Source: an uncultured Planctomycetales bacterium (lineage in GTDB: Bacteria; Omnitrophota; Gorgyraeia; Gygaellales; Profunditerraquicolaceae). Taken from it: DNA of 64,000 bases. The DNA is taken from assembly GCA_964603585.1 (NCBI GenBank), contig CAZRVK010000005.1, forward strand, positions 90,027-154,026, in the 5' to 3' direction. The number at the start of each line of letters is the position of its first letter. Position 1 is the stretch's first letter. This document shows, piece by piece, positions 1 to 64,000 of this stretch. Made by a program: the position numbers and the translations under genes. The notes beneath the pieces are model-generated. The model had not been told where the DNA came from. It made no database searches and saw nothing but the letters and a program-made list of their open reading frames with translations.

Positions 1-420
1 ATCAAGATCAGGTATTTAGAAGGCGGACTTGGCCTGTTGACCACGGTGCTTCTGGTCACCAAGCTTGGGGATATCGGGGCATATGTTGTCGGTTCTAACT
101 TAGGCAAGACCCCGCTTATGCCACGAGTCAGCCCTAATAAATCGGTAGAGGGTGCGATTGGCGGTTTATTTTTTAGTGTGATCGGGGCATTGATCAGCCG
201 CAGATTCTTGGATTTACCCTATCTGCACCTTATTTTGATAGGCATTATTTTCGGGATAATAGGGCAGTTAGGGGATTTGTCCGAATCGATGATAAAACGT
301 GATTGCCAGGTTAAGGATTCCGGGCATCTTTTGCCGGGTATGGGCGGGATATTGGATGAGATAGACAGCTTGCTTTTTACCGCGCCGGTATTTTATTTTT
401 ATCTGACTTTGGTAGTTTGA
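1..420 (+). CDS. cdsA: Phosphatidate cytidylyltransferase, C-terminal part (gene runs off the 5' window edge)
   Basis: Frame 1 is open from position 1. The C-terminal CdsA motif '...RVSPNKSVEGAIGG...' is present, along with hydrophobic TM segments. Confidence 0.8.
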   Translation: MKIRYLEGGLGLLTTVLLVTKLGDIGAYVVGSNLGKTPLMPRVSPNKSVEGAIGGLFFSVIGALISRRFLDLPYLHLILIGIIFGIIGQLGDLSESMIKRDCQVKDSGHLLPGMGGILDEIDSLLFTAPVFYFYLTLVV

Positions 421-423
421 CAT

Positions 424-1584
424 ATGAAAAGTATTGCTATCCTGGGTTCGACGGGGTCCATTGGCAAAAGCGCTTTAGAGGTTATCCGGAGCGCGCCGAG
501 GGAATTTCGGGTCGTGGCATTGACCGCTAATTCCAACAGCACCCTTTTAGAGTCTCAAATCAGAGAATTCAGGCCTAAGATAGTTTGTGCTAACGACCCG
601 GTTTCTGTCTCCAGGCTGGAGCGTAGGTATGCCGGTAAGCTCAAAGTCTTTGCCTTCTCCGATGGCTTAAAAGAACTTGTATCGGATAAAGAAATAGATA
701 TTGTCCTGGTGGCTATAAGCGGGGCGGCCGCGCTTGAGCCTTTGATCAGCGCTATCGATGCCGGCAAGGATATTGCCTTAGCCAACAAAGAGGCTTTGGT
801 AATGGCTGGGCCGCTTATCATGCAGAGGGCCGCGAAAAAGAAAGTTACGATCATGCCGGTAGACAGTGAACAATCGGCGATCTGGCAGTGTTTACGCAAC
901 GAACCTTCGCGTTTTTTAAAGAACATATACCTGACTGCTTCCGGCGGGCCTTTTCGCAAGACCGCTGTCAGCGCTTTAAGCAGGGTATCGGTTTCAGAAG
1001 TCATCCGGCATCCCCGCTGGGAGATGGGTAGAAAGATCAGTGTTGATTCTGCCAGCTTGATGAATAAAGGGCTGGAGGTGCTGGAGGCGGTGCATCTTTT
1101 TGGAGTGGCTCCGGAGGCGATCAAAGTCCTGGTCCATCCGGAATCAGTTATCCACTCTATGGTAGAATTCATTGATGGGGTGATCCTGGCCCAATTGTCG
1201 GTTCCGGATATGCGCATACCGATACAATATGCGTTTACTTTTCCGGGAAGGTTCGCCAGCAGTATCCCGGGGGTGGACTTTTTTAAAATTCGCAGTTTGA
1301 ACTTTGAAAAGCCGGATTTCAAGAAATTCCCTTGTTTGGGGCTGGCTTATCAAGTTGCGCGCAAGCTGGGGACAGCGCCGGCAGTTTTAAATGCTGCAAA
1401 TGAAGTCAGCGTTAATGAGTTTTTAAATAACCATATCGGGTTTCTTTCGATCCCCAGGATAATTGAACGGGTGCTTGAGTGTCACAAGAATATCAGTGAA
1501 CCAAAACTGGATGATATTATGTTGGCAGATGTCTGGGCGCGCCGCCAGGCAATGCGGATCATTAACTTACGAGGTAAAAGATGA
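424..1584 (+). CDS. dxr: 1-deoxy-D-xylulose 5-phosphate reductoisomerase
   Basis: N-terminus 'MKSIAILGSTGSIGKSALEV' is the Dxr NADPH-binding motif. Length is 386 aa. Order cdsA-dxr-rseP is the conserved order. Confidence 0.95.
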   Translation: MKSIAILGSTGSIGKSALEVIRSAPREFRVVALTANSNSTLLESQIREFRPKIVCANDPVSVSRLERRYAGKLKVFAFSDGLKELVSDKEIDIVLVAISGAAALEPLISAIDAGKDIALANKEALVMAGPLIMQRAAKKKVTIMPVDSEQSAIWQCLRNEPSRFLKNIYLTASGGPFRKTAVSALSRVSVSEVIRHPRWEMGRKISVDSASLMNKGLEVLEAVHLFGVAPEAIKVLVHPESVIHSMVEFIDGVILAQLSVPDMRIPIQYAFTFPGRFASSIPGVDFFKIRSLNFEKPDFKKFPCLGLAYQVARKLGTAPAVLNAANEVSVNEFLNNHIGFLSIPRIIERVLECHKNISEPKLDDIMLADVWARRQAMRIINLRGKR

Positions 1585-2660
1585 TTTCAATTTTAGTTTT
1601 TATTTTTGTTTTAGGCCTGTTGATCGTCGTCCATGAGTTTGGCCATTTCTGGGTAGCCAAAAAGCTGGGAGTAAGAGTGGAAAAATTCTCCCTGGGTTTT
1701 GGCCGGACGCTGTTCAGTAAAGAACATGACGGGACATTATATTCCATCAATGCCATACCTCTCGGCGGATTCGTTAAGCTTGCCGGGGATAACCTTCAGG
1801 AATATAAAGGTAATCCCGGAGATTATCTGTCCAAGCCTCCCCGTGCGCGTGCGGCGATCATATTCTTTGGCCCGTTTTTGAATTATTTGCTTGGGTTCTT
1901 ATGTTTCTGGATGATATTTTTTGTCGGATACCCTACGCTGACTACCAAAGTTGGCGGCTTAATCGATGGTTATGGGGCCCAATCCGCAGGGATCATCGCC
2001 GGGGATAAGATCATTGCCGTCGATGGGAAGCGTGTCTTGTATTGGGATGAAGTGCAGAAATATATTCAAGCCAAGAATGACGCTTCCGTAATAAGGTTAT
2101 CTATCCTTCGTAATGATCAGGAGTTCGATATCGATGTTAATATCAAAGCCAAACAAGTCAATGATATCCTGGGGCAGAAACATAATGTAGGTTTAGTCGG
2201 TATCAGGCCTGCTCCGGATGTCGTGATCCTACGCCATGGTTTCTGGAAATCATTCTCTTTAGGATTAAACAAAACCTGGGAGTTGACTGAACTGACCTAT
2301 AAGGCTCTTTGGCGGATGTTGACCGGCCGGCTTTCTTTTAAGGAATCGGTCACCGGTCCTTTAGGGATATTTTATATTACTTCTGAAGCGGCACACATCG
2401 GTTTTATTGCTGTTGCGCATCTTTTGGCCGTTTTAAGCATAAGCCTGGCGATATTCAATCTTCTGCCGTTGCCGGTTTTGGATGGCGGGCATATTCTGCT
2501 TTTAGCGATAGAAAAAATCCGGGGTAGGGCTTTAAGCCTTAAGGCGGAACAAATTGTTTCCAATGTAGGTTTTACCTTGATTATTTGTTTGGCGGTCTTT
2601 GCCACTTATAACGATATTATGCGTTTATTCGGAGATAAGATATCCGGTTTTTTTAAATGA
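1581..2660 (+). CDS. rseP: Site-2 protease, zinc metalloprotease RseP family
   Basis: HEFGH zinc motif at the N-terminus, a PDZ-like segment, and the C-terminal 'LLPLPVLDGGHIL' motif. Conserved position after dxr. Confidence 0.9.
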   Translation: MISILVFIFVLGLLIVVHEFGHFWVAKKLGVRVEKFSLGFGRTLFSKEHDGTLYSINAIPLGGFVKLAGDNLQEYKGNPGDYLSKPPRARAAIIFFGPFLNYLLGFLCFWMIFFVGYPTLTTKVGGLIDGYGAQSAGIIAGDKIIAVDGKRVLYWDEVQKYIQAKNDASVIRLSILRNDQEFDIDVNIKAKQVNDILGQKHNVGLVGIRPAPDVVILRHGFWKSFSLGLNKTWELTELTYKALWRMLTGRLSFKESVTGPLGIFYITSEAAHIGFIAVAHLLAVLSISLAIFNLLPLPVLDGGHILLLAIEKIRGRALSLKAEQIVSNVGFTLIICLAVFATYNDIMRLFGDKISGFFK

Positions 2661-3769
2661 GGCAAGATTCGATGCGGATCATAAGGCGTAAAGCCAGGAT
2701 AATGAAGATCGGAGATGTTTATATCGGAGGAAAGAATCCTGTCGCCATTCAGTCTATGGCAAAGCATAAGACATCCCATGTTGAAGCGGTTATCGCTCAA
2801 ATCGATTCCCTTAAAGAATGCGGGTGCGAAATTGTGCGCCTGGCAGTCAAAGATAATGATGACGCCAGGGCGTTGAAAAAGATCAAGCTTAAAGCTTCTT
2901 TGGCTTTGGTTGCGGATATCCATTTTGATTGGCGTCTGGCAATAGCGGCGATTGAGAGCGGAGTAGATAAGATCCGGCTTAACCCGGGTAATATTTATAA
3001 GAAAGAAGAAGTTGTGTATATAGCGCAAGCAGCCCGGGCGCATCGTATCCCGATAAGAGTGGGGTTGAATTCGGGTTCCTTGCCACCGCAAATTAGAAGC
3101 CACAAAGTCAGAAGCCACAGGGGCACAGGTATTGTTGAGCGGATGGTTGGGGGAGCATTAAAGTATATCCGTACCCTGGAAAAAGCAGGTTTCTATGATA
3201 TCGCGGTTTCTTTAAAGGCCTCGAATATACTGGATACGATTGCGGCGTATCGTAAGATTAGTCTGGCCTGTGATTATCCTCTGCATTTGGGGCTTACCGC
3301 GACCGGCCTGCCTTTGCAAGGAGCGGTCCACTCTTCGGTGGCAATCGGCGCGTTGTTATTAGAAGGAATTGGTGATACAATAAGGGTATCGCTTACCGAG
3401 AATCCAGAAGCAGAAGTGAGGGTAGCTAAGTCAATATTGGAGTCGCTGGATTTACGCCATTTCGGTGTCAAGGTTATTAGCTGCCCTACCTGTGGCCGGT
3501 GCGAGGTCAATTTGATCAAAATAGTCTCTGAATTAGAAAATAAACTCTCGGCACTTAATCATAAGTTCCGGGCTCATCCGCTGAAAGTGGCAGTGATGGG
3601 TTGTATTGTCAATGGCCCGGGGGAAGCGCGGGAGGCGGATATTGGGGTTGCCTTTGGAAAGGATAAAGGTCTTTTATTCAGAAAAGGCCAGGCAATAAGG
3701 AAAATACCTTTTGCTAATTGCGCAGATATACTCTTAAGGGAGGTGGCGAAGATAAAATGTCTAAGCTGA
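2657..3769 (+). CDS. ispG: 4-hydroxy-3-methylbut-2-enyl diphosphate synthase (GcpE)
   Basis: 'RRKARIMKIGDVYIGGKNPVAIQSM' N-terminus and the C-terminal 'CPTCGRC' Fe-S cysteine motif. Confidence 0.95.
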   Translation: MRQDSMRIIRRKARIMKIGDVYIGGKNPVAIQSMAKHKTSHVEAVIAQIDSLKECGCEIVRLAVKDNDDARALKKIKLKASLALVADIHFDWRLAIAAIESGVDKIRLNPGNIYKKEEVVYIAQAARAHRIPIRVGLNSGSLPPQIRSHKVRSHRGTGIVERMVGGALKYIRTLEKAGFYDIAVSLKASNILDTIAAYRKISLACDYPLHLGLTATGLPLQGAVHSSVAIGALLLEGIGDTIRVSLTENPEAEVRVAKSILESLDLRHFGVKVISCPTCGRCEVNLIKIVSELENKLSALNHKFRAHPLKVAVMGCIVNGPGEAREADIGVAFGKDKGLLFRKGQAIRKIPFANCADILLREVAKIKCLS

Positions 3770-5016
3770 TCAAGGATAAAATCAGGCAAAGGATCATTTC
3801 TCAATACAGCGGAATAATCTTATCGGATAAAGTTGATATCTCTGTGCTTAAAGAAAAGGTCTCCTCTATCGCTTCCGATATTATCTTGCGTGAATATGCA
3901 AGTTTGTCACCTTTGGATAAGGATAAGATCATTAATGAGCTGGTGGATGAGTTGACCGGTTTTGGCCCTTTGGAACGCCTGCTCAATGATCCGGGAGTTA
4001 CCGAGATCATGATCAACGGCCCGGGCAAGGTTTATGTGGAGAAAGACGGTAAAACGGTTCTTACCGATATCACTTTTGATGATGACCGGCAAGTGATGCA
4101 TATGGTAAATAAGATGCTTGTGGATACCCATAGGCATGTTGATGAATCGGTGCCTTATGCCGATTTTTCCCTCAAAGACGGTTCGCGGGTAAATGTAATT
4201 ATTCCTCCTTTGGCGGTAGATGGCCCTATGGTCACTATCCGTAAGTTCTTAAAGGAGATCAAATCTATTGGCGACCTGGTTAGCCTCGGGACTTTGGATA
4301 AAAGGATGGGGGATTTCCTGGTGGCTTCAATTAAGGCAAAGGCCAATATTATATTTTCCGGAGCTACCGGCAGCGGCAAGACTACCAGTGTAGGGGTGCT
4401 TTCCTCTTATATAGCAAATGATGAAAGGATCGTCACGATCGAGGATACGGCGGAATTGAAATTGAGCCAGGAGCATGTGGTGCGCCTTGAGGCCCGGCAG
4501 GCTAATATCGAAAGCCGGGGTGAAGTTACGATCAGGCATCTTTTTAAGAATTCTTTGCGTATGCGCCCGGACAGGATCATCCTCGGTGAAATCCGCGGGT
4601 CAGAGGCTTTGGATATGCTGCAGGCGAATTGTTCCGGGCACAAGGGTTCATTGGCCGTATTGCATGCCAGTTCTCCGCAGGATGCGGTTTACCGCCTGGA
4701 GACCATGATCCTTACTTCCGGGATCCCGATCAACCTTGATGCGATACACCGGCAGATTTCTGCGGCAGTGAATTTGATCGTTCAGCAGGAACAGTTAGTT
4801 GATGGGACAAGAAAGATAACCTATATCACCCAGGTTAACGGGTTAAAAGACGGCAGGGTTATACTTGAGGATATTTTCCGGTATGATCAGGAAGGTTTTG
4901 ATGCGCATGGCGCAGTTTTAGGGCGGTGGCGGGCAACAGGAGTGAAACCGGTTTTTTACAGCCTGTTTGTCAAATCCGGGATTAATTTAGCAGAAGAAAT
5001 ATTTAATCAGGGTTAA
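3757..5016 (+). CDS. CpaF/TadA-family type II/IV secretion ATPase (orphan)
   Basis: Walker A 'GATGSGKTT', Asp box, Walker B and His box typical of TadA/CpaF. The ATG at 3757 follows ispG. No other Tad or pilus genes are nearby. Confidence 0.85.
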   Translation: MSKLIKDKIRQRIISQYSGIILSDKVDISVLKEKVSSIASDIILREYASLSPLDKDKIINELVDELTGFGPLERLLNDPGVTEIMINGPGKVYVEKDGKTVLTDITFDDDRQVMHMVNKMLVDTHRHVDESVPYADFSLKDGSRVNVIIPPLAVDGPMVTIRKFLKEIKSIGDLVSLGTLDKRMGDFLVASIKAKANIIFSGATGSGKTTSVGVLSSYIANDERIVTIEDTAELKLSQEHVVRLEARQANIESRGEVTIRHLFKNSLRMRPDRIILGEIRGSEALDMLQANCSGHKGSLAVLHASSPQDAVYRLETMILTSGIPINLDAIHRQISAAVNLIVQQEQLVDGTRKITYITQVNGLKDGRVILEDIFRYDQEGFDAHGAVLGRWRATGVKPVFYSLFVKSGINLAEEIFNQG

Positions 5017-5028
5017 GCGGGGGATAAA

Positions 5029-6279
5029 ATGTTCTGGAGCAAGTCTTTAATACCTACCTTAAAGGAATCTCCGCAAGAAGCAGAGTCACTTGCCCATCAA
5101 TTAATGCTTCGGGCTGGCCTGGTGCGGATGCTGATGGCAGGGGTATATTCTTATCTGCCGATGGGCTTAAGGGTTTTGAATAATATCGAGCGTATTATAC
5201 GCCAGGAGATGAACAATTGCTCCGCCGCGGAGTTATTGTTGCCGGCATTACAGCCTAAGGAACTTTGGGCACGTTCCGGCAGAGACAAAGTTATGGGTGA
5301 AGTGATGTTGAGGTTTGTTGACCGAAAGGGCAGGAATATCTGTTTAGGCCCTACCCATGAAGAGGTGATCACAGAATTAGTGAAAAATAATGTTTCCAGT
5401 TATCGTCATCTTCCTCTTTTGCTTTATCAGATCCAGACCAAATTCCGCGATGAGATCCGCCCGCGTTTTGGCCTGGTCAGGGGTTGTGAGTTTATCATGA
5501 AGGACGCATACAGTTTTGATAAAGACCAAGCCGGTTTAGATAAGAATTATAAATTAATGTATGATGCCTACCTTAGGATATTCAAAAGGTGTGGGTTGGA
5601 TATCCTGGCAGTTGAAGCAGATTCCGGAGTAATGGGGGGAAGCGTTTCTCATGAATTCATGGTGCGTTCTTTGGAGGGAGAGGATAAGGTCCTGGTTTGT
5701 CCTCAATGTGCTGGTGCCAGGCCTTTTAAAGAAGGATCCACCGTACTTTGCCCTGAATGCGGTGTTAATTTCGAGCCGGTCAATACTTTGGAAGTCGGGC
5801 ATATCTTTCAATTGGGCACTAAATATTCACAGTCGCTTGAAGCGAAGTTTGTTGATGCCTCCGGGGCTTCTTCCTGTATTATCATGGGTTGTTATGGTAT
5901 CGGGGTTTCAAGGCTGATCCCGGCAATTATCGATAATAATCATGATGATCTTGGGATCATTTGGCCTGACGAGGTCAGCCCTTATAAAGTGCTGGTTATG
6001 GCTTTAGATATGAATGACGCAAAAATTGGTTCCCAGGCGGTTGCTATCTATAATGAATTGAACTCTTCCGGTATCGATTCCATCCTTGATGACCGGGATG
6101 AGCGGGCAGGGGTAAAGTTCAAAGACGCGGATTTAACCGGGATTAATTTGCAGATTATTGTCGGCAGGGATTTTCTCAAGCAAAATACAGTTGAGCTTAA
6201 GATCCGCCGTGAAAATAAAAAGGTGGTCGATAGTCCAGAGAATATCCTGGCTAAGGTAAAAGGCCTTTGCCGGGTATAG
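5029..6279 (+). CDS. proS: Prolyl-tRNA synthetase, short form lacking the INS editing domain, with a CxxC-x13-CxxC insert
   Basis: Class II aaRS motifs are present, and the N-terminus 'LIPTLKESPQEAESLAHQLMLRAGL' is ProRS-like. Length is 416 aa versus about 570 for bacterial ProRS. 'CPQCAGARPFKEGSTVLCPECG' sits where INS would be. Confidence 0.9.
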   Translation: MFWSKSLIPTLKESPQEAESLAHQLMLRAGLVRMLMAGVYSYLPMGLRVLNNIERIIRQEMNNCSAAELLLPALQPKELWARSGRDKVMGEVMLRFVDRKGRNICLGPTHEEVITELVKNNVSSYRHLPLLLYQIQTKFRDEIRPRFGLVRGCEFIMKDAYSFDKDQAGLDKNYKLMYDAYLRIFKRCGLDILAVEADSGVMGGSVSHEFMVRSLEGEDKVLVCPQCAGARPFKEGSTVLCPECGVNFEPVNTLEVGHIFQLGTKYSQSLEAKFVDASGASSCIIMGCYGIGVSRLIPAIIDNNHDDLGIIWPDEVSPYKVLVMALDMNDAKIGSQAVAIYNELNSSGIDSILDDRDERAGVKFKDADLTGINLQIIVGRDFLKQNTVELKIRRENKKVVDSPENILAKVKGLCRV

Positions 6280-6307
6280 TCCCGTGGCTGTTTTTATAGG
6301 AGAGAAC

Positions 6308-6769
6308 ATGTTGAAGCATGACCAAATCGCGCAGTTACGTCAGACAATCGGCAATTATCTCGAATCACAAGGTTTTGAGTTAGTGGATTTAGTATGCCAT
6401 TACCAAGGAAGGGATTTATCCGTAAAGATCCTGGCGGATCTACCTTTGGGCGGGATCAGTGTTAGTGAATGTACTCGCCTGAATCAGGCGATCGGCCTGC
6501 TTTTAGACCAAGACAACATTATTCAGGACCGGTATATCCTGGAAGTTTCTTCGCCCGGCCTGGACCGTATGCTGACTACACGCAATGATTTTGCCAGGTG
6601 CCGGGATAAAAAGGTTAAATTCTTCCTCAAAGAGATGTTTAACGGGAAATTGGAATGGGATGGACTGATCAATCAGGTCACTCAAGATACGGTTTATATA
6701 GATGTTAAGGGTGATATTTTAGAGATCCCATTAGCAAAGATACACAAGGCAAAGCAGTTAATCGAATAA
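6308..6769 (+). CDS. rimP: Ribosome maturation factor RimP
   Basis: Conserved position upstream of nusA-infB. RimP-like sequence. RBS 'AGGAGA' lies 5 nt upstream of the ATG at 6308. Confidence 0.85.
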   Translation: MLKHDQIAQLRQTIGNYLESQGFELVDLVCHYQGRDLSVKILADLPLGGISVSECTRLNQAIGLLLDQDNIIQDRYILEVSSPGLDRMLTTRNDFARCRDKKVKFFLKEMFNGKLEWDGLINQVTQDTVYIDVKGDILEIPLAKIHKAKQLIE

Positions 6770-6862
6770 CACGGAAGGTTGCAGGCAATGAGCATGATTT
6801 TTATACTTGTGACATTGTGACCAGGTAACCCAAAGCTATAAACTAATAATAAGGAGATACAT

Positions 6863-8065
6863 ATGAGTCAGGAATTGATTGCGATACTTGAACAATTAGA
6901 GAGGGAAAAAGGGATAAAAAAAGAGATCTTGATCGAGGCTGTGGAGAGCGCTTTAATGACGGCGGCCCGGCGGGCGGTTGATGTCGCTCCTGAAGATGAG
7001 ATTAAAGTCGAAATTGACCGGCAGAATGGCAAGATCCGGGCTTTTAAGAATAATGAGGAGATAACCTCAATGGATTTTGGCCGGATTGCCGCTTCAACTG
7101 CCAGGCAGGTAATCATTCAAAAGATCCGGGAAGCGGAGAAAGAGATCGTTTTTAATGATTTTCAGAGCAAGGTAGGAGAGATCGTTTCCGGGACGGTTTA
7201 CCGTTTTGAGAAGGGCAATATCATTATTGACCTTTTAGGTAAGGCTGAAGGGATCCTTTTGAAACGCGAGCAATCTCAAAAGGAAGATTTTAAGCAGGGC
7301 CAGAGGATCCGCGCTTTTGTCGCGGAGGTGAAAAAGGACGCTAAAGGCCCGCAGATATTTTTGTCCCGGGCCCATCCTAACCTGGTAAAAAAACTCTTTG
7401 AACTTGAAGTCCCGGAGATTTACGAGGGGATAGTCGAAATAAAGGCAGTGGCCCGCCAGGCAGGCGAGCGTACCAAGATCGCTGTTTCTTCCAAGAATGA
7501 TAAAGTCGATTCTGTCGGGGCATGTGTCGGGATGAGAGGCAATCGCGTGCGCAATATCGTCAACGAATTACAGGGGGAGAAGATCGATATCGTTCCTTTT
7601 AGTGATGATATGAAAGAGTATATTCGCGCTTCACTTTCTCCGGCGGAGATCGCAGAAATAAAGCTGGATAAAGAGAATCAAAAAGCGGAAGTGATCGTGG
7701 CCGATGATCAATTGTCCTTAGCTATAGGTAAACACGGGCAGAATGTTCGGCTTGCCTCCCGCTTGATCGGATGGGAGCTGGATATTCGTACAAAGGCTAT
7801 GCAGGCGGAAAATAAAGGAGAGTCCGCTAAATCAGAACCTGTCGTTTCAGAAAAAGAAGTAAAAGAAACTCTCAAATCCGGTATGCCGTTAGCGCAGCTT
7901 GACGGGGTGGGGGAAAAGACCGTGGAATCGTTTAAGCAGGCAGGTTATAATACTGTAGAAGATATTGCAAACTCCACTACCGAGGGTTTGATGAAAATAA
8001 AGGGTATCGGCCAGAAGAAAGCAGAGAAACTGGTAAAAGAGGCCAAGAAGTTAATCAAGAAATAA
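6863..8065 (+). CDS. nusA: Transcription termination/antitermination factor NusA
   Basis: 'MSQELIAILEQLEREKGI' N-terminus, S1 and KH domains, and a C-terminal HhH region. RBS 'AAGGAG' lies 6 nt upstream. Confidence 0.95.
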   Translation: MSQELIAILEQLEREKGIKKEILIEAVESALMTAARRAVDVAPEDEIKVEIDRQNGKIRAFKNNEEITSMDFGRIAASTARQVIIQKIREAEKEIVFNDFQSKVGEIVSGTVYRFEKGNIIIDLLGKAEGILLKREQSQKEDFKQGQRIRAFVAEVKKDAKGPQIFLSRAHPNLVKKLFELEVPEIYEGIVEIKAVARQAGERTKIAVSSKNDKVDSVGACVGMRGNRVRNIVNELQGEKIDIVPFSDDMKEYIRASLSPAEIAEIKLDKENQKAEVIVADDQLSLAIGKHGQNVRLASRLIGWELDIRTKAMQAENKGESAKSEPVVSEKEVKETLKSGMPLAQLDGVGEKTVESFKQAGYNTVEDIANSTTEGLMKIKGIGQKKAEKLVKEAKKLIKK

Positions 8066-8075
8066 GAGGTAATCT

Positions 8076-10268
8076 ATGGTCACTAAGACAAAAAAAGAAA
8101 AGGTTGTGGCGAAGAAAAAGGCCGTGGTAAAATCTAAACCAAAGGTATCCAAATCTGTTAAGCCGGCGCCGGTAAAATCGATTTCCGGTTCTACAGTAAG
8201 ATCTAAACCAAAGACAGCTGCAGAGAAAATAGTTAAGGCCACTAAGGCTCGGCGTAAGGCTGTTGCGACGGTTTCTGTTGAGGCGCCTGTAGCAAAGCCT
8301 GATGTTGCCGCGCCTGTAGCAAAGCCTGTTGCTGCGGTGCCTGTGGAGCCTAAGCCGGCGGTAAAACCTATGCCTGAAGGCGCGCAGTTAAAATCCGCCC
8401 CGATTTCGGAGGTTAAGCCGGCAATAAGAACTCAAGAGAAGGCACCTCTTCCTGTTATAGAAAAACCGGCGGATAAAGAGCCTCCTGCGCCAGTTGTGGT
8501 TAAACCAGAGTTAAAGGATCTTGAGCTGAAATTGCCGATTACGGTAAAAGATCTGTCGATCAAACTTCAGGAAAAGCCATCGGTTATTATAAAGATGCTG
8601 ATGAATATGCGCATGATGACCGGGATCAATCAATTCCTGGATGAAACCGTTGTGGCGGCAATTTTAGAGAAGTTCGGTTTTAAGATAAAACATGCCTTAG
8701 ATGCTGAGGGATTAGCGCTTAGCCTGCATCAGCAAGATGACAAAAGCCAGGATTTGCGCCTGCGTTCTCCGATAGTAACTTTAATGGGCCATGTTGACCA
8801 TGGGAAAACATCGCTTTTGGATGCAATCAGGAAAACCAAGGTCGCAGAGAATGAACATGGCGGGATTACACAGCATATCGGTGCTTACCGGGTGCATTTA
8901 CCCCATGGGGACATTACTTTTCTTGATACTCCCGGTCACGAGGCATTTACTGCTATGCGTGCGCGCGGAGCCAGCCTTACCGATATCGTGATTTTAGTAG
9001 TAGCGGCCGATGACGGGGTTATGCCGCAGACAAGGGAGGCAATCGACCATGCCCGGGCGGCAGGCGTTTCTATTATTGTCGCTATCAATAAGATCGATAA
9101 ACCGCAATCCGAACCCGACCGGGTTAAAAAACAGCTTGCAGAACTTGGCCTTAATCCCGAAGAGTGGGGTGGAAAGACCATTACCGTAGGAGTTTCGGCA
9201 AAAACAGGGGAAGGGATCGACGGTTTGCTGGAGATGATCCTTTTGGAAGCCCAGATGCTGGAGCTAAAAGCCAATCCTGACCGTCCGGCAAAAGGTGTTG
9301 TTGTAGAAGCTAAGATGTCAAAAGGCAAAGGGCCGGTTGCCACCCTGCTGATCCAAAACGGGACATTGCATTTAAATGAAAATATCGTTGTTGGCAACTG
9401 TTTTGGAAAGATCCGCGCTATGTTTAATCACCGCGGCCAGGCAGTAACCGATGCCCCGCCGACATATCCGGTGGAGATCCTTGGCCTTTCAGGGATACCT
9501 GCGGCCGGAGAGACGTTCTTTGTGATCGCTGATGAACGCCAGGCTAAAGAGCTGGTCCAGATGCGCCAGGAGAAGGAGAAACAGCTTCAGGTAAAGACAG
9601 TAAAAAGGGTCAGCCTGGAAGAACTGCATACGCAGATAAAAGAAGGCAAGATCAAAGAGTTGAAACTGGTTATTAAGGCGGATGTCCAGGGTTCATTAGA
9701 AGCGATCAAGGATGTCCTAGGTAAGATCGTTCATGAGGAACTCAAGCTGGAAATAATACATGAAGGGGTAGGTAATATTAACTCTTCGGATGTGATTTTG
9801 GCGGTGGCTTCAAATGCCTTGGTTTTGGGATTTAATGTAGTCCAGGATGATTTAGCAAAGGAGCTTTCTTCGAAGGAAGGCGTGGATGTAAAGATATACA
9901 ATATCATTTATGAATTAGGCAATGATATAAAATCCGCTTTAGAAGGCATGTTGGAGCCCAAGTTAAAGAAAGTGTTTATGGGCCGTGTAGATGTTCGTAA
10001 GGTATTTAAGCTTTCCCGTTCGGGCCTGGTTGCGGGATGTTTTGTCAGTAAAGGAAAGATCATCCGTCAAGCCAGTATCAGCGTTTTAAGGAACGGGGAA
10101 GTGGTGTTTGAGGGAAAACTTTCCAACCTTAAGCGGTTTAAAGATGACGTCAGAGAAGTTGCGGAAGGTTTTGAATGCGGGATTACTTTGAATGGTTTTG
10201 ATGGTATGCAAGAAGGCGATGTGATCGAAGCTTATAATGTGGAAAAGATCGCCAGGACAATAGATTAG
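8076..10268 (+). CDS. infB: Translation initiation factor IF-2
   Basis: G-domain motifs 'GHVDHGKTSLLD' and 'DTPGHEAF'. Lys/Ala/Pro-rich N-terminus. Order nusA-infB. Confidence 0.95.
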   Translation: MVTKTKKEKVVAKKKAVVKSKPKVSKSVKPAPVKSISGSTVRSKPKTAAEKIVKATKARRKAVATVSVEAPVAKPDVAAPVAKPVAAVPVEPKPAVKPMPEGAQLKSAPISEVKPAIRTQEKAPLPVIEKPADKEPPAPVVVKPELKDLELKLPITVKDLSIKLQEKPSVIIKMLMNMRMMTGINQFLDETVVAAILEKFGFKIKHALDAEGLALSLHQQDDKSQDLRLRSPIVTLMGHVDHGKTSLLDAIRKTKVAENEHGGITQHIGAYRVHLPHGDITFLDTPGHEAFTAMRARGASLTDIVILVVAADDGVMPQTREAIDHARAAGVSIIVAINKIDKPQSEPDRVKKQLAELGLNPEEWGGKTITVGVSAKTGEGIDGLLEMILLEAQMLELKANPDRPAKGVVVEAKMSKGKGPVATLLIQNGTLHLNENIVVGNCFGKIRAMFNHRGQAVTDAPPTYPVEILGLSGIPAAGETFFVIADERQAKELVQMRQEKEKQLQVKTVKRVSLEELHTQIKEGKIKELKLVIKADVQGSLEAIKDVLGKIVHEELKLEIIHEGVGNINSSDVILAVASNALVLGFNVVQDDLAKELSSKEGVDVKIYNIIYELGNDIKSALEGMLEPKLKKVFMGRVDVRKVFKLSRSGLVAGCFVSKGKIIRQASISVLRNGEVVFEGKLSNLKRFKDDVREVAEGFECGITLNGFDGMQEGDVIEAYNVEKIARTID

Positions 10269-10292
10269 TCCGTAAAAAGACCGTAAAAGGCT

Positions 10293-11288
10293 ATGAAAAA
10301 TAAAATATTGAGCGGTATGCGCCCTACCGGAAAACTGCATTTGGGGCATTTGCTCGGGGCTTTGGATAATTGGGTCAAGCTGCAGGATGCCTATGACTGT
10401 TTTTTTATGGTTGCCGACTGGCATGCCCTAATGGGTGAATATGAGAACCCTTCGGTTTTGTCCGAATCGATATTTGATAATGTTGCCGATTGGTTAAGCT
10501 GTGGGATTGACCCGAAACGTTCTGTAATTTTTATTCAGTCTCAAGTCCCGGGGCATTTAGAATTGCAAATGATATTATCCTGTTTGACCCCTTTAGGATG
10601 GCTGGAGAGATGCCCTACCTATAAAGAACAGTTACGTCAGGTCACTACCCGTGATTTAAATACTTATGGATTTTTAGGGTATCCGGTTTTACAGGCTGCG
10701 GATATCCTGCTTTATAAAGCGCAAAAAGTGCCGGTAGGAGATGACCAGCTTCCGCATCTTGAACTTACCAGGGAGATCGCCCGTCGTTTTAACAGCCTTT
10801 ACAATAGGGATGTTTTTCCGGAGCCCGAGGCGATCTTGACTTCTACCCCAAGGCTACCCGGTTTGGACGGTCGCAAGATGAGCAAAAGCTATAATAATAC
10901 CATTAATCTTTCCGATCCTCCGGAGTTGGTAAGGCGTAAGATCTTGGAAATGACGACTGACCCTCAAAGGATCAAAGTAAATGACCCGGGGCATCCGGAT
11001 GTCTGCAATGTTTTTTCCTATTATGCGGAATTTTTCCCGGAGATAAAACCGGATATTTTTGAAAAATGCACCCGCGCCGGTATTGGTTGTGTAGAATGCA
11101 AGAAGAATCTTGCAGCTTTATTAATAGATAAACTAAAGCCGGTGCATAAGAAAAGGGAAGAGTTTCTTAAGGATAAAACATTGATCAAGGGGATATTGGA
11201 TGCCGGAAGGCAATCTGCTGGTGCGGTGGCGGGGGCGACTTTAAAAGACGCATTGACGGCAATGAAAATGGAGTATGTTCTTAAATGA
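10293..11288 (+). CDS. trpS: Tryptophanyl-tRNA synthetase
   Basis: Class I HIGH motif 'TGKLHLGH' and KMSKS motif 'KMSKS'. Confidence 0.95.
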   Translation: MKNKILSGMRPTGKLHLGHLLGALDNWVKLQDAYDCFFMVADWHALMGEYENPSVLSESIFDNVADWLSCGIDPKRSVIFIQSQVPGHLELQMILSCLTPLGWLERCPTYKEQLRQVTTRDLNTYGFLGYPVLQAADILLYKAQKVPVGDDQLPHLELTREIARRFNSLYNRDVFPEPEAILTSTPRLPGLDGRKMSKSYNNTINLSDPPELVRRKILEMTTDPQRIKVNDPGHPDVCNVFSYYAEFFPEIKPDIFEKCTRAGIGCVECKKNLAALLIDKLKPVHKKREEFLKDKTLIKGILDAGRQSAGAVAGATLKDALTAMKMEYVLK

Positions 11289-12046
11289 GCTATAAAATCA
11301 AACTGGAAGTATTTGAAGGGCCTCTGGATCTGTTGTTATACCTGGTGAAAAAAGACCACCTTAACATTTATGATATCCCGATCGCTAAAGTCACCGAGCA
11401 ATATCTGGGTTATATCGAATTGATGCGTATGCTCGATCTTAATATTGCCGGTGAGTTCTTGGTGATGGCGGCGACACTTCTGGCGATTAAATCAAAAATG
11501 CTTCTGCCGGCAGAGGAAACCCCGGAGGCTGCAGATCCCGAGGATCCCCGGGCGGATTTGGTTAAACGTCTCCTGGAGTATGAGAAATTCAAGGAGATCG
11601 CCGAGAACCTGCGCCAGAAAGAAGCCCTCCAGCAAGAGGTTTTTAAGCGCACTAAACCCCAGGATACAACCCAATTTCCCAAAGCCCAGGATGAAGTTTA
11701 TTTTGAGTCCAGCATTTTCGACCTGATCAGCGCATTCACCAAGGCGATGCAGGATATCCCCAAAGAAATATTTTATGAGGTGATTAAGGATGAGTTTACG
11801 GTTGAAGAAAAGGTCCATCAGATACTGCATCTTCTTTTATTGCGCGATTCGGTGCTTATCTCGGAGTTGTTTGCGCAGTCAAAGAATAAGATCGAGATCG
11901 TAATTACTTTCCTGTCGATCTTGGAGCTGATCCGCATGAAAGAAATAATTGCCAGGCAAAAAGGTTTGTTTGATGAAATCGAAGTTATCCGCAATAAGGA
12001 GAATATCATACCGTATGACTCCCGAAAAGACGCAGAAACCAGCTAA
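11285..12046 (+). CDS. scpA: Segregation and condensation protein A
   Basis: 'LEVFEGPLDLLLYLVKKDHLNIYDIPIAKVTEQYL' is the ScpA signature N-terminus. Confidence 0.9.
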   Translation: MSYKIKLEVFEGPLDLLLYLVKKDHLNIYDIPIAKVTEQYLGYIELMRMLDLNIAGEFLVMAATLLAIKSKMLLPAEETPEAADPEDPRADLVKRLLEYEKFKEIAENLRQKEALQQEVFKRTKPQDTTQFPKAQDEVYFESSIFDLISAFTKAMQDIPKEIFYEVIKDEFTVEEKVHQILHLLLLRDSVLISELFAQSKNKIEIVITFLSILELIRMKEIIARQKGLFDEIEVIRNKENIIPYDSRKDAETS

Positions 12047-13139
12047 ACTGCAGAAGAAAACGGTTCTGGAAAAACGCACGCCTTATATTGATGCAGGAGA
12101 TACGGATGAAGCGCTGCCTGCTCCAGTACGTGCACAGCAAGAAACCGATGAGGATGTTGTTTTAAACATTTCTTTACGCCCGCAGAGGTTTGAAGAGTTC
12201 ATCGGACAAAATGATGTTTTGGATAATTTAAAGATTTGTATTACGGCGGCAAAGCAGAGAAAAGAGCCTTTGGAGCATCTGCTTTTTTCCGGGCCTCCCG
12301 GGCTGGGAAAAACCTCGCTTTCGCATATAATTGCCCATGAAATGGGGACAAAGATCACCGCAACCTCCGGCCCTGCGATCGAGCGGGCTGGGGACCTTAT
12401 TGGGATACTGACCAACCTGGGAAAAGGCGATATCCTTTTTATCGATGAGATCCATAGGCTTTCCAAGGTGGTTGAAGAATTCCTTTATCCGGCGATGGAA
12501 GGTTTTCAGATAGATTTTGTGATCGATAAGGGGCAGTTTGCCCGGACGATCAAGTTTAATCTTAAACCTTTTACTTTGATCGGTGCAACCACCAGAAGCG
12601 GCCTGCTGGCAGCTCCCTTACGCAGCCGGTTTGGGATATTCCATCACCTTGATTTTTATGACACAAAAGACCTGTCGCAGATCATCAAGAATTCAGCTAA
12701 GACATTTGCCGTGGATATAGACAGCCAGGCCGCTGATGAGATTGCCAGGCGTGCCCGAGGGACTCCTCGGATCGCCAACCGCCTGTTGCGCCGGGTCAGG
12801 GATTATGCGCAGGTTAAAGAGGTAAGAAAGATAAATTTAGAGATCGCTTCAATGACTCTTGATGAACTGGGGGTTGATACCGGAGGATTGGATGATATTG
12901 ACCGCAGGGTATTAAAGACCATTCTGGAGGTATATGACGGCGGTCCAGTCGGGGTTGATTCCTTAGCAGCTACTTTAAATGAAGAAGTCGATACCATTGT
13001 TGATACTATTGAGCCATTTTTGTTGAAAGCAGGATATCTAAAGCGTACTTCCCGCGGCAGAGTCGCGACGCAGCTTGCCTTTAAACATTTCGGATTAAAA
13101 TATAAGTTCGAGAAACAGGAAGAGTTATTCGAGAAGTAA
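12015..13139 (+). CDS. ruvB: Holliday junction branch migration ATPase RuvB, with a Lys-rich N-terminal extension
   Basis: 'LRPQRFEEFIGQ', Walker A 'GPPGLGKTS' and a C-terminal winged helix. The ORF is open from 11949. I chose the ATG at 12015 as start, which overlaps the 3' end of scpA. Confidence 0.85.
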   Translation: MTPEKTQKPAKLQKKTVLEKRTPYIDAGDTDEALPAPVRAQQETDEDVVLNISLRPQRFEEFIGQNDVLDNLKICITAAKQRKEPLEHLLFSGPPGLGKTSLSHIIAHEMGTKITATSGPAIERAGDLIGILTNLGKGDILFIDEIHRLSKVVEEFLYPAMEGFQIDFVIDKGQFARTIKFNLKPFTLIGATTRSGLLAAPLRSRFGIFHHLDFYDTKDLSQIIKNSAKTFAVDIDSQAADEIARRARGTPRIANRLLRRVRDYAQVKEVRKINLEIASMTLDELGVDTGGLDDIDRRVLKTILEVYDGGPVGVDSLAATLNEEVDTIVDTIEPFLLKAGYLKRTSRGRVATQLAFKHFGLKYKFEKQEELFEK

Positions 13140-13338
13140 TTGTTTATGAGTTATATTTGAGCTGGTATGAGCCAATAGATTGCGCTCATAGCTCATGGCT
13201 CATGGCTCATTGCTCATATGAGTTAATAGATTGCGCTCATGGCTCATAGCTCATTGCTCATATTAGTTAATAGAGTGTTCTTTATTAGTAATGTTTTTGC
13301 TTTTACCATGAGCCATGAGCCATGAGCCATGAGCTAAC
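13140..13338. repeat. Dense array of the heptad GCTCAT(N) and its inverse ATGAGC(N), forming a long imperfect palindrome
   Basis: About 9 forward 'GCTCAT' copies (13184-13261), two copies of a 45-bp unit 'AATAGATTGCGCTCAT...', and 4 tandem 'CATGAGC' copies (13308-13335) that are the exact reverse complement. Read directly from the sequence. Confidence 0.85.
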
Positions 13339-13890
13339 GTGTCTATGAAACTACTCTTACACATATGCTGTGCCCCATGCCTTATTTATCCCTTGTCCAG
13401 TTTAAAGGATCAGGGGGCAGAGGTAAAAGGGTTATTTTATAATCCCAATATCCATAGTTTTGCAGAGTATATTTTACGAAAAAACGCATTAGAAGAGTTT
13501 AGCAAAGCCGAGGGCCTGGAGGTAACTTATCCAGAGTATTTGCCGGCTGAATATTTTCATGCAGTAAACCTGAATGAGGATGATGAGAAAAGGTGTTTTC
13601 TTTGCTGGTCATTGCGGCTTAGGCAAACCGCTTCTTTTGCCAAAGAAAAAGGATTTGATGCTTTCTCTACTACTCTTTTGGTCAGCCCTTATCAAAATCA
13701 TGAACTGCTTAAGGCCATCGGCGAAGATGCGGCTCGTTCTTTCGGGATAATTTTCCATTATCAGGATTTTCGTCCCGGGTTTCGCCAGGCCAGGCAGAAG
13801 GCTGTAAAACGCGCGTTATACCTTCAGAAATACTGCGGCTGTATTTATTCGGAGATCCAGAGGTATAATCACAGGAAATTCCGCCAATGA
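13339..13890 (+). CDS. queH: Epoxyqueuosine reductase QueH (DUF208)
   Basis: N-terminal 'LLLHICCAPC' and additional Cys motifs typical of QueH. It sits in a cluster with queA and tgt. Confidence 0.75.
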   Translation: MSMKLLLHICCAPCLIYPLSSLKDQGAEVKGLFYNPNIHSFAEYILRKNALEEFSKAEGLEVTYPEYLPAEYFHAVNLNEDDEKRCFLCWSLRLRQTASFAKEKGFDAFSTTLLVSPYQNHELLKAIGEDAARSFGIIFHYQDFRPGFRQARQKAVKRALYLQKYCGCIYSEIQRYNHRKFRQ

Positions 13891-15027
13891 AATATAAGGG
13901 GGTTGTGATAATTGTATTTGTTCTTGTGGCTGTCTTTTGCCGGGAGGCGCCTGCCGCAGGCAGCCATACTGAAAGATATATCCGGGTTGCGATCATCCAG
14001 GATGCGGTATCGTTAAGGATCAAGATAAACGGGGCTTATCAGGTTAAAGATACTGGCGGTAGTAATAATTTCATCCGCGGAATAGATTTGAATACTACGG
14101 CTACAGTTTCTAAGAAAGGCGTATCTTTAGGAGTAGAGGAGTTTGTCTCCGGCAGGTTGTTAGTCATCCCCGATCAGCCGGATGCAATAATGATCAACGG
14201 CCGTTTCTTCCGCGGCAATATTGCATTGATAAAAAAACCTAACCAGCGTTTATTGGTAGTTAACCACGTAGATCTGGAAGATTATATCAAGGGGATACTT
14301 TACCATGAGGTATCGCATTATTGGCCTAAAGAGGTTTTGAAGGCACAGGCGATAGTTTGCCGTAGTTATGCGCTTTATCAGGCCCAGGAGAATAAATCCG
14401 GGGATTTTGACCTGACCAGTGATATTTATTCTCAAGTATACGGGGGCCGGACCTCGGAGCGGTACCGTACCAGCCGTATGGTCGAAGAGACAAGGGGCAA
14501 GGTTCTTTTTTATAATAATAAAATACTTCCGGCGTATTTCCATGCGACCTGTGCCGGCCATACTGAAGATGTATCCCGACTGTGGAATATGCGCCTTGCG
14601 CCTTTAAAAGGGGTGGAATGCAGTTTTTGCAAGAAATCACCGCATTTTAATTGGCACTTGGTTTTATCATTCTCGGAGATCGAAACTATCCTGGCAGGTT
14701 CAGCTTATAAAATAAAGGGCATGCATTCTATTCAGGTTGTTTCAAGGGATGCTTCCGGAAGGGTCATTAATTTAAAGATGGTTTCGTCTAAAGAAGAAAT
14801 CGAAGTTTCGGCTAAAGATTTCCGGAATCTGGTTGGCCCCAATCGTATCCGGAGCGCCAATTTTACTGTCAATACCTTTGGCAAGGACGTGGTATTTGAG
14901 GGCAGCGGTTGGGGGCACGGAGTGGGGTTATGTCAGTGGGGGGCGTATTTTATGGCAAAATCCGGAGTTAGCTATCAGAAGATCCTGAAACATTATTATC
15001 CCGGCTCGGAGATCGTTTCGATTTACC

Positions 15028-15035
<8 letters not shown>
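13887..15035 (+). CDS. SpoIID/LytB-domain protein (secreted amidase-enhancer / lytic transglycosylase-like)
   Basis: N-terminal signal peptide. SpoIID-family core 'YLKGILYHEVSHYWPKEVLKAQAIVCRSYALYQ' and C-terminal 'GHGVGLCQWGA'. Confidence 0.8.
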
Positions 15036-17174
<2,139 letters not shown>

Positions 17175-17200
17175 TTACGCAGGGCGAGAAAGGACGCAGG

Positions 17201-17908
17201 ATGAGGATTGATGTAATTACAATATTCCCCGGGATGTTCGAGCCGGTTTTATCTGAATCCATAGTTAAACGTGCGCAGGCTAAGGGTAAAGTAGAGATAA
17301 ACGTTCATGATTTGCGCAAGTTTACTGTGGATAAGCATCATAAGGTCGATGACCGTCCGTTTGGTGGAGGTTCGGGAATGGTAATCTGCCCTCAACCCGT
17401 ATTTGACGCAGTTAATGATTGCAAACATGGCCCTAAGGCAAAAACCATACTTTTGACCCCTCAAGGCAAGACTTTTAACCAGAAAATGGCAAAAAGACTT
17501 GCTAAATATAAGCACTTGATCCTTATCTGCGGGCATTATGAGGGGGTGGATGAAAGGGTCAGGCAGCATTTGGCAGATGAAGAGGTTTCCATAGGCGATT
17601 ATATTTTAACCGGAGGGGAATTGCCGGCAATGGTTTTGATCGACAGTGTGATCCGCCTGCTCCCCGGGGTTTTAGGCGATAAAAATTCCTTGAATTTTGA
17701 GTCATTTGAATGTAATCTATTAGAATATCCGCAGTATACCCGGCCGGCGGATTTCCGCGGTTTAGGCGTGCCGGATGTGCTTTTGTCAGGCGACCACAAG
17801 AAAATAGAAGCTTGGCGAAAAAAAGAATCATTAAAAAGAACAGTACAAAAGCGGCCCGATCTTTTAGGGGCGCAAAAACATAAGGAAAGGAAGAGTAAAA
17901 ATGAATAA
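17201..17908 (+). CDS. trmD: tRNA (guanine37-N1)-methyltransferase
   Basis: '[13 protein letters not shown]' N-terminus. Conserved trmD-rplS order. Confidence 0.95.
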
Positions 17909-18260
17909 GATCCAACTTATTGAAGCTGATTTTGTTAAAAAAGACGTGCCTAAATTCAATGTAGGAGATACGGTAAAGGTTTTAACCAAGATCCAGGAAG
18001 GACAGGATAAGGTGCGCCTGCACCCTTTTGAGGGGATTGTGATCGCCAAACAAGGTAAAGGTATAAAAACCAATTTTACCATAAGAAAGATCTCTTACGG
18101 CGAAGGTATCGAAAGGATATTCCCTTTATATTCACCTAATATTGAGCGTATTGAACTGATCCGCTCGGGAAAAGTAAAAAGGGCCAAGCTTTATTATCTA
18201 CGGGGAAAACTCGGAAAGAATGCGACTAAGATTGCAGAATCGACCGATAAACAACAATGA
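17901..18260 (+). CDS. rplS: 50S ribosomal protein L19
   Basis: 119 aa, 'FNVGDTVKV...' L19 signature. Follows trmD. Confidence 0.95.
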
Positions 18261-18280
18261 TCCGTTAGTAATGTTTTCTT

Positions 18281-18883
18281 GTGCTTTATTACGAAAACAA
18301 CCTTAAGAAGCAAGGTTATAAGATTATCATCGGCGTAGACGAGGCCGGGCGCGGTCCATTAGCCGGGCCAGTGGTTGCCGGTGCGGTGGTTTTAAGCGAC
18401 CGGTGTTTTAAGAGCCGCATAGATGATTCTAAGAAATTAACCCCCCTGCAACGAGAAAAGGCGTTTTTAGAGATTACCGCCGGATCTGTCTTTGGGATCG
18501 GAATAGTCAATGAGTCTGTCATTGATTCCTTGAATATACTGGAGGCGACCCGTATTGCCATGGAACGGGCAATAGACGCAGTTGTGCATAAATTAAAGCC
18601 GCATCGAAAAAAACAGATCCATGCCATTATCGATGGCAATATGAAATTTGACCTGGGTTTTGGTTATACCAGCATTATTCGCGGGGATTCTAAATCCAAA
18701 AGTATCGCTTGCGGATCTATTGTCGCCAAAGTGGCTCGAGACAGGATCATGGCGATTTACGATAAGGTCTATCCCCAATACGGTTTTTTGCGGCACAAAG
18801 GTTATCCGACCCTGGCTCATCGGCGGGCAATAAACAAATTCGGCCTATCGCTTATTCATAGAAAAAGTTTTTGCCATGTCTAA
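18281..18883 (+). CDS. rnhB: Ribonuclease HII
   Basis: 'IIGVDEAGRGPLAGPVVAGAVVL' active-site motif. The exact start is uncertain. The longest ORF starts at GTG 18281. Confidence 0.9.
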   Translation: MLYYENNLKKQGYKIIIGVDEAGRGPLAGPVVAGAVVLSDRCFKSRIDDSKKLTPLQREKAFLEITAGSVFGIGIVNESVIDSLNILEATRIAMERAIDAVVHKLKPHRKKQIHAIIDGNMKFDLGFGYTSIIRGDSKSKSIACGSIVAKVARDRIMAIYDKVYPQYGFLRHKGYPTLAHRRAINKFGLSLIHRKSFCHV

Positions 18884-19256
18884 AAAAAGATTTTATTTAG
18901 GCAAAAACGGTGAAGCCTTAGCAGAGGAGTTCTTGAAAAATACCGGCTATTCGATCTTAGCCAGGAATTATAGGACTAAATTAGGAGAGATCGATATTAT
19001 CGCCCGGGAAAAAGAGACCATCTGTTTTGTCGAGGTAAAAACACGCACAGGCGAAAGGTTTGGGCTGCCTGAAGAGGCTTTAACGTATCACAAACAACAG
19101 CGGATTTCCAGGGCTTCGCTTGTTTTCTTAAATGAAAATAAACTCTTTGATCAAAAGGCGCGATTCGATGTAGTCTCCATAATGCAAAGTGGGGATACAG
19201 CGAAAATCAATCTGATCCGTAACGCCTTTGAATTGGATGAAAGGTTTACCTGCTAA
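18876..19256 (+). CDS. yraN: YraN-family (UPF0102) putative endonuclease
   Basis: 126 aa. 'GEIDIIAREKETICFVEVKTRTG' is the YraN core. Conserved rnhB-yraN adjacency. Confidence 0.85.
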   Translation: MSKKRFYLGKNGEALAEEFLKNTGYSILARNYRTKLGEIDIIAREKETICFVEVKTRTGERFGLPEEALTYHKQQRISRASLVFLNENKLFDQKARFDVVSIMQSGDTAKINLIRNAFELDERFTC

Positions 19257-19257
19257 G

Positions 19258-20952
19258 ATGCTTCCTGATTTTAAGATCGCCCAAGCCGCAAAGAAACTGC
19301 CAATAGAGGATATTGCCCGCCAATTGGGGATAAACAAGAAGTACCTTTTCCCTTATGGCCGGTATATCGCAAAAATTGACCTGGATATCCTAAAAACCCT
19401 AAAAGGAAAAAAACGCGCTAAATATATCTTAGTTACTGCGATCACTCCTACACCTTTAGGTGAGGGTAAGACCGTTACTACCATAGGCCTTTCGATGAGC
19501 CTGAATCGCCTGGGTGAACTTACTTCGGCCTGTATCCGTCAGCCATCTTTAGGCCCGGTGTTTGGAATAAAAGGAAGCGCTGGAGGAGGCGGGTATTCAC
19601 AGGTTCTGCCCCGGGAAGATTTTGACCTGCATTTTACCGGTGATGCGCATGCCGTAGGACTGGCGCATAATTTAGCCGCGGCGTTCATAGACAATTCTAT
19701 CTTCCGCGGCAACCCCAAAAAGATCGCCGCTGATAAAATACATTGGAATCGGGTGGTGGATATCGGTGACCGCTCCTTAAGGCAGGTGAAGGTGGGTTTA
19801 GGGATTAAAAATGATCGTTTTTCCCGTCTTTCCGGTTTTGAGATCACCCCGGCATCCGAGATCATGGCAATACTGGCTTTAAGCAAGGATATCGGAGATT
19901 TAAGGAGGCGTTTGGGACGGATTGTCCTGGCAGAAAGCGTTGATTCCAAGCCGGTGACTGCGGAAGATTTAAAGGTCGCCGGTATCATGGCGGTGCTTTT
20001 AAAGGATGCGATCAAACCCAATTTGATACAGACTATAGAAAACACCCCGTGTTTTGTGCATACCGGCCCTTTTGCAAATATTGCCCATGGCAACAGTTCG
20101 ATAATTCAGGATGAGATCGCCATGGCTCTTTCTGATTATGTGGTTACCGAGTCGGGATTTGGGGCGGATTGCGGCGCGGAGAAATTCTTTGATATTAAGT
20201 CCCGGATAAGCGGGATCGTCCCTGATGCTGCGGTTTTAGTTTGTTCGATACGTTCATTGAAGGCACACAGCGGAAGGTTTAAGGTTATCCCAGGGAAACC
20301 TTTGGACCCTGGTTTGAAAAAAGAAAGTCTTTCTGCAGTAGAAGAAGGCTTAAGTAATTTAAAAAAACAGATTGAAAATGTAAGGATCTTTGGCGTGCCG
20401 GTCGTGGTAGCGGTTAACCGGTTTGAAACCGATACCCGCGCCGAGATTGACCTGGTCCGGCGGAAGGCTTTGGATTACGGCGCTTTTTCTACCGAAGTAA
20501 GCGAGGTTTGGCAGAAAGGCTCTTCTGGCGGCTTGTCATTGGCCAGAAGCGTGATTAAGGCCGCATCACTTGATAAAAGATATCGGTTGCTTTATTCCCA
20601 AGGAATTGGTATAAAAGAAAAGATAGAGTTAATTGCCAAGCGCCTTTATGGGGCGAGCCGGGTGGAGTATTCTGCTCTATCCCGGAATAAAATCAGGCTA
20701 TATACTTCCCGGGGATGGGATAAGCTTTTGATTTGTATGGCAAAAACCCCGCTTTCTTTATCCCATGACCCGGAATTAAAGGGGAGCCCGCAGGATTTTG
20801 TTTTGCCGGTAAGGGATATCCGGGCTTTCGTTGGCGCGGGATTCTTATCCTGCCTGTGTGGAGCGATCCAGACCATGCCGGGTCTTCCCAGCCATCCGCG
20901 GGGAGAAAATATCGATCTGGATAATTTCGGCCGTGTTATTGGCCTGTCTTAG
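19258..20952 (+). CDS. fhs: Formate-tetrahydrofolate ligase
   Basis: 'ITPTPLGEGKTVTTIGL' P-loop and full-length FTHFS similarity. I chose the ATG at 19258 (MLPDFKIAQ...). Confidence 0.95.
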   Translation: MLPDFKIAQAAKKLPIEDIARQLGINKKYLFPYGRYIAKIDLDILKTLKGKKRAKYILVTAITPTPLGEGKTVTTIGLSMSLNRLGELTSACIRQPSLGPVFGIKGSAGGGGYSQVLPREDFDLHFTGDAHAVGLAHNLAAAFIDNSIFRGNPKKIAADKIHWNRVVDIGDRSLRQVKVGLGIKNDRFSRLSGFEITPASEIMAILALSKDIGDLRRRLGRIVLAESVDSKPVTAEDLKVAGIMAVLLKDAIKPNLIQTIENTPCFVHTGPFANIAHGNSSIIQDEIAMALSDYVVTESGFGADCGAEKFFDIKSRISGIVPDAAVLVCSIRSLKAHSGRFKVIPGKPLDPGLKKESLSAVEEGLSNLKKQIENVRIFGVPVVVAVNRFETDTRAEIDLVRRKALDYGAFSTEVSEVWQKGSSGGLSLARSVIKAASLDKRYRLLYSQGIGIKEKIELIAKRLYGASRVEYSALSRNKIRLYTSRGWDKLLICMAKTPLSLSHDPELKGSPQDFVLPVRDIRAFVGAGFLSCLCGAIQTMPGLPSHPRGENIDLDNFGRVIGLS

Positions 20953-20963
20953 GAGAAAAAAAT

Positions 20964-21524
20964 ATGTACCGCAATCATACTTTATCAGAATACCTGGAAG
21001 ATCTTAGCGCAAGGCTTCCTGCTCCCGGAGGAGGATCGGCTGCGGCGGTGAATGCGGCGATGGGAGTGGCTTTGGTGAGCATGGTGGTTAATTTCACTAT
21101 CGGGAATGCAAAATATGCTAAATATGAAACTGACCTTAAAGATTTACTTGTGAGGTCAGAAAAGTTAAGGCTGGAATTCCTGAAGTTAGTGGATCTTGAC
21201 GTGGAGGCTTATAAAAGCCGGAATATCCGCGATTGCCTGAATGTCCCTTTTATGTTGGCCCGCCTGTGTTTAGAGGGTATGAAACTATGCCCGCCGCTTA
21301 TTAAAAAAGGCAATTTAAACCTGATCAGCGATGTGGCGGTCGCAGCGGTAATGTTAGAGGCGGCTTTTGCCAGCGCGTATTTTAATGTGGAAATAAATTT
21401 AAAGAGTTTAGGGGATGAGAAACTCGCCTCTGGTATAAGAAAAGAGCTGGATCAAAAACAGGCCCGGATAAAGAAGATAAGGCAACTAACGGAGGAAAAA
21501 GTTGGCAAAGTTATTAGAGGCTAA
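20964..21524 (+). CDS. fchA: Methenyl-THF cyclohydrolase / formiminotransferase-cyclodeaminase C-domain protein (FchA-like)
   Basis: 'LPAPGGGSAAAVNAAMGVALVSMV' FTCD_C-type motif. It sits between fhs and folD as in acetogen Wood-Ljungdahl clusters. Confidence 0.75.
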   Translation: MYRNHTLSEYLEDLSARLPAPGGGSAAAVNAAMGVALVSMVVNFTIGNAKYAKYETDLKDLLVRSEKLRLEFLKLVDLDVEAYKSRNIRDCLNVPFMLARLCLEGMKLCPPLIKKGNLNLISDVAVAAVMLEAAFASAYFNVEINLKSLGDEKLASGIRKELDQKQARIKKIRQLTEEKVGKVIRG

Positions 21525-22347
21525 TTCGATCGCCGCCCGGATTAAAGATAATATAATACAGGATATTTCCGTCTTGGGGTTTAAGCCGGTTTTAGCCAGT
21601 ATTGTGGTCGGCCAAAATCCCGGGGCATTGGCGTATGCCAGGTCTCAAGATAAATCGGCAGCCCAGTTGGGTATCGATTACAAGCTCTATAATTTAAAAG
21701 ATGACATTTCAGAAAAGTCATTATTTGAGATCATCCATAAACTCAATCGCGATAAATCGGTGAACGGGATAATGATCCAGATGCCGTTGCCGAAACAAAT
21801 AATCTGGAAGGATGTTATCGAAGAGATCCATCCTGAAAAAGACGTGGAGGGAATGCATCCGGAGAATATCGGCAGGGTTTTATTAAAGGATGCCCGGATT
21901 GTCCCCTGCACTGCGGCCAGTGTGATGGAGCTATTAGGCAGTACTGGGGTCAATTTAGAAGGCAAGGATGCGGTGGTCGTCGGCCACAGCGAGATCGTCG
22001 GCAAACCCTTAGCATTCTTATTGCTGGATAAATTAGCTACGGTTACGGTCGCGCATATCGGCACCAGTAAAGCCGGGAAATTAGAAGAACATCTTAAGCG
22101 CGCCGAGATCTTAGTTGTTGCGGTGGGCTGTCCGGGCTTGATTAAAGGCGATTCTATAAGGCCCGGTGCAATAGTCATTGATGTGGGGATTAACCGCCTT
22201 GATAATGGCAAGATCGTTGGGGATGTGGAATTCGATCCGGCACGAGAGCGCGCGTCCTATATCACTCCGGTCCCCGGAGGGGTTGGCCCATTGACGGTGA
22301 CAATGTTAATGCGCAACCTGGTAGAGGCCGCTAAATTACAGCGTTAA
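21502..22347 (+). CDS. folD: Bifunctional 5,10-methylene-THF dehydrogenase / 5,10-methenyl-THF cyclohydrolase
   Basis: FolD-family length (281 aa) and motifs: 'ASIVVGQNPGALAYARSQDK...', 'PCTAASVMELL', 'GHSEIVGKP'. Confidence 0.95.
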   Translation: MAKLLEANSIAARIKDNIIQDISVLGFKPVLASIVVGQNPGALAYARSQDKSAAQLGIDYKLYNLKDDISEKSLFEIIHKLNRDKSVNGIMIQMPLPKQIIWKDVIEEIHPEKDVEGMHPENIGRVLLKDARIVPCTAASVMELLGSTGVNLEGKDAVVVGHSEIVGKPLAFLLLDKLATVTVAHIGTSKAGKLEEHLKRAEILVVAVGCPGLIKGDSIRPGAIVIDVGINRLDNGKIVGDVEFDPARERASYITPVPGGVGPLTVTMLMRNLVEAAKLQR

Positions 22348-22356
22348 TGTAGCCCT

Positions 22357-22686
22357 ATGTTAACAATCCTGCTTTTGACCATATCTAATGTGTTTATGAC
22401 CTTTGCCTGGTATGGGCATTTGAAATACAAGCACTCTCCTTTATGGATCGTAATCCTTATCAGCTGGGGGATTGCCTTTGCCGAGTATTGTTTTCAGGTG
22501 CCGGCCAACCGCATCGGTTCTTACAAATATTCTGGCGCGCAGCTGAAAACGATCCAGGAAGTGATTACCCTGGTGGTTTTTACGGTGTTTTCCGTGCTTT
22601 ATCTCAAAGAGGAATTCAAATGGAACTATGCCGTAGGATTTGTTTTTATCCTGGCGGCGGTATTCTTTATTTTTAAAAAGTGGTGA
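22357..22686 (+). CDS. Small DMT-like membrane protein (DUF486-type, 3-4 TM)
   Basis: 109 aa, strongly hydrophobic. The architecture resembles the DUF486 half-DMT family. Confidence 0.45.
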   Translation: MLTILLLTISNVFMTFAWYGHLKYKHSPLWIVILISWGIAFAEYCFQVPANRIGSYKYSGAQLKTIQEVITLVVFTVFSVLYLKEEFKWNYAVGFVFILAAVFFIFKKW

Positions 22687-22700
22687 TGGGCGGATAATCC

Positions 22701-23570
22701 ATGACATTTAAAGAGAAAATACAATCGGACAAGTTTTTAGTGACCTCTGAAATCGATCCGCCAAAGGGGATCCAGAGCAAGCAGATATTGGACAATGCCC
22801 GCCTGCTTAGTTCCAGGGTAGATGCTTTTAATGTTACCGATCTGCAGAGTTCTTTGCTGCGGGTGGGGTCTTTGGCCTCGAGTATACTGCTTAAACAAAA
22901 TGGGTTTGAGCCTATCTATCAGCTTACTTGCCGCGACCGCAATCGCCTGGCTTTGCAATCGGATATTCTGTCTGCGGCGATGCTGGGTATTGAGAATATA
23001 CTGATTCTTACCGGTGACCATCCGGTTCAAGGCGATCATCCCGAAGCCAAGCCGGTATTCGACCTTGATTCTGTGCAGTTATTGCAGGTGGCAAATAAAC
23101 TTCAGCAAGGGCAGGATATGAAGGGATTCAAGCTGGTTGGTGTTCCTCCTAAGTTTTGCCTGGGGGCAGTGGTGAATCCAGGAGCAGATCCAATCGAGCC
23201 GCAGATCATCAGTATGGAGAAGAAGATCTCAAGCGGCGCGGAGTTTTTTCAGACGCAGGCGGTTTACGACCTTAAGGTGTTTGAGAATTTCTTAAAGAAA
23301 ACACGGCATCTCAAGACTAAAATTATTGCCGGAATCGTCTTGTTGAAATCCGCCGGGATGGCGCGGTATATGAATAAAAATGTCGCCGGGGTAAATGTCC
23401 CCGATGATTTGATCAGGGAGATGGAAGAAGCTTCGGATAAGGCAGCTCAATCCGTGGATATCGCATCACGGACGATACTTGAACTAAAATCAATGGCCGC
23501 CGGGGTGCATGTTATGCCGATTGGCTGGTATGAGATCGTTCCCAGGGTTTTGGACGCAAGCGGGTTATAA
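22701..23570 (+). CDS. metF: 5,10-methylenetetrahydrofolate reductase (acetogen-type small MetF)
   Basis: MetF TIM-barrel motifs 'LVTSEIDPPKG', 'AFNVTD', 'CRDRNR', 'LILTGDHP'. About 290 aa, the size of acetogen MetF. Confidence 0.85.
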   Translation: MTFKEKIQSDKFLVTSEIDPPKGIQSKQILDNARLLSSRVDAFNVTDLQSSLLRVGSLASSILLKQNGFEPIYQLTCRDRNRLALQSDILSAAMLGIENILILTGDHPVQGDHPEAKPVFDLDSVQLLQVANKLQQGQDMKGFKLVGVPPKFCLGAVVNPGADPIEPQIISMEKKISSGAEFFQTQAVYDLKVFENFLKKTRHLKTKIIAGIVLLKSAGMARYMNKNVAGVNVPDDLIREMEEASDKAAQSVDIASRTILELKSMAAGVHVMPIGWYEIVPRVLDASGL

Positions 23571-23586
23571 TTACAAACTTAAAACT

Positions 23587-24507
23587 ATGGCAAAAATAGT
23601 GGTTATTGGGAATTCGGCTGCCGGGTTTTCCGCCTGTCAGAGGCTTGTTGCACTGGGGCTAAAAGAGGTCACCGTGGTGACCAGGGAGAATACCATAGGT
23701 TATTACAAACCCAGGATTTTGGATTATTTATCTTCGGTTTCGACAGAGAAAGAGATATCAATATGTGCACAAGATTTTTATGCGCTCAATAACATAAATC
23801 TCCTGAAGAACAGCCAGGCCTGCCGGCTGGACACGAAAAAGCAGCGACTGATATTAAAAGACAATACAAAAATAAATTACGATTATTTGATCATTGCTTC
23901 AGGCGTAAGGCAGGAGTTAGGGGTTTTTACGGGTAAGAACAAGGAAGGGGTATTTGTTCTTAATGGTTTAGAAGATGCTATTGCCATTAAGAAACGCTTG
24001 CTTGTAACGAATACTATTTGCTTGATTGCAGAGTTGTCCTTAAGTTTGCGGCTTGCGCAGATATTTTTTGCTTTGGGAAAAGAGGTTAAACTGATCTCTG
24101 AATCCCCGGCTATACTTCCCGAACCATTATTATCGTCTGGAAAAGTTGAGTTGATTATGCAGGCTGCGGTGCAGGAGTTTATCGGCGACGGCGCGCAATT
24201 GCAGGCGGTAAAACTAAATAGCGGCAAGGTGATAGCTGCCGATATGGCGATTTTTGCAGGAGGATATACTCCCTGCACAGCTTTCTTAAAGGAAACCGAT
24301 GTTAAGATGGAGAACGGTTATATCCTGGTGGATGATGCGATGAGGAGTAATATTGATAACATCTTTGCCTGCGGGTCTGTTTGTAAAAAAACCTCCAGTA
24401 TGGATGAGCAAAAGAATTGGGAGCAGGCTTGGGAAGAAGGCTCTTTAGCTGCAGTGGAAGTAGCCCAATCAATTGAAAGGAGTAAGGCTGCATGTCAGAC
24501 GTTTTGA
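23587..24507 (+). CDS. FAD-dependent pyridine nucleotide-disulfide oxidoreductase-like protein (LpdA/Nox-like) with a degenerate second dinucleotide-binding motif
   Basis: N-terminal 'KIVVIGNSAAGFSA' FAD-binding fold. The expected NAD(P)H GxGxxG site reads 'ICLIAELSLSLRLA' instead. Sits between metF and acsB. Confidence 0.6.
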   Translation: MAKIVVIGNSAAGFSACQRLVALGLKEVTVVTRENTIGYYKPRILDYLSSVSTEKEISICAQDFYALNNINLLKNSQACRLDTKKQRLILKDNTKINYDYLIIASGVRQELGVFTGKNKEGVFVLNGLEDAIAIKKRLLVTNTICLIAELSLSLRLAQIFFALGKEVKLISESPAILPEPLLSSGKVELIMQAAVQEFIGDGAQLQAVKLNSGKVIAADMAIFAGGYTPCTAFLKETDVKMENGYILVDDAMRSNIDNIFACGSVCKKTSSMDEQKNWEQAWEEGSLAAVEVAQSIERSKAACQTF

Positions 24508-26675
24508 TCCAGTTGGGGGAAAAAGGCAATGAAGTGATTGGTTTGGCCGCCAGGACGTCTTTGGATGCGGCGATCAAATTCAAAGGCGCTCAACATAAAA
24601 TAGGATTTCCCCAGACAAATTATTATTTCCCTCTGGTTAATGCCTTATTGAAGATCGAAGTCAATACCCTGGGTGATTGTCTCCAGGTATTAAAAGAAGC
24701 GGAAAAATTGAATAATAACCAGGCCTGTTCCAGCGGATTGATCGAAAAAACCCTGGGCGGCATTCTTAATAAAGGGCTTGCGGTTCTATTTTGCGAAGAG
24801 GTATTGGCGGCTTTAGAGTATTTGAATCAAGGCCATCCCACAGAAGGATGTGCGGGGTTTTTATCGGATACTTTATTACGTTCATTGGGGATCCAGTTGG
24901 TTGATGGCCGGATAGCCGGGATCGCGGTTATCCTTGGTCCGGCTAAGGATGAAGATTCGGCGATGCAGTTGGTGCGGGATTTCCAGAAACGCAGTATTGT
25001 CAGCCTCCTGGCAGGCAATATCGGGGGGAACACTTTTAAAAAACAATTAGAGGCTAAATCGGTTGAACTGGGTCTGGAGAATTATATTGTGCCCTTAGGC
25101 AGTGATTATTTGTCCGTAATTTATGCTTTGAACTGGGCGGTGCGTGCGCCTTTGACTTATGGCGGATATAAGAGCGGGCAATGGCAGGAAATACTCAAAT
25201 ATACCAGGGATAAAGTCCCGGCATTTGTGGTGCTTTTAAGCCATGTCGATGAGACGATCGTTGCTACCGGCCTGGGGGCATTGGCGATGGGGTTTCCGAT
25301 TATCACCGATCTGGATCTGCCGCAGATAGGCAAGATCGATACTACTTCGTATGAAGCATTAGTGACACAAAAAGAATACAAGTCCCTGGCGGCACAATGC
25401 ATAGAGACCAGAGGCCTTAAGGTCAAAGTCGTTTCTGTCCCTGTCCCGGTGCCGTATGCCGCGGCATTCGAGGGTGAAAGGGTAAGGCGCGAACAATTAT
25501 ATGCCGAGTTCGGGGGCAAGGCCAGCACTGCATTTGAATTCCTGGTTACCAAAGGAATAAGCCAGGTCGAAGACGGCTTGGTAGAATTGTTTGGCCCGGA
25601 TATTGATGATCTTCCTCCGGGTGAAAGATCCATGCCTCTGGCAATCATCGTTGAAGTCGCCGGCAGAAAGATGCAAAAGGATTTTGAACCGATACTGGAA
25701 CGTCAGATCCATCGTTTTGTTAATTATGCCATGGGGTTAATGCATGTCGGGCAAAGGCAGATGAATTGGATCAGGATATCTCAAGATGCTTTTGCCAAGG
25801 GGTTCAGGTTAAAACATATCGGCGTGATACTGCATGCTATGCTGCATCAGGAATACAACGCTATTGTGGATAAAGTTCAAGTAAAGATCTTTACCCGGGA
25901 GGATGATGTAGGCAGGCTGTTACCGCAGGCGCTAAAGTCCTATGACGAGCGTGATGAACGATTAAGCGGAATGACCGATGAAAGTGTGGATACTTTTTAC
26001 TCCTGCCTGCTTTGCCAGTCTTTTGCCCCAAACCATATTTGCATGATCACTCCGGAACGCCTGGGTTTATGCGGGGCGTATTCCTGGCTGGATGGCAAGG
26101 CTTCCTATGAGATTATGCCAACTGGGCCGAATCAGCCGGTAGCTAAAGGCGAAGCGATAGATAAGAATCTTGGAGCGTGGAAGAATATCAACGATTTCTT
26201 TTACGAAAAGTCCAACAAAACCATCGAGCGTGTGAATATGTATTCTATGATGGATGCCCCGCAATCTTCCTGCGGGTGTTTTGAATGCATCGTGGCGATT
26301 ATACCGGAGGTGAATGGGGTGATGGTAGTGCACCGGGATTATCCCGGGATGACCCCCTGCGGGATGACGTTTACTACGTTGGCGGGTTCTGTAGGCGGGG
26401 GGGTGCAAACTCCGGGGTTTTTAGGTGTAGGCAAACTTTATATTGTCAGTAAGAAATTCATTTCCGCCGAAGGCGGACTAAAGAGAGTGGTTTGGATGCC
26501 TAAGGAATTGAAAGATGCCTTGGCGGATAAGCTGGATAAACGCGCCAAGGAGTTAAAAGAACCGGATCTGGTCAATAAGATAGCTGATGAAACGGTGGCG
26601 ACTACATCTGAAGAGCTTATCAGTTACTTGGAGAAGTTTGGTCATCCGGTCCTGGGAATGCCTCCGTTGTTTTAA
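24492..26675 (+). CDS. acsB: Acetyl-CoA synthase catalytic subunit (CODH/ACS alpha-type, AcsB/CdhC)
   Basis: Full-length similarity to AcsB, including A-cluster cysteine motifs 'DTFYSCLLCQSFAPNHICMITPERLGLCGA' and 'SSCGCFECIVAI'. Confidence 0.9.
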   Translation: MSDVLIQLGEKGNEVIGLAARTSLDAAIKFKGAQHKIGFPQTNYYFPLVNALLKIEVNTLGDCLQVLKEAEKLNNNQACSSGLIEKTLGGILNKGLAVLFCEEVLAALEYLNQGHPTEGCAGFLSDTLLRSLGIQLVDGRIAGIAVILGPAKDEDSAMQLVRDFQKRSIVSLLAGNIGGNTFKKQLEAKSVELGLENYIVPLGSDYLSVIYALNWAVRAPLTYGGYKSGQWQEILKYTRDKVPAFVVLLSHVDETIVATGLGALAMGFPIITDLDLPQIGKIDTTSYEALVTQKEYKSLAAQCIETRGLKVKVVSVPVPVPYAAAFEGERVRREQLYAEFGGKASTAFEFLVTKGISQVEDGLVELFGPDIDDLPPGERSMPLAIIVEVAGRKMQKDFEPILERQIHRFVNYAMGLMHVGQRQMNWIRISQDAFAKGFRLKHIGVILHAMLHQEYNAIVDKVQVKIFTREDDVGRLLPQALKSYDERDERLSGMTDESVDTFYSCLLCQSFAPNHICMITPERLGLCGAYSWLDGKASYEIMPTGPNQPVAKGEAIDKNLGAWKNINDFFYEKSNKTIERVNMYSMMDAPQSSCGCFECIVAIIPEVNGVMVVHRDYPGMTPCGMTFTTLAGSVGGGVQTPGFLGVGKLYIVSKKFISAEGGLKRVVWMPKELKDALADKLDKRAKELKEPDLVNKIADETVATTSEELISYLEKFGHPVLGMPPLF

Positions 26676-26694
26676 AGGATATTAAAAAATTAAC

Positions 26695-26722
26695 TTGACG
26701 TAATTTTATTTGTATGTATAAT
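26695..26722 (+). promoter_or_regulatory. Sigma70-like promoter: TTGACG, 16-bp spacer, TATAAT
   Basis: -35 TTGACG at 26695-26700 and -10 TATAAT at 26717-26722, in the AT-rich gap upstream of the TPR gene. Confidence 0.5.
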
Positions 26723-26742
26723 TAGTTTAAACACAAATACAT

Positions 26743-27594
26743 ATGCATATCCCTTCCTATAAAATAGTTTTAAATACCGCGCTTATAACATTATCCCTTG
26801 GATCATTATCTTTGGTGCATGCCTTTGAACTGGGTGATTTAGGCAAAGGATCTAATGGCAAGAACTGCGCAGTTAAATTTGAACCGGCTTCGAAAAAGGA
26901 ATCTCCAGTAAAAGCCAAGGCCAAAAAACCGGCGGTCAAAAAAGATGATGATTTGGATTTGACCGTGATGCAGAAGCAGGCAAGGCAGTACCGCGGGCAG
27001 GGATTTGAGGCGCAATCCCGAGGCGATCTGCAGAGTGCCACCAGTTTTTATCAAAAGGCTATCGAATACGACCCGAATTATCCTGTTCCTTATAATGATT
27101 TAGGCGTGATCTATGAGAAAAACGGGGAGATTGACCGGGCGGAAAAAAGTTATCAAAGGTCGATCCAGGCTGATCCGGGGTATTTAAGCGCTTATTCGAA
27201 TTTGGCGCTGATTTATGAGAATAACCGTGATTTGGAAAAGGCTGCCTATTATTGGGGAAAAAGGGCAGAGTTAGGAGAAGCCGGTGATCCTTGGACGATC
27301 AAGGCCCTTCAGCGGTATAACGATATACGTATCATTACCGGAGAGGTTTCTGTTGACCCGAGAGAACAGCAGTTATTGGATTTGGTAAATGATGTTTCTG
27401 CTAAAAAAGAGCTTTGGCGTAAGGATAACAAGGAACTTGCCAAACATTATATGGAAGAGGCCGAGATAAATTTCCGTAAAGGCAACGAAGTCCTTGCTTT
27501 GAAGAAAGCGCAAGACGCACAGCAGCTCGATCCCACGAATGACAAAATCATAGAGTTTATAGAGAAACTACGGATAAGGTTGTTATCAAAGTAG
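26743..27594 (+). CDS. Secreted or lipo-anchored TPR-repeat protein
   Basis: N-terminal signal peptide 'ALITLSLGSLSLVHA'. Repeated 'YxxAIxxDPNY'-style TPR motifs. Confidence 0.7.
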   Translation: MHIPSYKIVLNTALITLSLGSLSLVHAFELGDLGKGSNGKNCAVKFEPASKKESPVKAKAKKPAVKKDDDLDLTVMQKQARQYRGQGFEAQSRGDLQSATSFYQKAIEYDPNYPVPYNDLGVIYEKNGEIDRAEKSYQRSIQADPGYLSAYSNLALIYENNRDLEKAAYYWGKRAELGEAGDPWTIKALQRYNDIRIITGEVSVDPREQQLLDLVNDVSAKKELWRKDNKELAKHYMEEAEINFRKGNEVLALKKAQDAQQLDPTNDKIIEFIEKLRIRLLSK

Positions 27595-27650
27595 AAGGCT
27601 ACAACTATTAATCTCCTGCCAATATTTATTCCATGTGCAAATCATAGTTA

Positions 27651-30200
27651 ATGGCGAACAAGAGTTTATATTTAATTGATGCAACTGCTTTTTGTTACCG
27701 GGCATTTTATGCCTTGCCCGGGCTGGCTACTTCCTTTGGCCAGCCGACAAATGCAATTTACGGTTTTATTAATATCCTGAATAAGGTCATTAAAGACAAC
27801 CATCCGGATTATCTGGCAGTTTGTTTTGATGTGTCCCGGGATACCTTGCGCCAGCAGAAGTTCTCTGCATATAAAATACAGCGTCCTCCAATGCCTGACG
27901 GGCTTTCCAGCCAGATACCGCTGATAAAACAGATTGTCAAGGCTTACGGCCTGCCGATATTCGAGAAGAATGGGTATGAAGCGGATGATATCATTGCCGT
28001 TATGGCCAGATACGCAAGATCAGAAGGTCTATTGGTTACTATTGTTAGCTCTGATAAAGATATCCTGCAGTTGGTAGATGAGAGGATCGTGGTTTTCAGC
28101 CCGTATAAGGACAGTGGCACGCTTTATGACCGCTTAAAGGTAAGGGAGCGGTTCTCGGTTGATCCGGAGCAAGTCGCGGATATTATTGCTTTGATGGGTG
28201 ATGATGTGGATAATATTCCCGGAGTCCCGGGGATAGGAGAGAAGACTGCCGTTAAATTGATCGTTCAATTTGGCAGTTTGGCGCAATTATTGAAGAATAT
28301 CGATAAGATAGGCCCGGAGAAGATTCGTGCCTCTATCCGGGATAATATTGAGCAGATCAAGTTGAATGAGGAGTTAGTGCAGTTAGGACAGGGCCTGGAA
28401 TTAGAGTTTACCCTTGATGCGTTAAAGATAAAACCTGCCGATACCCAAGAGATATTCCGTTTATTCAAGTATCTTGAATTTAAGAAATTGATCAAGGATA
28501 TTGCCCCGGAAAAAGAAAGCCTTCCTGCAGAGGAGATTGTTCCTTTAAAGGATACCGAGATCGCAGAGGCCTTGCATCCGGGAGACGAACTGGCATTGGC
28601 CGGATCGGAATTGGATAACCTGGTATTCTTTGCTAACGGCAGGTTTTTTTCTTTAGATAAAGCCGGAACTCATATTAAGAATTTCCTGGAGGATCCGCGG
28701 ATAAAGAAAATAGGCCATGGGCTTAAAGAAAACAAACTTATGTTAGCTAAAAAAGGCATCATTTTAGAAGGGTTGTATTTTGACACCCTGATTGCCGGGT
28801 ACCTGCTTAATCCTTCCAGGCCGGAATACGGTCTGGAGGGGCTGGCTTTGGATTATCTGGATGCCTCTCCGCAAAAGGCAGGGCTTGATCCAGCTAAATC
28901 CCTGGATTTGATCTTAAAGTTAAGGCCTAAATTAGCCGCAGAATTAAAGGAAAAGTCCCTTCAGGAGCTGTTTATTAAAACAGAGATGCCGCTTGTAAAT
29001 ATATTGGCGGAAATGGAGCTTGTCGGTATAAAATTAGACTTGCAATACTTGAACCGGCTGTCTGGTGAACTGGCGGAAAAGCTTAAAGATTTAGTGGCCC
29101 GGATTTATGATATTAGTGGTATGGAATTCAATCTTAATTCACCAAAACAGTTAAGGCAGATCCTTTTTGAAAAGTTGAAGTTGCCGGTAACTAAAAGAAC
29201 CAAGACCGGTCCATCAACCGATGAGGAGGTTTTAAGGGGCCTGGCTTCTTCTCATAGTTTGCCGGCGTTATTATTGGAATACCGGCAGTTGACCAAATTT
29301 AAAAACACCTATGTGGATGCTTTGCCGCTGTTAGCCGATAAGAAAACAGCCCGCGTGCATACTTCTTTTAATCAGGCAGGTACTGAAACCGGCCGTTTGA
29401 GTTCCTCTAATCCTAATCTGCAGAACATACCAATTAAGACAGATATCGGAGCCAGGATCCGTAAGTGTATCATTTCTGGCGGATTGGGATGCCAGTTGCT
29501 CTCCTGTGATTATTCACAGATCGAATTGCGCCTTCTGGCGCATATGTCGGGCGATGCGTATTTGATCCGTGCTTTTCAGGACGATAAGGATATCCATAGA
29601 ATAACCGCTGCCCTTATCAATAATATTGATGAAGAACGCGTTACCGCTGCAATGCGCGAGATGGCTAAACGGATAAATTTCGGGATTGTCTATGGCCTAA
29701 GTTCCTGGGGCCTGGCCCGCGACTTGAACATGCCGGTAGAAGAAGCGCAGAATTTCATCGATGCTTATTTTGCCAGATACCCCGGGGTAAAGGAGTATAT
29801 TGATTCACAGATCAAACGCGCCCGTAGAGACGGGTTTGTTACGACCATCCTTGGGCGCAGAAGGTATTTGCCGCAAATCAATGACCGGAATCAAATGATC
29901 CGTTCCATGGCTGAACGCCAGGCAGTGAATACCCCGATCCAGGGGTCAGCCAGCGACCTGATCAAATTAGCCATGATCCATATTGATCAGGGTATCAGGG
30001 CGAGTTCTTTCAAGGCCCAGATGATCCTGCAGATCCATGATGAACTGGTATTTGATCTGCCAGTAGATGAATTGAACGAATTTTCCGGTTTAGCTAAAGA
30101 CAGTATGGAAAATGTTTTAAAGTTATCTGTGCCGGTCAGGGTGAGCATGAAAACAGGCAAGAATTGGCTGGAAATGGAACCTGTGCATTTTGCAGGCTAA
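27651..30200 (+). CDS. polA: DNA polymerase I
   Basis: 5'-3' exonuclease N-domain plus PolA motifs: A 'DYSQIELR', B 'RRxxKxxNFGxxYG', C 'QIHDELV'. Confidence 0.95.
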   Translation: MANKSLYLIDATAFCYRAFYALPGLATSFGQPTNAIYGFINILNKVIKDNHPDYLAVCFDVSRDTLRQQKFSAYKIQRPPMPDGLSSQIPLIKQIVKAYGLPIFEKNGYEADDIIAVMARYARSEGLLVTIVSSDKDILQLVDERIVVFSPYKDSGTLYDRLKVRERFSVDPEQVADIIALMGDDVDNIPGVPGIGEKTAVKLIVQFGSLAQLLKNIDKIGPEKIRASIRDNIEQIKLNEELVQLGQGLELEFTLDALKIKPADTQEIFRLFKYLEFKKLIKDIAPEKESLPAEEIVPLKDTEIAEALHPGDELALAGSELDNLVFFANGRFFSLDKAGTHIKNFLEDPRIKKIGHGLKENKLMLAKKGIILEGLYFDTLIAGYLLNPSRPEYGLEGLALDYLDASPQKAGLDPAKSLDLILKLRPKLAAELKEKSLQELFIKTEMPLVNILAEMELVGIKLDLQYLNRLSGELAEKLKDLVARIYDISGMEFNLNSPKQLRQILFEKLKLPVTKRTKTGPSTDEEVLRGLASSHSLPALLLEYRQLTKFKNTYVDALPLLADKKTARVHTSFNQAGTETGRLSSSNPNLQNIPIKTDIGARIRKCIISGGLGCQLLSCDYSQIELRLLAHMSGDAYLIRAFQDDKDIHRITAALINNIDEERVTAAMREMAKRINFGIVYGLSSWGLARDLNMPVEEAQNFIDAYFARYPGVKEYIDSQIKRARRDGFVTTILGRRRYLPQINDRNQMIRSMAERQAVNTPIQGSASDLIKLAMIHIDQGIRASSFKAQMILQIHDELVFDLPVDELNEFSGLAKDSMENVLKLSVPVRVSMKTGKNWLEMEPVHFAG

Positions 30201-30209
30201 GGAGGGCAA

Positions 30210-31598
30210 ATGAAGATAGCGATGTGCGCATCAGAAGTTGTTCCTTTCGCAAAGACCGGGGGTTTGGCGGATGTGGTGGGAGCGCTTCCCCAGGCATTGG
30301 AGGACCAATCCCAGGAAGTCATCATCATTATGCCGGCGTATAAGTCTATCCACAACGCAAAATGCAAGATCCAGAGGCTAAAAGGGGACATTTCATACTC
30401 TATAATAAAAAAGAATATTAAAGTCTACTTTATCGGCCATGCGGAGTATTTTAACCGCGATTGCCTTTATGGTGATAAGTCCGGAGATTATAAAGACAAC
30501 CTGGAGAGATTCTCTTATTTCTGCAAAAGTGCTTTGGCCTTATTGAAAGAATTGAATTTTCAGGCGGATATTATCCATGTGCATGACTGGCAGGCGTGTT
30601 TGGTCCCGGTATATTTAAAGACGATTTATAAGGATGATGCGTTCTTCCAAGGGACAAAGACAGTGTTGACCATTCATAATATCGGTTACCAGGGTTTATT
30701 TCCAAAGGATGAGTTTCCTAAGCTCGGTTTGGATTGGAGCTTGTTTGGTATTGAGGGCCTGGAGTTTTATGGCCGGATAAATCTCCTTAAGGCAGGAATG
30801 GAATTTTGCGATATCATGAATACCGTCAGCCCCACCTACAGCAGACAGATCCAGACCAAGGATTTCGGTTTCGGCCTGGATGGAGTGTTACTGAAGCGCC
30901 GGGATTTGTTGTTTGGGATCTTAAACGGTATCGATTATGCGGTTTGGAACCCGGCAACCGATAAATTCATCGCAAAGAATTTCTCCGCTTCCCACCCGCA
31001 AGGCAAGGCTGTTTGTAAAGAAGACCTGCAGGCATTTTGCAAGCTGCCGTGTAAGAAGAATGTGCCGCTTATCGGGATTGTATCGCGCCTTGCCGAACAA
31101 AAGGGTTTTGATATCCTTGCCGAGAGCATAGATAGTATCTGTAAAATGGATATTCAAATGGTGATTTTAGGCACCGGTGATTTAAAGTATCATCTTGTCC
31201 TGGAAAAAATGCTTAAAAAATACCCCAAGGTCATTTCCTTGAACCAGAAATTTGATGATCCTTTGGCGCATAAGATATACGCCGGATCGGATATATTCCT
31301 TATGCCTTCCAAATATGAGCCTTGTGGTTTAGGGCAGTTGATCAGTTTCCGGTATGGCACTGTTCCCCTGGTTTTTAAAACCGGAGGATTGGCGGATACG
31401 GTGTCTAAGGAGAATGGCTTTGTTTTTGATAAATATACTAAAGACGAACTTAAGAAAACGGTCAAAAAGTCGGTCACTGTTTTTGAAGATAAGCCGGCAT
31501 GGTCGCGCCTGATGCAAAGGGCGATGGATTATGATTTTTCCTGGAAGGAATCTGCGCGTAAATATATAGAGTTGTATGCTAAAGCTAAAAAAGGGTAA
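30210..31598 (+). CDS. glgA: Glycogen synthase (GT5, ADP-glucose type)
   Basis: 'MKIAMCASEVVPFAKTGGLADVVGALP' is the GlgA signature. 462 aa. Confidence 0.9.
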   Translation: MKIAMCASEVVPFAKTGGLADVVGALPQALEDQSQEVIIIMPAYKSIHNAKCKIQRLKGDISYSIIKKNIKVYFIGHAEYFNRDCLYGDKSGDYKDNLERFSYFCKSALALLKELNFQADIIHVHDWQACLVPVYLKTIYKDDAFFQGTKTVLTIHNIGYQGLFPKDEFPKLGLDWSLFGIEGLEFYGRINLLKAGMEFCDIMNTVSPTYSRQIQTKDFGFGLDGVLLKRRDLLFGILNGIDYAVWNPATDKFIAKNFSASHPQGKAVCKEDLQAFCKLPCKKNVPLIGIVSRLAEQKGFDILAESIDSICKMDIQMVILGTGDLKYHLVLEKMLKKYPKVISLNQKFDDPLAHKIYAGSDIFLMPSKYEPCGLGQLISFRYGTVPLVFKTGGLADTVSKENGFVFDKYTKDELKKTVKKSVTVFEDKPAWSRLMQRAMDYDFSWKESARKYIELYAKAKKG

Positions 31599-32193
31599 AA
31601 GGATCGTTATCGGGCTTACCGGTGGTTTTGCCAGCGGTAAAACCACTGTCGCCTCTATCTTTAAGGCGTTGGGTGCTAAGGTGATTGATGCAGACCTTAT
31701 CGCACATCAAGCCATCTGCCCGGGCGAATTGGCGTATAGAAAAGTGGTTAAGGCATTCGGGCAAGAGGTCTTAAACAAAGATTTGAGCATTAACCGGCAT
31801 AAATTAGGCAAAATAGTTTTTGCTCGCCAGAATTTGCTGAAATTGCTTAACCGCATTGTTCATCCGGAAGTGGTCCGCAGGATCAAACGCCAGATAAAAT
31901 TGTCTCCTAAAGGTCCGGTGGTTTTAGACGCGCCTTTATTGGTAGAGGCGGGCTTGGCTTGCCTTATGGATAGTATTATCGTGGTAAAATTGCCGCTGAC
32001 GGAACAAATTAAAAGGGCTAAAAAAAGAGACGGCCTGAAGAAGGAAGATGTCTTAAAAAGGATAAAAGCGCAATCATCACTCTCGGATAAGGTCCGTTTA
32101 GCGGACTTCGTAATAGATAATAGCGGTTCACGGGCAAAGACAAAAAAACAGGTTATGCAGATATGTTATAAAATGGGGCTGGCCGTAAATTAA
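31576..32193 (+). CDS. coaE: Dephospho-CoA kinase
   Basis: '[18 protein letters not shown]' P-loop. About 200 aa. The start overlaps the end of glgA. Confidence 0.85.
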
Positions 32194-32249
32194 ACATTAA
32201 ACGTTCTGGCCCTGCCGGCTTAAATGTTGGCATTATTAAGGAGGAAGTT

Positions 32250-33509
32250 GTGGAGAAATTAGATATTCGTAAGTTGAAGGATATGAAGATTACCGAATTG
32301 AATAAGTTGGCCAAGGAACTCAATGTCAACGGTTTTACCGGGCTTAAAAAACAGGATCTCATCTTTAAGATACTGCAGGGCCAGGCGGAGAAGGAAGGAT
32401 TGATGTTTGGGGAGGGTATTTTGGAGATCCTGCCGGAAGGTTTTGGTTTTTTGCGTTCGACCAATTATAATTACCTGCCCTGCCCGGATGATATTTACAT
32501 TTCTCCTTCTCAAATCCGGAAATTCGATTTAAGGACAGGGGATACGGTCAGCGGCGAGATCCGCCCTCCCAAAGAAGGGGAAAAATATTTTGCCCTTTTA
32601 AAGGTAGAAGCGGTTAATTTTGAGAATCCGGAACAGGCCAAAGAAAAGGTGCTTTTTGATAACTTGACCCCGATCTATCCCCGGGAGCATTTTATCATGG
32701 AAACTTCCCCCAGTGAGGTTTCTATGCGGATCATGGACCTTTTGGCTCCGATCGGTAAAGGCCAGCGTGGCCTGATTGTGGCCCAGCCGTACAGCGGGAA
32801 AACTGTTTTATTGCAGAAAATCGCTAATGCGATTACCACCAACCAGCCGGATGTGATCTTAATCGTACTTTTGATCGATGAACGCCCGGAAGAGGTCACC
32901 GATATGCAAAGGCATGTTAAGGGAGAGGTCATTTCTTCGACCTTTGATGAACCGCCGGAAAGGCATGTGCAGGTAGCAGAGATAGTTTTAGAAAAAGCCA
33001 AACGGCTGGTAGAGCATAAACGGGATGTAGTGATCCTCTTGGATAGTATCACCCGCCTGGCACGCGCATATAACTCCGTGGTCCCGCACAGCGGCAAGGT
33101 TTTATCCGGCGGTATTGATTCAAATGCCCTGCAAAAGCCAAAACGTTTCTTTGGCGCGGCGCGCGCGATCGAAGAGGGAGGGTCTTTAAGTATTATCGCT
33201 ACGGCGCTTGTCGATACTGGAAGCCGTATGGATGAAGTGATCTTTGAAGAATTCAAAGGCACCGGGAATATGGAGATCCAGCTTGACCGTAATCTATTCC
33301 AGAGGAGGATCTATCCGGCAATCGATATCAAGCGTTCCAATACCCGGCATGAAGAATTGCTTTTAAAGCCGGATATCCTGCAGCGGGTTTGGATACTGCG
33401 AAAGGTTTTAAATGAATTGAGCAATGTGGAGGCAATGGAACTTTTGATTGAGAAATTATTAAAGACCAAGAACAATGAAGAGTTCTTGAACAGTATGAAC
33501 CAGAAATAA
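32250..33509 (+). CDS. rho: Transcription termination factor Rho
   Basis: N-terminal RNA-binding domain '[12 protein letters not shown]' and RecA-like ATPase '[17 protein letters not shown]'. GTG start, with 'AAGGAGG' RBS 6 nt upstream. Confidence 0.95.
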
Positions 33510-33532
33510 CTACTCATAAGGAGGGAAACAAA

Positions 33533-33742
33533 ATGCAAGACAAAATTCATCCCAAGTACCAGGATTCAGTGATCATCTGCGCCTGCGGTAACACAGTGCA
33601 TACACGTTCTACCAAACCGAGTATCCGGGTCGAGGTATGTTCGAAATGCCATCCATTTTTTACCGGCAAACAGAAATTCGTGGATTCGGCTGGACGCGTG
33701 GATAAGTTCATGAAGAAATACAGTAAAAAAGCCGGCAAATAA
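33533..33742 (+). CDS. rpmE: 50S ribosomal protein L31 (zinc-ribbon type)
   Basis: 69 aa, 'MQDKIHPKY' N-terminus, CxxC...CxxC. Confidence 0.95.
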
Positions 33743-33751
33743 TCTCTAAAA

Positions 33752-34819
33752 ATGTTCGATCACTTAGAAAAGATAGAGAAGCGGTATGAAGAGTTGGAGC
33801 AGATCTTGGGGTCTAATCAGGCCATCTCCGACCGGGAGCAGTATAATCGATACGCCAAGGAACTTTCCGACCTGAAGGATGCGGTATCGTTATTCCGGGA
33901 GTATAAGGAAGTGCTCAAACAATCCAAAGATCTGGAAGGCGAATTGTCCCAAAAACACGACTTGGATTTCCTGGAACTGATAAAAAGAGAGATCGCCGAG
34001 TTATCCTCCAGGAAAATTGATTTAGAGGATAAGCTCAAAAAACAGCTTACCGGAGAAGATAAAGACCTGGGCCGGGATATAATGGTAGAGATCCGCCCGG
34101 GGACCGGCGGTTTGGAGGCAGGATTGTTTGCTGCGGATCTTTATCGGATGTATACGCAATATGCTGCGGCTAAAGGCTGGGGCACGGAAGTCATGTCTTC
34201 TCATTATACCGAATTGGGCGGGGTAAAAGAAATCGTCTTTAGCGTCAAAGGCAGAGAGGCTTATAAGCGGCTTAAGTTCGAAAGCGGTGTGCATAGGGTT
34301 CAGCGGGTTCCGGAGACGGAAGCGCAGGGCCGGATACATACTTCTACTGCGACGGTGGCGGTGATGGTTGAACCTAAAGAGGTTGACCTGGTGATCGAAC
34401 CGAAGGATTTACGTATCGATACCTACCGGGCAAGCGGCCCGGGCGGTCAGCATATGCAAAAGAGCGATTCGGCGGTAAGGATAACACATATTCCCAGCGG
34501 TGTAGTTGTAGCTTGCCAGGATGAGCGGTCGCAGTTAAAGAATAAGACCAAAGCCATGAGGATCCTGGCGGCACGCCTTTTGGATTCGAAAAAACAGGAA
34601 GAGGCCAAAAAGATGGCTCAAGAAAGAAAGTCCCAGATCGGCACCGGAGATAGAAGCGAAAAGATCCGTACTTATAATTTCCCTGACCGCAGGGTTACCG
34701 ATCACAGGATAAATTTCTCTCTCTACCGTTTAGAGGCTGTTCTTGACGGTGATTTGGATGAGCTTTCCGAAGCTTTGCTGGCGGCAGAAGCCGAAAGAGC
34801 CGGCGAGAATAAAGTTTAG
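33752..34819 (+). CDS. prfA: Peptide chain release factor 1
   Basis: GGQ motif 'SGPGGQHMQKSDSAVRITH' and the RF1-specific PxT region. Confidence 0.95.
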   Translation: MFDHLEKIEKRYEELEQILGSNQAISDREQYNRYAKELSDLKDAVSLFREYKEVLKQSKDLEGELSQKHDLDFLELIKREIAELSSRKIDLEDKLKKQLTGEDKDLGRDIMVEIRPGTGGLEAGLFAADLYRMYTQYAAAKGWGTEVMSSHYTELGGVKEIVFSVKGREAYKRLKFESGVHRVQRVPETEAQGRIHTSTATVAVMVEPKEVDLVIEPKDLRIDTYRASGPGGQHMQKSDSAVRITHIPSGVVVACQDERSQLKNKTKAMRILAARLLDSKKQEEAKKMAQERKSQIGTGDRSEKIRTYNFPDRRVTDHRINFSLYRLEAVLDGDLDELSEALLAAEAERAGENKV

Positions 34820-34836
34820 AAGAAAAGGAGGCCAAG

Positions 34837-35136
34837 ATGCTGGATCTAAATGCGATTGTGGATTTATTTGCGGATATATTCTCTAAGCCGGAAAACTTCG
34901 GGATATTGTTATTGGTTCTATTGCTCCTTTCTCTTTTTACTGTCCTTTGGATCGTTTTAGCTAACAAGGGTCGGTTGAAGTCCCTGGAAAGTAAAAAAGA
35001 TATCGAGATCCGGCTTTTGAAATCACAGCTTCAAGAATTACAGGCAAAGAATGATGCATTATCCAAATCCCAGATTTGGGATTCGGAAAAGAAAAAAACC
35101 GAGAACGCCCCTCATCGAGGGGAGGCCGCAAAATAG
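34837..35136 (+). CDS. Small bitopic membrane protein with coiled-coil (hypothetical, FtsB/DivIC-like architecture)
   Basis: 99 aa. One TM 'FGILLLVLLLLSLFTVLWIVL' followed by a heptad-rich, Lys/Glu-rich segment. RBS 'AAAGGAGG' upstream. Confidence 0.4.
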   Translation: MLDLNAIVDLFADIFSKPENFGILLLVLLLLSLFTVLWIVLANKGRLKSLESKKDIEIRLLKSQLQELQAKNDALSKSQIWDSEKKKTENAPHRGEAAK

Positions 35137-35139
35137 CAT

Positions 35140-35937
35140 ATGACAGAAGCAGAGTTTTTATTCTCGCAGATCATTGGTTGTGACCGGGCATCTTTATATC
35201 TTAACCGGGATATGCACTTAAATACGCGTGATGCCGGTTTTGTTTCCTCGGCCTTAAAACGCCGGTTTTTGGGTGAACCGATACAATATATCTTGGGCGT
35301 GGCGGATTTTATGGGGATAGAGTTTAAAGTAACGCCCAGCGTACTTATTCCCCGTCCGGAAACAGAGATCCTGGTCGAGACCGCGGTAAAGCTGCTTCCG
35401 TCGGCATTCTCCGGGGATATCCTGGATATTGGGACCGGTTCAGGCTGTATTGCGGTTTCCTTAGCCAGGGCTTTCCCGGGGGCGTCTATCAAGGCGGTGG
35501 ATATTTCTTTTGAAGCTTTGCAGGTGGCAAAAGCAAATGCGGTTTCCAATCATCTCCAGGCACAGATAGAATTCATCCATAATGATCTATTCCCGCCTCG
35601 TCATCATAGCCCCGGGAAATATGATTTGATCATCAGTAATCCTCCGTATATTATTTCGCAGGAAATAGATGGTTTGCAGATAGAGGTGCGAAAAGAGCCG
35701 CGGCTGGCTTTGGACGGAGGTATCGATGGCCTGGATTTTTATCGCCGGATCATTGAAGGATCTTTAAACTACTTGAATGGCTCTGGGCTTTTGATCATGG
35801 AGATGGGTTTCAATCAGGCCAAGGCGATAAAAAATAGTTTTCAAAAAAGCCGAAACTTTGAGATAATAGAGGCGGTTAGGGATTATAGCGGGATAGAACG
35901 GGTGATCGCCGCCAGGCTCATTAAATCTAAAAGGTGA
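35140..35937 (+). CDS. prmC: Release factor glutamine N5-methyltransferase (HemK)
   Basis: 'GTGSGCIAVSLA' SAM motif and 'ISNPPYI' motif. Conserved prfA-prmC linkage. Confidence 0.9.
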   Translation: MTEAEFLFSQIIGCDRASLYLNRDMHLNTRDAGFVSSALKRRFLGEPIQYILGVADFMGIEFKVTPSVLIPRPETEILVETAVKLLPSAFSGDILDIGTGSGCIAVSLARAFPGASIKAVDISFEALQVAKANAVSNHLQAQIEFIHNDLFPPRHHSPGKYDLIISNPPYIISQEIDGLQIEVRKEPRLALDGGIDGLDFYRRIIEGSLNYLNGSGLLIMEMGFNQAKAIKNSFQKSRNFEIIEAVRDYSGIERVIAARLIKSKR

Positions 35938-35943
35938 ATCATT

Positions 35944-37206
35944 ATGGATAAATTGATTGTTGAAGGCGGGTTGAAGCTAAAAGGAGAGGTTACTGTTTCC
36001 GGGGCGAAGAATGCGGTGTTGCCGATATTGGCGGCGACGTTACTTACGGATGATGCATGTATCATAAAAGGAATGCCGGATCTAAGGGATACCAATACTA
36101 TGCTTAAGATCCTGCGGTCTTTGGGAAAAAGCGCGGAATTCGAGAACCAAACCGCTATTATCAGCCAGGCGAAAAACGCCAATTTTATTGCCGATTACAA
36201 GCTGGTTTCTACTATGCGCGCTTCATTTTGTGTTTTAGGCCCGCTTTTAGGCAAGTTGCGAAAGGCCAAAGTTTCTTTGCCCGGAGGATGTATCATTGGG
36301 GTGCGTCCGGTAGATCTGCACATCAAAGGCCTCAAGGCTTTGAATGCCGCAATAGATATTGAAGGCGGTTATGTCGTGGCAAATGCCTCCAGGCTTCGTG
36401 GGTCGCATATATATTTGGGGGGAGTATATGGTTCTTCGGTTTTAGCTACTGATAACGTAATGATGGCGGCTTGTTTAGCCGAGGGGAAAACGGTCATTGA
36501 ATCTGCAGCCTGTGAACCGGAGGTTTATGATCTGGCGGAGTTTTTGATCAAAATGGGAGCCAAGATAAAAGGCCATGGCACTCCAACGATAGAGGTGGAA
36601 GGAGTAAAGCATCTGCATGGGGCAGAGCATAAAATAATACCGGATCGTATCGAAGCGGGGACGTTTATCCTTGCGGCTTTGATCACAAAAGGGGATATTA
36701 CGATAAAAAATGTTTCATCGGGGCATCTGGGAGCGGTTATTGACAAGCTTGAAGAATCCGGGGTTGTGATGAAACTAAAGGATAACGCTATCCGGGTTGC
36801 TTTAAAAAAGAAGCTTAAACCGGTAAATATAACTACTCTTCCTTATCCGGGGTTTCCGACCGATATGCAGGCCCAGATGATGAGCCTGATGGCAGTGACT
36901 CCCGGGATCAGCGTGATTACCGAGAAAATTTATCCTGACCGGTTCATGCATGTTGCAGAATTGAATCGTATGGGTGCCAACATTCAGAGGGAAGGGCCGC
37001 ATGCCATAGTTTCCGGGGTAAGGCAGTTATCCGGAGCTCCGGTTATGGCCTCTGATTTACGCGCGTCTGCTTCTTTGGTTTTAGCAGGTTTGGTGGCCAG
37101 CGGTAAAACTTCTATTTCCCGGATTTATCACTTAGAGCGCGGTTATGAGAATATCGAGGATAAATTGATCGCTTTAGGAGCCAGGGTGTGGAGGGAGAGG
37201 GAGTAA
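35944..37206 (+). CDS. murA: UDP-N-acetylglucosamine 1-carboxyvinyltransferase
   Basis: 'KLKGEVTVSGAKNAVLPILAATLL' and the active-site Cys region 'GGCIIGVRPVDLH'. Confidence 0.95.
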   Translation: MDKLIVEGGLKLKGEVTVSGAKNAVLPILAATLLTDDACIIKGMPDLRDTNTMLKILRSLGKSAEFENQTAIISQAKNANFIADYKLVSTMRASFCVLGPLLGKLRKAKVSLPGGCIIGVRPVDLHIKGLKALNAAIDIEGGYVVANASRLRGSHIYLGGVYGSSVLATDNVMMAACLAEGKTVIESAACEPEVYDLAEFLIKMGAKIKGHGTPTIEVEGVKHLHGAEHKIIPDRIEAGTFILAALITKGDITIKNVSSGHLGAVIDKLEESGVVMKLKDNAIRVALKKKLKPVNITTLPYPGFPTDMQAQMMSLMAVTPGISVITEKIYPDRFMHVAELNRMGANIQREGPHAIVSGVRQLSGAPVMASDLRASASLVLAGLVASGKTSISRIYHLERGYENIEDKLIALGARVWRERE

Positions 37207-37207
37207 A

Positions 37208-37771
37208 ATGATCTTAATGCTCGATAATTACGACTCATTTACCTATAACCTTGTCCAGTATTTGACGGAGTTGAATGCCGAGGTAAAGGTGTTTCGCAAT
37301 GACCAGATCAGTTTGGATAAGGTCAAACAACTTCATCCCGAGAAGATCGTGATCTCTCCCGGCCCGGGACGGCCGGAAAACGCAGGGATATCCTGTGATT
37401 TGATCAGGGAATTTGCGGGGAGTGTGCCTATTTTGGGCGTGTGCCTTGGCCATCAGGCGATAGGTTTTGTTTATGGCGGCAATATTATTTCTGCCGGACA
37501 ATTGATGCATGGCAAGACATCCCGTATTTTCCATAACCAAAAAACAATTTTTAAGGGGATTCCCAATCCTTTTGACGCGACCCGCTACCATTCACTATTG
37601 GTTGAGAGGGTATCTATTCCTGAATGCCTGGAGATAGTCGCCTGGACAAAAGAAAAAGAGATCATGGGATTAAAGCATAAGAGGTATCCGCTTTGGGGTG
37701 TGCAGTTCCATCCCGAGTCCATTTTGACTAAATCCGGCAAGGATCTCCTCAAGAATTTCCTGAAAATATGA
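37208..37771 (+). CDS. trpG: Anthranilate synthase component II / glutamine amidotransferase (TrpG/PabA)
   Basis: 'MILMLDNYDSFTYNLVQYL' and the 'GVCLGHQ' catalytic Cys motif. Followed by trpD-C-F. Confidence 0.85.
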   Translation: MILMLDNYDSFTYNLVQYLTELNAEVKVFRNDQISLDKVKQLHPEKIVISPGPGRPENAGISCDLIREFAGSVPILGVCLGHQAIGFVYGGNIISAGQLMHGKTSRIFHNQKTIFKGIPNPFDATRYHSLLVERVSIPECLEIVAWTKEKEIMGLKHKRYPLWGVQFHPESILTKSGKDLLKNFLKI

Positions 37772-38778
37772 TCTTAGACGCTATAGAGCTATTATCTAAG
37801 GGCCGGGATTTGACTGCCGGTCAGATGGCCTTGGTCATGGAAGAGATCATGTCCGGCCAGGCTATCCACGAAGAGATAGTTACTTTCCTTACTCATTTAA
37901 GCAAAAAAGGCGAAACTCCCGCTGAATTGGCTGCTGCCGTTTCCGTCATGCGCCGTTTTGCTGTGCAGATCAAAACAAAGCATAAGGTGGTCCTGGATAC
38001 CTGTGGTACTGGTGGGGACTGTTCCGGGACATTTAATATTTCAACCGCTGTAGCGTTTGTAGTTAGCGGTGCCGGTGTTGTGGTCGCTAAACACGGAAAC
38101 CGTGCGGTATCCAGCCGTTCGGGCAGTGCCGATACCCTGGAGGCATTGGGGATCAATATCCATTTAAACCCGCAGATGATTTCAAAATGCCTGGATGAAA
38201 TAGGGATCGCTTTTTTATTCGCACAAAACCTGCATCCGGCGATGAAATATGCCATGTCAGCCAGAAAAGAGATCAAATCCCGCACGATCTTCAATCTTTT
38301 GGGGCCGCTAAGTAATCCGGCCTCGGCTACGCATCAGTTGATCGGGGTTTACCATCGGCGTTGGGTTGAGGTCCTGGCAGAGGCATTGAAAAACCTTGGC
38401 GCGTTCCATGCCCTGGTAGTGCATGGCAGTGACGGGCTGGATGAAATTACGACTACCGGTACAACCTTTATCGTTGAGGCCAAACGCGGCAAGATCATAA
38501 AATATGATGTTTCTCCCGGGGATTTTGGGTTTAGGCCGGCTGTTTTATCTGATCTGGCAGGCGGGGTGGCAGCGGATAACGCTAAAATCATTCTTGAAAT
38601 ATTAAACGGCAAGAAAAGCTGCCGGAGGGATATCGTTATTTTAAATGCCGGGGCGGCTTTATACGCGGCTGATAAGGCCGCCTCGATAAAAGAAGGCATT
38701 CTCCTTGCAGAAGAATCCATTGATTCGGGGGATGCCTTAATGAAGCTTAATTCATTAAAGGAGTATGCACAATTATGA
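37768..38778 (+). CDS. trpD: Anthranilate phosphoribosyltransferase
   Basis: 'LDTCGTGGD' and 'VAKHGNRAVSSRSGSAD' motifs. Confidence 0.95.
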   Translation: MILDAIELLSKGRDLTAGQMALVMEEIMSGQAIHEEIVTFLTHLSKKGETPAELAAAVSVMRRFAVQIKTKHKVVLDTCGTGGDCSGTFNISTAVAFVVSGAGVVVAKHGNRAVSSRSGSADTLEALGINIHLNPQMISKCLDEIGIAFLFAQNLHPAMKYAMSARKEIKSRTIFNLLGPLSNPASATHQLIGVYHRRWVEVLAEALKNLGAFHALVVHGSDGLDEITTTGTTFIVEAKRGKIIKYDVSPGDFGFRPAVLSDLAGGVAADNAKIILEILNGKKSCRRDIVILNAGAALYAADKAASIKEGILLAEESIDSGDALMKLNSLKEYAQL

Positions 38779-39572
38779 AGAACCCGGATATCTTAAAAAC
38801 CATAGTCATGAAGAAAAAAGAGAAACTCGAACTGGCAAAGATTGCCTTGCCGCTTGAAGAACTAAAGAGCCGTGTGTCTGGGGTTGAGACATGCCGTAAT
38901 TTCCTTGAAGCGATAAATAAGCCGCGGCAGATCTCGCTTATTGCCGAGATCAAAAAGGCGTCCCCTTCAAAGGGAGTGATCCGGGATAATTTTGTCCCGG
39001 CAGAAATCGCCAAGATCTACCAGGAACAGGGTGCTGCGGCTATTTCGGTTTTGACCGAAGAGGATCATTTTATGGGCAATCTTTCCTATATTAGCGAAGT
39101 AAAAAAGGCGCAAGATCTGCCGGTATTGCGCAAAGACTTTATTTTTGATGCCTATCAGGTTTACGAATCGCGCCTTTACGGTGCGGATGCCATATTGCTG
39201 ATCGAGGATTTGCTTACCAAGGATCAATTAACCGAGTTAGTCATCTTAGCGGCATCTTTAGGTATGGATTGTTTAGTCGAGGTGCATGATGAAAAGGCGC
39301 TGAAAAAGGTGCTGGGCCTTAAGCTTAAGGATATTCCTTTTGCTATTGGGATTAACAATAGAGATTTGCATACGTTAGAGGTTGATCCTAAGACTACCGA
39401 ACGGCTTTTTATGCTTATTCCGCGCGGCAGGACGGTGGTGATAGAGAGCGGGATCAGGTCCCGCCAGGATGTTTCGTTCTTAAAGATCCTTGGTGCTAAC
39501 GCAGTATTGATCGGCCAGGCATTTATGGAAGCAGACGATATTGCTAAAAAAATGAACGAAATCATAATTTAA
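38775..39572 (+). CDS. trpC: Indole-3-glycerol phosphate synthase
   Basis: 'LIAEIKKASPSKG' and 'GINNRDL' motifs. Confidence 0.9.
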   Translation: MKNPDILKTIVMKKKEKLELAKIALPLEELKSRVSGVETCRNFLEAINKPRQISLIAEIKKASPSKGVIRDNFVPAEIAKIYQEQGAAAISVLTEEDHFMGNLSYISEVKKAQDLPVLRKDFIFDAYQVYESRLYGADAILLIEDLLTKDQLTELVILAASLGMDCLVEVHDEKALKKVLGLKLKDIPFAIGINNRDLHTLEVDPKTTERLFMLIPRGRTVVIESGIRSRQDVSFLKILGANAVLIGQAFMEADDIAKKMNEIII

Positions 39573-39652
39573 TCTTTGTATTTTGCAGGCGCTTTATCGC
39601 TTGTCGGGAATAATGCCAGTTGCAATGTCTATGCAACGTCTTGGGGGAAGAG

Positions 39653-40270
39653 ATGGTTAAGGTTAAAATCTGCGGGATAACCAATCTTAAAGATGCCTTG
39701 GCTGCAGTAGGGGCCGGGTGCGATGCTTTGGGTTTTGTGTTTTATAAAAAAAGCCCCCGCTATATTACACCGGCGAAGGCGGCCGGCATAATCAGATGCC
39801 TGCCGGCAGGTATTATTAAGATCGGTGTTTTTGTCGATGCCTCCGAGAAAACAATTAAGAGGATCTCTACTGTTTGCCGCCTTGATCTATTGCAGTTCCA
39901 TGGGCATGAGACAGCTGGCTTCTGCAAAAAATTCAGGGGTTTAAAGATCATTAAGGCATTTCGCATAAGGAATAAAGAGGATTTAGCGTGTGTCTTGGAT
40001 TATAAGGTTTTTGCTTATCTTTTCGATGCTTTTTCAAGGTCAGGCTTTGGAGGAACAGGCAAAAAGTTCGACTGGAAGTTGTTGAGGCATCTGAAAAAAC
40101 CTACCCGCCCGGTCTTTCTTTCCGGAGGGCTTACTGCCCGTAACGTCGGAAAAGCGATAAGTTTACTGCATCCTGATTGGGTGGATGCCTGTACTTCCCT
40201 GGAGGCAACCCCCGGCAAGAAAAACCACAAAAAACTGAAAGCCTTCATTTCCCGGGCAAAAAACAATTAA
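39653..40270 (+). CDS. trpF: Phosphoribosylanthranilate isomerase
   Basis: 'KVKICGITNLKDALAAVGAGCDALGFVF' is the TrpF N-terminus. Confidence 0.85.
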   Translation: MVKVKICGITNLKDALAAVGAGCDALGFVFYKKSPRYITPAKAAGIIRCLPAGIIKIGVFVDASEKTIKRISTVCRLDLLQFHGHETAGFCKKFRGLKIIKAFRIRNKEDLACVLDYKVFAYLFDAFSRSGFGGTGKKFDWKLLRHLKKPTRPVFLSGGLTARNVGKAISLLHPDWVDACTSLEATPGKKNHKKLKAFISRAKNN

Positions 40271-40275
40271 GGTCT

Positions 40276-41799
40276 ATGCTGCCAAAAGGTTGGCTAAAGA
40301 AAAATTATTTATTAGTGGCCTTTATCCTGGCGCTGGTTTTCAGCGCATTCCTGCATTTTCGAGGCCTTGGCGGCGTAACCATCCTGGACGATGATGAATC
40401 CCGGGCCTTTGTCCTCCAAGGGAGCGGCCCGTTAATCTATTTTATCTGCCGTCCATTTTATCTTTTATCCGGGCGTGATCAAGCCAGCGCGTTCTATATC
40501 GCCGCACTCCTTGGTTTTATCAATATCATTTTGTTTTATCTTCTCTGCCGCAAGTTGTTCGATAAGGACCTTTCGAAACTGGCGGCCATAATCTATGCCT
40601 TGTATCCTGTGCGCATGAATTACGCGCGCACTTTATATCCGGCGGTATTCATAGAAAGCGCGTTCTTATTAGCCCTGCTTTTTCTATTTTCGGGCTTAAA
40701 CACGCGTAAATCATGGCAGGGATTTGTTTTTGGGGTATCTACTGTCGCTATTTTCTTCATGCATTATTCCGGTTACGCCCTGGTCATTGCTCTGATATTG
40801 GCAGTGATAGGATTAGGCATATGGCGTAAGTATTTTCGATTGAGCCGTGAGTTTATCCTGGGGCTGGTTGCTGGCTGTTTCATCCCTTTGGTGTTGATAA
40901 TCTGGTTTTGGCCGGGTAATGATTATTTACAGCAGGTTGTCCAATTTATGGGAAGGTATAAGAGTTATATGACGCATACCGGGACCCTTTTATATTTTAA
41001 CCGGGCGATCTTCCAGCAGATGTTTTCCTCCTGGCAGTATATCTTTATCAGCCTGGTTACTGCGGTTTCATGTTTATTTGTGTCAGTATATCCCCGGGCT
41101 AAAAGGAATAAAACCCTGGATTTGTTGCTGCTTATTTCATGTATTGCTTTGTTCATATTACAATTTGCGACTTTCTTAGGAAGGCATCCGCTTAACATAA
41201 GACACATAGTTTGGCTGGTTTCCCTCTACTCTGTGTGCATAGCACAGTGCATTTTCTTTTTATTATCCCGAAGGCGAGCCTTTGTGAAAATAACTGCAGG
41301 GGTGGTTCTTGTTTTATTCATTTGCGTTACGGCGCAGGAGAGTTATCAGATCACGGCTGAAACCTTTACTTTGACCCCGATCAAGGATTGGCTTAAGGGA
41401 AATAATATCCTCAAACGCCAGGTTATTACTTCATGGTGGATGCTTAACCGCGCTGGTGAGATAGACGGCGTATCACTTGTTCCAACCGCGTTCCAGGATA
41501 ACGGCGGCTCTTTTGAGTTTGGGATTCTCTGGCCGCTTGTATTTGAGGCATACCGCAAAGGCAGCTGTAAATATATCCTTACTTCGGGAATAAGCGGAAG
41601 GTTTTGCCTTGGAGAAGGGGATATAATGCTTAAATATGTTGATCCTGTTATGTCATGGCCGCATCCATATTCTAAATTCAAACGCCGGCCGTTTTATGAG
41701 CCAAAAGAGGTCAATATAAGTCTTTACCGCTTGGATGATGTTTTCTCGGAATGGAATATCAATACTATACAGTTTAACGCAAGAAGAGACCCGGGCTAA
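40276..41799 (+). CDS. GT-C fold membrane glycosyltransferase (PMT/ArnT, GT39/GT83-like), paralogue A
   Basis: Multi-TM N-domain with a first-loop acidic motif 'ILDDDESRAF' typical of GT-C enzymes. C-terminal soluble domain. Paralogous to 57486-59030. Confidence 0.6.
   Translation: MLPKGWLKKNYLLVAFILALVFSAFLHFRGLGGVTILDDDESRAFVLQGSGPLIYFICRPFYLLSGRDQASAFYIAALLGFINIILFYLLCRKLFDKDLSKLAAIIYALYPVRMNYARTLYPAVFIESAFLLALLFLFSGLNTRKSWQGFVFGVSTVAIFFMHYSGYALVIALILAVIGLGIWRKYFRLSREFILGLVAGCFIPLVLIIWFWPGNDYLQQVVQFMGRYKSYMTHTGTLLYFNRAIFQQMFSSWQYIFISLVTAVSCLFVSVYPRAKRNKTLDLLLLISCIALFILQFATFLGRHPLNIRHIVWLVSLYSVCIAQCIFFLLSRRRAFVKITAGVVLVLFICVTAQESYQITAETFTLTPIKDWLKGNNILKRQVITSWWMLNRAGEIDGVSLVPTAFQDNGGSFEFGILWPLVFEAYRKGSCKYILTSGISGRFCLGEGDIMLKYVDPVMSWPHPYSKFKRRPFYEPKEVNISLYRLDDVFSEWNINTIQFNARRDPG
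40474..40815. repeat. 342-bp tract 100% identical to 57684-58025 (copy 1), internal to GT-C paralogue A
   Basis: Base-by-base comparison: 342/342 identical. The flanking 5' 145 bp are about 92% identical and the 3' flank diverges to about 70%. Confidence 0.9.
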
Positions 41800-41807
41800 G
41801 CATATTA

Positions 41808-43048
41808 ATATGTATAAAGTAATAGAAAAGTGCAGGATTTGCGGAAACCCTGATTTGGTTGAGGTTGTTAATTTAGGCAAGATGATGTTAACGGGTGTTT
41901 TTCCCAGATCAAGATCAGAAGGCATCACTTTCGGCCCGGTTAGCCTGGTGAAGTGCTTTGGCTCTACGCAAGCCTGCGGCCTGCTCCAGTTAAAACAATC
42001 ATATGATCCTGCCCAGTTATACGGGACAAATTACGGGTATCGTTCGGGACTTAATCGCAGTATGGTGGAACATCTGCATAGAAGGGTTGACCATATTTTG
42101 GATATGGTCAAGATTAAAAAGGGTGACCTTGTCATCGATATCGGCAGTAATGACGGGACAATGCTTTCGGTTTATCCTCCAGGTGAGTTTGATCTTGTGG
42201 GGTTTGATCCTGTCGCTGTTAAGTTTAAAGGGTTTTATGCCCCACGGATCAACCTCGTTTTCGACTTCTTTTCTAAAGATATATTAGCCAGGGACTTTAA
42301 GGATAAAAAGGCAAAGATCATTACCTCGTTTTCCATGTTTTATGACTTGGAATGCCCGCTTTCTTTTATGCGAGGAATTTCTGAATCCTTAGATCAAGAA
42401 GGGATCTGGCTGTTTGAACAGAGTTATATGCCGCTGATGTTAAAGAAGATATCTTTTGATACGATCTGCCAGGAACATCTGGAATATTATGCCTTAAAAC
42501 AGGTAAAATGGATGGCGGATAAGGCCGGACTAAAGATCATTGGGGTTGAGTTCAATGATATTAACGGAGGAAGTTTTTCTGTAACCGCGGCCAAAAGCAC
42601 TTCTTCTTATCCCGAAGCCGCTGATCTCGCCTGGCTTGTGGAGCAGGAAAGGCTTGCAGGACTTGATCTTTTGGATACCTATCATGAGTTTTCCAAAGAT
42701 ATTGAGAAAGCCAAGAAGGATTTGTGTGATTTTATCAATAAGGTTAAAGCTGAAGGGAAAAAGATCTTTGGGCTTGGGGCGTCCACAAAGGGCAATGTTA
42801 TCCTGCAATATTGCGGGATCACGGATAAGGATATCCCTTTTATTGGCGAGGTCAATCCCGAGAAATTTGCGGCCTACACTCCTGGAACATTTATCCCGAT
42901 CATCCCGGAAGATGATTTATTAGCGATGTTCCCGGATTACCTTTTGGTTCTGCCGTGGCATTTTAAGGATTTTTTCCTTAAAAGCCCTAAATTCAAGAAC
43001 ACTAAACTGGTATTTCCTTTGCCTGAAATAGAGGTTGTAGAAGCGTAG
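41808..43048 (+). CDS. NDP-hexose C-methyltransferase-like protein (TylCIII/NovU family: N-terminal Zn-binding domain, SAM MTase, C-MTase C-domain)
   Basis: N-terminal 'CRICGNPDLVEVVNLG' zinc-ribbon domain (Methyltransf_13-like). Class I SAM fold 'VIDIGSNDGT'. C-terminal domain of about 150 aa. Confidence 0.65.
43007..43048. repeat. 42-bp 3' end of the C-methyltransferase gene, duplicated imperfectly (36/42) at 44502-44543
   Basis: 'ctggtatttcctttgcctgaaatagaggttgtagaagcgtag' versus 'ctggtgttttctttgcctgaaatcgaggttgtataagtatag'. Both end in TAG. The pair brackets the B12-rSAM gene exactly. Confidence 0.75.
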
Positions 43049-44500
43049 ATGGCGAACATACTGCTGATTTCAATAAACGATTTTAATGCGGAGGGATTGC
43101 GTATTCTGTCTGCAGTGCTGAAGAATAACCAGCATCAAGCTCATATCGGTTTTATTAAGAGCTACGATATAGGCAAGAAAGCCGAGGAATATGATTGGAC
43201 CGGGATAGATAATACAGGCCGGGAGTTCCGGTATGCCCGAGGCTCTGCGATCAGTGATACGGAAAAAACGATCCTTCTGTCTTTGATCCGGGATATCGGC
43301 CCAGGGATAATCGGTATTTCAGTGACCACGCCATTAAGAAAGACAGCCGCAGAAGTTTCTATGTTGATTAAAGGCAGCTTTAAGACACCGGTTATTTGGG
43401 GAGGAGTTGATCCGACGATCAATCCGCGTGAATGCCTGTCTTATTGTGATTTTGTTTGTATAGGAGAAGGCGAGAGGAGTATTGTTGATATCGCCTCATT
43501 ACTGGACCAAAATCGCGATATTCGTCAGGTAAATAATTTAGCGTACTTGGCCGGGAGCGAGTTGATTAAAAACCGTCTTTATCCTTTGATCCCTGATTTA
43601 GCCAGCCTTCCGTTTAAGGATATAGATAGTAACGGTAAGTTCCTGATCGAAGATAATTCATTGCTGAAGGATTTTAATATAGCAAGTTACACGAATAACC
43701 ATTCCTATCATATCATGAGCGCCAGGGGCTGTCCTTATCGATGCGCATATTGCTGTGAAGATTTCTATAAGGAATTATATGACAATCAGGTGTTCTTAAG
43801 AAGAAGGACTCCTGTTCACGTGGTGAACGAGTTGAAGAAAGCAAAAGAAATCCTGGGGTATAAACATGTTATATTCCAGGATGAGGTGTTCTCCTGTGAT
43901 TATGAATGGCTCCGGGAGTTCAGCGCTATGTATAAAAAACAGGTCAGCAGTGAATTCGCATGCAATATTTATCCAAATAAAGATATTGAAAAATATGTGA
44001 AGGTCCTGAAAGAGACGGGACTGATTTTTGCTTGTTTAGGGTTACAGTCAGGCAGCCAGGCAATAAACAGCAAGGTATTTAACCGGGTGTTTGACCGCCA
44101 GCTGTTCATAAAAACCGCGAATTTACTGCATTCTGCGGGGATAGGTTATTACGTTGATGTTATAACCTTCAATCCGTTTGAACAGGAAAAAGACCTGCAA
44201 TCGACTTTAAGTGTGCTCAAAGAACTGCCGAAACCGTTTAGTTTGTGCGTCAATAAATTATATGCCTGTAAAGGTACCCGGATACACGGATTGCTGCAGG
44301 GTTATAAGAGATCCCGGGGAGAAAAACCCCTCCGGGAAGGCGTTTTTATATATTATAGCTGCCTGTTCTGGCTGGCAGTGAATCACAGCAAGGCACTGGT
44401 TGGATTAATAGATAATATGCGGATATTTAAATATCTGGTGTCCTTACTGCATCGCTTCCGGAAAATAAGATCTAGGTGTCTGTCAATTCAAGGGCATTAA
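43049..44500 (+). CDS. B12-binding domain radical SAM protein (class B rSAM, putative C-methyltransferase)
   Basis: N-terminal cobalamin-binding Rossmann-like domain followed by the radical SAM 'CPYRCAYC' (CxxxCxxC) motif. The ATG abuts the preceding stop codon. Confidence 0.8.
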   Translation: MANILLISINDFNAEGLRILSAVLKNNQHQAHIGFIKSYDIGKKAEEYDWTGIDNTGREFRYARGSAISDTEKTILLSLIRDIGPGIIGISVTTPLRKTAAEVSMLIKGSFKTPVIWGGVDPTINPRECLSYCDFVCIGEGERSIVDIASLLDQNRDIRQVNNLAYLAGSELIKNRLYPLIPDLASLPFKDIDSNGKFLIEDNSLLKDFNIASYTNNHSYHIMSARGCPYRCAYCCEDFYKELYDNQVFLRRRTPVHVVNELKKAKEILGYKHVIFQDEVFSCDYEWLREFSAMYKKQVSSEFACNIYPNKDIEKYVKVLKETGLIFACLGLQSGSQAINSKVFNRVFDRQLFIKTANLLHSAGIGYYVDVITFNPFEQEKDLQSTLSVLKELPKPFSLCVNKLYACKGTRIHGLLQGYKRSRGEKPLREGVFIYYSCLFWLAVNHSKALVGLIDNMRIFKYLVSLLHRFRKIRSRCLSIQGH

Positions 44501-44501
44501 G

Positions 44502-44543
44502 CTGGTGTTTTCTTTGCCTGAAATCGAGGTTGTATAAGTATAG
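44502..44543. repeat. Relic copy of the C-methyltransferase 3' end (see 43007-43048)
   Basis: Direct sequence comparison. Lies in non-coding DNA after the rSAM stop. Confidence 0.75.
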
Positions 44544-44589
44544 GCGGATAAAATAATTCCGGGTTCGATCCATATATTTTTATATTAAT

Positions 44590-45657
44590 ATGATTTTCAA
44601 CTGGGGTTGTATTTTTCATTCATTGGTCCTGACAGTTTCTTTTGTGTTTTCTTTTATCCTGGCAAGAAGGAACAGGTCTTTTTGGGCCTTTCTTTTTAGC
44701 TTGGGTATTGGTTTATTGCTTTTTGAGCTGGCAATAGCATTAATGCTATATTTTCCTCTGTTTGCCAGGTTAGGGCCGCGGGGGTTCCTGCGGAATATAT
44801 ATATGAGTGGGTATCGAAATATAATCCAGCTGGAACCGGAGTTTGCCCGTTACGATCCATATCTCAAATATACCCTCAAACCGGGAGTTTTTCTGTTCCG
44901 CAACCCGGAATTTGCTAATGAGTTCAGGGTTAACAGCCTTGGGGTACGTGACGATGAATTCTCTTCAGAGTCTCCCGAAATAGTCGTAGTAGGGGATTCC
45001 TTGCCCATGGGCTGGGGAGTTGGCCAGGATCAAACATTCGCTCAAGTGCTCGAACAATCAAGCGGGTTAAAAGTCTTGAATGCCGCTGTTTCTTCTTACA
45101 GTACTGTAGAAGCTCTGCGCATAATCGATAGAATAGATATTTCAAAGGCAAAATACCTCATTATCGCTTATGGGCATGGCAAGTATTTCGAGAACCTTGG
45201 TTACTATAAGGCGCAGGACAAGTTCAAGGTCTTGAGCCGTAAAGAATACGAGCAGGCATCGGACAGTTATCACAAGCTGAAAGAATACTTGCCAATGAAA
45301 TATACAAGCCTTGCCTTCCTGGAATTAAGAAACAGATTGTTCCATATTTCGCCTCCTGTAATTTCTATACCTATGGAGACAGAGGCGAAAGTTTTTCTAA
45401 ACGCCGTTGTTAAGGCAAGCCATAAGGATTTAAGCGGGATTAAAATAATTGTTTTATGCGAGAAAGATTTTGTCGAACCATTAAAAAGAGCTGTTGCCGC
45501 ATTTAAAACGCCCGGGCATTTTATAAGGGGGGTGACAATTATTGGTCAGCCGGAAATAATAGGCGATCGTGCATATATCCTTGATGATCATCCGACAGCC
45601 GAGTGGCATAAAGCTGTTGCCGTTGAAATAGCCGGGATTTTGAGGGAAAATGGTTAG
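44590..45657 (+). CDS. Membrane-anchored SGNH/GDSL-fold hydrolase/acyltransferase-like protein (paralogue 1)
   Basis: Two N-terminal TM helices. Block I 'VVVGDSLPMGWG' and block V 'DDHPT'. Confidence 0.55.
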   Translation: MIFNWGCIFHSLVLTVSFVFSFILARRNRSFWAFLFSLGIGLLLFELAIALMLYFPLFARLGPRGFLRNIYMSGYRNIIQLEPEFARYDPYLKYTLKPGVFLFRNPEFANEFRVNSLGVRDDEFSSESPEIVVVGDSLPMGWGVGQDQTFAQVLEQSSGLKVLNAAVSSYSTVEALRIIDRIDISKAKYLIIAYGHGKYFENLGYYKAQDKFKVLSRKEYEQASDSYHKLKEYLPMKYTSLAFLELRNRLFHISPPVISIPMETEAKVFLNAVVKASHKDLSGIKIIVLCEKDFVEPLKRAVAAFKTPGHFIRGVTIIGQPEIIGDRAYILDDHPTAEWHKAVAVEIAGILRENG

Positions 45658-45676
45658 TAAGGGATAAAGATTTGGG

Positions 45677-45711
45677 GCGGCAGGCAATTTCCCCTGCCGC
45701 TTTTACTTCTT
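45677..45711. terminator. Rho-independent terminator between convergent genes (8-bp GC stem GCGGCAGG/CCTGCCGC, 8-nt loop, T-tract)
   Basis: The hairpin is followed by 'TTTTACTTCTT' on the + strand. It lies directly downstream of the stops of both 44590-45657 (+) and 45703-46899 (-). Confidence 0.6.
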
Positions 45712-46899
45712 ATATTCGGCCAGAAAAATATCCGCCATTAAACGATGGCCTTTTTCATTAAAATGCATGTCGTCTTTAATGAAATATTCACTAACGGCCG
45801 GTTGCGCGCTGGTTTCTTTATCGCCGTCTACGAAGTAGGGGAAAGAGTTGATAAAATCCACCTTGCGCTTTTTACACCATTGGCTCCAGTGTTTGGCATG
45901 GATCGAGTCCAGATCATGATGGATGACTTGTAGCGGCCACGGGTAAACCACCACCGTAAGTTTGATCTTATTCTTTTTTAGCAGATCATACAGTTTATCC
46001 ATATAAAACTGCATTTCACGGATCCCTTGCTGGCCATATTCCCTATATAGTTTATCGTCAATTGTCCATGCGCTTATGTTATAAATGTCAACATCTCTTT
46101 GCAGGGTAGTTTCTTCCTTTGGGGCAAAGTGGCTGTATAAATTACTTATAATCGTATATGATAGTATCGAATTATTTTTGAAACTGGCTTTAAACCTTCT
46201 CCACAGGGTCATATAGTATCCTTCGGTTTTATCAATTGTGCATGCCGGCACGTATCCTTGCGCATCAGACCAGACAACGTTGCCGCTTTCGTCCAAAGAA
46301 TAGTTTGTTGCTTCATTAGCCGCGTCGCTTATATCCAGGAAAACGGCTAACCGGTCGAATTTTAAACCGGCATCTTCGATAAGATACTTTATCTTTCTCC
46401 AGTAGATGATCGGCGAATATGAGCTTACCCCGGCATTGAGTACTTCGATGTTTTCTTTGGATAATGCTGTATCGATCAGCCCGGCAAATGTATGTTCATA
46501 ATTTATGCCTAATCCTTCCGTAAAAGAGTCTCCGATAAGGACAAGGCGAATGTTCTCCGGGATCAAAGGGATCTGTCTTGTTGATTTGTCCCGGAATCCC
46601 AGGGAATTGGTATAATAATCTGACCTGTTGCATCCCCAAATGACCCCGAGAACGGTTTTATTTTTGGCCAGGTCATGATGGTATAGTTTCGATTGCTCCC
46701 GGTAAGCTTTTTCCAGCCTTTTATACTCGATATTGTGACGTTCTTCTTGTCTTGCCGCCCAGGAATACCCGTGCATGAACCTGTAGATATTGGCGCTTAA
46801 GTAATCAAGGGTAAGAGCGGTTATTATAAGAAAACACAGGATTGTTTTCTTGGGATGGCGTTCGAATAGGGCGGAATTACTATTTTTCTTGTTTTCCAT
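45703..46899 (-). CDS. Membrane-anchored SGNH/GDSL-fold protein (paralogue 2)
   Basis: N-terminal TM. 'LVLIGDSFTEGLG' block I and 'DDMHFN' block V. Confidence 0.55.
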   Translation of the reverse strand: MENKKNSNSALFERHPKKTILCFLIITALTLDYLSANIYRFMHGYSWAARQEERHNIEYKRLEKAYREQSKLYHHDLAKNKTVLGVIWGCNRSDYYTNSLGFRDKSTRQIPLIPENIRLVLIGDSFTEGLGINYEHTFAGLIDTALSKENIEVLNAGVSSYSPIIYWRKIKYLIEDAGLKFDRLAVFLDISDAANEATNYSLDESGNVVWSDAQGYVPACTIDKTEGYYMTLWRRFKASFKNNSILSYTIISNLYSHFAPKEETTLQRDVDIYNISAWTIDDKLYREYGQQGIREMQFYMDKLYDLLKKNKIKLTVVVYPWPLQVIHHDLDSIHAKHWSQWCKKRKVDFINSFPYFVDGDKETSAQPAVSEYFIKDDMHFNEKGHRLMADIFLAEYKK

Positions 46900-47052
46900 G
46901 CGGCTCCGTCTGCCTGGCGGTTTATCAGTTGCGCCAGGGGGGTATCTTTAATATATTATTATACACTGCAATTTAAGATATTTAAAGGCTTTAAGCCGTA
47001 TCCTGTGGAGAAATGCGATGTGATAATCTGTCCGGAATAAGGCAAAGATGCT

Positions 47053-47080
47053 TTGAATTTATGGCGGATAGCAGTATAAT
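47053..47080 (+). promoter_or_regulatory. Candidate sigma70 promoter (TTGAAT, 16-bp spacer, TATAAT) for the wzm-wzt-GT operon
   Basis: Located in the 245-bp divergent gap. An 'AAAGGAG' RBS precedes the ATG at 47145. Confidence 0.4.
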
Positions 47081-47144
47081 TAGCTCAAACAGCAGTTAAG
47101 CGGTGACTGCCTGTAAATAAATTGTCCCCGTATAAAGGAGATGT

Positions 47145-47927
47145 ATGTTTTCAAAAACCGGCGGTTTCTTAAAGTATTGGCAGTTGGTGTTTGTGTTTTC
47201 GGTTACATTCACTAAAATCCGGTATAAACAAACCTATCTGCGTTTTGCCTGGACGATGATCCAGCCTGTTTTTTCCCTGTTTGTGTTTACCTTTATTTTC
47301 GCCAAAATGGCTAAATTTCCTTCTGAAGGAGTGGCGTATCCGGCGCTTATTATAGCGGCGATCATCCCTTGGGCATTTTTTGCTTCTTCGGTCTCTTCCG
47401 GGGTAACTATTCTTTCCGATAACTTCAGCCTGATAACGCGGATAAACTTCCCTAAATCCACTTTGGTCCTCGGTACTATTCTTTCTAATCTTTATGATTT
47501 ACTGATATCTTTGGTCATAATGGTGGCAGTGTTTAAGGCCTATGATGTGCATCTGGGGGTTTACGCCTTCCTTTTTATCCCCATACTGATAATCCAGATA
47601 GTGTTTACCGCAGGAGTATGTTTAATAATTTCCGTAATTAACCTGTATTTAAAGGATATAAAGCATGCCATGGCGCTGATACTTCAAATATTAATGTTGG
47701 TCTCCCCGATAGGGTATTCTACCGGGATAATCCCGGAGGACTTAAGGGGGATTTATTTTCTTAACCCTATGGCGGGTTTAATCGAGAGTTACCGCTATGC
47801 ACTTTTGCATAACAGCCCTTTGGTTTGGGAGGATTTCTTTATGGCAGTGTTTATTTCCGGATTGACTTTATTGACCGGATATATAGTGTTTAAGAAAAAT
47901 GAGCCTATCCTTGCGGATATAGTTTGA
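47145..47927 (+). CDS. ABC-2 type polysaccharide export permease (Wzm/TagG-like)
   Basis: 6-TM ABC-2 permease pattern. 260 aa. Adjacent to the ATPase. Confidence 0.8.
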   Translation: MFSKTGGFLKYWQLVFVFSVTFTKIRYKQTYLRFAWTMIQPVFSLFVFTFIFAKMAKFPSEGVAYPALIIAAIIPWAFFASSVSSGVTILSDNFSLITRINFPKSTLVLGTILSNLYDLLISLVIMVAVFKAYDVHLGVYAFLFIPILIIQIVFTAGVCLIISVINLYLKDIKHAMALILQILMLVSPIGYSTGIIPEDLRGIYFLNPMAGLIESYRYALLHNSPLVWEDFFMAVFISGLTLLTGYIVFKKNEPILADIV

Positions 47928-47928
47928 T

Positions 47929-48636
47929 ATGATAAATACCGTCATTGAGTTCAAGAATGCTTCAAAGAGGTATCATTTACGGGAAAAGCTTTTTTCATCC
48001 CGGGATTACTTATGGGCTTTACGGGATATTTCTTTTACGGTCGCCAAAGGCGAATCCGTAGGACTGATCGGAGCAAACGGCGCCGGAAAGACTACGGTCA
48101 TGAGGCTGGTATCTTCTATTACCAGGCCTACAGAGGGAGAGGTGTCGGTTGCCGGTTTAGTAGTGCCGTTAATATCGGTTGAGGGAGCGGTTGATCTTAC
48201 CTTAACCTGCCGGGAGAATATTTATCTTATTTGTGCTTTATTCGGCCTTAATATGGCAGATATAAGAAAAGAAACGCCAGAGATCATCGAATTCGCCGGC
48301 CTTCGTGGTTTTGTCGATACGCAGCTTAAAAGGCTTTCGCGGGGGATGATCACACGCCTTTCGTTTTCGATATCCGTCCATGTGCCTGCGGATATCATGC
48401 TTATCGATGAAGTGCTGACTTTGGGAGATAGGGAATTCCAGGATAAATGTTTTACCAAGATCAATGAATATAAAAGATCGGGGAAAACCATAATATTCGT
48501 TTCGCATTCCATGGATGATCTAAGGAGAATCTGCGATAGGATAATCTGGTTTGATAAAGGAAGAATATTAAATGATGGCCCTAAGGACACTATTATAGAT
48601 GAATATTCCGCGGCCAAAGAAGATCCTCTTAGTTAG
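47929..48636 (+). CDS. ABC transporter ATP-binding protein (Wzt/TagH-like, short form without a carbohydrate-binding C-domain)
   Basis: Walker A 'GANGAGKTT', signature 'LSRGM', Walker B 'IMLIDEV'. Confidence 0.85.
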   Translation: MINTVIEFKNASKRYHLREKLFSSRDYLWALRDISFTVAKGESVGLIGANGAGKTTVMRLVSSITRPTEGEVSVAGLVVPLISVEGAVDLTLTCRENIYLICALFGLNMADIRKETPEIIEFAGLRGFVDTQLKRLSRGMITRLSFSISVHVPADIMLIDEVLTLGDREFQDKCFTKINEYKRSGKTIIFVSHSMDDLRRICDRIIWFDKGRILNDGPKDTIIDEYSAAKEDPLS

Positions 48637-49819
48637 CCATCTTTGCCGGGATAACTTCCTGGAAGGCGCAGGCCTTTATCTGCTGTGGCTGGGAGAAAAG
48701 ATCTCGCAATATGGTTTAGGGGAGCCGGTATTCTTATCTCCTGGCCCAGGCTCGGTCAATCGTTTGGCTGAAGTCTCCGGCCTTAAGCCTTTAATCAGGC
48801 ATTACGATCTATTCTGGGATATATGGAACTATGACCCGGATATTGAACGAAAGTTCTCTGATTTTGTCTGTACGAACGCTCTAACGGTCAAGGCCCTGCA
48901 GGAATTGTTCATTGCCAGCAAGATCGATCTTGTCGTGGTAAATTGCCTGGTTAACCCTTTGCCTGCGGTGGCAGCCAGCCGGCTGGGGATCCCGGTTATC
49001 TGGAATATCCACGAAACACTCGATCCATTTAATGGCGATAGGCATAAGATAATGAGGTTATTTAATCGCCGTCAGCATAAATCCGCGGTTTCGGGGATAC
49101 TAAGGAAGTTTTCCGTGCATCTAAATTTCGTATCAAACCTTTCTTTCGAGAGTTTTTCTTATAAGAATAACTTGCGCGGTCATTCAAGCATCATTCCACC
49201 ACCGGTAAGAGATTATCTTTTTCAGGACGCGCTTCTTTTTACTAAGAGGGAAGAACCGGAGATGCCTGTTATAGGATTTGCCGGTACGCATGTAAAACAT
49301 AAGGGGATAGAGGATTTCCTTAAGGCCGCGGGGGTGTTGATTGAAAATGGTTACCGGGTGAGGTTCCTGGTTTGCGGAGCAGATTCTTCGCAGGCATACC
49401 GTGTGCATCTTAAGGATCTTATAAGTAAATATAAATTAGAGGGGCATATCGAGATGCTTGGGCTTATAAGTGATATGCGTGGTTTTTACCGGAAGATCGA
49501 TATTTTCGTCATGCCTTCGTCTTATCTGGAGCCTTATGGGATGGTGGCCGCTGAAGCCATGGCATACGGGATCCCGGTCATTATTTATCGCAAATCCGGG
49601 GCAGGGGAGTTAATAAAGAATGGGGAGAATGGATTTTTGATCCGGGGTGATTATAGGTTGATAGTAAATGGCATCATCCGTTTATTAGAGGATGTGGAAT
49701 TGCGCCGGAATGTGGGAGTAATGGCATCTCGCAGCGTAAGGGAAAGGTTATCTCCGGACCGTATATTCGGGGAGTATCTAAATATCATCGAAAGATCACT
49801 GGCAACCGTCCGAAAATGA
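48599..49819 (+). CDS. GT-B glycosyltransferase (GT4 family)
   Basis: C-terminal 'EPYGMVAAEAMAYGIPVI' EX7E-type motif. Confidence 0.8.
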   Translation: MNIPRPKKILLVSHLCRDNFLEGAGLYLLWLGEKISQYGLGEPVFLSPGPGSVNRLAEVSGLKPLIRHYDLFWDIWNYDPDIERKFSDFVCTNALTVKALQELFIASKIDLVVVNCLVNPLPAVAASRLGIPVIWNIHETLDPFNGDRHKIMRLFNRRQHKSAVSGILRKFSVHLNFVSNLSFESFSYKNNLRGHSSIIPPPVRDYLFQDALLFTKREEPEMPVIGFAGTHVKHKGIEDFLKAAGVLIENGYRVRFLVCGADSSQAYRVHLKDLISKYKLEGHIEMLGLISDMRGFYRKIDIFVMPSSYLEPYGMVAAEAMAYGIPVIIYRKSGAGELIKNGENGFLIRGDYRLIVNGIIRLLEDVELRRNVGVMASRSVRERLSPDRIFGEYLNIIERSLATVRK

Positions 49820-51231
49820 CAAGAAAGATCAATTATTTGATCCCGGCTCTTATTATCATCATTGTTTTAACATACTATAAAGTGGTTTCCTTTTATTTTA
49901 GATATGACACTTTTGTTTGGCTCGATAAAACGATATTTGACCATTTTAACTGGCAGTATTTCTTTGGTTACAACAAAGCCGCCGCATTCTATTTGACCCC
50001 CGTGGGCAATTTATTCTTTCTTTTAATGTACAAAGCATTCGGGTTATCACCTGTAGGCTATCACCTGGTTTTACTGCTCATACATATTACAGCGGCACTT
50101 TTGGTGTATCGTTTAACTTTCAAAATCGCCCAAAATAATGAGTGCGCATTCCTGGCGGCGCTTTTTTTCGGTATATATCCGGCTAATATCGAGGCCGTAG
50201 TTTATATTGCGGCATTTCACCATTCTCTTTGCGCAGTTTTTATCATGGTGTCGTTCTTAATGTTTGTGCGTTTTAAGGAATTGCTTCAGACCAGGGCCTA
50301 TGTCTTGAGCTTGGTATTCTACACCTTATCCCTGGTGGTCAAACCAACGGCAATAATCGTGCCTTTATTGTTTTTGGGGTACGAATGTATTTTATCCCGT
50401 GGTTTTTCGATAAACCGGGATATCAGAAAATATATACCGTTTGCGATTATCTCTTTTGCCTATCTGCTGGTCAGTTTTGCAATCGGCAGCTTTAATCAGG
50501 CGTATTTACCCATGCAGAACCAGTATTACTATATAGGAAGGCATATCCTGGAGAATATTTTCGGTTACTTTAAATACATGGTATTTCCTTTTGATAATGC
50601 CGTTAAAGCGGTCGCGGATATTTTTAGCCCGCAGGTTAGCCGGGTTTTTGGGGCGGCACAAGGAATTTTTATGGGGGCGGTATTTTCTCTGGCGGTTTAT
50701 CTTTCCTTAAGGGACAAAAGGATAAGGTTCTTGTTTTTTTGGGTAATCGTTTCACTTTTGCCGATACTGCCGTTTGAATTTTCTCCGCAGTCACGGTATG
50801 TCTATCTTTCTTCAATAGGATTATGTGCCTTGTTTGCGTTGGCCTTAAGATCAGAGAAGTTCATGCGAAAATGGGTGTCAAGGGCTGTAACCCTGGTTTT
50901 TATCCTGCTTTATTTCTTATCCTGCCGGGTCAATCTGTATCAGTATGAAAATGATTATATCTTATGGAAAAACTGGGCTATGGATATCGGTTCCATTCCT
51001 AAACCTTTTCCTGAAAAGGGAAAGCTGTATTTACTGGATTTTCCGAAACTTGCAGTTTCCCGTGATGATGAGATAAGTTCTTTAGCGCGGGTGGTTTTGA
51101 ACAGCCGGGATTTGGAAGTGGAAGCGGTTTATCCACAAGCGCAGGGAGGATATTCTTTACCGGAGACGGAGGTTTATTCATTAAAATACGAGAACAGGAG
51201 ATTGATTCCGTTTAAAAGAGCGCCAAGATGA
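49816..51231 (+). CDS. Polytopic membrane protein, GT-C-like (PMT_2/ArnT-like) glycosyltransferase candidate
   Basis: About 11 predicted TM helices. Its N-terminal region resembles the other two GT-C genes, including 'YHLVLLLIHITAALLVYRL'. The first loop contains D/E residues. Confidence 0.45.
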   Translation: MTRKINYLIPALIIIIVLTYYKVVSFYFRYDTFVWLDKTIFDHFNWQYFFGYNKAAAFYLTPVGNLFFLLMYKAFGLSPVGYHLVLLLIHITAALLVYRLTFKIAQNNECAFLAALFFGIYPANIEAVVYIAAFHHSLCAVFIMVSFLMFVRFKELLQTRAYVLSLVFYTLSLVVKPTAIIVPLLFLGYECILSRGFSINRDIRKYIPFAIISFAYLLVSFAIGSFNQAYLPMQNQYYYIGRHILENIFGYFKYMVFPFDNAVKAVADIFSPQVSRVFGAAQGIFMGAVFSLAVYLSLRDKRIRFLFFWVIVSLLPILPFEFSPQSRYVYLSSIGLCALFALALRSEKFMRKWVSRAVTLVFILLYFLSCRVNLYQYENDYILWKNWAMDIGSIPKPFPEKGKLYLLDFPKLAVSRDDEISSLARVVLNSRDLEVEAVYPQAQGGYSLPETEVYSLKYENRRLIPFKRAPR

Positions 51232-51989
51232 CTGATCCCGGACTAAGCGTAGTAATGATCACTTTTAACCGCCAGGAAAAGATTGCCCAGGCCCTTGAAA
51301 GCGTAAAGTGGGCCGAAGAGATCATTGTCCTGGATAGTGGGAGTACGGATAATACCGTGGATATATGCCGGAAATATACTAATAAGATATTCTTGCCTCC
51401 GCAGGAGTTTATTGATAGAAAATGCCTGGGCCTTAACCTTATTAAGAACTTCGGGTTTGGCCTGGCAACGCAGGAGTGGGTATTAAGCCTTGATTCAGAT
51501 GAAGTGGTGACGCCTGCTTTAGCCGAAGAGATCCGCAGGGTGGTAAATAGCGGTTCTGATTATGCCGGGTTTTTTATCCCCAGGAAGAATTACTATTGGA
51601 AGAAGTGTGTCCGGAGTCTATCCCCGGATTATCAGTTAAGATTGTTCAAAAAAGGCTTTGGTAATTTCGCTGGTGAGTATGTGCACGAGAAGCTTGAATT
51701 ATCCGGTAAGGCAGGTTACCTTAGTGAGCCGCTGATCCATTATAATTATGATTCGGTCGGTGATTTTTTGATGCGCTTGGAATATTATTTGCCTGATGAG
51801 GTTTCAAGGCTCAAGCGGTTTTGTGCGCCTAAAACAATATTAAAATTGTTCACTGTTCCCGCCGGAAGCTTTCATTACTACTTTTTCAAACAAAAAGCGT
51901 ATAAGGATGGGGCCGCAGGTGTCATTGTATCCGCGCTTCATGCGTATTATCATGGCCGGGTATATTTACGGTATTTTTTCTCTCAATGA
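51228..51989 (+). CDS. GT2 family glycosyltransferase
   Basis: 'LSVVMITFNRQEKI...LDSGSTDNT...SLDSDE' is the GT-A DxD architecture. Confidence 0.8.
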   Translation: MTDPGLSVVMITFNRQEKIAQALESVKWAEEIIVLDSGSTDNTVDICRKYTNKIFLPPQEFIDRKCLGLNLIKNFGFGLATQEWVLSLDSDEVVTPALAEEIRRVVNSGSDYAGFFIPRKNYYWKKCVRSLSPDYQLRLFKKGFGNFAGEYVHEKLELSGKAGYLSEPLIHYNYDSVGDFLMRLEYYLPDEVSRLKRFCAPKTILKLFTVPAGSFHYYFFKQKAYKDGAAGVIVSALHAYYHGRVYLRYFFSQ

Positions 51990-52000
51990 ACGGTTAGGAT

Positions 52001-52933
52001 ATGGAATTACTTATAATCATCGTTAATTATCATAGCGAAAACCTGCTCTTTGACTGCCTGTCTTCCGTATATAAGAGCATCTGCGATCTTAAGTATAAGG
52101 TAGTTGTAGTTGATAATAATGAACAGGAATTTGCTTTCGAATGCCTAAGCAAAGTGTTCTCCGAAGTTCAATTCATTGTAAACAGAAAAAACATCGGGTT
52201 TGCCGCCGCTACTAATATCGCGCTTAAGTTATACCCGGCGCCGTTTACGCTTTTATTGAATCCGGATACAGTATTATATCCCGATGCGATCCAGGTTATG
52301 GTGGATTTCATGCGCAGCCGGGATGAAGCCGGGATAGTCGGGGCAAAGCTGGTGGATAAGGAAGGCGCCTCAAGTCCTAATCCTTCCTGTACCGGTATTC
52401 CGCAAAGCCCGGCGCAGGCACTGTTTGAATACACTTTTTTCGGTAAATTATTCCCCAGGCACAGGCTGGTAAAAGATTATTTTCTCACTGATTGGGGGCA
52501 CGATACTTTGCGTGAAGTAGCAATGGTGCAAGGGGCCTGTTTTATGATCAAAAAACCGGTTATCGACCAGATTGGGATCTTGGATGAAAGGTTCTTTTTG
52601 TATTGGGAGGAAGCGGATTGGTGTATGCGGGCAAAAAGCAAAGGCTGGCGGGTGTATTATCTACCCGGAGCGCGCTGTCTGCATCTCGGAGGGCAAAGCA
52701 CAAATAATAAAGAGCAGGATTATACCCAATTCTATAAAAGTATGTATAGATTCCATGCCAAACACTATGGATGGGGCATTTCCTTTATGTTAAGGTGTAT
52801 GATCATATTGTCCTTCTTCCTGGGATATCTTAAGCTTATACTGGTTTATTTGGCCGGCAACCTTTTTAAGAAAAATGAGAAAAGTCAAATCTCGGTAATG
52901 GGGCAAAAGATCATCGCCCAGTTCCGGTTTTGA
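52001..52933 (+). CDS. GT2 family glycosyltransferase (rhamnosyltransferase-like)
   Basis: 'LLIIIVNYHSENLL', 'VVDNNE' and 'LLNPDT' motifs. Confidence 0.8.
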   Translation: MELLIIIVNYHSENLLFDCLSSVYKSICDLKYKVVVVDNNEQEFAFECLSKVFSEVQFIVNRKNIGFAAATNIALKLYPAPFTLLLNPDTVLYPDAIQVMVDFMRSRDEAGIVGAKLVDKEGASSPNPSCTGIPQSPAQALFEYTFFGKLFPRHRLVKDYFLTDWGHDTLREVAMVQGACFMIKKPVIDQIGILDERFFLYWEEADWCMRAKSKGWRVYYLPGARCLHLGGQSTNNKEQDYTQFYKSMYRFHAKHYGWGISFMLRCMIILSFFLGYLKLILVYLAGNLFKKNEKSQISVMGQKIIAQFRF

Positions 52934-52942
52934 CCTTATAAA

Positions 52943-54082
52943 ATGAAAATAAAACTTCTTACTACATGGAATACCCGATGCGGGATCGCTGATTATTCAA
53001 AACGGTTGGTGAATGAGCTTTCTAAAAAGTGCAAGATCGAGGTTGTCCCTGTTTCGCCTTCTGCCAACCCGTTTTACTATTCGGCATTGGGTAAAAGGCT
53101 GAATGGGGCAGATATTGTGCATATACAGTATGAATATGGTTTGTTTATCCATAGCAATCCTTATATCGATCACTTTTCAATACTGATCAATCAGGTAAAA
53201 AGCCCTAAGGTATTTACCTTGCATTCCTTGCTTGTCCCGATTTCTCCTAAACCGCTTACCGGGGGCTTATTGAAGGATCTCGAGTTCGGATTAAGGAATA
53301 TGCTTTATGCTCCTTTTAATAACCAAATATGGCTTGAGCGTTTTTATGCTAAAGCGGATCATTTATTTCTGCATAACCGAAGAGATGCGTTGGTTTTAGA
53401 AGGCTTGGGGGTTAAGAAAGAAAAAATCTCTACGGACCTGCCGCCTGTCGTTCGCCGCACGGTTTGCGGTAGCGGTTCATCGGCCGCAGATAAATATGGG
53501 TTGAGGGATAAAATAATCCTGACAATCTTCGGGTTTATCAATCCTGCGAAAGGGTATGAAGTGGCGCTTGAGAGTATGCGGGGCCTTCCGGATAACGTTT
53601 GCCTGTTGATTGCCGGCGGTCTGCAGGGGGCCTCCGGGGCATCTTATTTGCGGCAGCTCCAGCGGTTGATCAGAATGAAGAACCTGGATAAAAGGGTAGT
53701 TATTACCGGGTACCTGTCAGAAGAAGATGCCGCCAGTATTATGGCTGCCTCTAACATTGTGCTGGCGCCTTTTACCAGCACCAATGGTTCAGGTTCGATG
53801 GGGCTGGGGATCTCTTATCATAAACCGGTCATTGCCTCTGACCTTTGTCCTAACAAAGAGGTGTATGAGGCTTGTGCTTGTATTGAGCTTTTCCACTCGG
53901 GTGATGCCAATGACCTGCTTGATAAAATAAAGAAACTTCTTTCTTCTAAAATGCGCAGGGATGAATTGTCGAAATCGGCTGAAAAATACTGTTTGAAATA
54001 TAATTATGGGCGATTGGCAGAAAAGACTATGGAGATTTATCATAAGCTTTTGTCTATGGATGGGTATAAAAACAATGGATAA
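52943..54082 (+). CDS. GT-B glycosyltransferase (GT4-like)
   Basis: C-terminal Rossmann domain with a 'GSMGLGISYHKPVIASD' nucleotide-sugar-binding-like segment. Confidence 0.7.
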   Translation: MKIKLLTTWNTRCGIADYSKRLVNELSKKCKIEVVPVSPSANPFYYSALGKRLNGADIVHIQYEYGLFIHSNPYIDHFSILINQVKSPKVFTLHSLLVPISPKPLTGGLLKDLEFGLRNMLYAPFNNQIWLERFYAKADHLFLHNRRDALVLEGLGVKKEKISTDLPPVVRRTVCGSGSSAADKYGLRDKIILTIFGFINPAKGYEVALESMRGLPDNVCLLIAGGLQGASGASYLRQLQRLIRMKNLDKRVVITGYLSEEDAASIMAASNIVLAPFTSTNGSGSMGLGISYHKPVIASDLCPNKEVYEACACIELFHSGDANDLLDKIKKLLSSKMRRDELSKSAEKYCLKYNYGRLAEKTMEIYHKLLSMDGYKNNG

Positions 54083-55013
54083 AAAAGAAGTGGTGGTGGT
54101 TATTCCGCATTTTAACGGGTTTCAGCATTTATCCGTCTGCCTGGATGGTTTAAAAAAGCAATCTTTTCCGGGTTTTGCAGTGATTATAGCCGATGATGGT
54201 TCAACCGATGGTTCGGCCGGTTATTTAAAAGAACATTATCCCTGGGTTAAGGTATTGTCCCTTGGCAGTAATAAAGGATTTGCCAAGGCGGTAAATTCCG
54301 GTATCGGCAAAGCCCTGGATGATAAAGAGGCGAAATACATCGTTTTGCTTAACAATGACACATATCCCGAATATGACTGGTTGGAAGAACTGGTTAAGGC
54401 AATGGAATCTGATCCTTCCGCCGGTTTTGCTGCGTCGAAAGTGCTTTTTATGGAAGACCGGAGTATTATTAATTCCGCAGGGGATAAACTTAGCAAAGCA
54501 GGATTTGCCTCTAACTGCGGCGCCTGGGATCAAGATGGGGCCAAGTTTAGCCAGCCGGGGTATGTTTTTGGCGCATCCGCCGCCGCTGCGATCTACCGCC
54601 GCAAGATGTTTGAGGATGTCGGCTTATTTGACGAAGATTTTTTTGCTTATTGCGAAGATGTAGATTTAAGCTTTCGCGCGCAGATCAAAGGGTATAAATG
54701 CCTTTATGTGCCGCGCGCCCGGGTTTATCATCATGGATTCCTTACCGGCAAGAATATCGCCGATTATTACAACGCCCGGAATACGCTCTTTGTGGTAATA
54801 AAGAATATGCCGTACAGGTTGATCTGCAAGTATCTTTTGTATTCATTTTATTCGCATTTTATTTATGTTTATGAAAAAAGGCGTATATTTTTTACCGTTC
54901 TTAGGGCTTACCTGGCGGCTTTTATTCAAGCCGGCAGGATGTTAAAGAAAAGAAAAGCCATTCAGCGCGGGATGAAGGTATCGGTAGAGTATATAGATTC
55001 TCTATTGGCGTGA
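54076..55013 (+). CDS. GT2 family glycosyltransferase
   Basis: 'VVVVIPHFNG', 'IIADDGSTDGS', 'LLNNDT' and 'YCEDVDLSFR' motifs. Confidence 0.8.
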
Positions 55014-55045
55014 TATAGGATTTTTACGGATCAAAAGGGTTTTAT

Positions 55046-56143
55046 ATGAACATCGGAATAGATGCCCGTTATATATCTGACAGGCGCACCGGACTGGGCC
55101 GGTATGCGTATGAGCTTTGCCGTAATCTCGATGCGCTTTTACCACAGGCGAAGTTCTTTCTTTACAGCAGCCGCCCGATCGAGATGCCGTTATGGTCTGG
55201 CCGCTGGATAAAACGGATTGATTCCGGTATTCCGCGCTTGTTTGCTCGCCAGCTTAATTTATGGCTGAAGACACGTTGTCATTGTCTCTGTAAAAATGAT
55301 CCTCTGGATATTTTTTGGGCCACAGCTACTCTTCTTCCGCATCTTCCCAGGAGCGTTAAAACCATATCCACCGTGCATGACCTGTGTTTTGCCGTCTCCC
55401 CGCAGAGTATGCAGATCAATTCCTTATTGATGCAGAAGTTGTTTTTTAAGAGCGATGTATTAAAAGCCGATCATCTGGTAGCGGTATCTTCAGGGACCGC
55501 CAAGCGCCTTTATGAATATTGCGGCAGGAATGTTTCTTTGATCATGCCTCCTTCAGCTTCGGAGCAATTTCGTGTTTATCCCCAGGAAGAAGTAGAAAAG
55601 GCACGGAGGCTTTATCATCTGGATTTTCCCTATATCCTTTCTGTGGCGACATGGGAGCCGCGGAAGAATATTGCTTTGTTAATGGAAACATTCATTGCAA
55701 TGAAGAATGAGGGGTTATTACCCGGATACAAATTAGTATTGATAGGCCAAAAGGGATGGAGATACCGCAGGATTCGCTCGATCTTGGATAAGCACTCCCA
55801 GGATATCGTTTGTTTAGGGTATGTAGAAGACAAATATCTTGCGCATATTTATCAAGGGGCAGGACTTTTTGTATTTCCTTCCATATACGAAGGATTTGGT
55901 CTGCCGGTTTTAGAGGCAAGGCGTGTAGGTACGGTGGTTGTGGCAAGCGACACCCCGGAACTAAGGGAAGCTGGCGGTAGTAGTACGCATTACGTATTTC
56001 CGGATAAGCAGGGGATACGCCAGGGGATCGTTCTTGCATTATCCGGCGATTTAAGCAAGAAGCCTTGTAGTGATTACGTGTATTCTTGGCAGGCCGGAGC
56101 AAAGGCACTCGCTCAACTTTTTTCTGAAACGGTTTCCAGGTAA
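55046..56143 (+). CDS. GT-B glycosyltransferase (GT4)
   Basis: 'FPSIYEGFGLPVLEA' motif. Confidence 0.8.
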   Translation: MNIGIDARYISDRRTGLGRYAYELCRNLDALLPQAKFFLYSSRPIEMPLWSGRWIKRIDSGIPRLFARQLNLWLKTRCHCLCKNDPLDIFWATATLLPHLPRSVKTISTVHDLCFAVSPQSMQINSLLMQKLFFKSDVLKADHLVAVSSGTAKRLYEYCGRNVSLIMPPSASEQFRVYPQEEVEKARRLYHLDFPYILSVATWEPRKNIALLMETFIAMKNEGLLPGYKLVLIGQKGWRYRRIRSILDKHSQDIVCLGYVEDKYLAHIYQGAGLFVFPSIYEGFGLPVLEARRVGTVVVASDTPELREAGGSSTHYVFPDKQGIRQGIVLALSGDLSKKPCSDYVYSWQAGAKALAQLFSETVSR

Positions 56144-57252
56144 AGTTGGTTTAAATCCCGGGTGATTATATCCCAAGAGTAATTTTTCAGCAAATCCCGG
56201 GGATATGAGGGGATCTGGTGTGCGGTTTCGATCGCTTCAGCGAATTGGTTTAATTCTGCGGTTTTTACCATGGGTATTAGATCGGGATATCCACGCATAC
56301 CGAATGGGGTTGAGACCACCTTTAAGTTAAAGGCCAGGTATTCCAGTATTTTAAATGATGTGCCTCCTCCAAAGGTAACAGGGTTTAGGCCAACCGGCGA
56401 AAGCGCGGCATATTCTGCAAAACCATCGATACGGTCGTCAATAAAAACATTCTTCATGCGGCAGGAATGAAACCTTTTGCCGCAACCTCCTTTGATTACA
56501 ATTGCCCATTCATCTTTTAGCTGTTGAGCCAGGTGATGGATGATCCAATCTGCTGCCGCGCGGTTATGCGGGACGTTACTTCCGCAAAAGACCGCGATTT
56601 TCTTGTAATTTTGCAGTCCGGGGCTGGTTTTTGCCAGTGTCTTTATGTATTCTCCTGGTTTTGGCTCCAGGTCTATTCCGTTTTGTGCGATATATATTTT
56701 TGAGCCGGATACTCCATATAGCTCGATGAACCTGGATTTGTCAGCCGCGGAACAGGCCAGGACTTTATCCGCCGCATGGACAAGCTTTTTTTCTAAACGG
56801 TATATTCTGCGGGAAACCAGGTCTTTTATTCCGGCCATCCGGCATTCGGAGCGCGAGTAATCGAACTCTACATTTTGTGCATTATATATTATAGTGCTTT
56901 CTTTAGGCAAACAATCCGTCAGGTCAGCGAAGCTGGCGTGTTCAAACTGGTATATATCCGAATGATCAAGATGCCTGTGGATAAGAAAACGGTATCCCGG
57001 ATGAAAGGAGGCGAGGAACTGGTATGGGAATGGCCGGTCAGTAAACAAAAATGAATGGATAAAAGGGTAATATATATTATAAAAACGCGGGTTATTCCCC
57101 GTGTTTTCTTTTTGCCTTATGTATCCGCATGGCGCAATGATATCGACGGCGAATCCTTGTGCCGCTAACCCGGAACAAATTTTGAATATCCGGATCTTTC
57201 CTCCGTAAGAAAGGGGTAAGACAGGGTAAGGCGAGATGCAGGTGATTTTCAT
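56113..57252 (-). CDS. GT-B glycosyltransferase (GT4-like)
   Basis: 379 aa, with a two-Rossmann GT-B layout. Convergent with, and overlapping by 31 bp, the preceding gene. Confidence 0.7.
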   Translation of the reverse strand: MKITCISPYPVLPLSYGGKIRIFKICSGLAAQGFAVDIIAPCGYIRQKENTGNNPRFYNIYYPFIHSFLFTDRPFPYQFLASFHPGYRFLIHRHLDHSDIYQFEHASFADLTDCLPKESTIIYNAQNVEFDYSRSECRMAGIKDLVSRRIYRLEKKLVHAADKVLACSAADKSRFIELYGVSGSKIYIAQNGIDLEPKPGEYIKTLAKTSPGLQNYKKIAVFCGSNVPHNRAAADWIIHHLAQQLKDEWAIVIKGGCGKRFHSCRMKNVFIDDRIDGFAEYAALSPVGLNPVTFGGGTSFKILEYLAFNLKVVSTPFGMRGYPDLIPMVKTAELNQFAEAIETAHQIPSYPRDLLKNYSWDIITRDLNQLYLETVSEKS

Positions 57253-57295
57253 ATTGCTTTGAATATATCATATAAATAATGATAATAAAAGCCAA

Positions 57296-57328
57296 AAACG
57301 ATTATGTGTGGGGGCGGTCTCGACCGCC
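57296..57328. promoter_or_regulatory. GC-rich palindrome / stem-loop in a divergent promoter region
   Basis: 'TGTGTGGGGGCGGTctcgACCGCCCCATACA': an 8-bp perfect stem with a tetraloop and imperfect flanking symmetry. No downstream T-tract on the + strand. Confidence 0.4.
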
Positions 57329-57372
57329 CCATACATGTATTGGCGGTATTTTCAAAACCAGGAACAATTGCC

Positions 57373-57400
57373 TTGATTTCTCGTCTTAAATAGGTATAAT
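57373..57400 (+). promoter_or_regulatory. Candidate promoter (TTGATT, 16-bp spacer, TATAAT) for GT-C paralogue B
   Basis: A -10 TATAAT at 57395-57400 lies 86 nt upstream of the ATG at 57486. Confidence 0.35.
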
Positions 57401-57485
57401 CAGACTCATAGTGGATATCCTCGTCATACTCCGGGCTTGAAAAATTAAAATCAATCAGTAAAACAACGATAAATAATTTATCCGT

Positions 57486-59030
57486 ATGTCCTTACTCCAT
57501 TGGTTAAATAAAAACCGGTTATCAATAATCCTGATATTTACGCTGGTTTTCAGCGCATTCCTGCATTTTCGGGATCTTGGCGGCGTAACCATCCTGGATG
57601 ATGATGAATCCCGTGCCTTTGTCCTTCAAGGGAGCGGGCCGTTACTCTATTTTATCTGCCGGCCATTCTATCTTTTATCGGGGCGTGATCAAGCCAGCGC
57701 GTTCTATATCGCCGCACTCCTTGGTTTTATCAATATCATTTTGTTTTATCTTCTCTGCCGCAAGTTGTTCGATAAGGACCTTTCGAAACTGGCGGCCATA
57801 ATCTATGCCTTGTATCCTGTGCGCATGAATTACGCGCGCACTTTATATCCGGCGGTATTCATAGAAAGCGCGTTCTTATTAGCCCTGCTTTTTCTATTTT
57901 CGGGCTTAAACACGCGTAAATCATGGCAGGGATTTGTTTTTGGGGTATCTACTGTCGCTATTTTCTTCATGCATTATTCCGGTTACGCCCTGGTCATTGC
58001 TCTGATATTGGCAGTGATAGGATTAAGCATCTTTACCCGGGATAAGATCAACAGGTTGTGTTGGTTCCAGTTTAACGTTCATTTTGTGCTGGGGGTGGTA
58101 TTAGGGTATTGCCTGTTCTGGTTCCTGTTATTCTGGCATTCTCCGGGGTATGATTATCTGGGACAGCTTTTTTGGTTTATGAAAAGAGAAGAAACGTACA
58201 TGGCACATATCCGTACCCCGGTATATTTTCACAGCGGGATATTCTACCAGATGTTCTCTTCTCTGCAATATATCCTGATAAGCTCGGTTACGGCGATCTC
58301 CTGTTTATACGTATTGGTTTATTCAATCATCATACGGAAGAAGCCGGTATTATTGTTCTTTTCCGTTTTTTGCATCGCCGCATCTCTTTTGGCGGTTGTC
58401 GCGTTTTTAGGACGGCATCCTTTAAAAATACGGCATTTAGTCTGGATGGTTTCTGTTTATGCCGTCTCTATTGCACAGTTAATTTCTTTTTTGTCTGCCC
58501 AAAGAAAGTGTATTGCAAATTTGGCAGCTAAAGTTATCCTTTGCGTATTTATCTCTGTTGCCGCTTACGAAAGTTACCAGATTACCGCCGAAACATTCAA
58601 TTTAACGCCTATTAAGAGCTGGCTTAAACAGAATAATATCCCCAAGAGCCAGATCATAACTTCATGGTGGATGCTTAACCGGGTGGATGACCCGGATGTA
58701 GCTTCATTTATCCCCACTGATTTTCGCAAAAACGCCGGTATCGGCGGCTCTTTCGGTTTTGTACTGATCTGGCCGTTTATTTTTGATGCATACCAGCAGG
58801 GCAGTTGTAAATACATCCTTACTTCAGGCATAAGCGGCAGGTGTTATATCGGTTATGACGATATAATGCTTAAACACGTAAAACCGGTTATGTCATGGCT
58901 GCATCCGTATTTTAAGTTCAAGCGCCGGCCTTTTTGCCGTCCGGTACCGCTTTATATCAATCTTTACCGGTTGGATGATGTTTTTTCGTCTTCTAATCTG
59001 GGGTCTCTAAAATCACGCGGTGAGGAGTGA
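57486..59030 (+). CDS. GT-C fold membrane glycosyltransferase (PMT/ArnT-like), paralogue B
   Basis: Same architecture as 40276-41799. Contains the 342-bp identical tract, and the C-terminal domain is conserved at protein level ('ESYQITAETF.LTPIK...GSCKYILTSGISGR'). Confidence 0.6.
   Translation: MSLLHWLNKNRLSIILIFTLVFSAFLHFRDLGGVTILDDDESRAFVLQGSGPLLYFICRPFYLLSGRDQASAFYIAALLGFINIILFYLLCRKLFDKDLSKLAAIIYALYPVRMNYARTLYPAVFIESAFLLALLFLFSGLNTRKSWQGFVFGVSTVAIFFMHYSGYALVIALILAVIGLSIFTRDKINRLCWFQFNVHFVLGVVLGYCLFWFLLFWHSPGYDYLGQLFWFMKREETYMAHIRTPVYFHSGIFYQMFSSLQYILISSVTAISCLYVLVYSIIIRKKPVLLFFSVFCIAASLLAVVAFLGRHPLKIRHLVWMVSVYAVSIAQLISFLSAQRKCIANLAAKVILCVFISVAAYESYQITAETFNLTPIKSWLKQNNIPKSQIITSWWMLNRVDDPDVASFIPTDFRKNAGIGGSFGFVLIWPFIFDAYQQGSCKYILTSGISGRCYIGYDDIMLKHVKPVMSWLHPYFKFKRRPFCRPVPLYINLYRLDDVFSSSNLGSLKSRGEE
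57684..58025. repeat. 342-bp tract 100% identical to 40474-40815 (copy 2)
   Basis: Direct comparison, 342/342. Confidence 0.9.
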
Positions 59031-59057
59031 CCGGATTGAGGTTTAAGGAGGTAAAAT

Positions 59058-60785
59058 TTGTCAGTTATCCTGGGAATTGTAAATAAACGCGTTCATTCGG
59101 GTTTTGACGAGGATACGCTCTCTGGATTCCGCGATTGCCTTTCCTTGGGTGGACAGCGTAAGGTCTACAGCCTTGATTGCGGCAAGGCTATGTTCTATTG
59201 TGCGGATCATCCGGATGTAAATCAAAATTTAATAGCCCGCGATGAACGCAATGCACAGGTAACTGTATTTGGAGGAAGGATCCTTGAATACCGGGGCGCC
59301 GATAAAGCGGCATTTTCCTGTAAGCCTTGGGTGGACCCGGCGCTTTTCTGCCTGGAAGGTTTTTCTCAATCTGGGGTATCATTCTTAAAGGGCCTCAATG
59401 GTACCTTTGGAGTGGCATTATGGGATAAAAGAAAAGAACGGTTGATTTTGGCAGGCGATACATTTGGGCTTTATCCGTTGTTTTATTATGATTCCAATGA
59501 AATATTCATTTTTTGTTCAGAATATCAGCCGATACTAAAATACAAGGAGCTTAAACCTGTCCTTGATCCGCAGGCAGTTGCAAAGTATTTTATCTTTGGT
59601 GCAGTTATGGGAGAGAGGACCCTGATTAAAGGCGTCTTAAGGCTTCCACCGGCATCGGCCTTAACACTGAAGGATGGTTTAGCCGGGATAGATGCTTATG
59701 AACATGTGGATATCCATATCCAGAGGGACAGGCCAAAGGGATATTTCATTGAGCGTTTCGAAGACAGGCTAAGGCATGTGGTAACATCCGGGTTAAGTCG
59801 GTTTGACATAGACCACTGTGATTTATCCGGAGGCTTGGATACCCGGTTCATTCTTGGCCTAATCCCGGTTGGGGCGGCCCAGGGCTTGAAGTTTATTACG
59901 TATATGAACGCGTATCTTGATGAAAAAACGGACAGAAACGTCATTTGCGCAAAACGCCTGTCCCGGCAGTTTAAATTGCGCCACAATGTGATTGCCGGCA
60001 CCAAACCGGTTGATTTTTCTCCGTATTTTTTTGAGCGAATAAGGTATGTAGAAACAAATAACCCTGCGCTTTCTGGTAGGGGCGGAGGGGAATTCTTAGG
60101 AGGGGAGTTCATTAAAATCTATAACCAGTTCTTCAGGCCGAGTAATGATCCCGGGCAGTTAAGGCGCCAGTTACTCGGGTATTTTTCAAAACGGTTTGTA
60201 AATAGCCTCGGATGCCTGGAAGACTTACTGGTCCGCCGCCTGAACAGCAAAGAGGCTTTAGCTCGAGAAAACACGGTTTTTTTATCCTCGGTTGAACTGA
60301 TCTTCCGGTCGTTCCTTTCGTCGCTTTATTACGGAAGTTTCCGCGGCACGGCGTTTACCTGCCCTTGGGAATGCTTTTTAGGCACTGAATTTTCCCCGTT
60401 TACCGATAAGGAGTTCTTAAAGCTCATAGCTATAACCCCTCCGGAATATCTTATGGATTACGGCTTGTATATCGCTATTCTGAAAAGACACCACCGCAAT
60501 TTATTGAAACTGCCGTATTTCTCCTGCGCATGCCGGCATCCCGGGATCAGGCATTTTGGGCCTGGGAGGCATACTTTTATGCGCAAAGAGAACCGGCATA
60601 TTAAGTTTATCAATACCTGCATTAAGGATCCGGATGCCTGGGTTAAGCAAAATCTTATCTGCCGGCAAAAGGCAAAGTCGCATCTTAGGTATTACCATTC
60701 GGTGCGGGACCTCTTTGATCAAAAGATGTATGAACTGGCAAAGGTCACCGATTTCCAGGCATGGCTTAACTACATAAAAAACTGA
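59058..60785 (+). CDS. Asparagine synthetase B-like amidotransferase (Ntn-type N-domain with Ser in place of the nucleophilic Cys; PP-loop ATP pyrophosphatase domain)
   Basis: TTG start with 'AGGAGG' RBS 8 nt upstream. N-terminus 'MSVILGIV' versus the canonical 'MCGI'. 'GTFGVALWDKRKERLILAGDTFGLYPLFY' is AsnB-like. The PP-loop reads 'DLSGGLDTR'. Confidence 0.75.
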   Translation: MSVILGIVNKRVHSGFDEDTLSGFRDCLSLGGQRKVYSLDCGKAMFYCADHPDVNQNLIARDERNAQVTVFGGRILEYRGADKAAFSCKPWVDPALFCLEGFSQSGVSFLKGLNGTFGVALWDKRKERLILAGDTFGLYPLFYYDSNEIFIFCSEYQPILKYKELKPVLDPQAVAKYFIFGAVMGERTLIKGVLRLPPASALTLKDGLAGIDAYEHVDIHIQRDRPKGYFIERFEDRLRHVVTSGLSRFDIDHCDLSGGLDTRFILGLIPVGAAQGLKFITYMNAYLDEKTDRNVICAKRLSRQFKLRHNVIAGTKPVDFSPYFFERIRYVETNNPALSGRGGGEFLGGEFIKIYNQFFRPSNDPGQLRRQLLGYFSKRFVNSLGCLEDLLVRRLNSKEALARENTVFLSSVELIFRSFLSSLYYGSFRGTAFTCPWECFLGTEFSPFTDKEFLKLIAITPPEYLMDYGLYIAILKRHHRNLLKLPYFSCACRHPGIRHFGPGRHTFMRKENRHIKFINTCIKDPDAWVKQNLICRQKAKSHLRYYHSVRDLFDQKMYELAKVTDFQAWLNYIKN

Positions 60786-62282
60786 ATGAAAGAAGAACTT
60801 TCCCTAAAACCCGGTATTGTGCTGGTCCATTCCCCGTATATGTATATCCCACAAACTTACGGAAATGGAGGTGGGTTTATCCGTCCTCCTTTGGGGGTGG
60901 CTTCTCTTTCTGCATACCTTAAGCAAAAAGGTTTTGCTCCGTTTGTTTATGACTTAAACATTAAATTATTCCTTGGCGTTTCATCCGGGCATAGGTATCT
61001 CTGGGATAAGGAGTCCAAGCACCTTTGGATGAGGCGGGAAAAGTTTTTTAAACAAGTGCTCCCTAAAATACGCGCCGAGGTAGAAACTACGGCGGAAAAT
61101 ATTATCGCGCATGCTCCTGACCTGGTTTGTTTTTCAGTTTATAAGACCTCTATTGTTTTTTCCTTGTATTTAGCCGGTTTACTTAAAGAAAAAAGAAAAG
61201 ATATTTCCGTAATTTTGGGTGGCCCTGAATGCAAGGCATCTAATGCCGCAGAGATTATCGATAGTTCCCCGGTAGATGCAGTTGTGGTCGCAGAAGGCGA
61301 GGAAACCCTTAATGAAATAGTGCATAATTTCCGAAATAAGCGCATGTTAATTCCCTGCAGAGGTGGTTTTTTCCGTTCTGAAGGTAAGATCATCTTTGGC
61401 GGGCACAGGCCGTTTATTTCGGAGATCGATAAATTGCCGCTCCCGGATTTTTCCGGCATAATCGATGATTATTACAGGCTTAATAAGGACAATCTGGCCT
61501 TACCGATCTTGTGGCTGCGCGGATGTACTAACAAATGCACATTTTGTTCCAGTCCGTTACTGTGGGGTCATGCCCGTTCAAAGTCTCCGCAGGTGATTTT
61601 CCGGGAATTCAAAGAACAGAGCACTAAATATGGAATTTCACGTTTCATTAAGAATGATTCCATTTTGTCTGGTTCCGCTCAACACATAGATGAGGTATGC
61701 GACCTTTTAATAAAAAATGGCCTGGCTGTTCAATGGGGAGGGTCATCCCGGATCGATGATTTCTTAAGGCCTGAACTACTGACCAAAATGCGTAAGGCCG
61801 GATGTATGCATTTGAGTTATGGTATAGAAAGCGGCTCGCAAAAGATCATCGATGCCATGAATAAGAATTTCTCACTCTCCTTTGCCCGGGAGGTTTTGTC
61901 TGCGACTAAGCGCGCCGGGATCCGGGTTTGCGTTTATATCATGTATGGATACCCGGGGGAATCACTGGTTGATTTTTTTAAGACCATCGCGTTTCTTATT
62001 AAGAACAGGCGGTATATCGATTCCCTTGATTGTTCCCGGTTCGGTATTTCTTACTCCCTGTTAGCGGTTCATCCCGCCAAATACGGGATATCCCTGGATA
62101 AAAACGGAAGGTACCGTCCCCGGTATTATTTTATTTTTGATATTCTCACCAAAGCAAAAGGCCTTTTCCTGGCCCTGTATTGTTTTATTGCTTATAGGGA
62201 AGTCTTGGATAATACTGTCGGAAGCATTTATAAGCCTTTACGGTTCATCCGGAGCAGATTCTTCAGGAAAAATATACCTTGA
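60786..62282 (+). CDS. B12-binding domain radical SAM protein (second class B rSAM)
   Basis: N-terminal B12-binding-like domain followed by 'GCTNKCTFCSS' (CxxxCxxC). The start abuts the AsnB-like stop. Confidence 0.8.
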   Translation: MKEELSLKPGIVLVHSPYMYIPQTYGNGGGFIRPPLGVASLSAYLKQKGFAPFVYDLNIKLFLGVSSGHRYLWDKESKHLWMRREKFFKQVLPKIRAEVETTAENIIAHAPDLVCFSVYKTSIVFSLYLAGLLKEKRKDISVILGGPECKASNAAEIIDSSPVDAVVVAEGEETLNEIVHNFRNKRMLIPCRGGFFRSEGKIIFGGHRPFISEIDKLPLPDFSGIIDDYYRLNKDNLALPILWLRGCTNKCTFCSSPLLWGHARSKSPQVIFREFKEQSTKYGISRFIKNDSILSGSAQHIDEVCDLLIKNGLAVQWGGSSRIDDFLRPELLTKMRKAGCMHLSYGIESGSQKIIDAMNKNFSLSFAREVLSATKRAGIRVCVYIMYGYPGESLVDFFKTIAFLIKNRRYIDSLDCSRFGISYSLLAVHPAKYGISLDKNGRYRPRYYFIFDILTKAKGLFLALYCFIAYREVLDNTVGSIYKPLRFIRSRFFRKNIP

Positions 62283-62294
62283 GTCCAAACTTCG

Positions 62295-63533
62295 TCATGG
62301 CGAAGGGACAATTCTTTTGCTTGTCAGGTAATCCAGCAATTCCTCGGCGTAGAATTGGTGTAATATACGGCTGGGGTGGCCGTTGGCAGGGTTGGCCCAT
62401 AATTCCTTCCTGATTTGTTGCGGAGTATAACTGCCGAAACGCGCGTTCGCTTTCGGGTACAGGTCAAGGTAATCAATCCCATTTTCATCAAGCACTTTAA
62501 AAAGCATCCCGTAGTAATATCCAAGGTCCTTTAGTTTGCCCTGATAAGATACCCGGTTGTATCTTTCCATGGTCGGCAGGGTAATAAAGAGGCAGGGTAT
62601 TTTTATTTTTTGTAAATGGTCCTTTAATTGCGCGACCACTTTTTTATACTCCTGCCAATTCCCGCCGGAATAAAGATCCCTCCAATACATTTCGTAGGTA
62701 ATAGACTCGATCCCGCGGTTAATAAGATAAGCAGTGTTCTTGAATAAATTGTTCTTTATGCGCAGGTAGCGGCGGGGTTTTGCCAGCCCTCGTACCTCGG
62801 GGTCATTCTTTACGAACCCGATGATAAGATAATCGATCTGGAATTTGCTGCCTTCGCCAGTTAAGAAATCGAGTTCATCCTGGGTGCTCCATCCGTGCCG
62901 ACCCCAGGTCAATACTTCGATCTTATTCCCGTATAATTTTTCTAATTGTGCCGCCAGGATGTGGCTGAAGGAATCCTTTCTTTCTAATCCGGAACCCCAG
63001 ACATAGGAATCGCCCAGGATTGCTATCCTAAAGGCCGTTTGCCGGGATTTCTTATACTCACGGTGTTTGTCATCAAAACCCCAGCGGTTGCTGTTTTTTA
63101 TCTTTTCGGCATTGATTGCTTTGTCATCGGCCAGGTATTTTACAGAACCAAGGATTTTCTGGTTATTTTGCGTGCTTAAATAATATTCGGTCAAGGTTAA
63201 GGTGGATAATAAGAGAGACAGGTTTATTAGGAAGATGGTAATGCGGCTTTTTTTCTTGAATATATAATCCAAAAAGAAGGTTGCGGTTATAATCGAGATA
63301 ATGGCGAGCCAGTTTTTTGCGGCCTTAAATGCCAGAGCTTGGCAATAGCTGGATAGTAAAACAAAAGATGGGTTCCGGCAGAAAGCATACACCGCATTCA
63401 GCAGTTTATGTAAATACCCGATTATTGATAAACTGTCAAAACTGTAGCAGAACACGGATATTACCACCAGCATTATCGATGCAAACTTAAGTTGGCTGAA
63501 AAACCTATATTTTTTCTTTTCGGATGATTTCAT
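62295..63533 (-). CDS. Polytopic N-terminal membrane domain fused to an SGNH/GDSL-fold domain (paralogue 3)
   Basis: 3-4 N-terminal TM helices. 'IAILGDSYVWGSGLE' block I and 'ANGHPS' block V. Confidence 0.5.
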   Translation of the reverse strand: MKSSEKKKYRFFSQLKFASIMLVVISVFCYSFDSLSIIGYLHKLLNAVYAFCRNPSFVLLSSYCQALAFKAAKNWLAIISIITATFFLDYIFKKKSRITIFLINLSLLLSTLTLTEYYLSTQNNQKILGSVKYLADDKAINAEKIKNSNRWGFDDKHREYKKSRQTAFRIAILGDSYVWGSGLERKDSFSHILAAQLEKLYGNKIEVLTWGRHGWSTQDELDFLTGEGSKFQIDYLIIGFVKNDPEVRGLAKPRRYLRIKNNLFKNTAYLINRGIESITYEMYWRDLYSGGNWQEYKKVVAQLKDHLQKIKIPCLFITLPTMERYNRVSYQGKLKDLGYYYGMLFKVLDENGIDYLDLYPKANARFGSYTPQQIRKELWANPANGHPSRILHQFYAEELLDYLTSKRIVPSP

Positions 63534-64000
63534 CGTATATTTGGGCCCGTTTATCCCAGGTGTGTTTATTCAAGATGAGCCGGATAGCGTGTTTTTTATC
63601 CCAGGCCTTTATGTTGGCGGCTGTTTCGATATCCTGGGCCATGGCCTTTGGTTTTGAGTTTGGGCTGATAAATCCCAATTTAGCATCGATAAGGAGTTTT
63701 TCGTTGGGGAACCCTTTTTCCATGACTGTAGGAAGCCCTGCCCGGAGATAGTAGTATAATTTGGTGCTTTCGTTATTGTTTACTTTTTTAACCGGAGAAA
63801 GCACGATCCCTATATCGGCATGAAAAATGTATTGCCAGCTTTCCGGGTAAGGGATCGCCCCCAGGTGGGTTATGGCTTTAGGGTCCAGCTTTGTTATATC
63901 TCCCCGGCCGCAGACAAAAAGGCGGATATTCTTTTTTGCCAGTAGATTGCCGAGCGTGTTAAGTTTTTCTACCAGGATTGCGTTTGCCTCCGGCTGGGTA
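63505..64000 (-). CDS. GT-B glycosyltransferase, C-terminal part (gene continues beyond the window end)
   Basis: The minus-strand frame is open from 64000 down to the stop at 63505. It encodes '...NIRLFVCGRGD...YLRAGLPTVMEKGFPNEKLL...', a GT1/GT4 C-domain. Confidence 0.5.
   Translation of the reverse strand, partial: TQPEANAILVEKLNTLGNLLAKKNIRLFVCGRGDITKLDPKAITHLGAIPYPESWQYIFHADIGIVLSPVKKVNNNESTKLYYYLRAGLPTVMEKGFPNEKLLIDAKLGFISPNSKPKAMAQDIETAANIKAWDKKHAIRLILNKHTWDKRAQIYDEIIRKEKI

Follow-up and report, generated by a model that had tools for sequence, protein, structure and literature searches.

The spacer between ruvB and queH in the 64-kb stretch of Omnitrophota DNA analysed here (positions 1-64000, referred to as the window) is occupied by short repeats in both orientations, and this locus raises the question of what the element is, how it was formed and whether it affects the genes that follow it. 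The upstream gene, ruvB (12015..13139, + strand, stop codon at 13137-13139), was identified from its RuvB_N, AAA and WHD_RuvB Pfam matches, and its exact product is found on Logan contigs. The downstream gene, queH (13345..13890, + strand), encodes epoxyqueuosine reductase (PF02677), with an exact 181-aa product on record. A 183-aa QueH with a GTG start was set aside, the on-record start being the ATG at 13345. The spacer extends from 13140 to 13344 and the whole repeat element lies inside it, outside coding sequence. No Shine-Dalgarno motif was found before the queH ATG in the Shine-Dalgarno survey. Homologues of QueH that carry a source name point to Omnitrophota, and the order trpS-scpA-ruvB-(x)-queH-(DUF2905)-spoIID-queA-tgt is kept across this phylum.

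Nearly all genes of the window are carried by the + strand and the GC skew is constantly positive. Wood-Ljungdahl genes (fhs at 19228-20952, folD, MTHFR and ACS/CODH beta at 24492-26675) adjoin the queuosine and translation genes.

Read from left to right, the element begins with a degenerate inverse group (13146..13172, - strand) composed of ATGAGT at 13146, TTGAGC at 13157 and ATGAGC at 13167, which do not follow a 7-bp spacing. A module, CAATAGATTGC (13173..13183, + strand), found again at 13224-13234 and partly at 13268-13275, precedes forward heptad tract 1 (13184..13217, + strand), which holds five GCTCAT units with A, G, G and T as seventh bases and ends in a near-palindrome, GCTCAT/ATGAGT (13212..13223), read directly from the sequence. 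The second module copy, between the two forward tracts, reads TAATAGATTGC and is followed by forward heptad tract 2 (13235..13261, + strand), with four GCTCAT units and G, A and T as seventh bases. An AT-rich unique spacer of 46 nt (13262..13307), delimited by reading of the sequence and by comparison with the related locus L149, forms the loop. The inverse heptad tract (13308..13334, - strand), which on the + strand consists of ATGAGCC x3 plus ATGAGC(T), ends 10 nt before the queH ATG. The element is a set of opposed heptanucleotide SSR tracts, (GCTCATN)n facing (ATGAGCN)n.

The first-pass annotation had reported about 16 hexamer copies in both orientations with a 7-bp period, nine of them forward and four in inverse tandem, right at the start of queH. 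These counts are borne out by 14 exact and 4 degenerate copies within the region, and the position between the two genes by the Pfam matches and the distance to the ATG. The nine exact forward copies start at 13184, 13191, 13198, 13205, 13212, 13235, 13242, 13249 and 13256, the exact inverse hexamers comprise the four tandem copies of 13308-13334 and the isolated one at 13167, and degenerate copies are located at 13146 (ATGAGT), 13157 (TTGAGC), 13218 (ATGAGT) and 13262 (ATTAGT). Exact GCTCAT occurs 38 times in the 64-kb window, and 14 of these 38 copies fall inside the 168 bp of 13167-13334. With the other 24 copies in about 63.8 kb taken as background, 0.06 copy is expected per 168 bp, and the Poisson probability of 14 copies (by arithmetic from the hexamer counts) is of the order of 1e-27, so that chance is excluded.

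TRF detected period 7 at 13184-13218, 13235-13262 and 13306-13334, with 85-100% matches (100% for the last tract). The two super-repeats, previously given as 45 bp long, are better described as a 50-nt unit that recurs at a distance of 51 bp (86% identity), as obtained by direct-repeat search, TRF giving a 44-nt super-repeat. The hexamer core is invariant in 22 of 22 tandem units and the seventh base varies. Each forward tract can match the inverse tract, with inverted arms of 27-29 nt that are 93-97% complementary (29 nt and 97% for 13189-13217 / 13308-13336) and a gap of 46-97 bp between them. These arms are by far the strongest inverted repeats of the whole 64 kb, in which no further array or module copy was found.

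A single-stranded DNA fold of -35.9 kcal/mol (z = -6.8) would be compatible with a DNA cruciform or a replication-pausing structure. Cruciform extrusion from duplex DNA is strongly disfavoured by long spacers between arms, and those of the element are 46-97 bp apart, which makes the cruciform-forming element suggested earlier unlikely. An assembly artefact had also been envisaged. The Logan assemblies of SRR15237810 and SRR15237811 match the left 200 bp and the forward arrays of the window base for base, and an artefact is excluded by three concordant assemblies and by the related locus L149, which carries the element too. A cruciform, a pausing structure or an artefact, considered together, is an extremely improbable account of the locus.

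The same assemblies carry information on tract length. The left contigs of both runs end at the same base, after tacc followed by ATGAGCC x3 and ATGAGC, i.e. within the inverse tract. The start of the right contig lies 30 nt before this point, which corresponds to a k-1 overlap with the left contigs. Because the k-mer at the break includes unique flank, the assembly graph branches at the element. Co-existing alleles with 4 versus 5 or more inverse units would be the simplest reading of this branch.

The closest relative of the locus, L149 (ENA), has a QueH that is 91% identical and carries the element at the ruvB-queH junction as well, its flanks and loop being almost unchanged. Between the two loops (13262..13307 in the window), 3 substitutions and 1 indel were counted. 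The window has 5+4 forward and 4 inverse units, L149 3 and 6 respectively, so that both arms have changed length, in opposite directions. It possesses a single module; the 51-bp module duplication is absent, and forward tract 2 belongs to this missing segmental duplication. A 51-bp block made of a module plus a tract thus appears to have been duplicated or lost between the two loci, the inverted pair having survived. The window and L149 form a clean natural pair, in which both arms of a palindrome resize independently.

These comparisons show that replication slippage and unequal tract alignment created the element and keep resizing its tracts. The contingency tract proposed by the first-pass annotation is upheld as far as its slippage-prone nature is concerned, given the copy numbers of L149 and the contig break in the inverse tract; its on/off role is not, the tract lying neither in a coding frame nor in a promoter spacer.

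Divergence between the two loci was used as a measure of constraint. Between the window and L149, 52 of 339 codon third positions differ (about 15%), against 6 of 90 positions in the non-repeat parts of the spacer (Fisher p = 0.037), which is a marginal hint of possible constraint, taken from one sequence pair. The complementarity of the seventh bases is good in the window and poor in L149, whose stem is interrupted by U.C and U.U mismatches after each block of 6 bp. Neither this poor pairing nor the independent arm lengths fits selection for a defined duplex.

In more distant relatives (61-67% QueH identity), gene order is kept and no heptads were found in the ruvB-queH spacer. These spacers are quite different, range from 69 bp to 1 kb and often contain a small unannotated ORF. 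Since such relatives keep the gene order without heptads, the element is not needed for queH, and the ruvB-queH spacer is shown to be dispensable within Omnitrophota.

The small ORFs found in the ruvB-queH gap of relatives (128-156 aa, without Pfam match) are located at 895-1311 in L150, 895-1323 in L152, 2325-2711 in L153 and 2005-2475 in L327, and are absent from the window; the one in L153 is preceded by a strong Shine-Dalgarno sequence, and its N-terminus resembles a signal peptide. A 23-nt sequence, GTGGCTTGGTTTGGTTTCGAGCG, is common to L153 (2740-2762) and L150 (680-702, also in L152) in opposite orientation. It sits at differing positions of the ruvB-queH spacers, inside GC-rich, structured-looking regions, and may be a small mobile or structured element. 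Rfam scans of the relatives' ruvB-queH spacers gave no match.

Other heptad tracts, of unrelated sequence, were observed in Omnitrophota relatives inside the 5' coding end of the spoIID-like gene that comes just after queH. L326 carries TTTGGTC x5 at 3384-3418, which encodes FLVFGLWSLVFGQ, and both L329 and L330 carry AGTTATC x4.6 at 3275-3306, which encodes LVISYQLSVVS. The three tracts fall in the signal-peptide or membrane-anchor region, and as gain or loss of a single 7-bp unit would alter the reading frame, these spoIID-like genes are candidate phase-variable genes. The L330 contig ends within its tract. The spoIID gene of the window (13887-15035) has no such heptad tract. Taken with these spoIID tracts, the element suggests that variability in this uncultured phylum may generally arise from heptamer repeats.

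The distribution of the unit was examined beyond this phylum. A scan of one genome per species returned at least 119 loci with at least 4 GCTCATN units in many phyla, against a chance expectation of about 0.004 matches for this four-unit scan; the named matches include Acidobacteriota, Bacteroidota, Chlorobi, Chloroflexota, Planctomycetota, Cyanobacteria, Proteobacteria, CPR groups and others. The array survey comprised 167 arrays in 145 loci, 88% of the arrays being outside called ORFs, with flanking genes scored as tandem (61), convergent (23) or divergent (16). Among the 167 arrays, no orientation bias relative to transcription (34 vs 27) and no preference for 5' or 3' gene ends were detected. 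Arrays that are mostly extragenic and unbiased are expected of slippage repeats tolerated only where a 7-bp step breaks no frame, and not of a conserved protein or RNA motif. No sparing of the core was found across the class, mismatches of decaying units falling on all 7 positions. Opposed GCTCAT tracts within 600 bp of each other were found at three other loci (L059, L116 and L122), in three gene contexts.

Control searches were performed on viral contigs. Three permutations of the core, equal to it in composition, yielded 57, 56 and 22 stretches, compared with 26 for GCTCAT, and a period-8 control gave 31. That arrays are widespread whatever their core argues for a generic slippage origin, not for a conserved motif. 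No preference for period 7 over period 8 being evident in these contigs, the over-representation of heptamers is taken from the literature only: in the survey of Mrazek 2007, as far as it is relayed by PMC4679880 and PMC4692102, heptamers are the most abundant unit among bacterial long SSRs (a class of 5-11-nt units in that survey), and slippage is proposed as their origin. On that reported abundance, the 7-bp period is not unusual.

Membership in a REP-like family, also raised at first, receives no support: neither the window nor the metagenome scan yielded a second copy of the 17-nt module, and GCTCATN arrays elsewhere are independent of one another and no commoner than permuted cores. The module pattern AATAGATTGCGCTCATNGCTCAT had one chance match in metagenome contigs, within a coding region (L157), and no module copy was present in other fetched loci. 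GCTCATN arrays are accordingly a generic slippage class, and neither a REP family nor a conserved binding motif.

Many GCTCATN arrays adjoin other heptad arrays of different sequence. Such mosaic loci, from other phyla and viral contigs (L004, L007, L011, L022, L134, L136, L142 and L145), often combine several distinct arrays of heptads or 14-bp units, among them AGCTATC, GAGCTGT, GGTAAGGATTAAGG and CCTTGAA, and an AGCT/GCTS core is common to many of these arrays.

These surveys bear on the explanation by which slippage built the inverted tracts with no selected consequence, the hairpin being incidental. It is favoured by the frequency of permuted cores and of period 8, by the absence of orientation or position bias, by decay at every position of the unit, by distant relatives that lack the element in the same gene order, and by arms that change length independently and have lost seventh-base pairing in L149. 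It accounts less well for an inverted pair that persisted across the third-position divergence measured above, for unique spacer parts somewhat more conserved than third positions, and for hexamer cores that are perfect throughout beside a variable seventh base. In addition, a 29-bp stem located 9-10 nt from an AUG without Shine-Dalgarno sequence is unlikely, if transcribed, to be without physical effect. Such a neutral origin is possible, although on the unlikely side when considered by itself; it is nearly as likely as an effect at the RNA level, which is favoured here.

An effect on RNA depends on transcription through the spacer. No terminator-like site was found in 12900-13600, nor a T-run after either arm or a U-tract on either strand; canonical stem-plus-U terminators do occur elsewhere in the window (45674-45703 and 45734-45749). 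The missing U-tract and the loops of 46-97 nt mean that the element is not a canonical intrinsic terminator, as had been stated from the outset. The sole sigma-70-like site of the spacer (13129..13157, + strand, TCGAGA-17-TATATT, 9/12) is a poor match that runs over the end of ruvB and is unchanged in L149, and stronger promoter matches (10-11/12) were found in other intergenic gaps at 26695, 47053 and 57373. A promoter within the AT-rich loop was considered and rejected, as -10/-35 pairs could be placed by eye only at wrong spacings (13-14 nt). In the absence of a terminator and with a single weak promoter-like site, the whole element should enter the queH mRNA, transcription itself being presumed from these features.

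Known RNA and repeat families were also searched. A permissive Rfam scan of 12800-13700 gave a best E-value of 0.069 for plant miRNA models, far below gathering scores, and these sub-threshold miRNA-like matches are caused by the hairpin. With no Rfam match above threshold, the exclusion of a preQ1 riboswitch made at first reading holds. So does that of a CRISPR array, the units being 7 bp long and contiguous, as opposed to 23-50-nt repeats with unique spacers of similar length.

The minimum-free-energy fold of a 231-nt RNA reached -85.6 kcal/mol (z = -6.6), in agreement with the long stem around an AT-rich loop that had been proposed. Here the partner of tract 1 is the group of left inverse copies, and that of tract 2 is the inverse tract; an alternative pairing joins tract 1 and the inverse tract over 29 nt with one mismatch. 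A hairpin is also predicted in L149 (z = -3.4).

Such a hairpin could alternatively belong to the 3' end of the trpS-scpA-ruvB transcript, where it would either terminate transcription in a non-canonical manner or, like a REP, protect the message from 3' exonucleases, and would set this unit apart from queH. The element begins right after the ruvB stop, and the opposed GCTCAT pair of L122 lies between converging genes, 14 nt past the 3' end of a tmRNA gene, two positions that suit this explanation. Long imperfect hairpins of unrelated sequence likewise follow the ruvB stop in several relatives: L153 (1987-2180, -71 kcal/mol, z = -6.2), L150 (536-710, z = -2.7) and L326 (2245-2320, two 8-bp GC hairpins), and L329 has a 7-bp GC stem after ruvB. 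However, L327 has no hairpin after ruvB, a U-tract is lacking on both strands in an organism that has canonical terminators, no good promoter lies downstream to restart queH transcription, and the single copy seen does not fit REP-family membership. A role at the 3' end of the ruvB transcript is therefore rated as clearly unlikely.

Under the favoured effect on RNA, a transcript running from ruvB to queH would include the element, and either forward tract could pair with the single inverse tract into an RNA stem of 27-29 bp. The 3' arm of this stem would end 9-10 nt before the queH AUG, in the ribosome landing zone, where the stem may hinder ribosome access or provide a site for RNase III-type processing of double-stranded RNA. 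With a stem at this distance from an AUG that has no Shine-Dalgarno sequence, hindrance of the ribosome or dsRNA processing would be the most likely effect. RNase III could plausibly act on an uninterrupted duplex of at least 22 bp. The effect would be exerted between ruvB and queH-spoIID-queA-tgt, and changes in unit number would retune it at queH.

By analogy with the hmw genes of H. influenzae, discussed below, tuning of queH and operon output through stem length is inferred as the favoured outcome, with modest confidence. The complete statement, i.e. a pair of SSR tracts built by slippage and transcribed, with a stem that tunes queH or operon output, is held somewhat short of an even chance. 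The effect may be under selection, or may merely accompany a neutral repeat. A stronger version, in which the opposed tracts would act as a self-adjusting RNA 'rheostat' for the queuosine operon with the stem as an RNase III target, is speculative and improbable. If it were true, slippage on either arm would alter the length of the stem beside the AUG, and this would set operon output in a free-living Omnitrophota bacterium.

Every ATGAGCN unit contains an ATG, and an in-tract, in-frame TGA closes each five codons on. On the strand of queH, a uORF of 8 codons (13322-13348, MSHELTCL) starts at the ATG of the third inverse unit, and its TGA overlaps the queH ATG as ATGA. This overlap is probably a coincidence, given the 1-in-3 chance of the frame.

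Overall, the observation made in the first-pass annotation is confirmed and its interpretation partly supported. One further proposal, an array bound by a regulator, is best considered along with the known system that it resembles. The omega/ParB protein of pSM19035 (ribbon-helix-helix, RHH) recognises runs of at least 4 contiguous 7-bp heptads, whatever their orientation (PMC9499535), so that a 7-bp period, formerly held to be unusual for protein-binding iterons, is not foreign to protein binding. By this explanation, an omega/ParB-like protein would bind as one dimer per heptad and would repress the promoter region of queH or organise it. The element indeed matches omega sites in architecture (PMC9499535), with at least 4 contiguous heptads, direct and inverted orientations mixed, an invariant core and a free seventh base, and mixed seventh bases occur in just 16% of the GCTCATN arrays elsewhere. 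Yet the core is GCTCAT, unlike the omega consensus WATCACW, unit number differs freely between close relatives and no other array copy is present in the 64 kb. Omega sites overlap the promoters of their own plasmid operons and have the cognate RHH gene adjacent; here no good promoter overlaps the heptads, and no RHH or regulator gene was found in the annotated neighbourhood, where the neighbours are all housekeeping genes. An array of binding sites is accordingly very improbable, and the absence of a cognate regulator nearby weighs against the regulator-binding proposal.

Comparison with other repeat families also places the element within heptamer SSRs. Like REP and BIME sequences, it is a palindrome that lies between the cistrons of an operon and could fold into a stem-loop in the mRNA; unlike them, it consists of tandem 7-mers at one locus, REPs being dispersed multi-copy families of fixed sequence. 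No earlier description of intergenic inverted-pair heptamer repeats in Omnitrophota was found in the literature.

MacGregor 2015 described TAACTGA arrays in marine Beggiatoaceae, cyanobacteria and Bacteroidetes, and proposed a translational role for them (PMC4679880). Those arrays are likewise intergenic heptamers (2-6 units) that often end just upstream of start codons. They differ in that each genome has about 170 such loci, strongly biased to the forward orientation and almost never inverted (one indirect repeat), against a single locus with both orientations here. The AGTTATC unit of the relative L329 is a rotation of TCAGTTA, the reverse complement of TAACTGA (PMC4679880), and translates to the LSVISYQ-type peptide mentioned in the same work; from its sequence, this tract appears to extend the TAACTGA heptamer to Omnitrophota, although it is inside spoIID, not intergenic.

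A closer resemblance is found with the intergenic heptamers GGGAATC / GGGGAYT of Xanthomonas and Nostoc (Rehm et al. 2015, PMC4692102). Xanthomonas genomes contain about 185 intergenic tracts of the GGGAATC type each, with 70-75 convergent inverted pairs; tract lengths differ between Xcc and Xac, the single or paired type is kept, and most tracts are transcribed (PMC4692102). The element shares with the repeats of both genera the 7-bp unit, the usual number of about 4 units, the intergenic position and opposed tracts able to form stem-loops, and with those of Xanthomonas the conservation of locus and paired type between relatives whose tract lengths differ (here the window and L149). Unlike them, its unit is not G-rich and has no G-quadruplex potential, it belongs to another phylum, Omnitrophota, and a single locus is present within 64 kb, compared with hundreds of copies per genome. 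The inverted-pair subtype being already described in Xanthomonas, the finding is real but fairly ordinary. Taken alone, the element matters little, as an Omnitrophota example, with a new unit sequence, of a heptamer class that is functionally unexplained.

The nearest functional parallel is provided by H. influenzae, in which the hmw1A transcript includes the (ATCTTTC)n tract as one arm of a long hairpin, and RNase III cuts this leader hairpin, which sets expression (Rapun-Araiz et al., PMC12721329). The hmw system has a mapped promoter, RNase III cleavage and phenotypes, whereas the present case consists of a sequence and a predicted fold. As at hmw1A and hmw2A, a heptamer lies directly upstream of a gene and varies in unit number (a variation that sets expression in hmw). 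The hairpin predicted here, 10 nt from the ATG, would fit the hmw arrangement in its position if it lies in a transcribed leader. The right arm of the hmw hairpin is a unique G-rich region; in the window it is a second repeat tract, and the gene is a housekeeping tRNA-modification enzyme. Should the rheostat version be true, regulation of the hmw type would be extended from the surface proteins of pathogens to housekeeping genes of uncultured environmental bacteria.

Follow-up and report, generated by a model that had tools for sequence, protein, structure and literature searches.

Several described systems resemble parts of the locus analysed here. The CooS-CooF-FNOR unit combines a Ni-CODH, the ferredoxin CooF and an FAD-dependent NAD(P) oxidoreductase (FNOR; COG1251), following Whitham 2015 and Geelhoed 2016, both cited in Inoue 2019 (PMC6344411; PMC4703632). 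For FNOR we found no description of a coupling or fusion to AcsB such as is seen here. NADH:rubredoxin oxidoreductases and ferredoxin reductases (3klj, 1xhc, putidaredoxin reductase 1q1r/3lb8 and AorC 8c0z_E) have the two-Rossmann-domain fold that is also found in our flavoprotein. In clostridial Wood-Ljungdahl clusters, LpdA, a flavoprotein of the same superfamily, is encoded beside metVF and likewise lies directly 3′ of metF, where its function is unresolved (PMC8760232). The methylene-tetrahydrofolate (THF) reductases themselves have been sorted into MetVF (type II), RnfC2-MetVF (type III) and Hdr-MetVF (type IV) (PMC8760232). As for acsB, stand-alone copies are already known from Omnitrophota, where the Wood-Ljungdahl pathway is partial or dispersed: AcsB occurs without AcsA/CooS in 24 species, other genes of the pathway being encoded elsewhere in the genome, where AcsB-E are reported to occur (Seymour et al. 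2023, PMC10066038). The AcsB described below is likewise without AcsA/CooS alongside, but its FNOR-derived partner and the N-terminal extension of AcsB go unmentioned in that study. The monomeric ACS of Carboxydothermus hydrogenoformans (1ru3) indicates that the enzyme can exist without CODH, and the AcsB studied here is its full-length homologue.

The window, by which we mean the whole 64-kb stretch of DNA that was analysed, carries the gene order fhs-fchA-folD-DUF486-metF-flavoprotein-acsB at positions 19258-26675, all on the forward strand, and every gene call stands against Pfam and NCBIfam. As a previous reading made from the sequence alone (hereafter the sequence-only reading) had noted, this order resembles that of clostridial Wood-Ljungdahl clusters, and the block is best explained as a reduced Omnitrophota one-carbon/acetyl-CoA-synthase cluster. 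It begins with fhs, encoding formate-tetrahydrofolate ligase (19258..20952; PF01268, 774 bits; NF010030, 733 bits), a gene that is missing between yraN and fchA in seven related loci. There follow an fchA-like gene for a methenyl-THF cyclohydrolase of the FTCD_C family (20964..21524; PF04961, 161 bits), whose product reaches 147 bits on NF045657, under the cutoff of 275, and folD, the bifunctional methylene-THF dehydrogenase/cyclohydrolase gene (21502..22347; PF02882 and PF00763), the start of which overlaps the fchA stop. At the other end of the block, acsB (24492..26675) encodes a full-length bacterial acetyl-CoA synthase of three-domain architecture in its plain 727-aa form (978 bits on NF040764, for which the cutoff is 800), which matches 6ytt_A at 700 bits and whose Cys-x2-Cys...Cys and Cys-Gly-Cys A-cluster motifs align with those of this structure and of 1oao. 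The claim that this acsB stands alone was confirmed, as it is followed by a TPR gene and then by polA with no CODH or acsCDE genes adjoining, and none of the AcsA/CooS, AcsC, AcsD and AcsE proteins of the bacterial CODH/ACS complex is encoded alongside it in the window. The six-frame ORFs of the 64-kb window (E<=1e-3) included no homologue of CooS, CooF or MetV and no second flavoprotein, and acsCDE, hdr and rnf were absent from its ORF translations as read, in which the remaining genes were housekeeping genes only. A promoter and terminator scan gave chance-level counts, with a single strong promoter-like site located 3′ of acsB.

We compared this block with about 100 related Omnitrophota loci, 68 of which were assigned to architecture classes. 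The arrangement is not due to chance, since 24 loci from genomes and dozens from metagenomes share the gene order rnhB-yraN-(fhs)-fchA-folD-[slot]-metF-...-TPR-polA. Gene order is generally kept in this phylum even between unrelated genes, and any argument from adjacency is therefore weakened. Among the syntenic relatives, sister lineages carry an FNOR with an intact NAD(P) site, and a deeper one (L074) has MetV. The MetF tree is weakly resolved and the architecture classes are interspersed in it, a pattern that fits repeated losses but does not prove them.

The flavoprotein gene (23587..24507; PF07992, 129 bits) lies in an ORF that opens at 23509, but all homologues begin with MAKIV, which corresponds to 23587, hence a protein of 306 aa made up of an FAD domain and a degenerate domain that formerly bound NAD. 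The sequence-only reading held that its NAD(P)H motif had been lost, and re-alignment bears this out for the family as a whole. The second GxGxxG is replaced by A-E-L-S-L-S (residues 148-153; 24028..24045), which aligns with the GxGxxG of canonical relatives and is accompanied by an 11-residue deletion after beta2, and this second GxGxxG/A motif is degenerate in nearly all of the 43 short-family members examined, whereas it is intact ('GGGLIG') in long FNORs and outgroups. The GD aspartate is also lost, and the protein stops at residue 306, without the C-terminal Rubredoxin_C domain (PF18267) that is present in the FNOR of locus L039. The N-terminal FAD-binding motif (G8, S10, G13, E34; GNSAAG) is strongly conserved within the short family, which was monophyletic in 97 of 100 bootstraps. 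Locus L069 is an intermediate, keeping both GD and GxGxxA and being basal in the tree. Several cysteines recur in the family (C145 in 39/43, C262 in 41/43 and C266 in 31/43 members, with a C-terminal 'CQQTS' in 27/43); no four-Cys set is universally conserved, and an iron-sulfur site was rejected. The AF2 model (pLDDT 94.9) has a ferredoxin-reductase/CoADR fold, with Foldseek TM scores relative to the query of 0.81-0.86 against NADH:rubredoxin oxidoreductase and ferredoxin reductase structures, and the best PDB sequence match is 3klj (E 7e-36). Compared with these enzymes, however, our protein is about 100 residues shorter, has no C-terminal partner-binding/dimerisation domain and has a degenerate NAD site. 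The earlier label of an LpdA-like protein had to be abandoned, as the match to TIGR01350 covers residues 110-296 only and its 49.8 bits fall short of the cutoff (408.8), and both the CxxxxC motif and the PF02852 dimerisation domain are missing; the protein also differs from the clostridial LpdA in its evolutionary origin, which lies in the FNORs.

This origin is apparent from the sister loci (in the range L037-L060), where an FNOR is encoded with cooS and cooF. The order metF-cooS-cooF-FNOR-acsB, with an FNOR of 420-427 aa, was found in L037-L040, L045, L046, L051 and L057, whose MetF proteins are 71-78% identical to that of the window. The sister-lineage CooS scores 678 bits on TIGR01702, and the FNOR contains Pyr_redox_2, Pyr_redox and Rubredoxin_C domains with an intact NAD(P) site. 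The intact module of these Omnitrophota thus occupies the same genomic position as our flavoprotein, directly upstream of acsB, and the stop of the long FNOR overlaps the acsB start (L039, L040) just as that of the window flavoprotein does. The 421-aa L039 FNOR shows 32% identity to the window protein over 309 aa (E 2e-43), and the top NCBIfam match of both is PadH. The short and long forms have 'IIGNSAAG' and 'EVKVI.S' in common, whereas the outgroups show 'VTVVE', and on the short-family HMM the long FNORs reach 244-254 bits, where no PDB chain scores above about 127 bits. Because the short and long forms were recovered as sisters against five outgroups in only 38 of 100 NJ bootstraps, we base the case for an FNOR origin on genomic position, motifs in common and HMM scores. 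These establish the 306-aa flavoprotein as a truncated, fast-evolving descendant of the CODH-associated FNOR, with which it agrees in family, fold, PadH match and 'GNSAAG' FAD motif, while differing in the loss of the NAD(P) motif, the Rubredoxin_C domain and the GD aspartate and in having no cooS or cooF in the window. The remnant abuts metF only because cooS and cooF are absent from the metF-acsB interval in the window's lineage.

It is the link with acsB that has been conserved. The flavoprotein stop and the acsB start overlap by 16 nt (24492..24507), which suggests translational coupling, and such an overlap or abutment recurs in relatives; no CODH or acsCDE genes were found among the acsB neighbours in the relatives examined for them. 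In some lineages the two are a single ORF of 1027-1029 aa containing the whole flavoprotein followed by AcsB (L004, L005, L008 and L012), and in others only the central domain is joined to AcsB (L036, L044, L052, L059, L061 and L062). The best 120 AcsB clusters comprise 9 fusions of the full flavoprotein, 88 fusions of its central domain and 23 plain forms. The N-terminal extension of these AcsB proteins is invisible to Pfam, and comparison with the flavoprotein family by hhalign (probability 99.8, E 2e-29) identifies it as the counterpart of window residues 109-230, that is the central, ex-NAD domain (23911..24276). This fused remnant is under purifying selection, with pN/pS values of 0.23-0.42 at dS mostly >1. 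The C-terminal Cys tail of the short flavoprotein is absent from the full fusions, and the AF2 model of the natural fusion P0223, made to see whether the flavoprotein docks on AcsB, had a pTM of 0.50 with a junction pLDDT <50, a confidence too low to support docking.

We therefore propose, with a probability of roughly 70%, that the flavoprotein serves ACS as an associated accessory subunit, a reduced CODH-linked FNOR that stayed behind when cooS and cooF were lost, and not as a donor to MetF. The sister lineages have an intact FNOR in a cooS-cooF-fnor module that sits in the metF-acsB interval and overlaps the acsB start. In the window's lineage cooS and cooF are missing from this interval, and the remnant itself is without the Rubredoxin_C domain, the GxGxxG, the GD aspartate and the 11 residues that follow beta2. 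Its link to AcsB has been kept, through fusion of the whole protein in some lineages and through an extension formed by the ex-NAD domain in most. Such a subunit would not oxidise NAD(P)H; it may stabilise AcsB or dock on it in the absence of CODH, and may still bind FAD. A role with AcsB only does not account for all cases, because in six loci (L003, L015, L016, L017, L019 and L020) the short flavoprotein adjoins metF though acsB is absent there. The flavoprotein and acsB are both retained in L023, where metF is absent.

The conservation of E34 and the rest of the N-terminal FAD-binding motif, the recurrent cysteines (C145, C262, C266 and 'CQQTS') and the tight coupling to acsB would also suit a redox-active FAD protein that accepts electrons from a donor other than a pyridine nucleotide, ferredoxin for instance, and uses them for ACS, perhaps to activate the A-cluster or the corrinoid protein by reduction, in lineages devoid of CODH. 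However, the commonest form of AcsB keeps the ex-NAD domain only and has no FAD domain, the GD aspartate is gone, and the full fusions do without the Cys tail, so that we regard this role as unlikely.

No gene of the block evolves faster than that of the flavoprotein (median identity 40% versus 71% for MetF and AcsB), its copy in L024 is frameshifted, class F loci have no flavoprotein at all, and its NAD motif, GD aspartate and C-terminal domain have all been lost, as would be expected of a functionless relic that has been decaying since the loss of cooS and cooF and is heading for deletion. We consider this quite improbable, given that the ORF is intact in >30 divergent lineages, that the short family is monophyletic with invariant FAD-motif residues, that the AF2 model is very confident, and that the central domain is found in frame on AcsB in as many as 88 protein clusters, where its pN/pS indicates constraint.

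The metF gene (22701..23570; PF02219, 111 bits, full length) encodes a small methylene-THF reductase whose top NCBIfam match (236 bits) is to the C-terminal half of YitJ and whose identity across Omnitrophota is 71-80%. Relatives at 54-62% identity have MetV encoded just upstream, and MetV adjoins metF in L074, L087 and L111, the last also with RnfC2. The window MetF thus falls in a clade otherwise preceded by MetV, as in types II-IV, but neither the 64-kb window nor any of the crown Omnitrophota loci inspected has MetV beside metF. In the deeper relative L074, which shares this synteny, the slot between folD and metF holds MetV (PF12225), while in the window it holds a gene for a 109-aa DUF486/DMT_6 membrane protein (22357..22686; PF04342, 166.8 bits, 1-104 of 104) with four hydrophobic segments, as read by eye. 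The sequence-only reading was thus right about the occupant of the MetV slot but not in regarding it as a stand-in for MetV. The DUF486 gene occurs in 12 of the 68 classified loci, directly 3′ of folD every time, at a variable distance from metF, from which it is parted by unrelated genes in L016, L017, L018, L024, L048 and L053, and it is found with every downstream architecture irrespective of the flavoprotein class. The gene is an optional passenger that follows folD, and on the comparison of these loci it was rejected as a MetV substitute or MetF partner. The literature search on DUF486 yielded papers on DUF4861 and DUF4867 and no others.

The metF-flavoprotein gap is 1-24 nt in flavoprotein-ascertained loci, the two genes adjoining in 23 of 24, while in MetF-ascertained loci a short flavoprotein lies downstream in about a third, the rest having cooS, fused AcsB or plain AcsB; classes C, D and F have MetF but no flavoprotein. 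In the sequence-only reading, MetV would be replaced by DUF486 and the flavoprotein without an NAD site, which together would make up a new membrane-linked module for electron input to small MetF. Although this adjacency, its persistence in the six loci without acsB and the absence of MetV from all crown loci speak for it, we find it very unlikely, since the flavoprotein is downstream of metF in only about a third of the MetF-ascertained loci and is repeatedly fused to AcsB but never to MetF (no fusion among the best 120 MetF clusters, 277-331 aa), the FAD domain is deleted in most lineages while MetF stays, and the folD-tied DUF486 belongs to a DMT-type half-transporter family. We infer that the flavoprotein does not supply electrons to MetF.

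What donates electrons to MetF is a question of long standing; a tempting but wrong lead on it is therefore removed, neither neighbour being a credible donor, and the question is sharpened by a MetF of the MetV-dependent clade that occurs without an adjacent MetV across a phylum-level lineage. As for AcsB, the loci form a clean reductive series that leads from an intact cooS-cooF-FNOR-acsB arrangement to a truncated separate protein, then to a whole-protein fusion and finally to a single-domain fusion, and in which what was an NAD(P)H oxidoreductase ends up on acetyl-CoA synthase as an appendage that is non-catalytic or serves a new purpose. It is possible, and we offer this tentatively, that the FNOR-derived protein or, in most Omnitrophota, its ex-NAD Rossmann-like domain alone, fused to AcsB, is a hitherto unrecognised, dedicated ACS partner domain replacing a role of CODH such as stabilisation of the N-terminal domain, capping or gating of the CO tunnel, or delivery of activating electrons. 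If so, ACS could use external CO or cleave acetyl-CoA in ultra-small bacteria that lack CODH. The appendage is unannotated and has no Pfam match, yet it is found on most Omnitrophota AcsB proteins, and it could change the reading of partial Wood-Ljungdahl pathways in these abundant, uncultured bacteria.

The gene order proposed in the sequence-only reading was recovered by an ORF listing with Pfam and NCBIfam scans: fhs (window 19258-20952), a fchA-like gene (20964-21524), folD (21502-22347), a 109 amino acid DUF486/DMT_6 membrane protein (22357-22686), metF (22701-23570), a Pyr_redox_2 flavoprotein and acsB (24492-26675), with a TPR gene and polA 3′ of acsB, all on the plus strand. Intergenic distances in the block range from -23 to +16 nt, with a 16-nt overlap between the flavoprotein stop and the acsB start. 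The reading frame of the flavoprotein is open from position 23509, and since all homologues start at MAKIV (23587), its length is 306 amino acids. The window AcsB is full length (NF040764, 978 bits) and matches the C. autoethanogenum ACS (6ytt) with 700 bits, the A-cluster cysteines being aligned. Outside this block the 64-kb window encodes housekeeping functions (dxr, ispG, nusA, infB, ruvB, tgt, trmD, rho, prfA, murA, trpGDCF, glycosyltransferases), and no CooS, CooF or MetV homologues were found among the six-frame ORFs of the whole window. The names of its homologues assign the organism to Candidatus Omnitrophota. Almost every gene in window 1-64000 lies on the plus strand, spacers are tiny and GC skew is positive throughout; in such a streamlined genome, adjacency by itself is weak evidence of functional linkage. 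The region's only near-consensus sigma-70-like site (26695-26722, TTGACG-16-TATAAT, 11/12) is found in the 67-nt acsB-TPR spacer, which suggests that the Wood-Ljungdahl block ends at acsB and that the TPR gene has its own predicted promoter. Elsewhere in the window, positions 40331-40820 and 57541-58030 share 97.6% identity over 490 nt; each repeat makes up the 5′ part of one of two paralogous genes for large membrane proteins (ORFs 40177-41799 and 57486-59030), which flank a glycosyltransferase/radical-SAM region, and such similarity points to a recent duplication or gene conversion.

When we scanned genomes with the flavoprotein family alignment, we obtained 24 Omnitrophota loci, all 24 of which have the order rnhB-yraN-(fhs)-fchA-folD, a variable slot, then metF-flavoprotein-(acsB)-TPR-polA, several being without fhs and several without acsB. 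The folD-metF slot is empty or holds DUF486, TPR lipoproteins, GGDEF or HD-GYP proteins, an RlmD-like methyltransferase or membrane proteins, and MetV was found there in none of the 24. DUF486 had been read as occupying the usual metV slot. This holds insofar as MetV does occupy that slot in L074, a locus with Omnitrophota-like synteny, but the slot is variable and DUF486 is an optional gene, invariably immediately 3′ of folD and often with a further gene between it and metF. As in the window, none of the 24 loci has CODH or acsCDE beside acsB, and a stand-alone acsB with a partial pathway was already known in Omnitrophota, which have AcsB-E and in 24 species lack AcsA/CooS (PMC10066038). MetF and AcsB have a median identity to the window of 71%, against 40% for the flavoprotein, which is thus the fastest-evolving gene of the block.

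A protein search gave about 90 clusters of flavoprotein relatives of roughly 305 amino acids, nearly all from Omnitrophota. The second GxGxxG is indeed degenerate in the window protein, with A-E-L-S-L-S instead, and in the alignment this trait is family-wide: mostly just 'VC(I/V)xG(E/S)' remains of the region, the 11 residues after beta2 are missing, the acidic residue ending beta2 is substituted ('EVKxIS') and the GD-motif Asp is replaced by Ser, Ala or Thr ('FACGSVC'). The GxGxxG, the post-beta2 residues, the beta2 acidic residue and the GD Asp are all present in canonical outgroups. The alignment shows loss of the predicted NAD-site features across the whole short family, in which the N-terminal FAD motif (G8, S10, G13, E34) is kept. 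The very confident AF2 model of the window protein (pLDDT 94.9, pTM 0.90) superposes on putidaredoxin/ferredoxin reductases, CoA-disulfide reductases and AorC (TM 0.81-0.86), although it lacks their C-terminal domain of ~100 amino acids; the nearest solved structure by sequence is 3klj, a NirB-family/NROR protein. An LpdA identity, suggested earlier, was rejected (TIGR01350, 50 bits; cutoff 409). The C-terminal tail '...ERGKxxCQQTS', with one cysteine (window residues 299-306), is kept in 27 of 43 family members and is missing from a divergent subclade and from AcsB fusions.

A second scan, seeded with MetF instead of the flavoprotein, yielded 80 metagenome loci. In sister loci L037-L040, L045, L046, L051 and L057, whose MetF is 71-78% identical to that of the window, the metF-acsB interval holds a Ni-CODH CooS (TIGR01702, 678 bits), a CooF-type polyferredoxin and an FNOR of 420-427 amino acids with Pyr_redox_2, Pyr_redox and Rubredoxin_C domains and an intact 'GGGLIG', corresponding to the known CooS-CooF-FNOR unit (PMC6344411). 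As with the window flavoprotein, the stop of the long FNOR overlaps the acsB start. The two proteins are 32% identical over the whole length of the window protein (E 2e-43), share PadH as best NCBIfam match as well as the signatures 'IIGNSAAG' and 'EVKVI.S', and occupy the same genomic position. The flavoprotein descends from an FNOR-like ancestor at that position. Bootstrapping recovered the short family as one clade in 97 of 100 replicates and the long FNORs in all 100; support for their sister relationship against five outgroups is weak (38/100). A 289 amino acid protein (L069, 6795-7730) that retains GD and GxGxxA is the basal branch of the short family in the NJ tree, where an intermediate would be expected, and is likely a transitional form linking the intact FNOR to the degenerate family. 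Between cooF and the FNOR gene of L037/L038 (9600-11500), we observed a duplicate fragment of the FNOR N-terminus, a RelE/ParE-like toxin ORF and a pilin-like ORF, indicating that this interval is prone to rearrangement.

The flavoprotein has repeatedly been fused to AcsB. In four loci (L004, L005, L008, L012) the two form a single ORF of 1027-1029 amino acids, and in six others (L036, L044, L052, L059, L061, L062) AcsB carries a 110-140 amino acid N-terminal extension. This extension has no Pfam domain even at E<=1, and its match to the flavoprotein HMM is confined to positions 111-229, exactly the inserted central domain whose NAD site is degenerate (profile-profile probability 99.8%, E 2e-29). 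Because it is open and in frame in 6/6 loci, with pN/pS of 0.23-0.42 and dS mostly >1, the extension is predicted to be translated and constrained. Among the best 120 Omnitrophota AcsB clusters, a ranking biased towards fused forms, there are 9 full fusions, 88 central-domain fusions (~840-870 amino acids, the same length being called by independent annotators) and 23 plain forms of the window type (726-728 amino acids). The classified loci comprise 22 with short flavoprotein and acsB, 4 full fusions, 6 domain fusions, 10 with cooS-cooF-FNOR, 6 with short flavoprotein without acsB and 5 with plain acsB straight after metF. These classes are interspersed in a poorly resolved MetF tree, which fits repeated independent reductions. 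An AF2 model of a natural flavoprotein::AcsB fusion, in which docking of the flavoprotein on AcsB was examined, gave a pTM of 0.50 with a low-confidence junction. We also observed inteins in AcsB (L044, 6980-11164; database proteins P0294, P0320 and P0322), as a ~540 amino acid insertion flanked by AcsB residues ~509 and ~507, with intein-splicing and LAGLIDADG homing endonuclease domains (PF14890, PF14528). In L010 (10910-12163) AcsB is cut to 417 amino acids, lacks the N-terminal domain and has Cys-Gly-Thr in place of the nickel-site Cys-Gly-Cys; this copy is probably decaying or non-catalytic.

The proposal that DUF486 and the flavoprotein form an electron-delivery module for MetF finds no support. 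No MetF fusions occur among the best 120 MetF clusters, L023 retains flavoprotein and acsB with metF absent, and since MetF occurs in many lineages without MetV or any FAD domain nearby, the flavoprotein cannot be a general MetF donor. Similarity of the window MetF to MTHFRs of known structure is distant (E about 1e-6), and the protein resembles the C-terminal half of YitJ. MetFs of other lineages, at 54-62% identity, almost always have MetV (PF12225) upstream and show diverse MetV-based input modules; we observed NiFe-hydrogenase(large subunit)-maturation protease-MetV-MetF clusters (L087, L088, L093, L096, L103, L105) and, in L111, MetF 3′ of an RnfC2-like MetV-RnfC fusion and MetV. Given these relatives and the MetV of L074, the window MetF can be placed, by homology and gene context, as a derivative of the MetV-associated clade, types II-IV of PMC8760232. 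Crown-lineage MetF has no adjoining MetV; it may be served by a MetV encoded at another genomic site, by a direct donor or in some other way.

Loss of cooS-cooF would have deprived the FNOR of its NAD(P)H-linked redox job, and the remnant may have been retained because of its association with AcsB, with only the former NAD domain being needed in most lineages. The window locus carries a degenerate FNOR derivative, which we infer to have been co-opted by acetyl-CoA synthase.

Follow-up and report, generated by a model that had tools for sequence, protein, structure and literature searches.

Two GT-C paralogues border a Wzm/Wzt-dependent glycan locus

The window analysed here, a 64,000-nt stretch from an uncultured Planctomycetales bacterium, carries two related glycosyltransferase genes in direct orientation. 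GT-C1 (40276..41799, + strand) starts 5 nt past the trpF stop codon and encodes a 507-aa PMT_2/GT-C glycosyltransferase, and GT-C2 (57486..59030, + strand) is preceded by its own 233-nt intergenic region and encodes a 514-aa paralogue with 68% overall amino-acid identity to GT-C1. Both proteins match Pfam PMT_2 (46.2 bits for GT-C1 and 38.7 bits for GT-C2; cut-off 26.1), and searches of NCBIfam and of PDB chain sequences returned no match for either. An AF2 model of GT-C1 (pLDDT 78.5, pTM 0.83) contains ~13 long helices and a C-terminal alpha/beta domain, hydropathy agrees with a polytopic membrane architecture, and the best Foldseek matches were AglB, PglB, STT3, Pmt4, ArnT, ALG9, AftD and Emb (E 8.5e-7 to 1e-3, with modest TM-scores of 0.34–0.54). 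These domain and structural matches show both enzymes to be members of the GT-C fold. GT-C enzymes combine a structurally conserved module with a variable module (PMC10154233). An acidic motif, D38-D39-D40-E41, follows TM1 in a loop of low pLDDT; D40 and E41 are invariant in an eight-sequence family alignment, as are many residues between positions 40 and 167, and this DDDE loop is the putative catalytic motif in the first extracytoplasmic loop. Judged by family membership, the sugar donor would be polyprenyl-phosphate-linked and used at the outer membrane face. The subfamily is rare: at 90% identity the GT-C2 cluster has one member and the GT-C1 cluster two, with only seven relatives among 5.8 billion proteins.

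Between the two genes, the + strand encodes a C-methyltransferase (Methyltransf_13/23/14; 41738..43048), B12-binding radical SAM enzyme 1 (43049..44500) and a 355-aa protein (44590..45657) with weak SGNH/GDSL similarity (NCBIfam GDSL_LA_2490, E 9e-11, under the cut-off; 34% identity over 90 aa to the adjoining SGNH gene), followed on the − strand by an SGNH/GDSL hydrolase (45703..46899). A Wzm/KpsM-like ABC-2 permease (47145–47927, +; ABC2_membrane match) and a Wzt/TagH-like ATPase (47929–48636, +; ABC_tran match), both under the NCBIfam equivalog cut-off, are succeeded by a GT4 (48599–49819), an unclassified polytopic membrane protein (49816–51231), two GT2 enzymes (51228–51989 and 52001–52933), a GT4 (52943–54082), a GT2 (54006–55013) and two further GT4 enzymes (55046–56143 and, on the − strand, 56113–57252). 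After GT-C2 come an asparagine-synthase-like amidotransferase (59058–60785), B12 radical SAM enzyme 2 (60786–62282; only 22% identical to enzyme 1) and an SGNH hydrolase (62295–63533, − strand). The permease and ATPase pair among seven GT2/GT4 genes identifies a Wzm/Wzt-dependent glycan locus. A first-pass annotation of this DNA had placed a C-methyltransferase, a radical SAM enzyme, two SGNH proteins, Wzm/Wzt and eight glycosyltransferases in the interval; the methyltransferase, radical SAM and transporter assignments hold, the SGNH pair comprises one SGNH hydrolase and one weakly SGNH-like protein rather than two clear cases, and seven glycosyltransferases have Pfam support, the eighth being the unclassified membrane protein. 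Its observation that transposases and recombinases are lacking applies to the ORFs scanned at 39.6–63.5 kb, none of which showed a domain of an integrase, invertase or transposase; the window ORFs scanned likewise include no recA gene.

A 345-bp identical tract lies within otherwise divergent genes

An exact run of identity joins 40471..40815 in GT-C1 to 57681..58025 in GT-C2 at an offset of 17,210 bp (345/345 bases), extending slightly the previously reported 342-bp identity of 40474–40815 and 57684–58025, over which all 342 bases match. Both copies lie on the + strand as direct repeats, in the same codon register within the two ORFs, and span codons 66–180, which by AF2 helix positions encode predicted TM2–TM6. 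The length of the run is far beyond chance. Upon column shuffling, the longest identical run reached at most 52 nt in 10,000 shuffles, compared with the 345 nt observed, and among codons for the same amino acid 112 in a row were identical, compared with no more than 42 after shuffling. In the conserved module taken by itself, all eight synonymously differing codons fall in the first 47 codons, and 23 of 100,000 shuffles matched the observed run.

Divergence between the paralogues changes sharply along their length. Codons 1–18 share 52% nucleotide identity (dS 2.0), codons 19–65 (40330..40470 in GT-C1 and 57540..57680 in GT-C2, both + strand; the end of TM1 and the first external loop with D38-D39-D40-E41) share 91.5% (dS 0.31, pS 0.25), codons 66–180 share 100% (dS 0 over ~82 synonymous sites), and codons 181–507 share 63.9% (55% at the amino-acid level; dS 2.4, dN 0.32). 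Identity falls abruptly at the 3′ tract border to 43–55%, with indels, and single 60-nt windows in the 3′ flank range from 43% to 78%. The flank identity of ~92% given earlier is thus accurate for codons 19–65, and the ~70% given for the other side is somewhat generous. Outside codons 19–180, GT-C1 and GT-C2 are, on the evidence of this divergence (dS about 2.4, 55% amino-acid identity), ancient paralogues. Two aspects were overlooked in the first-pass annotation: the 92% flank would be an older conversion layer in its own right, and the homogenised region corresponds to the conserved catalytic module of the GT-C fold.

Orthologue comparison reveals discordant histories along GT-C1

The sole orthologue, available for GT-C1 only, comes from a related strain (L001; ENA ERZ27247363) and is 92% identical to the window over 1,831 ungapped bp. 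Over codons 181–507, GT-C1 stands at dS 0.22 from L001 and GT-C2 at dS 2.6, whereas within the tract GT-C1 and GT-C2 are the same sequence and each lies at dS 0.33 from L001 (36 of 345 bases differ, about 22 of them synonymously). The paralogues are therefore closer to each other than to the orthologue in the tract, while the C-terminal part groups by orthology, the discordance by which conversion is recognised: the divergent part of GT-C1 (40816..41796, + strand), comprising the variable membrane module and the C-terminal soluble domain, is orthologous to L001 and not to GT-C2. L001 is colinear with GT-C1 over both tract borders, so GT-C1 is no chimera. It also retains the 3′ part proper to GT-C1, with the radical SAM gene coming next, and lacks the C-methyltransferase cassette. 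Furthermore, the N-terminal module of L001 is ~90% identical to GT-C2 as well, which points to homogenisation predating the recent event. Between GT-C1 and L001, pS is 0.27 within the tract and 0.19 over the C-terminal part, an estimated difference of ~1.4 SE in a comparison based on the GT-C1 orthologue; the transfer may, as a weak lean, have run from GT-C2 to GT-C1.

Repeated gene conversion as the preferred explanation

We consider the 345-bp identity best explained, with a probability of roughly 0.85, by ectopic gene conversion between the anciently duplicated GT-C1 and GT-C2, probably on at least two occasions (a count based on three sequences) and within the N-terminal module. Recent conversion between two PMT/ArnT-like genes had been proposed at the outset, and both the collapse of synonymous divergence and the discordant relation to the orthologue speak for it. 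These genes point the same way and enclose a 17.2-kb glycan block with its Wzm/Wzt ABC transporter. Non-reciprocal homologous recombination between them would have homogenised a module of codons 19–180, made up of TM1–TM6 and the first external loop with DDDE. An older event would have left the remnant dS of about 0.3 in codons 19–65, and a very recent one would have copied codons 66–180, giving the 345-base identity. On its 3′ side the tract stops exactly where nucleotide homology runs out (an indel, then ~50% identity), as expected if a heteroduplex is unable to spread into unrelated sequence. Conversion would have spared the C-terminal two-thirds, which hold the variable membrane module and the soluble domain and are still 55% identical. 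RecA-type homologous recombination is the probable agent, and the two enzymes may share a lipid-linked donor and differ in acceptor. The repeat itself would be a by-product, which could also yield rare unequal crossovers, each deleting 17,210 bp irreversibly or duplicating them in tandem. Homogenisation of the module may have been either selected or neutral.

Deletion between the repeats is an unlikely source of glycan variation

The first-pass annotation went further, suggesting that recombination could delete or invert the intervening block and so act as an on/off or variant switch for a surface glycan. A RecA crossover that deletes or tandemly amplifies the 17.2-kb block often enough to generate surface-glycan variants is, in our assessment, unlikely, even though the substrate is favourable: the direct repeat is perfect over 345 bp, in register and 17,210 bp apart, the deletion product would be in frame, conversion itself proves that the two copies pair and recombine, and gene content near GT-C1 differs between strains, the C-methyltransferase cassette being absent from L001. 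Direct-order paralogous transferase genes also occur in the Neisseria lgt locus, which in strain 15253 is shortened to lgtA and lgtE only (PMC2191774, PMC2192810). Nevertheless, the data, which have little power for rare variants, revealed neither a hybrid gene nor a junction nor an arrangement lacking the block; the 5.8-billion-protein library has no hybrid protein or deletion arrangement on record. Both sequencing runs described below carry all four repeat flanks together with genes inside the block, a rare junction being undetectable in these k=31 assemblies because the tract is longer than k, and the related strain has kept the 3′ part of GT-C1 and its radical SAM neighbour. Deletion between direct repeats is one-way, and an irreversible loss is not a switch; copies in direct orientation cannot invert the block, and a search of 38–61 kb found no inverted repeats of ≥30 nt. 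No recombinase is encoded among the ORFs scanned. The predicted deletion product would, as had been claimed, be a single in-frame gene, but hardly a novel enzyme, since its only differences from GT-C2, 14 in number, lie between residues 2 and 54 and make it effectively GT-C2. Loss of the block would also remove the transporter and all GT2/GT4 genes, leaving this protein without a pathway.

Independent assemblies support the repeat borders

Could the identity instead have been created by assembly or polishing, with true copies ~92–98% identical that were collapsed by bubble-popping or by polishing with multi-mapped reads? The window derives from a metagenome-assembled contig, the tract interior lies outside the reach of read inspection, and assemblers err at repeats exceeding the k-mer size. 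We nonetheless regard such an artefact as very unlikely. The same assembly kept 12 copy-specific differences in the adjoining 141 bp, which argues that near-identical paralogous sequence was not generally collapsed. Logan assemblies (k=31) of runs SRR15237810 and SRR15237811, made independently of the window assembly, yielded contigs that are all 100% identical to the window and that break at the tract edges. At the 3′ side, contigs L008 and L012 begin at 40786 and L006 and L007 at 57996, in both copies the tract end minus 29, corresponding to the k−1 overlap; at the 5′ side, L011 stops at 40360 and L009 and L010 at 57570, k−1 bases into the sole other shared 31-mer (40331–40361). These are the branch points expected with both copies present in the reads, so the repeat is not a chimera. 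The Logan support covers the tract borders rather than its interior in raw reads, where a small number of real differences could have been lost in assembly or polishing; even a few such hidden differences would leave the conclusion of recent conversion unchanged.

Barely conceivable, finally, is an origin with no recombination, under which extreme purifying selection, acting either on the catalytic module or on a nucleotide-level element that overlaps it, alone kept the stretch identical: although the tract encodes the family's most conserved part, protein-level selection cannot remove synonymous differences, and the tract has none at ~82 synonymous sites against pS 0.25 in the equally conserved codons 19–65 and saturation in the rest of the gene (P about 3e-11, calculated from 82 sites and pS 0.25), its sites are free to change, as the differences from L001 demonstrate, and it contains no Rfam family or tRNA. 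Purifying selection alone is effectively refuted by these synonymous-site data.

Relation to known systems

Gene conversion of the kind proposed here has its closest bacterial counterpart in the tuf genes, where it is bounded by the limits of homology (PMC5485169). As with GT-C1 and GT-C2, tufA and tufB of Salmonella and E. coli are two chromosomal paralogues kept alike by non-reciprocal homologous recombination, in tracts that span hundreds of bases and end with homology (PMC5485169). The tuf genes, however, are homogenised over their whole length and serve the same function (PMC5485169), whereas homogenisation in the GT-C pair is limited to the N-terminal third and the remainder has reached saturation; the GT-C copies moreover belong to one glycan locus, 17 kb from each other, and are known from sequence alone, not from experimental rates. 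Concerted evolution of prokaryotic paralogues, in which paralogues within a genome are recurrently closer than orthologues across genomes (PMC6053082), offers a similar parallel, with two layers in the present case; that survey dealt with whole genes, mostly of core pathways (PMC6053082), in contrast to the present effect, seen in two strains and limited to a single structural module of a rare GT-C subfamily.

The Neisseria lgt genes (lgtA/lgtD and lgtB/lgtE) resemble the present pair as same-orientation glycosyltransferase paralogues in one surface-glycan locus (PMC2191774, PMC2192810). The lgt enzymes are soluble, unlike the GT-C membrane enzymes, and their locus is about 5 kb and varies rapidly mainly via poly-G tracts. 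It is also shortened in natural strains, whereas no shortened or hybrid locus was observed here; the shortened lgt locus is the outcome that the first-pass annotation had proposed for the present one. The process proposed for the GT-C pair is of a known and ordinary kind.

The mycobacterial embC-embA-embB genes encode paralogous GT-C arabinosyltransferases in one cell-envelope locus. In line with the fold matches, they would resemble the present pair as co-encoded GT-C paralogues with a conserved catalytic membrane module and differing acceptor-recognising parts. The emb genes are not known to share an identical conversion tract. Their products, each about 1,100 aa long, are encoded adjacently in tandem and share ~10–13% sequence identity with the proteins described here.

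Recent gene conversion between two GT-C paralogues

The first-pass annotation had described a perfect 342-bp direct repeat (40474–40815 and 57684–58025) inside two GT-C glycosyltransferase genes, and all 342/342 bases are indeed identical; the exact run is slightly longer, at 345 bp (40471–40815 = 57681–58025, offset 17,210). The two copies occupy the same codon register of two + strand open reading frames, GT-C1 (40276–41799, 507 aa) and GT-C2 (57486–59030, 514 aa). Our repeat scan had logged the pair merely as a 300-nt, 91% family, since the copy taken as reference begins in the less similar 5′ flank, and it returned no inverted repeats of ≥30 nt in 38–61 kb.

Codon alignment of the two genes resolved four segments (GT-C1 coordinates). 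Codons 1–18 (40276–40329) share 52% nucleotide and 39% amino acid identity (dS about 2), codons 19–65 (40330–40470) share 91.5% and 94% (dS 0.31), codons 66–180 (40471–40815, the tract) are 100% identical at both levels, with dS 0 over about 82 synonymous sites, and codons 181–507 (40816–41796) share 63.9% and 55% (dS 2.4, dN 0.32). At its 3′ edge the tract stops sharply, with identity dropping to 43–55% and indels present from the first positions onward. A run of this length is far beyond chance expectation: 10,000 column shuffles gave a maximum of 52 against the observed 345 nt, and among codons encoding the same amino acid the identical-codon run of 112 compares with a shuffle maximum of 42. 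When the test was restricted to the conserved module, the 8 codons with synonymous differences all fell within the first 47, and the observed run was reached in 23/100,000 shuffles. Because protein-level selection cannot erase synonymous differences, the tract is a product of recombination.

An orthologue from a related strain allowed this event to be placed in time. Among only seven relatives returned by protein search, one (P0001) is 91% identical to GT-C1, and its gene lies on a 2,063-bp ENA contig (L001, ERZ27247363) together with trpF and a radical SAM gene; the contig aligns to window positions 39959–41789 at 92.0% identity and free of gaps. Over codons 181–507 the L001 gene has a dS of 0.22 to GT-C1 and 2.6 to GT-C2, by which it is clearly assignable as the GT-C1 orthologue in this part. 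Within the tract, GT-C1 equals GT-C2 and each stands at a dS of 0.33 from L001, while over codons 19–65 GT-C1, GT-C2 and L001 are roughly equidistant (dS 0.15, 0.26 and 0.31). Synonymous collapse in the tract and discordance with the orthologue together uphold the earlier proposal of recent gene conversion between the paralogues. Comparison of the three sequences further points to two or more layers of homogenisation, of which the older appears roughly as old as the strain split and the recent one confined to the lineage of the window. Divergence between GT-C1 and L001 is slightly higher inside the tract, which hints at GT-C2 as donor, by a difference estimated at only about 1.4 SE.

The tract is unlikely to be an assembly artefact. 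Both genes reside on one 180,142-bp NCBI contig, and independent k=31 assemblies of two sequencing runs (Logan contigs, SRR15237810 and SRR15237811) include contigs with the neighbouring genes, every one of these at 100% identity to the window. Contigs L008 and L012 begin at 40786, and L006 and L007 at 57996, that is, at the tract 3′ end minus 29 nt, the k-1 overlap; L011 stops at 40360, and L009 and L010 at 57570, k-1 bases inside the one further 31-mer that is shared (40331–40361). These ends are the branch points that a de Bruijn graph must show when both copies are present in the reads. Across both tract borders L001 and GT-C1 are colinear, and the genes are therefore not chimeras. Furthermore, collapse of the tract copies seems unlikely, since the same assembly retained 12 copy-specific differences in the 141 bp adjoining the tract. 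The repeat is nevertheless a place where short-read assemblies will break or mis-join.

Homogenisation within the N-terminal part of the GT-C fold

GT-C1 and GT-C2 both score above the gathering threshold for Pfam PMT_2, and an AlphaFold2 model of GT-C1 (pLDDT 78.5, pTM 0.83) matches the fold of the solved GT-C enzymes AglB, PglB, STT3, Pmt4, ArnT, ALG9, AftD and Emb. This resemblance comes from the fold search only, a PDB sequence search with the family profile having given no match. The subfamily is small (about 65 clusters at E < 1e-30 among 1.84 billion representatives), and the distant members recovered belong to Omnitrophota MAGs, with one copy each in the DNA examined.

In the model, codons 19–65 span the final part of TM1 and the first external loop, which carries D38-D39-D40-E41 (D40 and E41 are invariant across the family alignment), and codons 66–180 form the following five helices. 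As modelled, the homogenised region thus falls within the N-terminal catalytic part of the fold, which we take to be most of the structurally conserved GT-C module; the unconverted part corresponds to a variable membrane module and a C-terminal soluble domain. A conserved and a variable module have been distinguished in GT-C folds (PMC10154233). Since conversion is confined to the former and spares both the variable module and the soluble domain, the two enzymes may share a common donor and act on different acceptors. For phylogeny and annotation, the N-terminal third of these genes should be treated with caution, as it departs from the gene history.

That bacterial paralogues undergo gene conversion is well known, examples being the tuf genes (PMC5485169) and the recurrent concerted evolution seen in prokaryotic paralogues (PMC6053082). 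Particular to the present locus is that homogenisation is limited to one structural module, in a rare GT-C subfamily and an uncultured phylum. The GT-C1/GT-C2 pair reveals no new mechanism, and offers a clean, statistically solid case of module-restricted conversion in such a phylum.

The repeat as a possible recombination substrate

Direct repeats yield deletion or tandem duplication, never inversion, and deletion is one-way. The repeat had been proposed as a substrate for deletion or inversion of the intervening block; the first part stands, in that unequal crossover is geometrically possible and the deletion product is in frame, and inversion is impossible. Only 14 residues, confined to positions 2–54, would distinguish the predicted product from GT-C2; deletion would in effect place GT-C2 after trpF and remove the transporter and the other transferases. 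The further suggestion of an on/off switch found no support: no hybrid protein occurred in the protein clusters of GT-C1 and GT-C2, and neither a junction nor a block-less arrangement appeared in the Logan contigs of the two runs, a test with little power, given that the tract exceeds k=31 and that rare variants would stay unassembled. L001, moreover, retains GT-C1's own 3′ part. With no hybrid, junction or block-less form found, deletion being one-way and this 3′ part kept, we regard the repeat as a by-product left by conversion; deletions probably arise from it at a low rate and are either lost or neutral.

The same geometry would also permit a contingency role, in which the repeat serves as substrate for deleting or amplifying the glycan block; we consider this improbable. 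Equally doubtful in our view is a combined scheme, in which non-neutral, recurrent conversion keeps the donor/catalytic halves identical while the acceptor halves diversify, and the repeat doubles as a contingency substrate. Were it true, identical halves would be needed for a shared lipid-linked sugar or a heterodimer, and part of the population would lose or multiply the 17.2-kb block, for instance as a way of avoiding recognition by phage or host; the Omnitrophota concerned are ultra-small and possibly host-attached. Segmental duplication of a whole "GT-C plus tailoring" module was rejected, as all-against-all BLASTP identified only the GT-C genes as close paralogues (the two B12 radical SAM enzymes, 43049–44500 and 60786–62282, share 22% identity, and the SGNH genes gave no match).

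In Neisseria, paralogous transferase genes are likewise grouped in a single glycan locus, lgt, which in one natural strain has shrunk to lgtA plus lgtE (PMC2191774, PMC2192810).

Genomic context and relatives

Upstream of GT-C1 the genes are of housekeeping type: Wood-Ljungdahl pathway genes (19228–26675: formate-THF ligase, FolD, MTHFR and ACS/CODH beta subunit), polA, glgA, coaE, rho, prfA, prmC, and trpG, trpD, trpC and trpF. GT-C1 starts 5 nt past the trpF stop (40270–40276), the glycan island being attached directly to the trpGDCF operon, and L001 shows this spacing too (312–318); the spacing suggests that a surface-glycan enzyme is co-transcribed with tryptophan biosynthesis genes. Between the paralogues lie a C-methyltransferase, a B12 radical SAM enzyme, one weak SGNH-like and one clear SGNH protein, Wzm, Wzt and seven GT2/GT4 genes. 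Also within the glycosyltransferase block is a 471-aa polytopic membrane protein (49816–51231, about 10 hydrophobic segments) without Pfam or NCBIfam match, which was tried as a third GT-C (hhalign probability 7% against the family profile); candidate identities are a polymerase, a ligase and a highly divergent GT-C. An asparagine-synthase-like amidotransferase follows GT-C2, then the second B12 radical SAM enzyme and an SGNH hydrolase.

In agreement with the first-pass annotation, no recombinase or transposase domain occurs among the ORFs scanned (39.6–63.5 kb). The island has a slightly reduced GC content (0.41–0.45 versus 0.44–0.48), neither Rfam nor tRNA scanning of the full window gave a match, and a promoter/terminator scan returned 44 promoter-like sites against 43 expected. 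A perfect GC-rich hairpin, GGGGCGGTCTCGACCGCCCC (57311–57330), sits in the 233-nt intergenic region that separates a minus-strand GT4 gene from the divergently oriented GT-C2.

A first scan of GTDB representatives yielded no sibling genomes, a second with the family alignment only distant single-copy relatives without synteny (33–39% identity, two Omnitrophota MAGs), and a JGI metagenome scan only two short and distant fragments. The best named RF1 matches are all Candidatus Omnitrophota at ≤78% identity, and the housekeeping proteins of the source genome form single-member clusters at 90% identity, which together mark a poorly sampled Omnitrophota lineage. One distant subfamily member (P0005, 40% identity; L014 10001–12956, GCA_041890195.1) has a radical SAM gene directly downstream, in housekeeping surroundings without other glycan genes. 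Together with the window arrangement (41799–44500 and 59030–62282), this may reflect a loose GT-C/radical SAM association, a weak link because the L014 radical SAM protein has no detectable similarity to either of the window's.

Strain-to-strain cassette variation is clear next to GT-C1, and the natural crossover/conversion ratio could be measured at this locus by long-read population data. In L001 the GT-C1 stop leads straight to the B12 radical SAM gene (at 1831), and 1,237 bases of the window (41790–43026) carrying the C-methyltransferase gene are absent, a cassette indel between strains. An 85-nt stretch occurs twice in the window at 75% identity, the first copy (42990–43074) taking in the final ~60 nt of the C-methyltransferase gene together with the ribosome-binding junction GAGGTTGTAKAAG..TAG, and the second (44485–44569) lying at the end of the radical SAM gene. 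It may represent a recombination scar or a shared junction for cassette exchange; the GAGGTTGTAKAAG..TAG motif is also found in L001, immediately 3′ of GT-C1.

Follow-up and report, generated by a model that had tools for sequence, protein, structure and literature searches.

Decoration of an ABC-exported polymer by GT-C glycosyltransferases acting outside the cytoplasm is known from the group A carbohydrate, which uses GacD/E together with GacI/J/K/L (10.1101/180810), and the same architecture is found for O antigens of Klebsiella and Citrobacter (PMC11127046). Loci of the ABC-dependent kind ordinarily contain no phosphoglycosyl transferase, as WecA is usually encoded elsewhere (PMC11127046). 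For virenose, an LPS O-antigen sugar of Coxiella, involvement of a TylCIII-like enzyme has been proposed before (PMC3539893). The locus described here, which lies in a 64,000-nucleotide stretch of metagenome-derived DNA (the window), would resemble the first two systems in the periplasmic GT-C decoration of an ABC-exported glycan. The original prediction went too far as regards the architecture, given that ABC export with extracytoplasmic GT-C decoration is established (10.1101/180810, PMC11127046). It is supported in that no characterised pathway for the whole gene set came to light: all NCBIfam matches fall far below the curated cut-offs, and a full-text literature search was negative.

Judged by its sequence, the host is an uncultivated Candidatus Omnitrophota bacterium, the trpC-encoded TrpC being 60–68% identical to those of Omnitrophota MAGs. 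Of 29 Omnitrophota-like loci, about 23 have trpB within 1.5 kb after trpF, with trpB-trpA the usual arrangement; here 5 nt separate the trpF stop codon from the start of the glycan locus at position 40276. None of 80 related loci carries this locus, and only Wzt and two GT4 enzymes (GT4a and GT4c, below) find even weak matches there (20–34% identity). Its GC content is 43.5%, against 45.8% upstream. The region from 40276 to at least 64000 is a lineage-specific envelope-polysaccharide gene cluster that is absent from relatives, and we consider an LPS O-polysaccharide or a capsule-like polymer its probable product. The locus extends past the window end, where an open frame at 63505–64000 (minus strand) runs off; it probably represents the 3' part of a gene for a GT-B glycosyltransferase (stop at 63505–63507; weak NCBIfam 'sugar transferase' match, E 0.0014). 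Within the locus the genes overlap or abut, which suggests operons. Features below are on the plus strand unless marked minus.

The combination of a Wzm/Wzt exporter with three GT-C enzymes in one glycan locus was borne out. The exporter consists of a Wzm-type ABC-2 permease (47145–47927, 260 aa, Pfam ABC2_membrane) and a Wzt/TagH-type ATPase (47929–48636, 235 aa, Pfam ABC_tran) that has no C-terminal carbohydrate-binding domain. The best NCBIfam matches are galactan Wzm/RfbD and KpsM for the permease, and TagH (188 bits) and galactan Wzt (137 bits) for the ATPase, all of them sub-threshold. There follow GT4a (48599–49819, 406 aa, Pfam Glycos_transf_1 E 4e-34); a GT-C (49816–51231, 471 aa; GT-C #3); GT2a (51228–51989, 253 aa, soluble, Pfam Glycos_transf_2), whose best PDB match is GmaR, with GtrB, ArnC and DPMS not among the matches; GT2b (52001–52933, 310 aa, one C-terminal TM segment, Pfam Glyco_tranf_2_3), which is rhamnosyltransferase-like (NCBIfam TIGR01556 E 1e-15, sub-threshold); GT4b (52943–54082, 379 aa, Pfam Glycos_transf_1); GT2c (54006–55013, 335 aa from the first ATG, with the ATG at 54075 the likely start, Pfam Glycos_transf_2 E 7e-25); GT4c (55046–56143, 365 aa, Pfam Glycos_transf_1); and GT4d (56113–57252, minus, 379 aa, Pfam Glyco_transf_4). 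The locus thus holds seven complete GT-A/GT-B enzymes and the partial GT-B-like frame at its end, rather than the nine or more that had been counted. A metagenomic contig (L085) carries the same order, Wzm, Wzt, GT4, GT-C, GT2, GT2, GT2 and an opposite-strand GT4, at 40–59% identity (Wzm 51%, Wzt 59%, GT4a 42%, GT-C #3 42%, GT2a 49%, GT2b 40%, GT2c 51%, GT4d 44%); GT4b has no counterpart in it. Gene content and order mark the block 47145–57252 as a conserved, predicted ABC-transporter-dependent module.

On either side of this core lie two modules (A and B) with a parallel layout of GT-C, tailoring enzyme, B12-type radical SAM enzyme and SGNH protein. Their GT-Cs, GT-C #1 (40276–41799, 507 aa, about nine TM segments, Pfam PMT_2 E 8e-12) and GT-C #2 (57486–59030, 514 aa, Pfam PMT_2), are paralogues with 68% identity; the ATG at 40276 is backed by the sequence and by alignment with P0002, and D40/E41 in the first loop of GT-C #2 form a D-E pair that is invariant in the family. 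GT-C #3 has no Pfam match in its own sequence. Its assignment comes from PF13231 in homologues that are 43% identical, from the orthologue at the matching position in L085, and from an AF2 model (pLDDT 87.6, pTM 0.90) whose 36 best consecutive Foldseek matches in the PDB are all GT-C enzymes, including STT3, PglB, AglB, ArnT, Pmt4, DPY19, Emb and AftA; unrelated membrane proteins rank lower (E >0.3, probability <0.3). For GT-C #2 the model has moderate confidence (pLDDT 68.7), and its 33 best matches are all GT-C-superfamily folds; for the two models together, other membrane proteins appear below the GT-C run at E >0.15 and probability <0.3. The PMT/ArnT-type call therefore holds, by Pfam for #1 and #2 and by fold for #2 and #3, and GT-C #3 is a TPR-less relative of the TPR-fused 'protein O-mannosyl-transferase'-like GT-Cs.

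In module A, GT-C #1 is followed by a TylCIII-like NDP-sugar 3-C-methyltransferase (41807–43048, Pfam Methyltransf_13/23/14). As predicted, it resembles NDP-sugar 3-C-methyltransferases of known structure along its entire length (PDB 5t64, 4rv9 and 3ndi, E 1e-43 to 1e-39), among them KijD1, the D-mycarose 3-C-methyltransferase (4rv9) and TcaB9. No NDP-sugar 4,6-dehydratase or ketoreductase gene that could supply it is present in the visible locus (to 64000). In module B the corresponding place is taken by an AsnB-superfamily adenylating enzyme (59058–60785, 575 aa, Pfam GATase_7) with the PP-loop SGGLDT. The NCBIfam models for AsnB, lasso cyclase and XrtA amidotransferase match it at E of about 1e-22 to 1e-24, all sub-threshold, with the AsnB-type models aligning around the PP-loop region only, and PDB 7ylz, a hydroxyamidotransferase, matches at E 1e-10. 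Its N-terminus reads MSVILGI in place of the MCSIFGV of AsnB and hence lacks the glutaminase Cys nucleophile. The AsnB-like gene is thus there as described, whereas the catalytic Cys of an amidotransferase is missing, which weakens the proposal of an amidated product. Both predicted B12-dependent radical SAM enzymes carry Pfam B12-binding and Radical_SAM domains and a CxxxCxxC motif: rSAM1 (43049–44500, 483 aa, CPYRCAYC) and rSAM2 (60786–62282, 498 aa, CTNKCTFC). The NCBIfam matches of rSAM1 are sub-threshold only; the best ones of rSAM2 are RiPP radical SAM C-methyltransferases, with 140 bits where the cut-off is 282.

While the export logic of the locus is ordinary overall, the linkage between its flanking GT-Cs and class-B radical SAM genes is what makes it of interest. 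The flanking GT-C family is rare: out of 1.84 billion representatives, 62 match it at E<1e-30 and 78 match at E<1e-10, and there is no match in 185,579 species-representative genomes. In six of nine contexts (the window twice, L003/L004, L091, L097 and L098, the exceptions being L090, L099 and L094/95), a class-B radical SAM gene is no more than two genes away from the family member, against a background of 3 class-B-like radical SAM genes among 1243 ORFs, about 0.25%. The co-occurrence of GT-C and B12-dependent radical SAM enzymes, which the original prediction proposed to look for, does exist in the family to which the two flanking GT-Cs belong, and the pairing was not found in a full-text literature search. 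In L094/95, non-B12 radical SAM genes lie four to five genes from the family member. L097 has two GT-C paralogues with radical SAM genes in between; rSAM1 groups with one of these (L097a, 124 bits, its nearest GT-C-linked partner elsewhere), and rSAM2 with the other (L097b, 157 bits) and with those of L091 (125 bits) and L098 (115 bits). Among one another the partners are only 22–35% identical. Elsewhere the family adjoins genes for ArnC/PgfS-like and PpgS-like GT2 enzymes, DUF2304, DegT and GNAT proteins, which together form the set that makes polyprenyl-phosphate-aminosugar donors.

In the reading that we consider most likely, the locus would work as follows. Cytoplasmic GT2 and GT4 enzymes would assemble a polymer on a polyprenyl-diphosphate carrier, begun by an enzyme encoded outside the locus; Wzm/Wzt would export it, and on the outer side of the inner membrane the 471-aa GT-C would attach a side-chain sugar. 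Each flanking module would make an unusual sugar in the cytoplasm. In module A the methyltransferase would convert an NDP-4-keto-6-deoxyhexose into a branched-chain sugar, and in module B the Cys-less AsnB-like enzyme would amidate a sugar carboxylate, with ammonia or an amine instead of glutamine as the nitrogen source. The radical SAM step is probably C-methylation; since the partners share 22–35% identity and the functional NCBIfam matches lie far below cut-off, methylation is named only as the commonest class-B chemistry and is not demonstrated. The modified sugar would be loaded on polyprenyl phosphate, flipped and moved by the module's GT-C to the exported glycan or the LPS core, after which SGNH proteins, working outside the cytoplasm, would attach O-acyl groups or take them off. 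The analysis shows the families or folds of the gene products, the conserved core, the rare flanking GT-C family with its recurrent class-B radical SAM neighbours, and the lack of the locus in relatives. In the scheme built on this we infer the carrier lipid, the acceptor, all substrates, both radical SAM chemistries and a single product of the three blocks. The visible locus has no recognisable polyprenyl-phosphate-sugar synthase (the best matches of GT2a, GT2b and GT2c are not GtrB, ArnC or DPMS), no flippase (GtrA, MATE or ArnE/F-like) and no initiating transferase or ligase. The reported lack of a phosphoglycosyl transferase, a flippase and Wzy is correct for the visible part and for that part only, since the window end cuts a locus that continues.

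That the flanking family occurs elsewhere without Wzm/Wzt, beside ArnC/PgfS-like, DegT and GT9 genes, means that the acceptor of these GT-Cs may not be the ABC-exported polymer and that they could be ArnT-like LPS modifiers loosely tied to it. Modules A and B would then be lipid A/core modification systems that by chance share a hypervariable surface-glycan region with an O-polysaccharide or capsule module, and their GT-Cs would put the radical SAM-modified (amino)sugar on lipid A or the inner core. Consistent with this are the GT9 heptosyltransferase-like genes next to the family in L097 and L098, a Kdo transferase gene about 7 kb downstream in L003, the association with GNAT as well as ArnC/PgfS-like and DegT genes, the ArnT fold matches, and L091, a stand-alone operon of radical SAM, methyltransferase and GT-C amid housekeeping genes. 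However, both window copies tightly bracket the Wzm/Wzt module, no GT9, Kdo, lipid A, ArnC-like or DegT gene is in view, the TylCIII-like enzyme indicates an NDP-deoxyhexose typical of O-chains, and the acceptor is not readable from sequence. We regard this reading as unlikely. Less probable still is that the GT-Cs are PMT/TMTC-type protein O-glycosyltransferases decorating secreted or giant surface proteins from lipid-linked sugars, as suggested by the PMT_2 assignment, the Pmt4 and STT3 fold matches, the 'protein O-mannosyl-transferase' labels on distant TPR-fused relatives of the 471-aa GT-C, and a family member that directly follows an ORF of >2830 aa in L090. PMT_2 takes in ArnT-type lipid and glycan transferases too, those labels are automatic annotation, and the 471-aa GT-C lacks a TPR domain and in two genomes sits at the same, conserved place within an operon of Wzm/Wzt and GT genes. 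The locus encodes no candidate acceptor protein. The suggestion of a protein O-linked product lacks direct support.

Two further explanations concern parts of the envelope-polysaccharide locus. Module B might be a RiPP maturation pair unrelated to glycan synthesis: rSAM2 scores best against the NCBIfam models of the RiPP C-methyltransferases ApyD and TIGR03975 (E 1e-41), and the AsnB-like protein scores similarly against the lasso-peptide cyclase and AsnB models and, like lasso cyclases, has no Cys nucleophile. Yet the scores are at most about half as high as the curated cut-offs, the surroundings contain neither a leader peptidase nor an RRE nor a plausible precursor ORF, the nearest GT-C-linked relatives of rSAM2 lie in glycan/LPS contexts, and both genes adjoin GT-C #2 within what looks like a single operon, which leaves this a highly improbable account. 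The two GT-C genes, whose N-terminal ~160 codons are near-identical in DNA and form a gene-conversion tract, share a perfectly identical 300-nt stretch 17.2 kb apart, and such a repeat could have mis-joined contigs in a metagenome bin; independent confirmation by Logan contigs L001 and L002 covers 44.9–51 kb only. Against an assembly artefact, both genes are in frame and full-length with homologous yet divergent 3' halves, gene order and orientation are coherent on either side, L097 shows the two-paralogue layout as well and L085 is syntenic with the core, so that we give it almost no credence.

The three predicted membrane-tethered SGNH proteins have GDS motifs and N-terminal TM segments; two of them stand above the Pfam Lipase_GDSL_2 cut-off of 32.9 bits, while the third is a weak call. 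These are SGNH 2 (45703–46899, minus, 398 aa, one TM segment, 33.7 bits), which is 100% identical on the independent contig L001, SGNH 3 (62295–63533, minus, 412 aa, three to four N-terminal TM segments, 34.3 bits), and the weaker SGNH 1 (44590–45657, 355 aa, two N-terminal TM segments, E 0.01; NCBIfam LA_2490 family E 9e-11), which is 34% identical to SGNH 2 over 90 aa. No MBOAT or AT3 partner is in the visible locus, which tempers the claim that the product is probably O-acylated. Between the convergent SGNH 1 and SGNH 2 genes lies a terminator-like hairpin with an 11-bp stem (45674–45703, a consensus match only). Just upstream of SGNH 1, an 85-nt remnant that duplicates the 3' end of the C-methyltransferase gene (44485–44569; direct repeat D3, 75% identical to 42990–43074) encodes FKGIKLVFSLPEIEVV followed by a stop codon.

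The open reading frames and Pfam scans agree with the gene content originally predicted for window 40276-64000, with a corrected count: the "nine or more" GT-A/GT-B genes come to seven complete Leloir-type glycosyltransferase genes and one partial gene. Reading from 40276, the left part of the locus consists of a polytopic PMT_2-type glycosyltransferase (GT-C #1, 40276-41799), a TylCIII-type C-methyltransferase, a B12-binding (class-B) radical SAM enzyme (rSAM1, 43049-44500), a weak SGNH match, and an SGNH gene on the reverse strand. The middle part holds Wzm, Wzt, GT4a, a 471-aa polytopic protein (49816-51231), GT2a, GT2b, GT4b, GT2c, GT4c, and, on the reverse strand, GT4d. The right part begins with a second PMT_2 protein (GT-C #2, 57486-59030), followed by an AsnB-like protein, a second class-B radical SAM enzyme (rSAM2, 60786-62282), an SGNH gene on the reverse strand, and a GT-B-like gene. 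Only the 3' part of this last gene is present, as it runs off the window; the locus extends past 64000, and its right-hand end lies outside. The two flanks share a layout, with GT-C #1, the C-methyltransferase, rSAM1, and two SGNH genes on the left and GT-C #2, the AsnB-like gene, rSAM2, and one SGNH gene on the right.

The first 40 kb of the window carry housekeeping and Wood-Ljungdahl genes. A Wood-Ljungdahl cluster at 19228-26675 encodes formate-THF ligase, an FTCD_C-domain protein, FolD, MTHFR, a pyridine-nucleotide-disulphide oxidoreductase, and the ACS beta subunit; a TPR protein gene and polA come next. The best matches of TrpC are in Candidatus Omnitrophota MAGs (60-68% identity), and the order aroA-like, trpG, trpD, trpC, trpF is kept in Omnitrophota relatives. 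Among 29 Omnitrophota-like loci, about 23 have trpB-trpA immediately after trpF; here, GT-C #1 starts 5 nt past the trpF stop codon. The GC content falls from 45.8% upstream to 43.5% in the locus, and a search for the locus proteins in 80 related loci gave only weak matches, to Wzt, GT4a, and GT4c (20-34% identity). The absence from relatives, the trpF/trpB order, and the drop in GC therefore mark the locus as an accessory, lineage-specific insertion. A minority of relatives carry other cargo after trpF, namely CdhD/RACo acetyl-CoA synthase genes, pnp-ftsK, and T2SS E/F genes (the cargo lies at L025 11482-19153, L013 11764-16056, and L020 11863-14789), so that what lies 3' of trpF varies across the phylum. 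The notion that the trpF/trpB junction is a dedicated hotspot for glycan islands was dropped, since the cargo that other Omnitrophota hold there is unrelated. A recent preprint places genes for LPS and capsule glycosyltransferases in hypervariable parts of Omnitrophota genomes (10.64898/2026.06.07.730766).

The middle part has the adjacent permease and ATPase of a Wzm/Wzt-type pathway: an ABC2_membrane gene (47145-47927) adjoins an ABC_tran gene (47929-48636), and eight glycosyltransferase genes follow. In NCBIfam, the permease and ATPase come closest to TagH and galactan Wzt/Wzm, with scores that stay below threshold. On a 98.9-kb metagenomic contig (L085), Wzm, Wzt, a GT4, the 471-aa GT-C, three successive GT2 genes, and a GT4 on the reverse strand occur in an order and orientation that match the window, at protein identities of 40-59%. 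Window 47145-57252 is thus a conserved module of the ABC-transporter-dependent kind that has a single GT-C embedded in it, and the flanks are extras. In L085, a 705-aa fusion of GT2, radical SAM, and SPASM domains (11404-13521) sits between the orthologues of the 471-aa GT-C and GT2a. Neither a Wzx flippase nor a Wzy polymerase is encoded in 40276-64000, beyond which the locus continues. There is no WecA/WbaP-type initiating gene within the 64-kb window, and WecA is usually unlinked in ABC-dependent systems (PMC11127046). At 235 aa, Wzt has no carbohydrate-binding domain, and export is thus probably free of terminal-cap gating.

The presence of three GT-C enzymes was upheld by AlphaFold models and comparison with PDB folds. 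Hydropathy scans give the GT-Cs 9-10 TM segments, and the best PDB matches of the AF2 models are 33-36 consecutive GT-C-superfamily folds (TM 0.27-0.54). Sequence searches of the PDB with the profile of the flanking GT-C family, to which GT-C #1 and #2 belong, and with the 471-aa protein returned no matches, so that comparison of folds was needed. The 471-aa protein has no Pfam match of its own; homologues at 43% identity carry PF13231, and distant relatives are TPR-fused and labelled 'protein O-mannosyl-transferase'. Its model (pLDDT 87.6, pTM 0.90) has GT-C enzymes as all of its 36 best consecutive PDB matches, with unrelated membrane proteins appearing only below these, at E above 0.3 and probability below 0.3. 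These fold matches therefore confirm three GT-Cs in the locus. D40 and E41 do not vary across 38 members of the flanking family, nor does D31 in the family of the 471-aa protein, and the topology of the models places these acidic residues in the putative first extracytoplasmic loop.

GT-C #1 and GT-C #2 are 68% identical overall, and this identity is unevenly distributed. The first ~480 nt (approximately window 40336-40815 and 57546-58025) are 92-100% identical and include 300 perfectly identical bases, beyond which identity drops abruptly to 33-80%. The tract looks like a recent gene conversion of the N-terminal half, the catalytic, donor-side half that holds the invariant D-E loop motif. Assembly collapse is a less likely explanation.

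The flanking GT-C family is small. An exhaustive HMM search of 1.84 billion representatives recovered 62 proteins at E<1e-30 and 78 at E<1e-10, and a profile scan of 185,579 GTDB species-representative genomes found no relative. The exhaustive search was required, as a word-indexed protein search returned only four members, also when given a 38-sequence profile. One member is annotated by NCBI as Candidatus Omnitrophota, and a scan of metagenome contigs gave five family loci, two of them with usable flanks. Altogether nine contexts with usable flanks could be read, the window being counted twice. In six of these nine, a class-B radical SAM gene lies no more than two genes from the GT-C. The window contributes two such cases; in L003/L004 the GT-C gene is followed by an overlapping rSAM gene; and in L091 (490-4162) a B12-rSAM, a small SAM-methyltransferase, and the GT-C form a compact stand-alone operon with overlapping start and stop codons. 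In L097 (8001-15423), two paralogous family GT-Cs enclose three radical SAM genes and a GT9 heptosyltransferase-like gene, in the order B12-rSAM, GT9, B12-rSAM, rSAM, while L098 reads GT9, rSAM, rSAM-SPASM, B12-rSAM, GT-C. The remaining contexts have non-B12 rSAMs four to five genes off the GT-C (L094/L095) or no rSAM by it (L090 and L099). The profile of the partner rSAMs matches only 3 of the 1243 ORFs contained in 1.23 Mb of unrelated loci, which puts chance adjacency at ~1% per context.

The partners can be sorted into two or three orthologous groups at the least, and L097 has all of them. rSAM1 is nearest to L097 'a' and the rSAM of L003 to L097 'c'. The nearest relatives of rSAM2 are L097 'b' and the rSAMs of L091 and L098, three proteins with mutual identities of 32-35%. 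Two of these loci have further neighbors of note: the L091 operon is surrounded by pnp, uppP, and ftsK, with no other glycan gene nearby, and upstream of the L097 genes lie an ArnC/PgfS-like GT2, a GNAT, and a DegT gene. In L090 (83-8575), an ORF of >2830 aa, cut by the locus end, lies ~1.3 kb upstream of the family GT-C, from which it is separated by an alpha/beta hydrolase and a 183-aa ORF. Giant proteins are a trait of Omnitrophota.

Elsewhere, the family GT-C adjoins a full-length ArnC/PgfS-like GT2 (227 and 180 bits) and is also found near a PpgS-like GT2 beside a DUF2304 gene, DegT aminotransferases, and a GNAT. Together, ArnC/PgfS-like or PpgS-like GT2, DUF2304, DegT, and GNAT genes are the classic set for a polyprenyl-phosphate aminosugar donor (10.1101/180810). 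From these neighbors in other genomes, the flanking GT-Cs are predicted to use a polyprenyl-P-linked sugar donor. Within the window, GT2a, GT2b, and GT2c all match best to proteins other than polyprenyl-P-sugar synthases of the GtrB/ArnC/GacI/PpgS type, the only trace being a PpgS match at E 0.005 for GT2c. All ORFs of at least 100 aa in 40276-64000 outside the listed genes were accounted for, and no small flippase of the GtrA, ArnE/F, MATE, or GacK type is among them. Within the window, the locus thus lacks two of the three features of three-component systems, the synthase and the flippase. The visible locus, which the window end cuts, likewise has no 4,6-dehydratase, ketoreductase, initiating enzyme, or ligase.

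The C-methyltransferase of the left flank aligns over its full length with KijD1, the D-mycarose 3-C-methyltransferase 4rv9, and TcaB9 in the PDB (E 1e-43 to 1e-39). Methyltransf_13, 23, and 14 all score above their cut-offs, giving the three-domain architecture of zinc-binding N-domain, SAM-MT, and C-terminal C-MT. Genes for the supply of an NDP-4-keto-6-deoxyhexose (nucleotidyltransferase, 4,6-dehydratase) are absent from the window; they could be located past 64000 or in another part of the genome. An 85-nt direct repeat occupies 42990-43074 and 44485-44569. The second copy, just past rSAM1 and with the rSAM1 stop codon inside it, encodes FKGIKLVFSLPEIEVV followed by a stop, a relic of the C-methyltransferase C-terminus (FKNTKLVFPLPEIEVVEA, followed by a stop). 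A repeat that spans the rSAM1 stop suggests that rSAM1 arrived by recombination within the 3' end of the C-methyltransferase gene, and the relic after rSAM1 is further evidence of cassette shuffling.

Both radical SAM enzymes have the domain content of class B, as evidenced by B12-binding and Radical_SAM Pfam domains above cut-offs, and both carry a CxxxCxxC motif (CPYRCAYC in rSAM1, CTNKCTFC in rSAM2). Their NCBIfam scores are all at or below half the cut-offs, with no equivalog-level match; HpnJ is among the sub-threshold matches of both (59-84 bits versus a cut-off of 578). HpnJ is a B12-domain rSAM that remodels a lipid-attached sugar in the hopanoid side-chain pathway (HpnI, HpnK, HpnJ). 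It offers rSAM1 and rSAM2 a precedent for the type of chemistry only, and the locus has no hopanoid genes. The commonest class-B rSAM chemistry is methylation, with methyl transfer to an unactivated carbon.

The N-terminus of the AsnB-like protein reads MSVILGI, with Ser at position 2 in place of the N-terminal Cys nucleophile of class II glutaminases, and the end of GT-C #2, 27 nt upstream, rules out an earlier start. The PP-loop (SGGxDS) is present, LSGGLDTR aligning with LSGGLDSS of PDB 7ylz, and TIGR01536 matches residues 99-312 below threshold. By hydropathy scan, the three SGNH proteins have 1-4 N-terminal TM segments. All three contain the GDS motif of SGNH/GDSL block I; with 33.7 and 34.3 bits, two narrowly pass the Pfam cut-off of 32.9, which the third misses (E 0.01). 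In NCBIfam, the SGNH proteins at 44590-46899 and 62295-63533 are closest to the uncharacterized Leptospira LA_2490 and LA_2486 GDSL esterase families. An MBOAT or AT3 (Acyl_transf_3) protein, the SGNH partner in O-acetylation systems, had no match in the locus.

The overall logic of the locus is shared with the group A carbohydrate/rhamnose-polysaccharide pathway of streptococci (GacD/E exporter, GacI, GacJ, GacK, and the GT-C GacL; 10.1101/180810): cytoplasmic GT2 and GT4 enzymes make a polymer that leaves through a Wzm/Wzt-type transporter and is decorated outside by a GT-C from a polyprenyl-P-sugar, and the initiating transferase may be encoded apart from the other genes. However, the visible part of the locus lacks a GacI-type synthase, a GacJ/DUF2304 protein, and a flippase, has three GT-Cs rather than one, and adds B12-rSAM, TylCIII-like, AsnB-like, and SGNH genes. 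The host is a diderm Omnitrophota bacterium rather than a Gram-positive coccus, and the sequence likeness is at the superfamily level only. Side-chain sugars added by a GT-C after polymerization are also a feature of the three-component O-antigen systems (Gtr, Klebsiella galactosylation, Citrobacter youngae GT136), which act on ABC-transporter-dependent O polysaccharides as well and drive antigenic diversity (PMC11127046). In contrast to these, the GT-Cs here are of the PMT_2 type rather than GtrC or GT136, the synthase and flippase were not found in the window, and radical SAM enzymes receive no mention in PMC11127046. For the C-methyltransferase, the proposed virenose branch of Coxiella burnetii (TylCIII-like CBU_0691; PMC3539893) is a case in which a TylCIII-type 3-C-methyltransferase is given to an LPS O-antigen sugar, not an antibiotic sugar. 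That assignment is an in silico model; unlike the window, it has a 4,6-dehydratase step, and it is presented without GT-C or B12-rSAM genes (PMC3539893). The Arn pathway for the lipid A aminosugar (ArnB, ArnC, ArnE/F, ArnT) has a PMT_2-family GT-C in ArnT, which is among the fold matches and has no significant sequence match to the GT-Cs here. Its ArnB-like DegT and ArnC/PgfS-like GT2 stand beside the flanking family elsewhere, and neither is in the window. We know of no radical SAM, C-methyltransferase, or SGNH component of the Arn pathway. A literature search returned no description of a GT-C with a radical SAM enzyme or of a B12-rSAM with an O-antigen system. As far as these searches show, there is no prior description of this GT-C family, of its recurrent pairing with cobalamin-type rSAMs, or of the duplicated-module layout.

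From the family and fold identities, the conservation of the core module, and the linkage statistics, we infer how the steps most likely fit together. The core module would build a polymer on a polyprenyl-PP carrier for export by Wzm/Wzt, and the GT-Cs, working at the periplasmic face with polyprenyl-P-sugar donors, would decorate this polymer or the LPS core. The TylCIII-like enzyme would be the source of a 3-C-methyl branched deoxysugar, with further radical modification by the class-B rSAMs in the cytoplasm. The Cys-less AsnB-like enzyme might form an amide from ammonia or an amine, and the membrane-anchored SGNH proteins would add or remove O-acyl groups outside the cytoplasm. Our tentative proposal, possible rather than probable, is that the family of GT-C #1 and #2 and its recurrent class-B rSAM partners form an undescribed extracytoplasmic system, in which the rSAM would remodel a sugar, possibly polyprenyl-P-linked, before its transfer to LPS or a surface glycan. 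The radical chemistry may be C-methylation or rearrangement.

The GT9, Kdo-transferase, and Arn-like contexts in which the family occurs elsewhere would also suit flanking modules that are ArnT-like modifiers of lipid A or core and merely neighbor the polymer module. The window locus contains no such genes, however, and we consider this rather unlikely. Protein O-glycosylation by the GT-Cs is more doubtful still: it would fit the PMT_2 and TMTC-like relatives and the giant ORF by one family member, but a conserved operon position within a Wzm/Wzt cluster argues against it. The best sub-threshold NCBIfam matches of the AsnB-like enzyme and rSAM2 could suggest that these two are a RiPP pair. A precursor, protease, or RRE is missing, however, and the intergenic regions by the right flank and the core module held no convincing precursor ORF, making such a pair very improbable. 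Finally, the arrangement is unlikely to be an artefact of assembly, because L097 has the same two-paralogue layout.

If the GT-C family and its rSAM partners do form a system of their own, the window would contain two diverged copies of it bolted onto a conventional ABC-exported polymer, and the gene conversion between the GT-Cs would suggest a common donor scaffold with different acceptors or sugars. Omnitrophota are uncultivated and have very small cells, and many are thought to be attached to or to prey on other microbes; surface glycans therefore probably matter for host contact and phage evasion. To our knowledge, nothing is known of the chemistry of these glycans, for which the locus predicts branched-chain (C-methyl), possibly radical-SAM-modified cell-surface sugars. 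We regard the locus as moderately interesting: its overall logic is known, and the pairing of a rare GT-C family with B12-radical SAM enzymes is the more interesting hypothesis, concrete at the level of genes and testable. Should the pairing be functional, the decoration of envelope glycans would join antibiotic and lipid pathways as a setting for cobalamin-dependent radical chemistry, and the three-component scheme would gain a fourth component. Should it not be, the locus would be one more hypervariable O-antigen or capsule island.

Scanning the entire window against Rfam revealed neither a riboswitch nor any other RNA family, and a promoter scan did no better than shuffled sequence (37 sites versus 43 expected). 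A single hairpin of note lies at 45674-45703. Finally, the divergent intergenic region between GT4d and GT-C #2 (57279-57393) has short ORFs on opposite strands that encode similar peptides (..GRSRPPH.. and ..GGRDRPHT..), a likeness that hints at a possible imperfect inverted repeat, unreported by the repeat finder.
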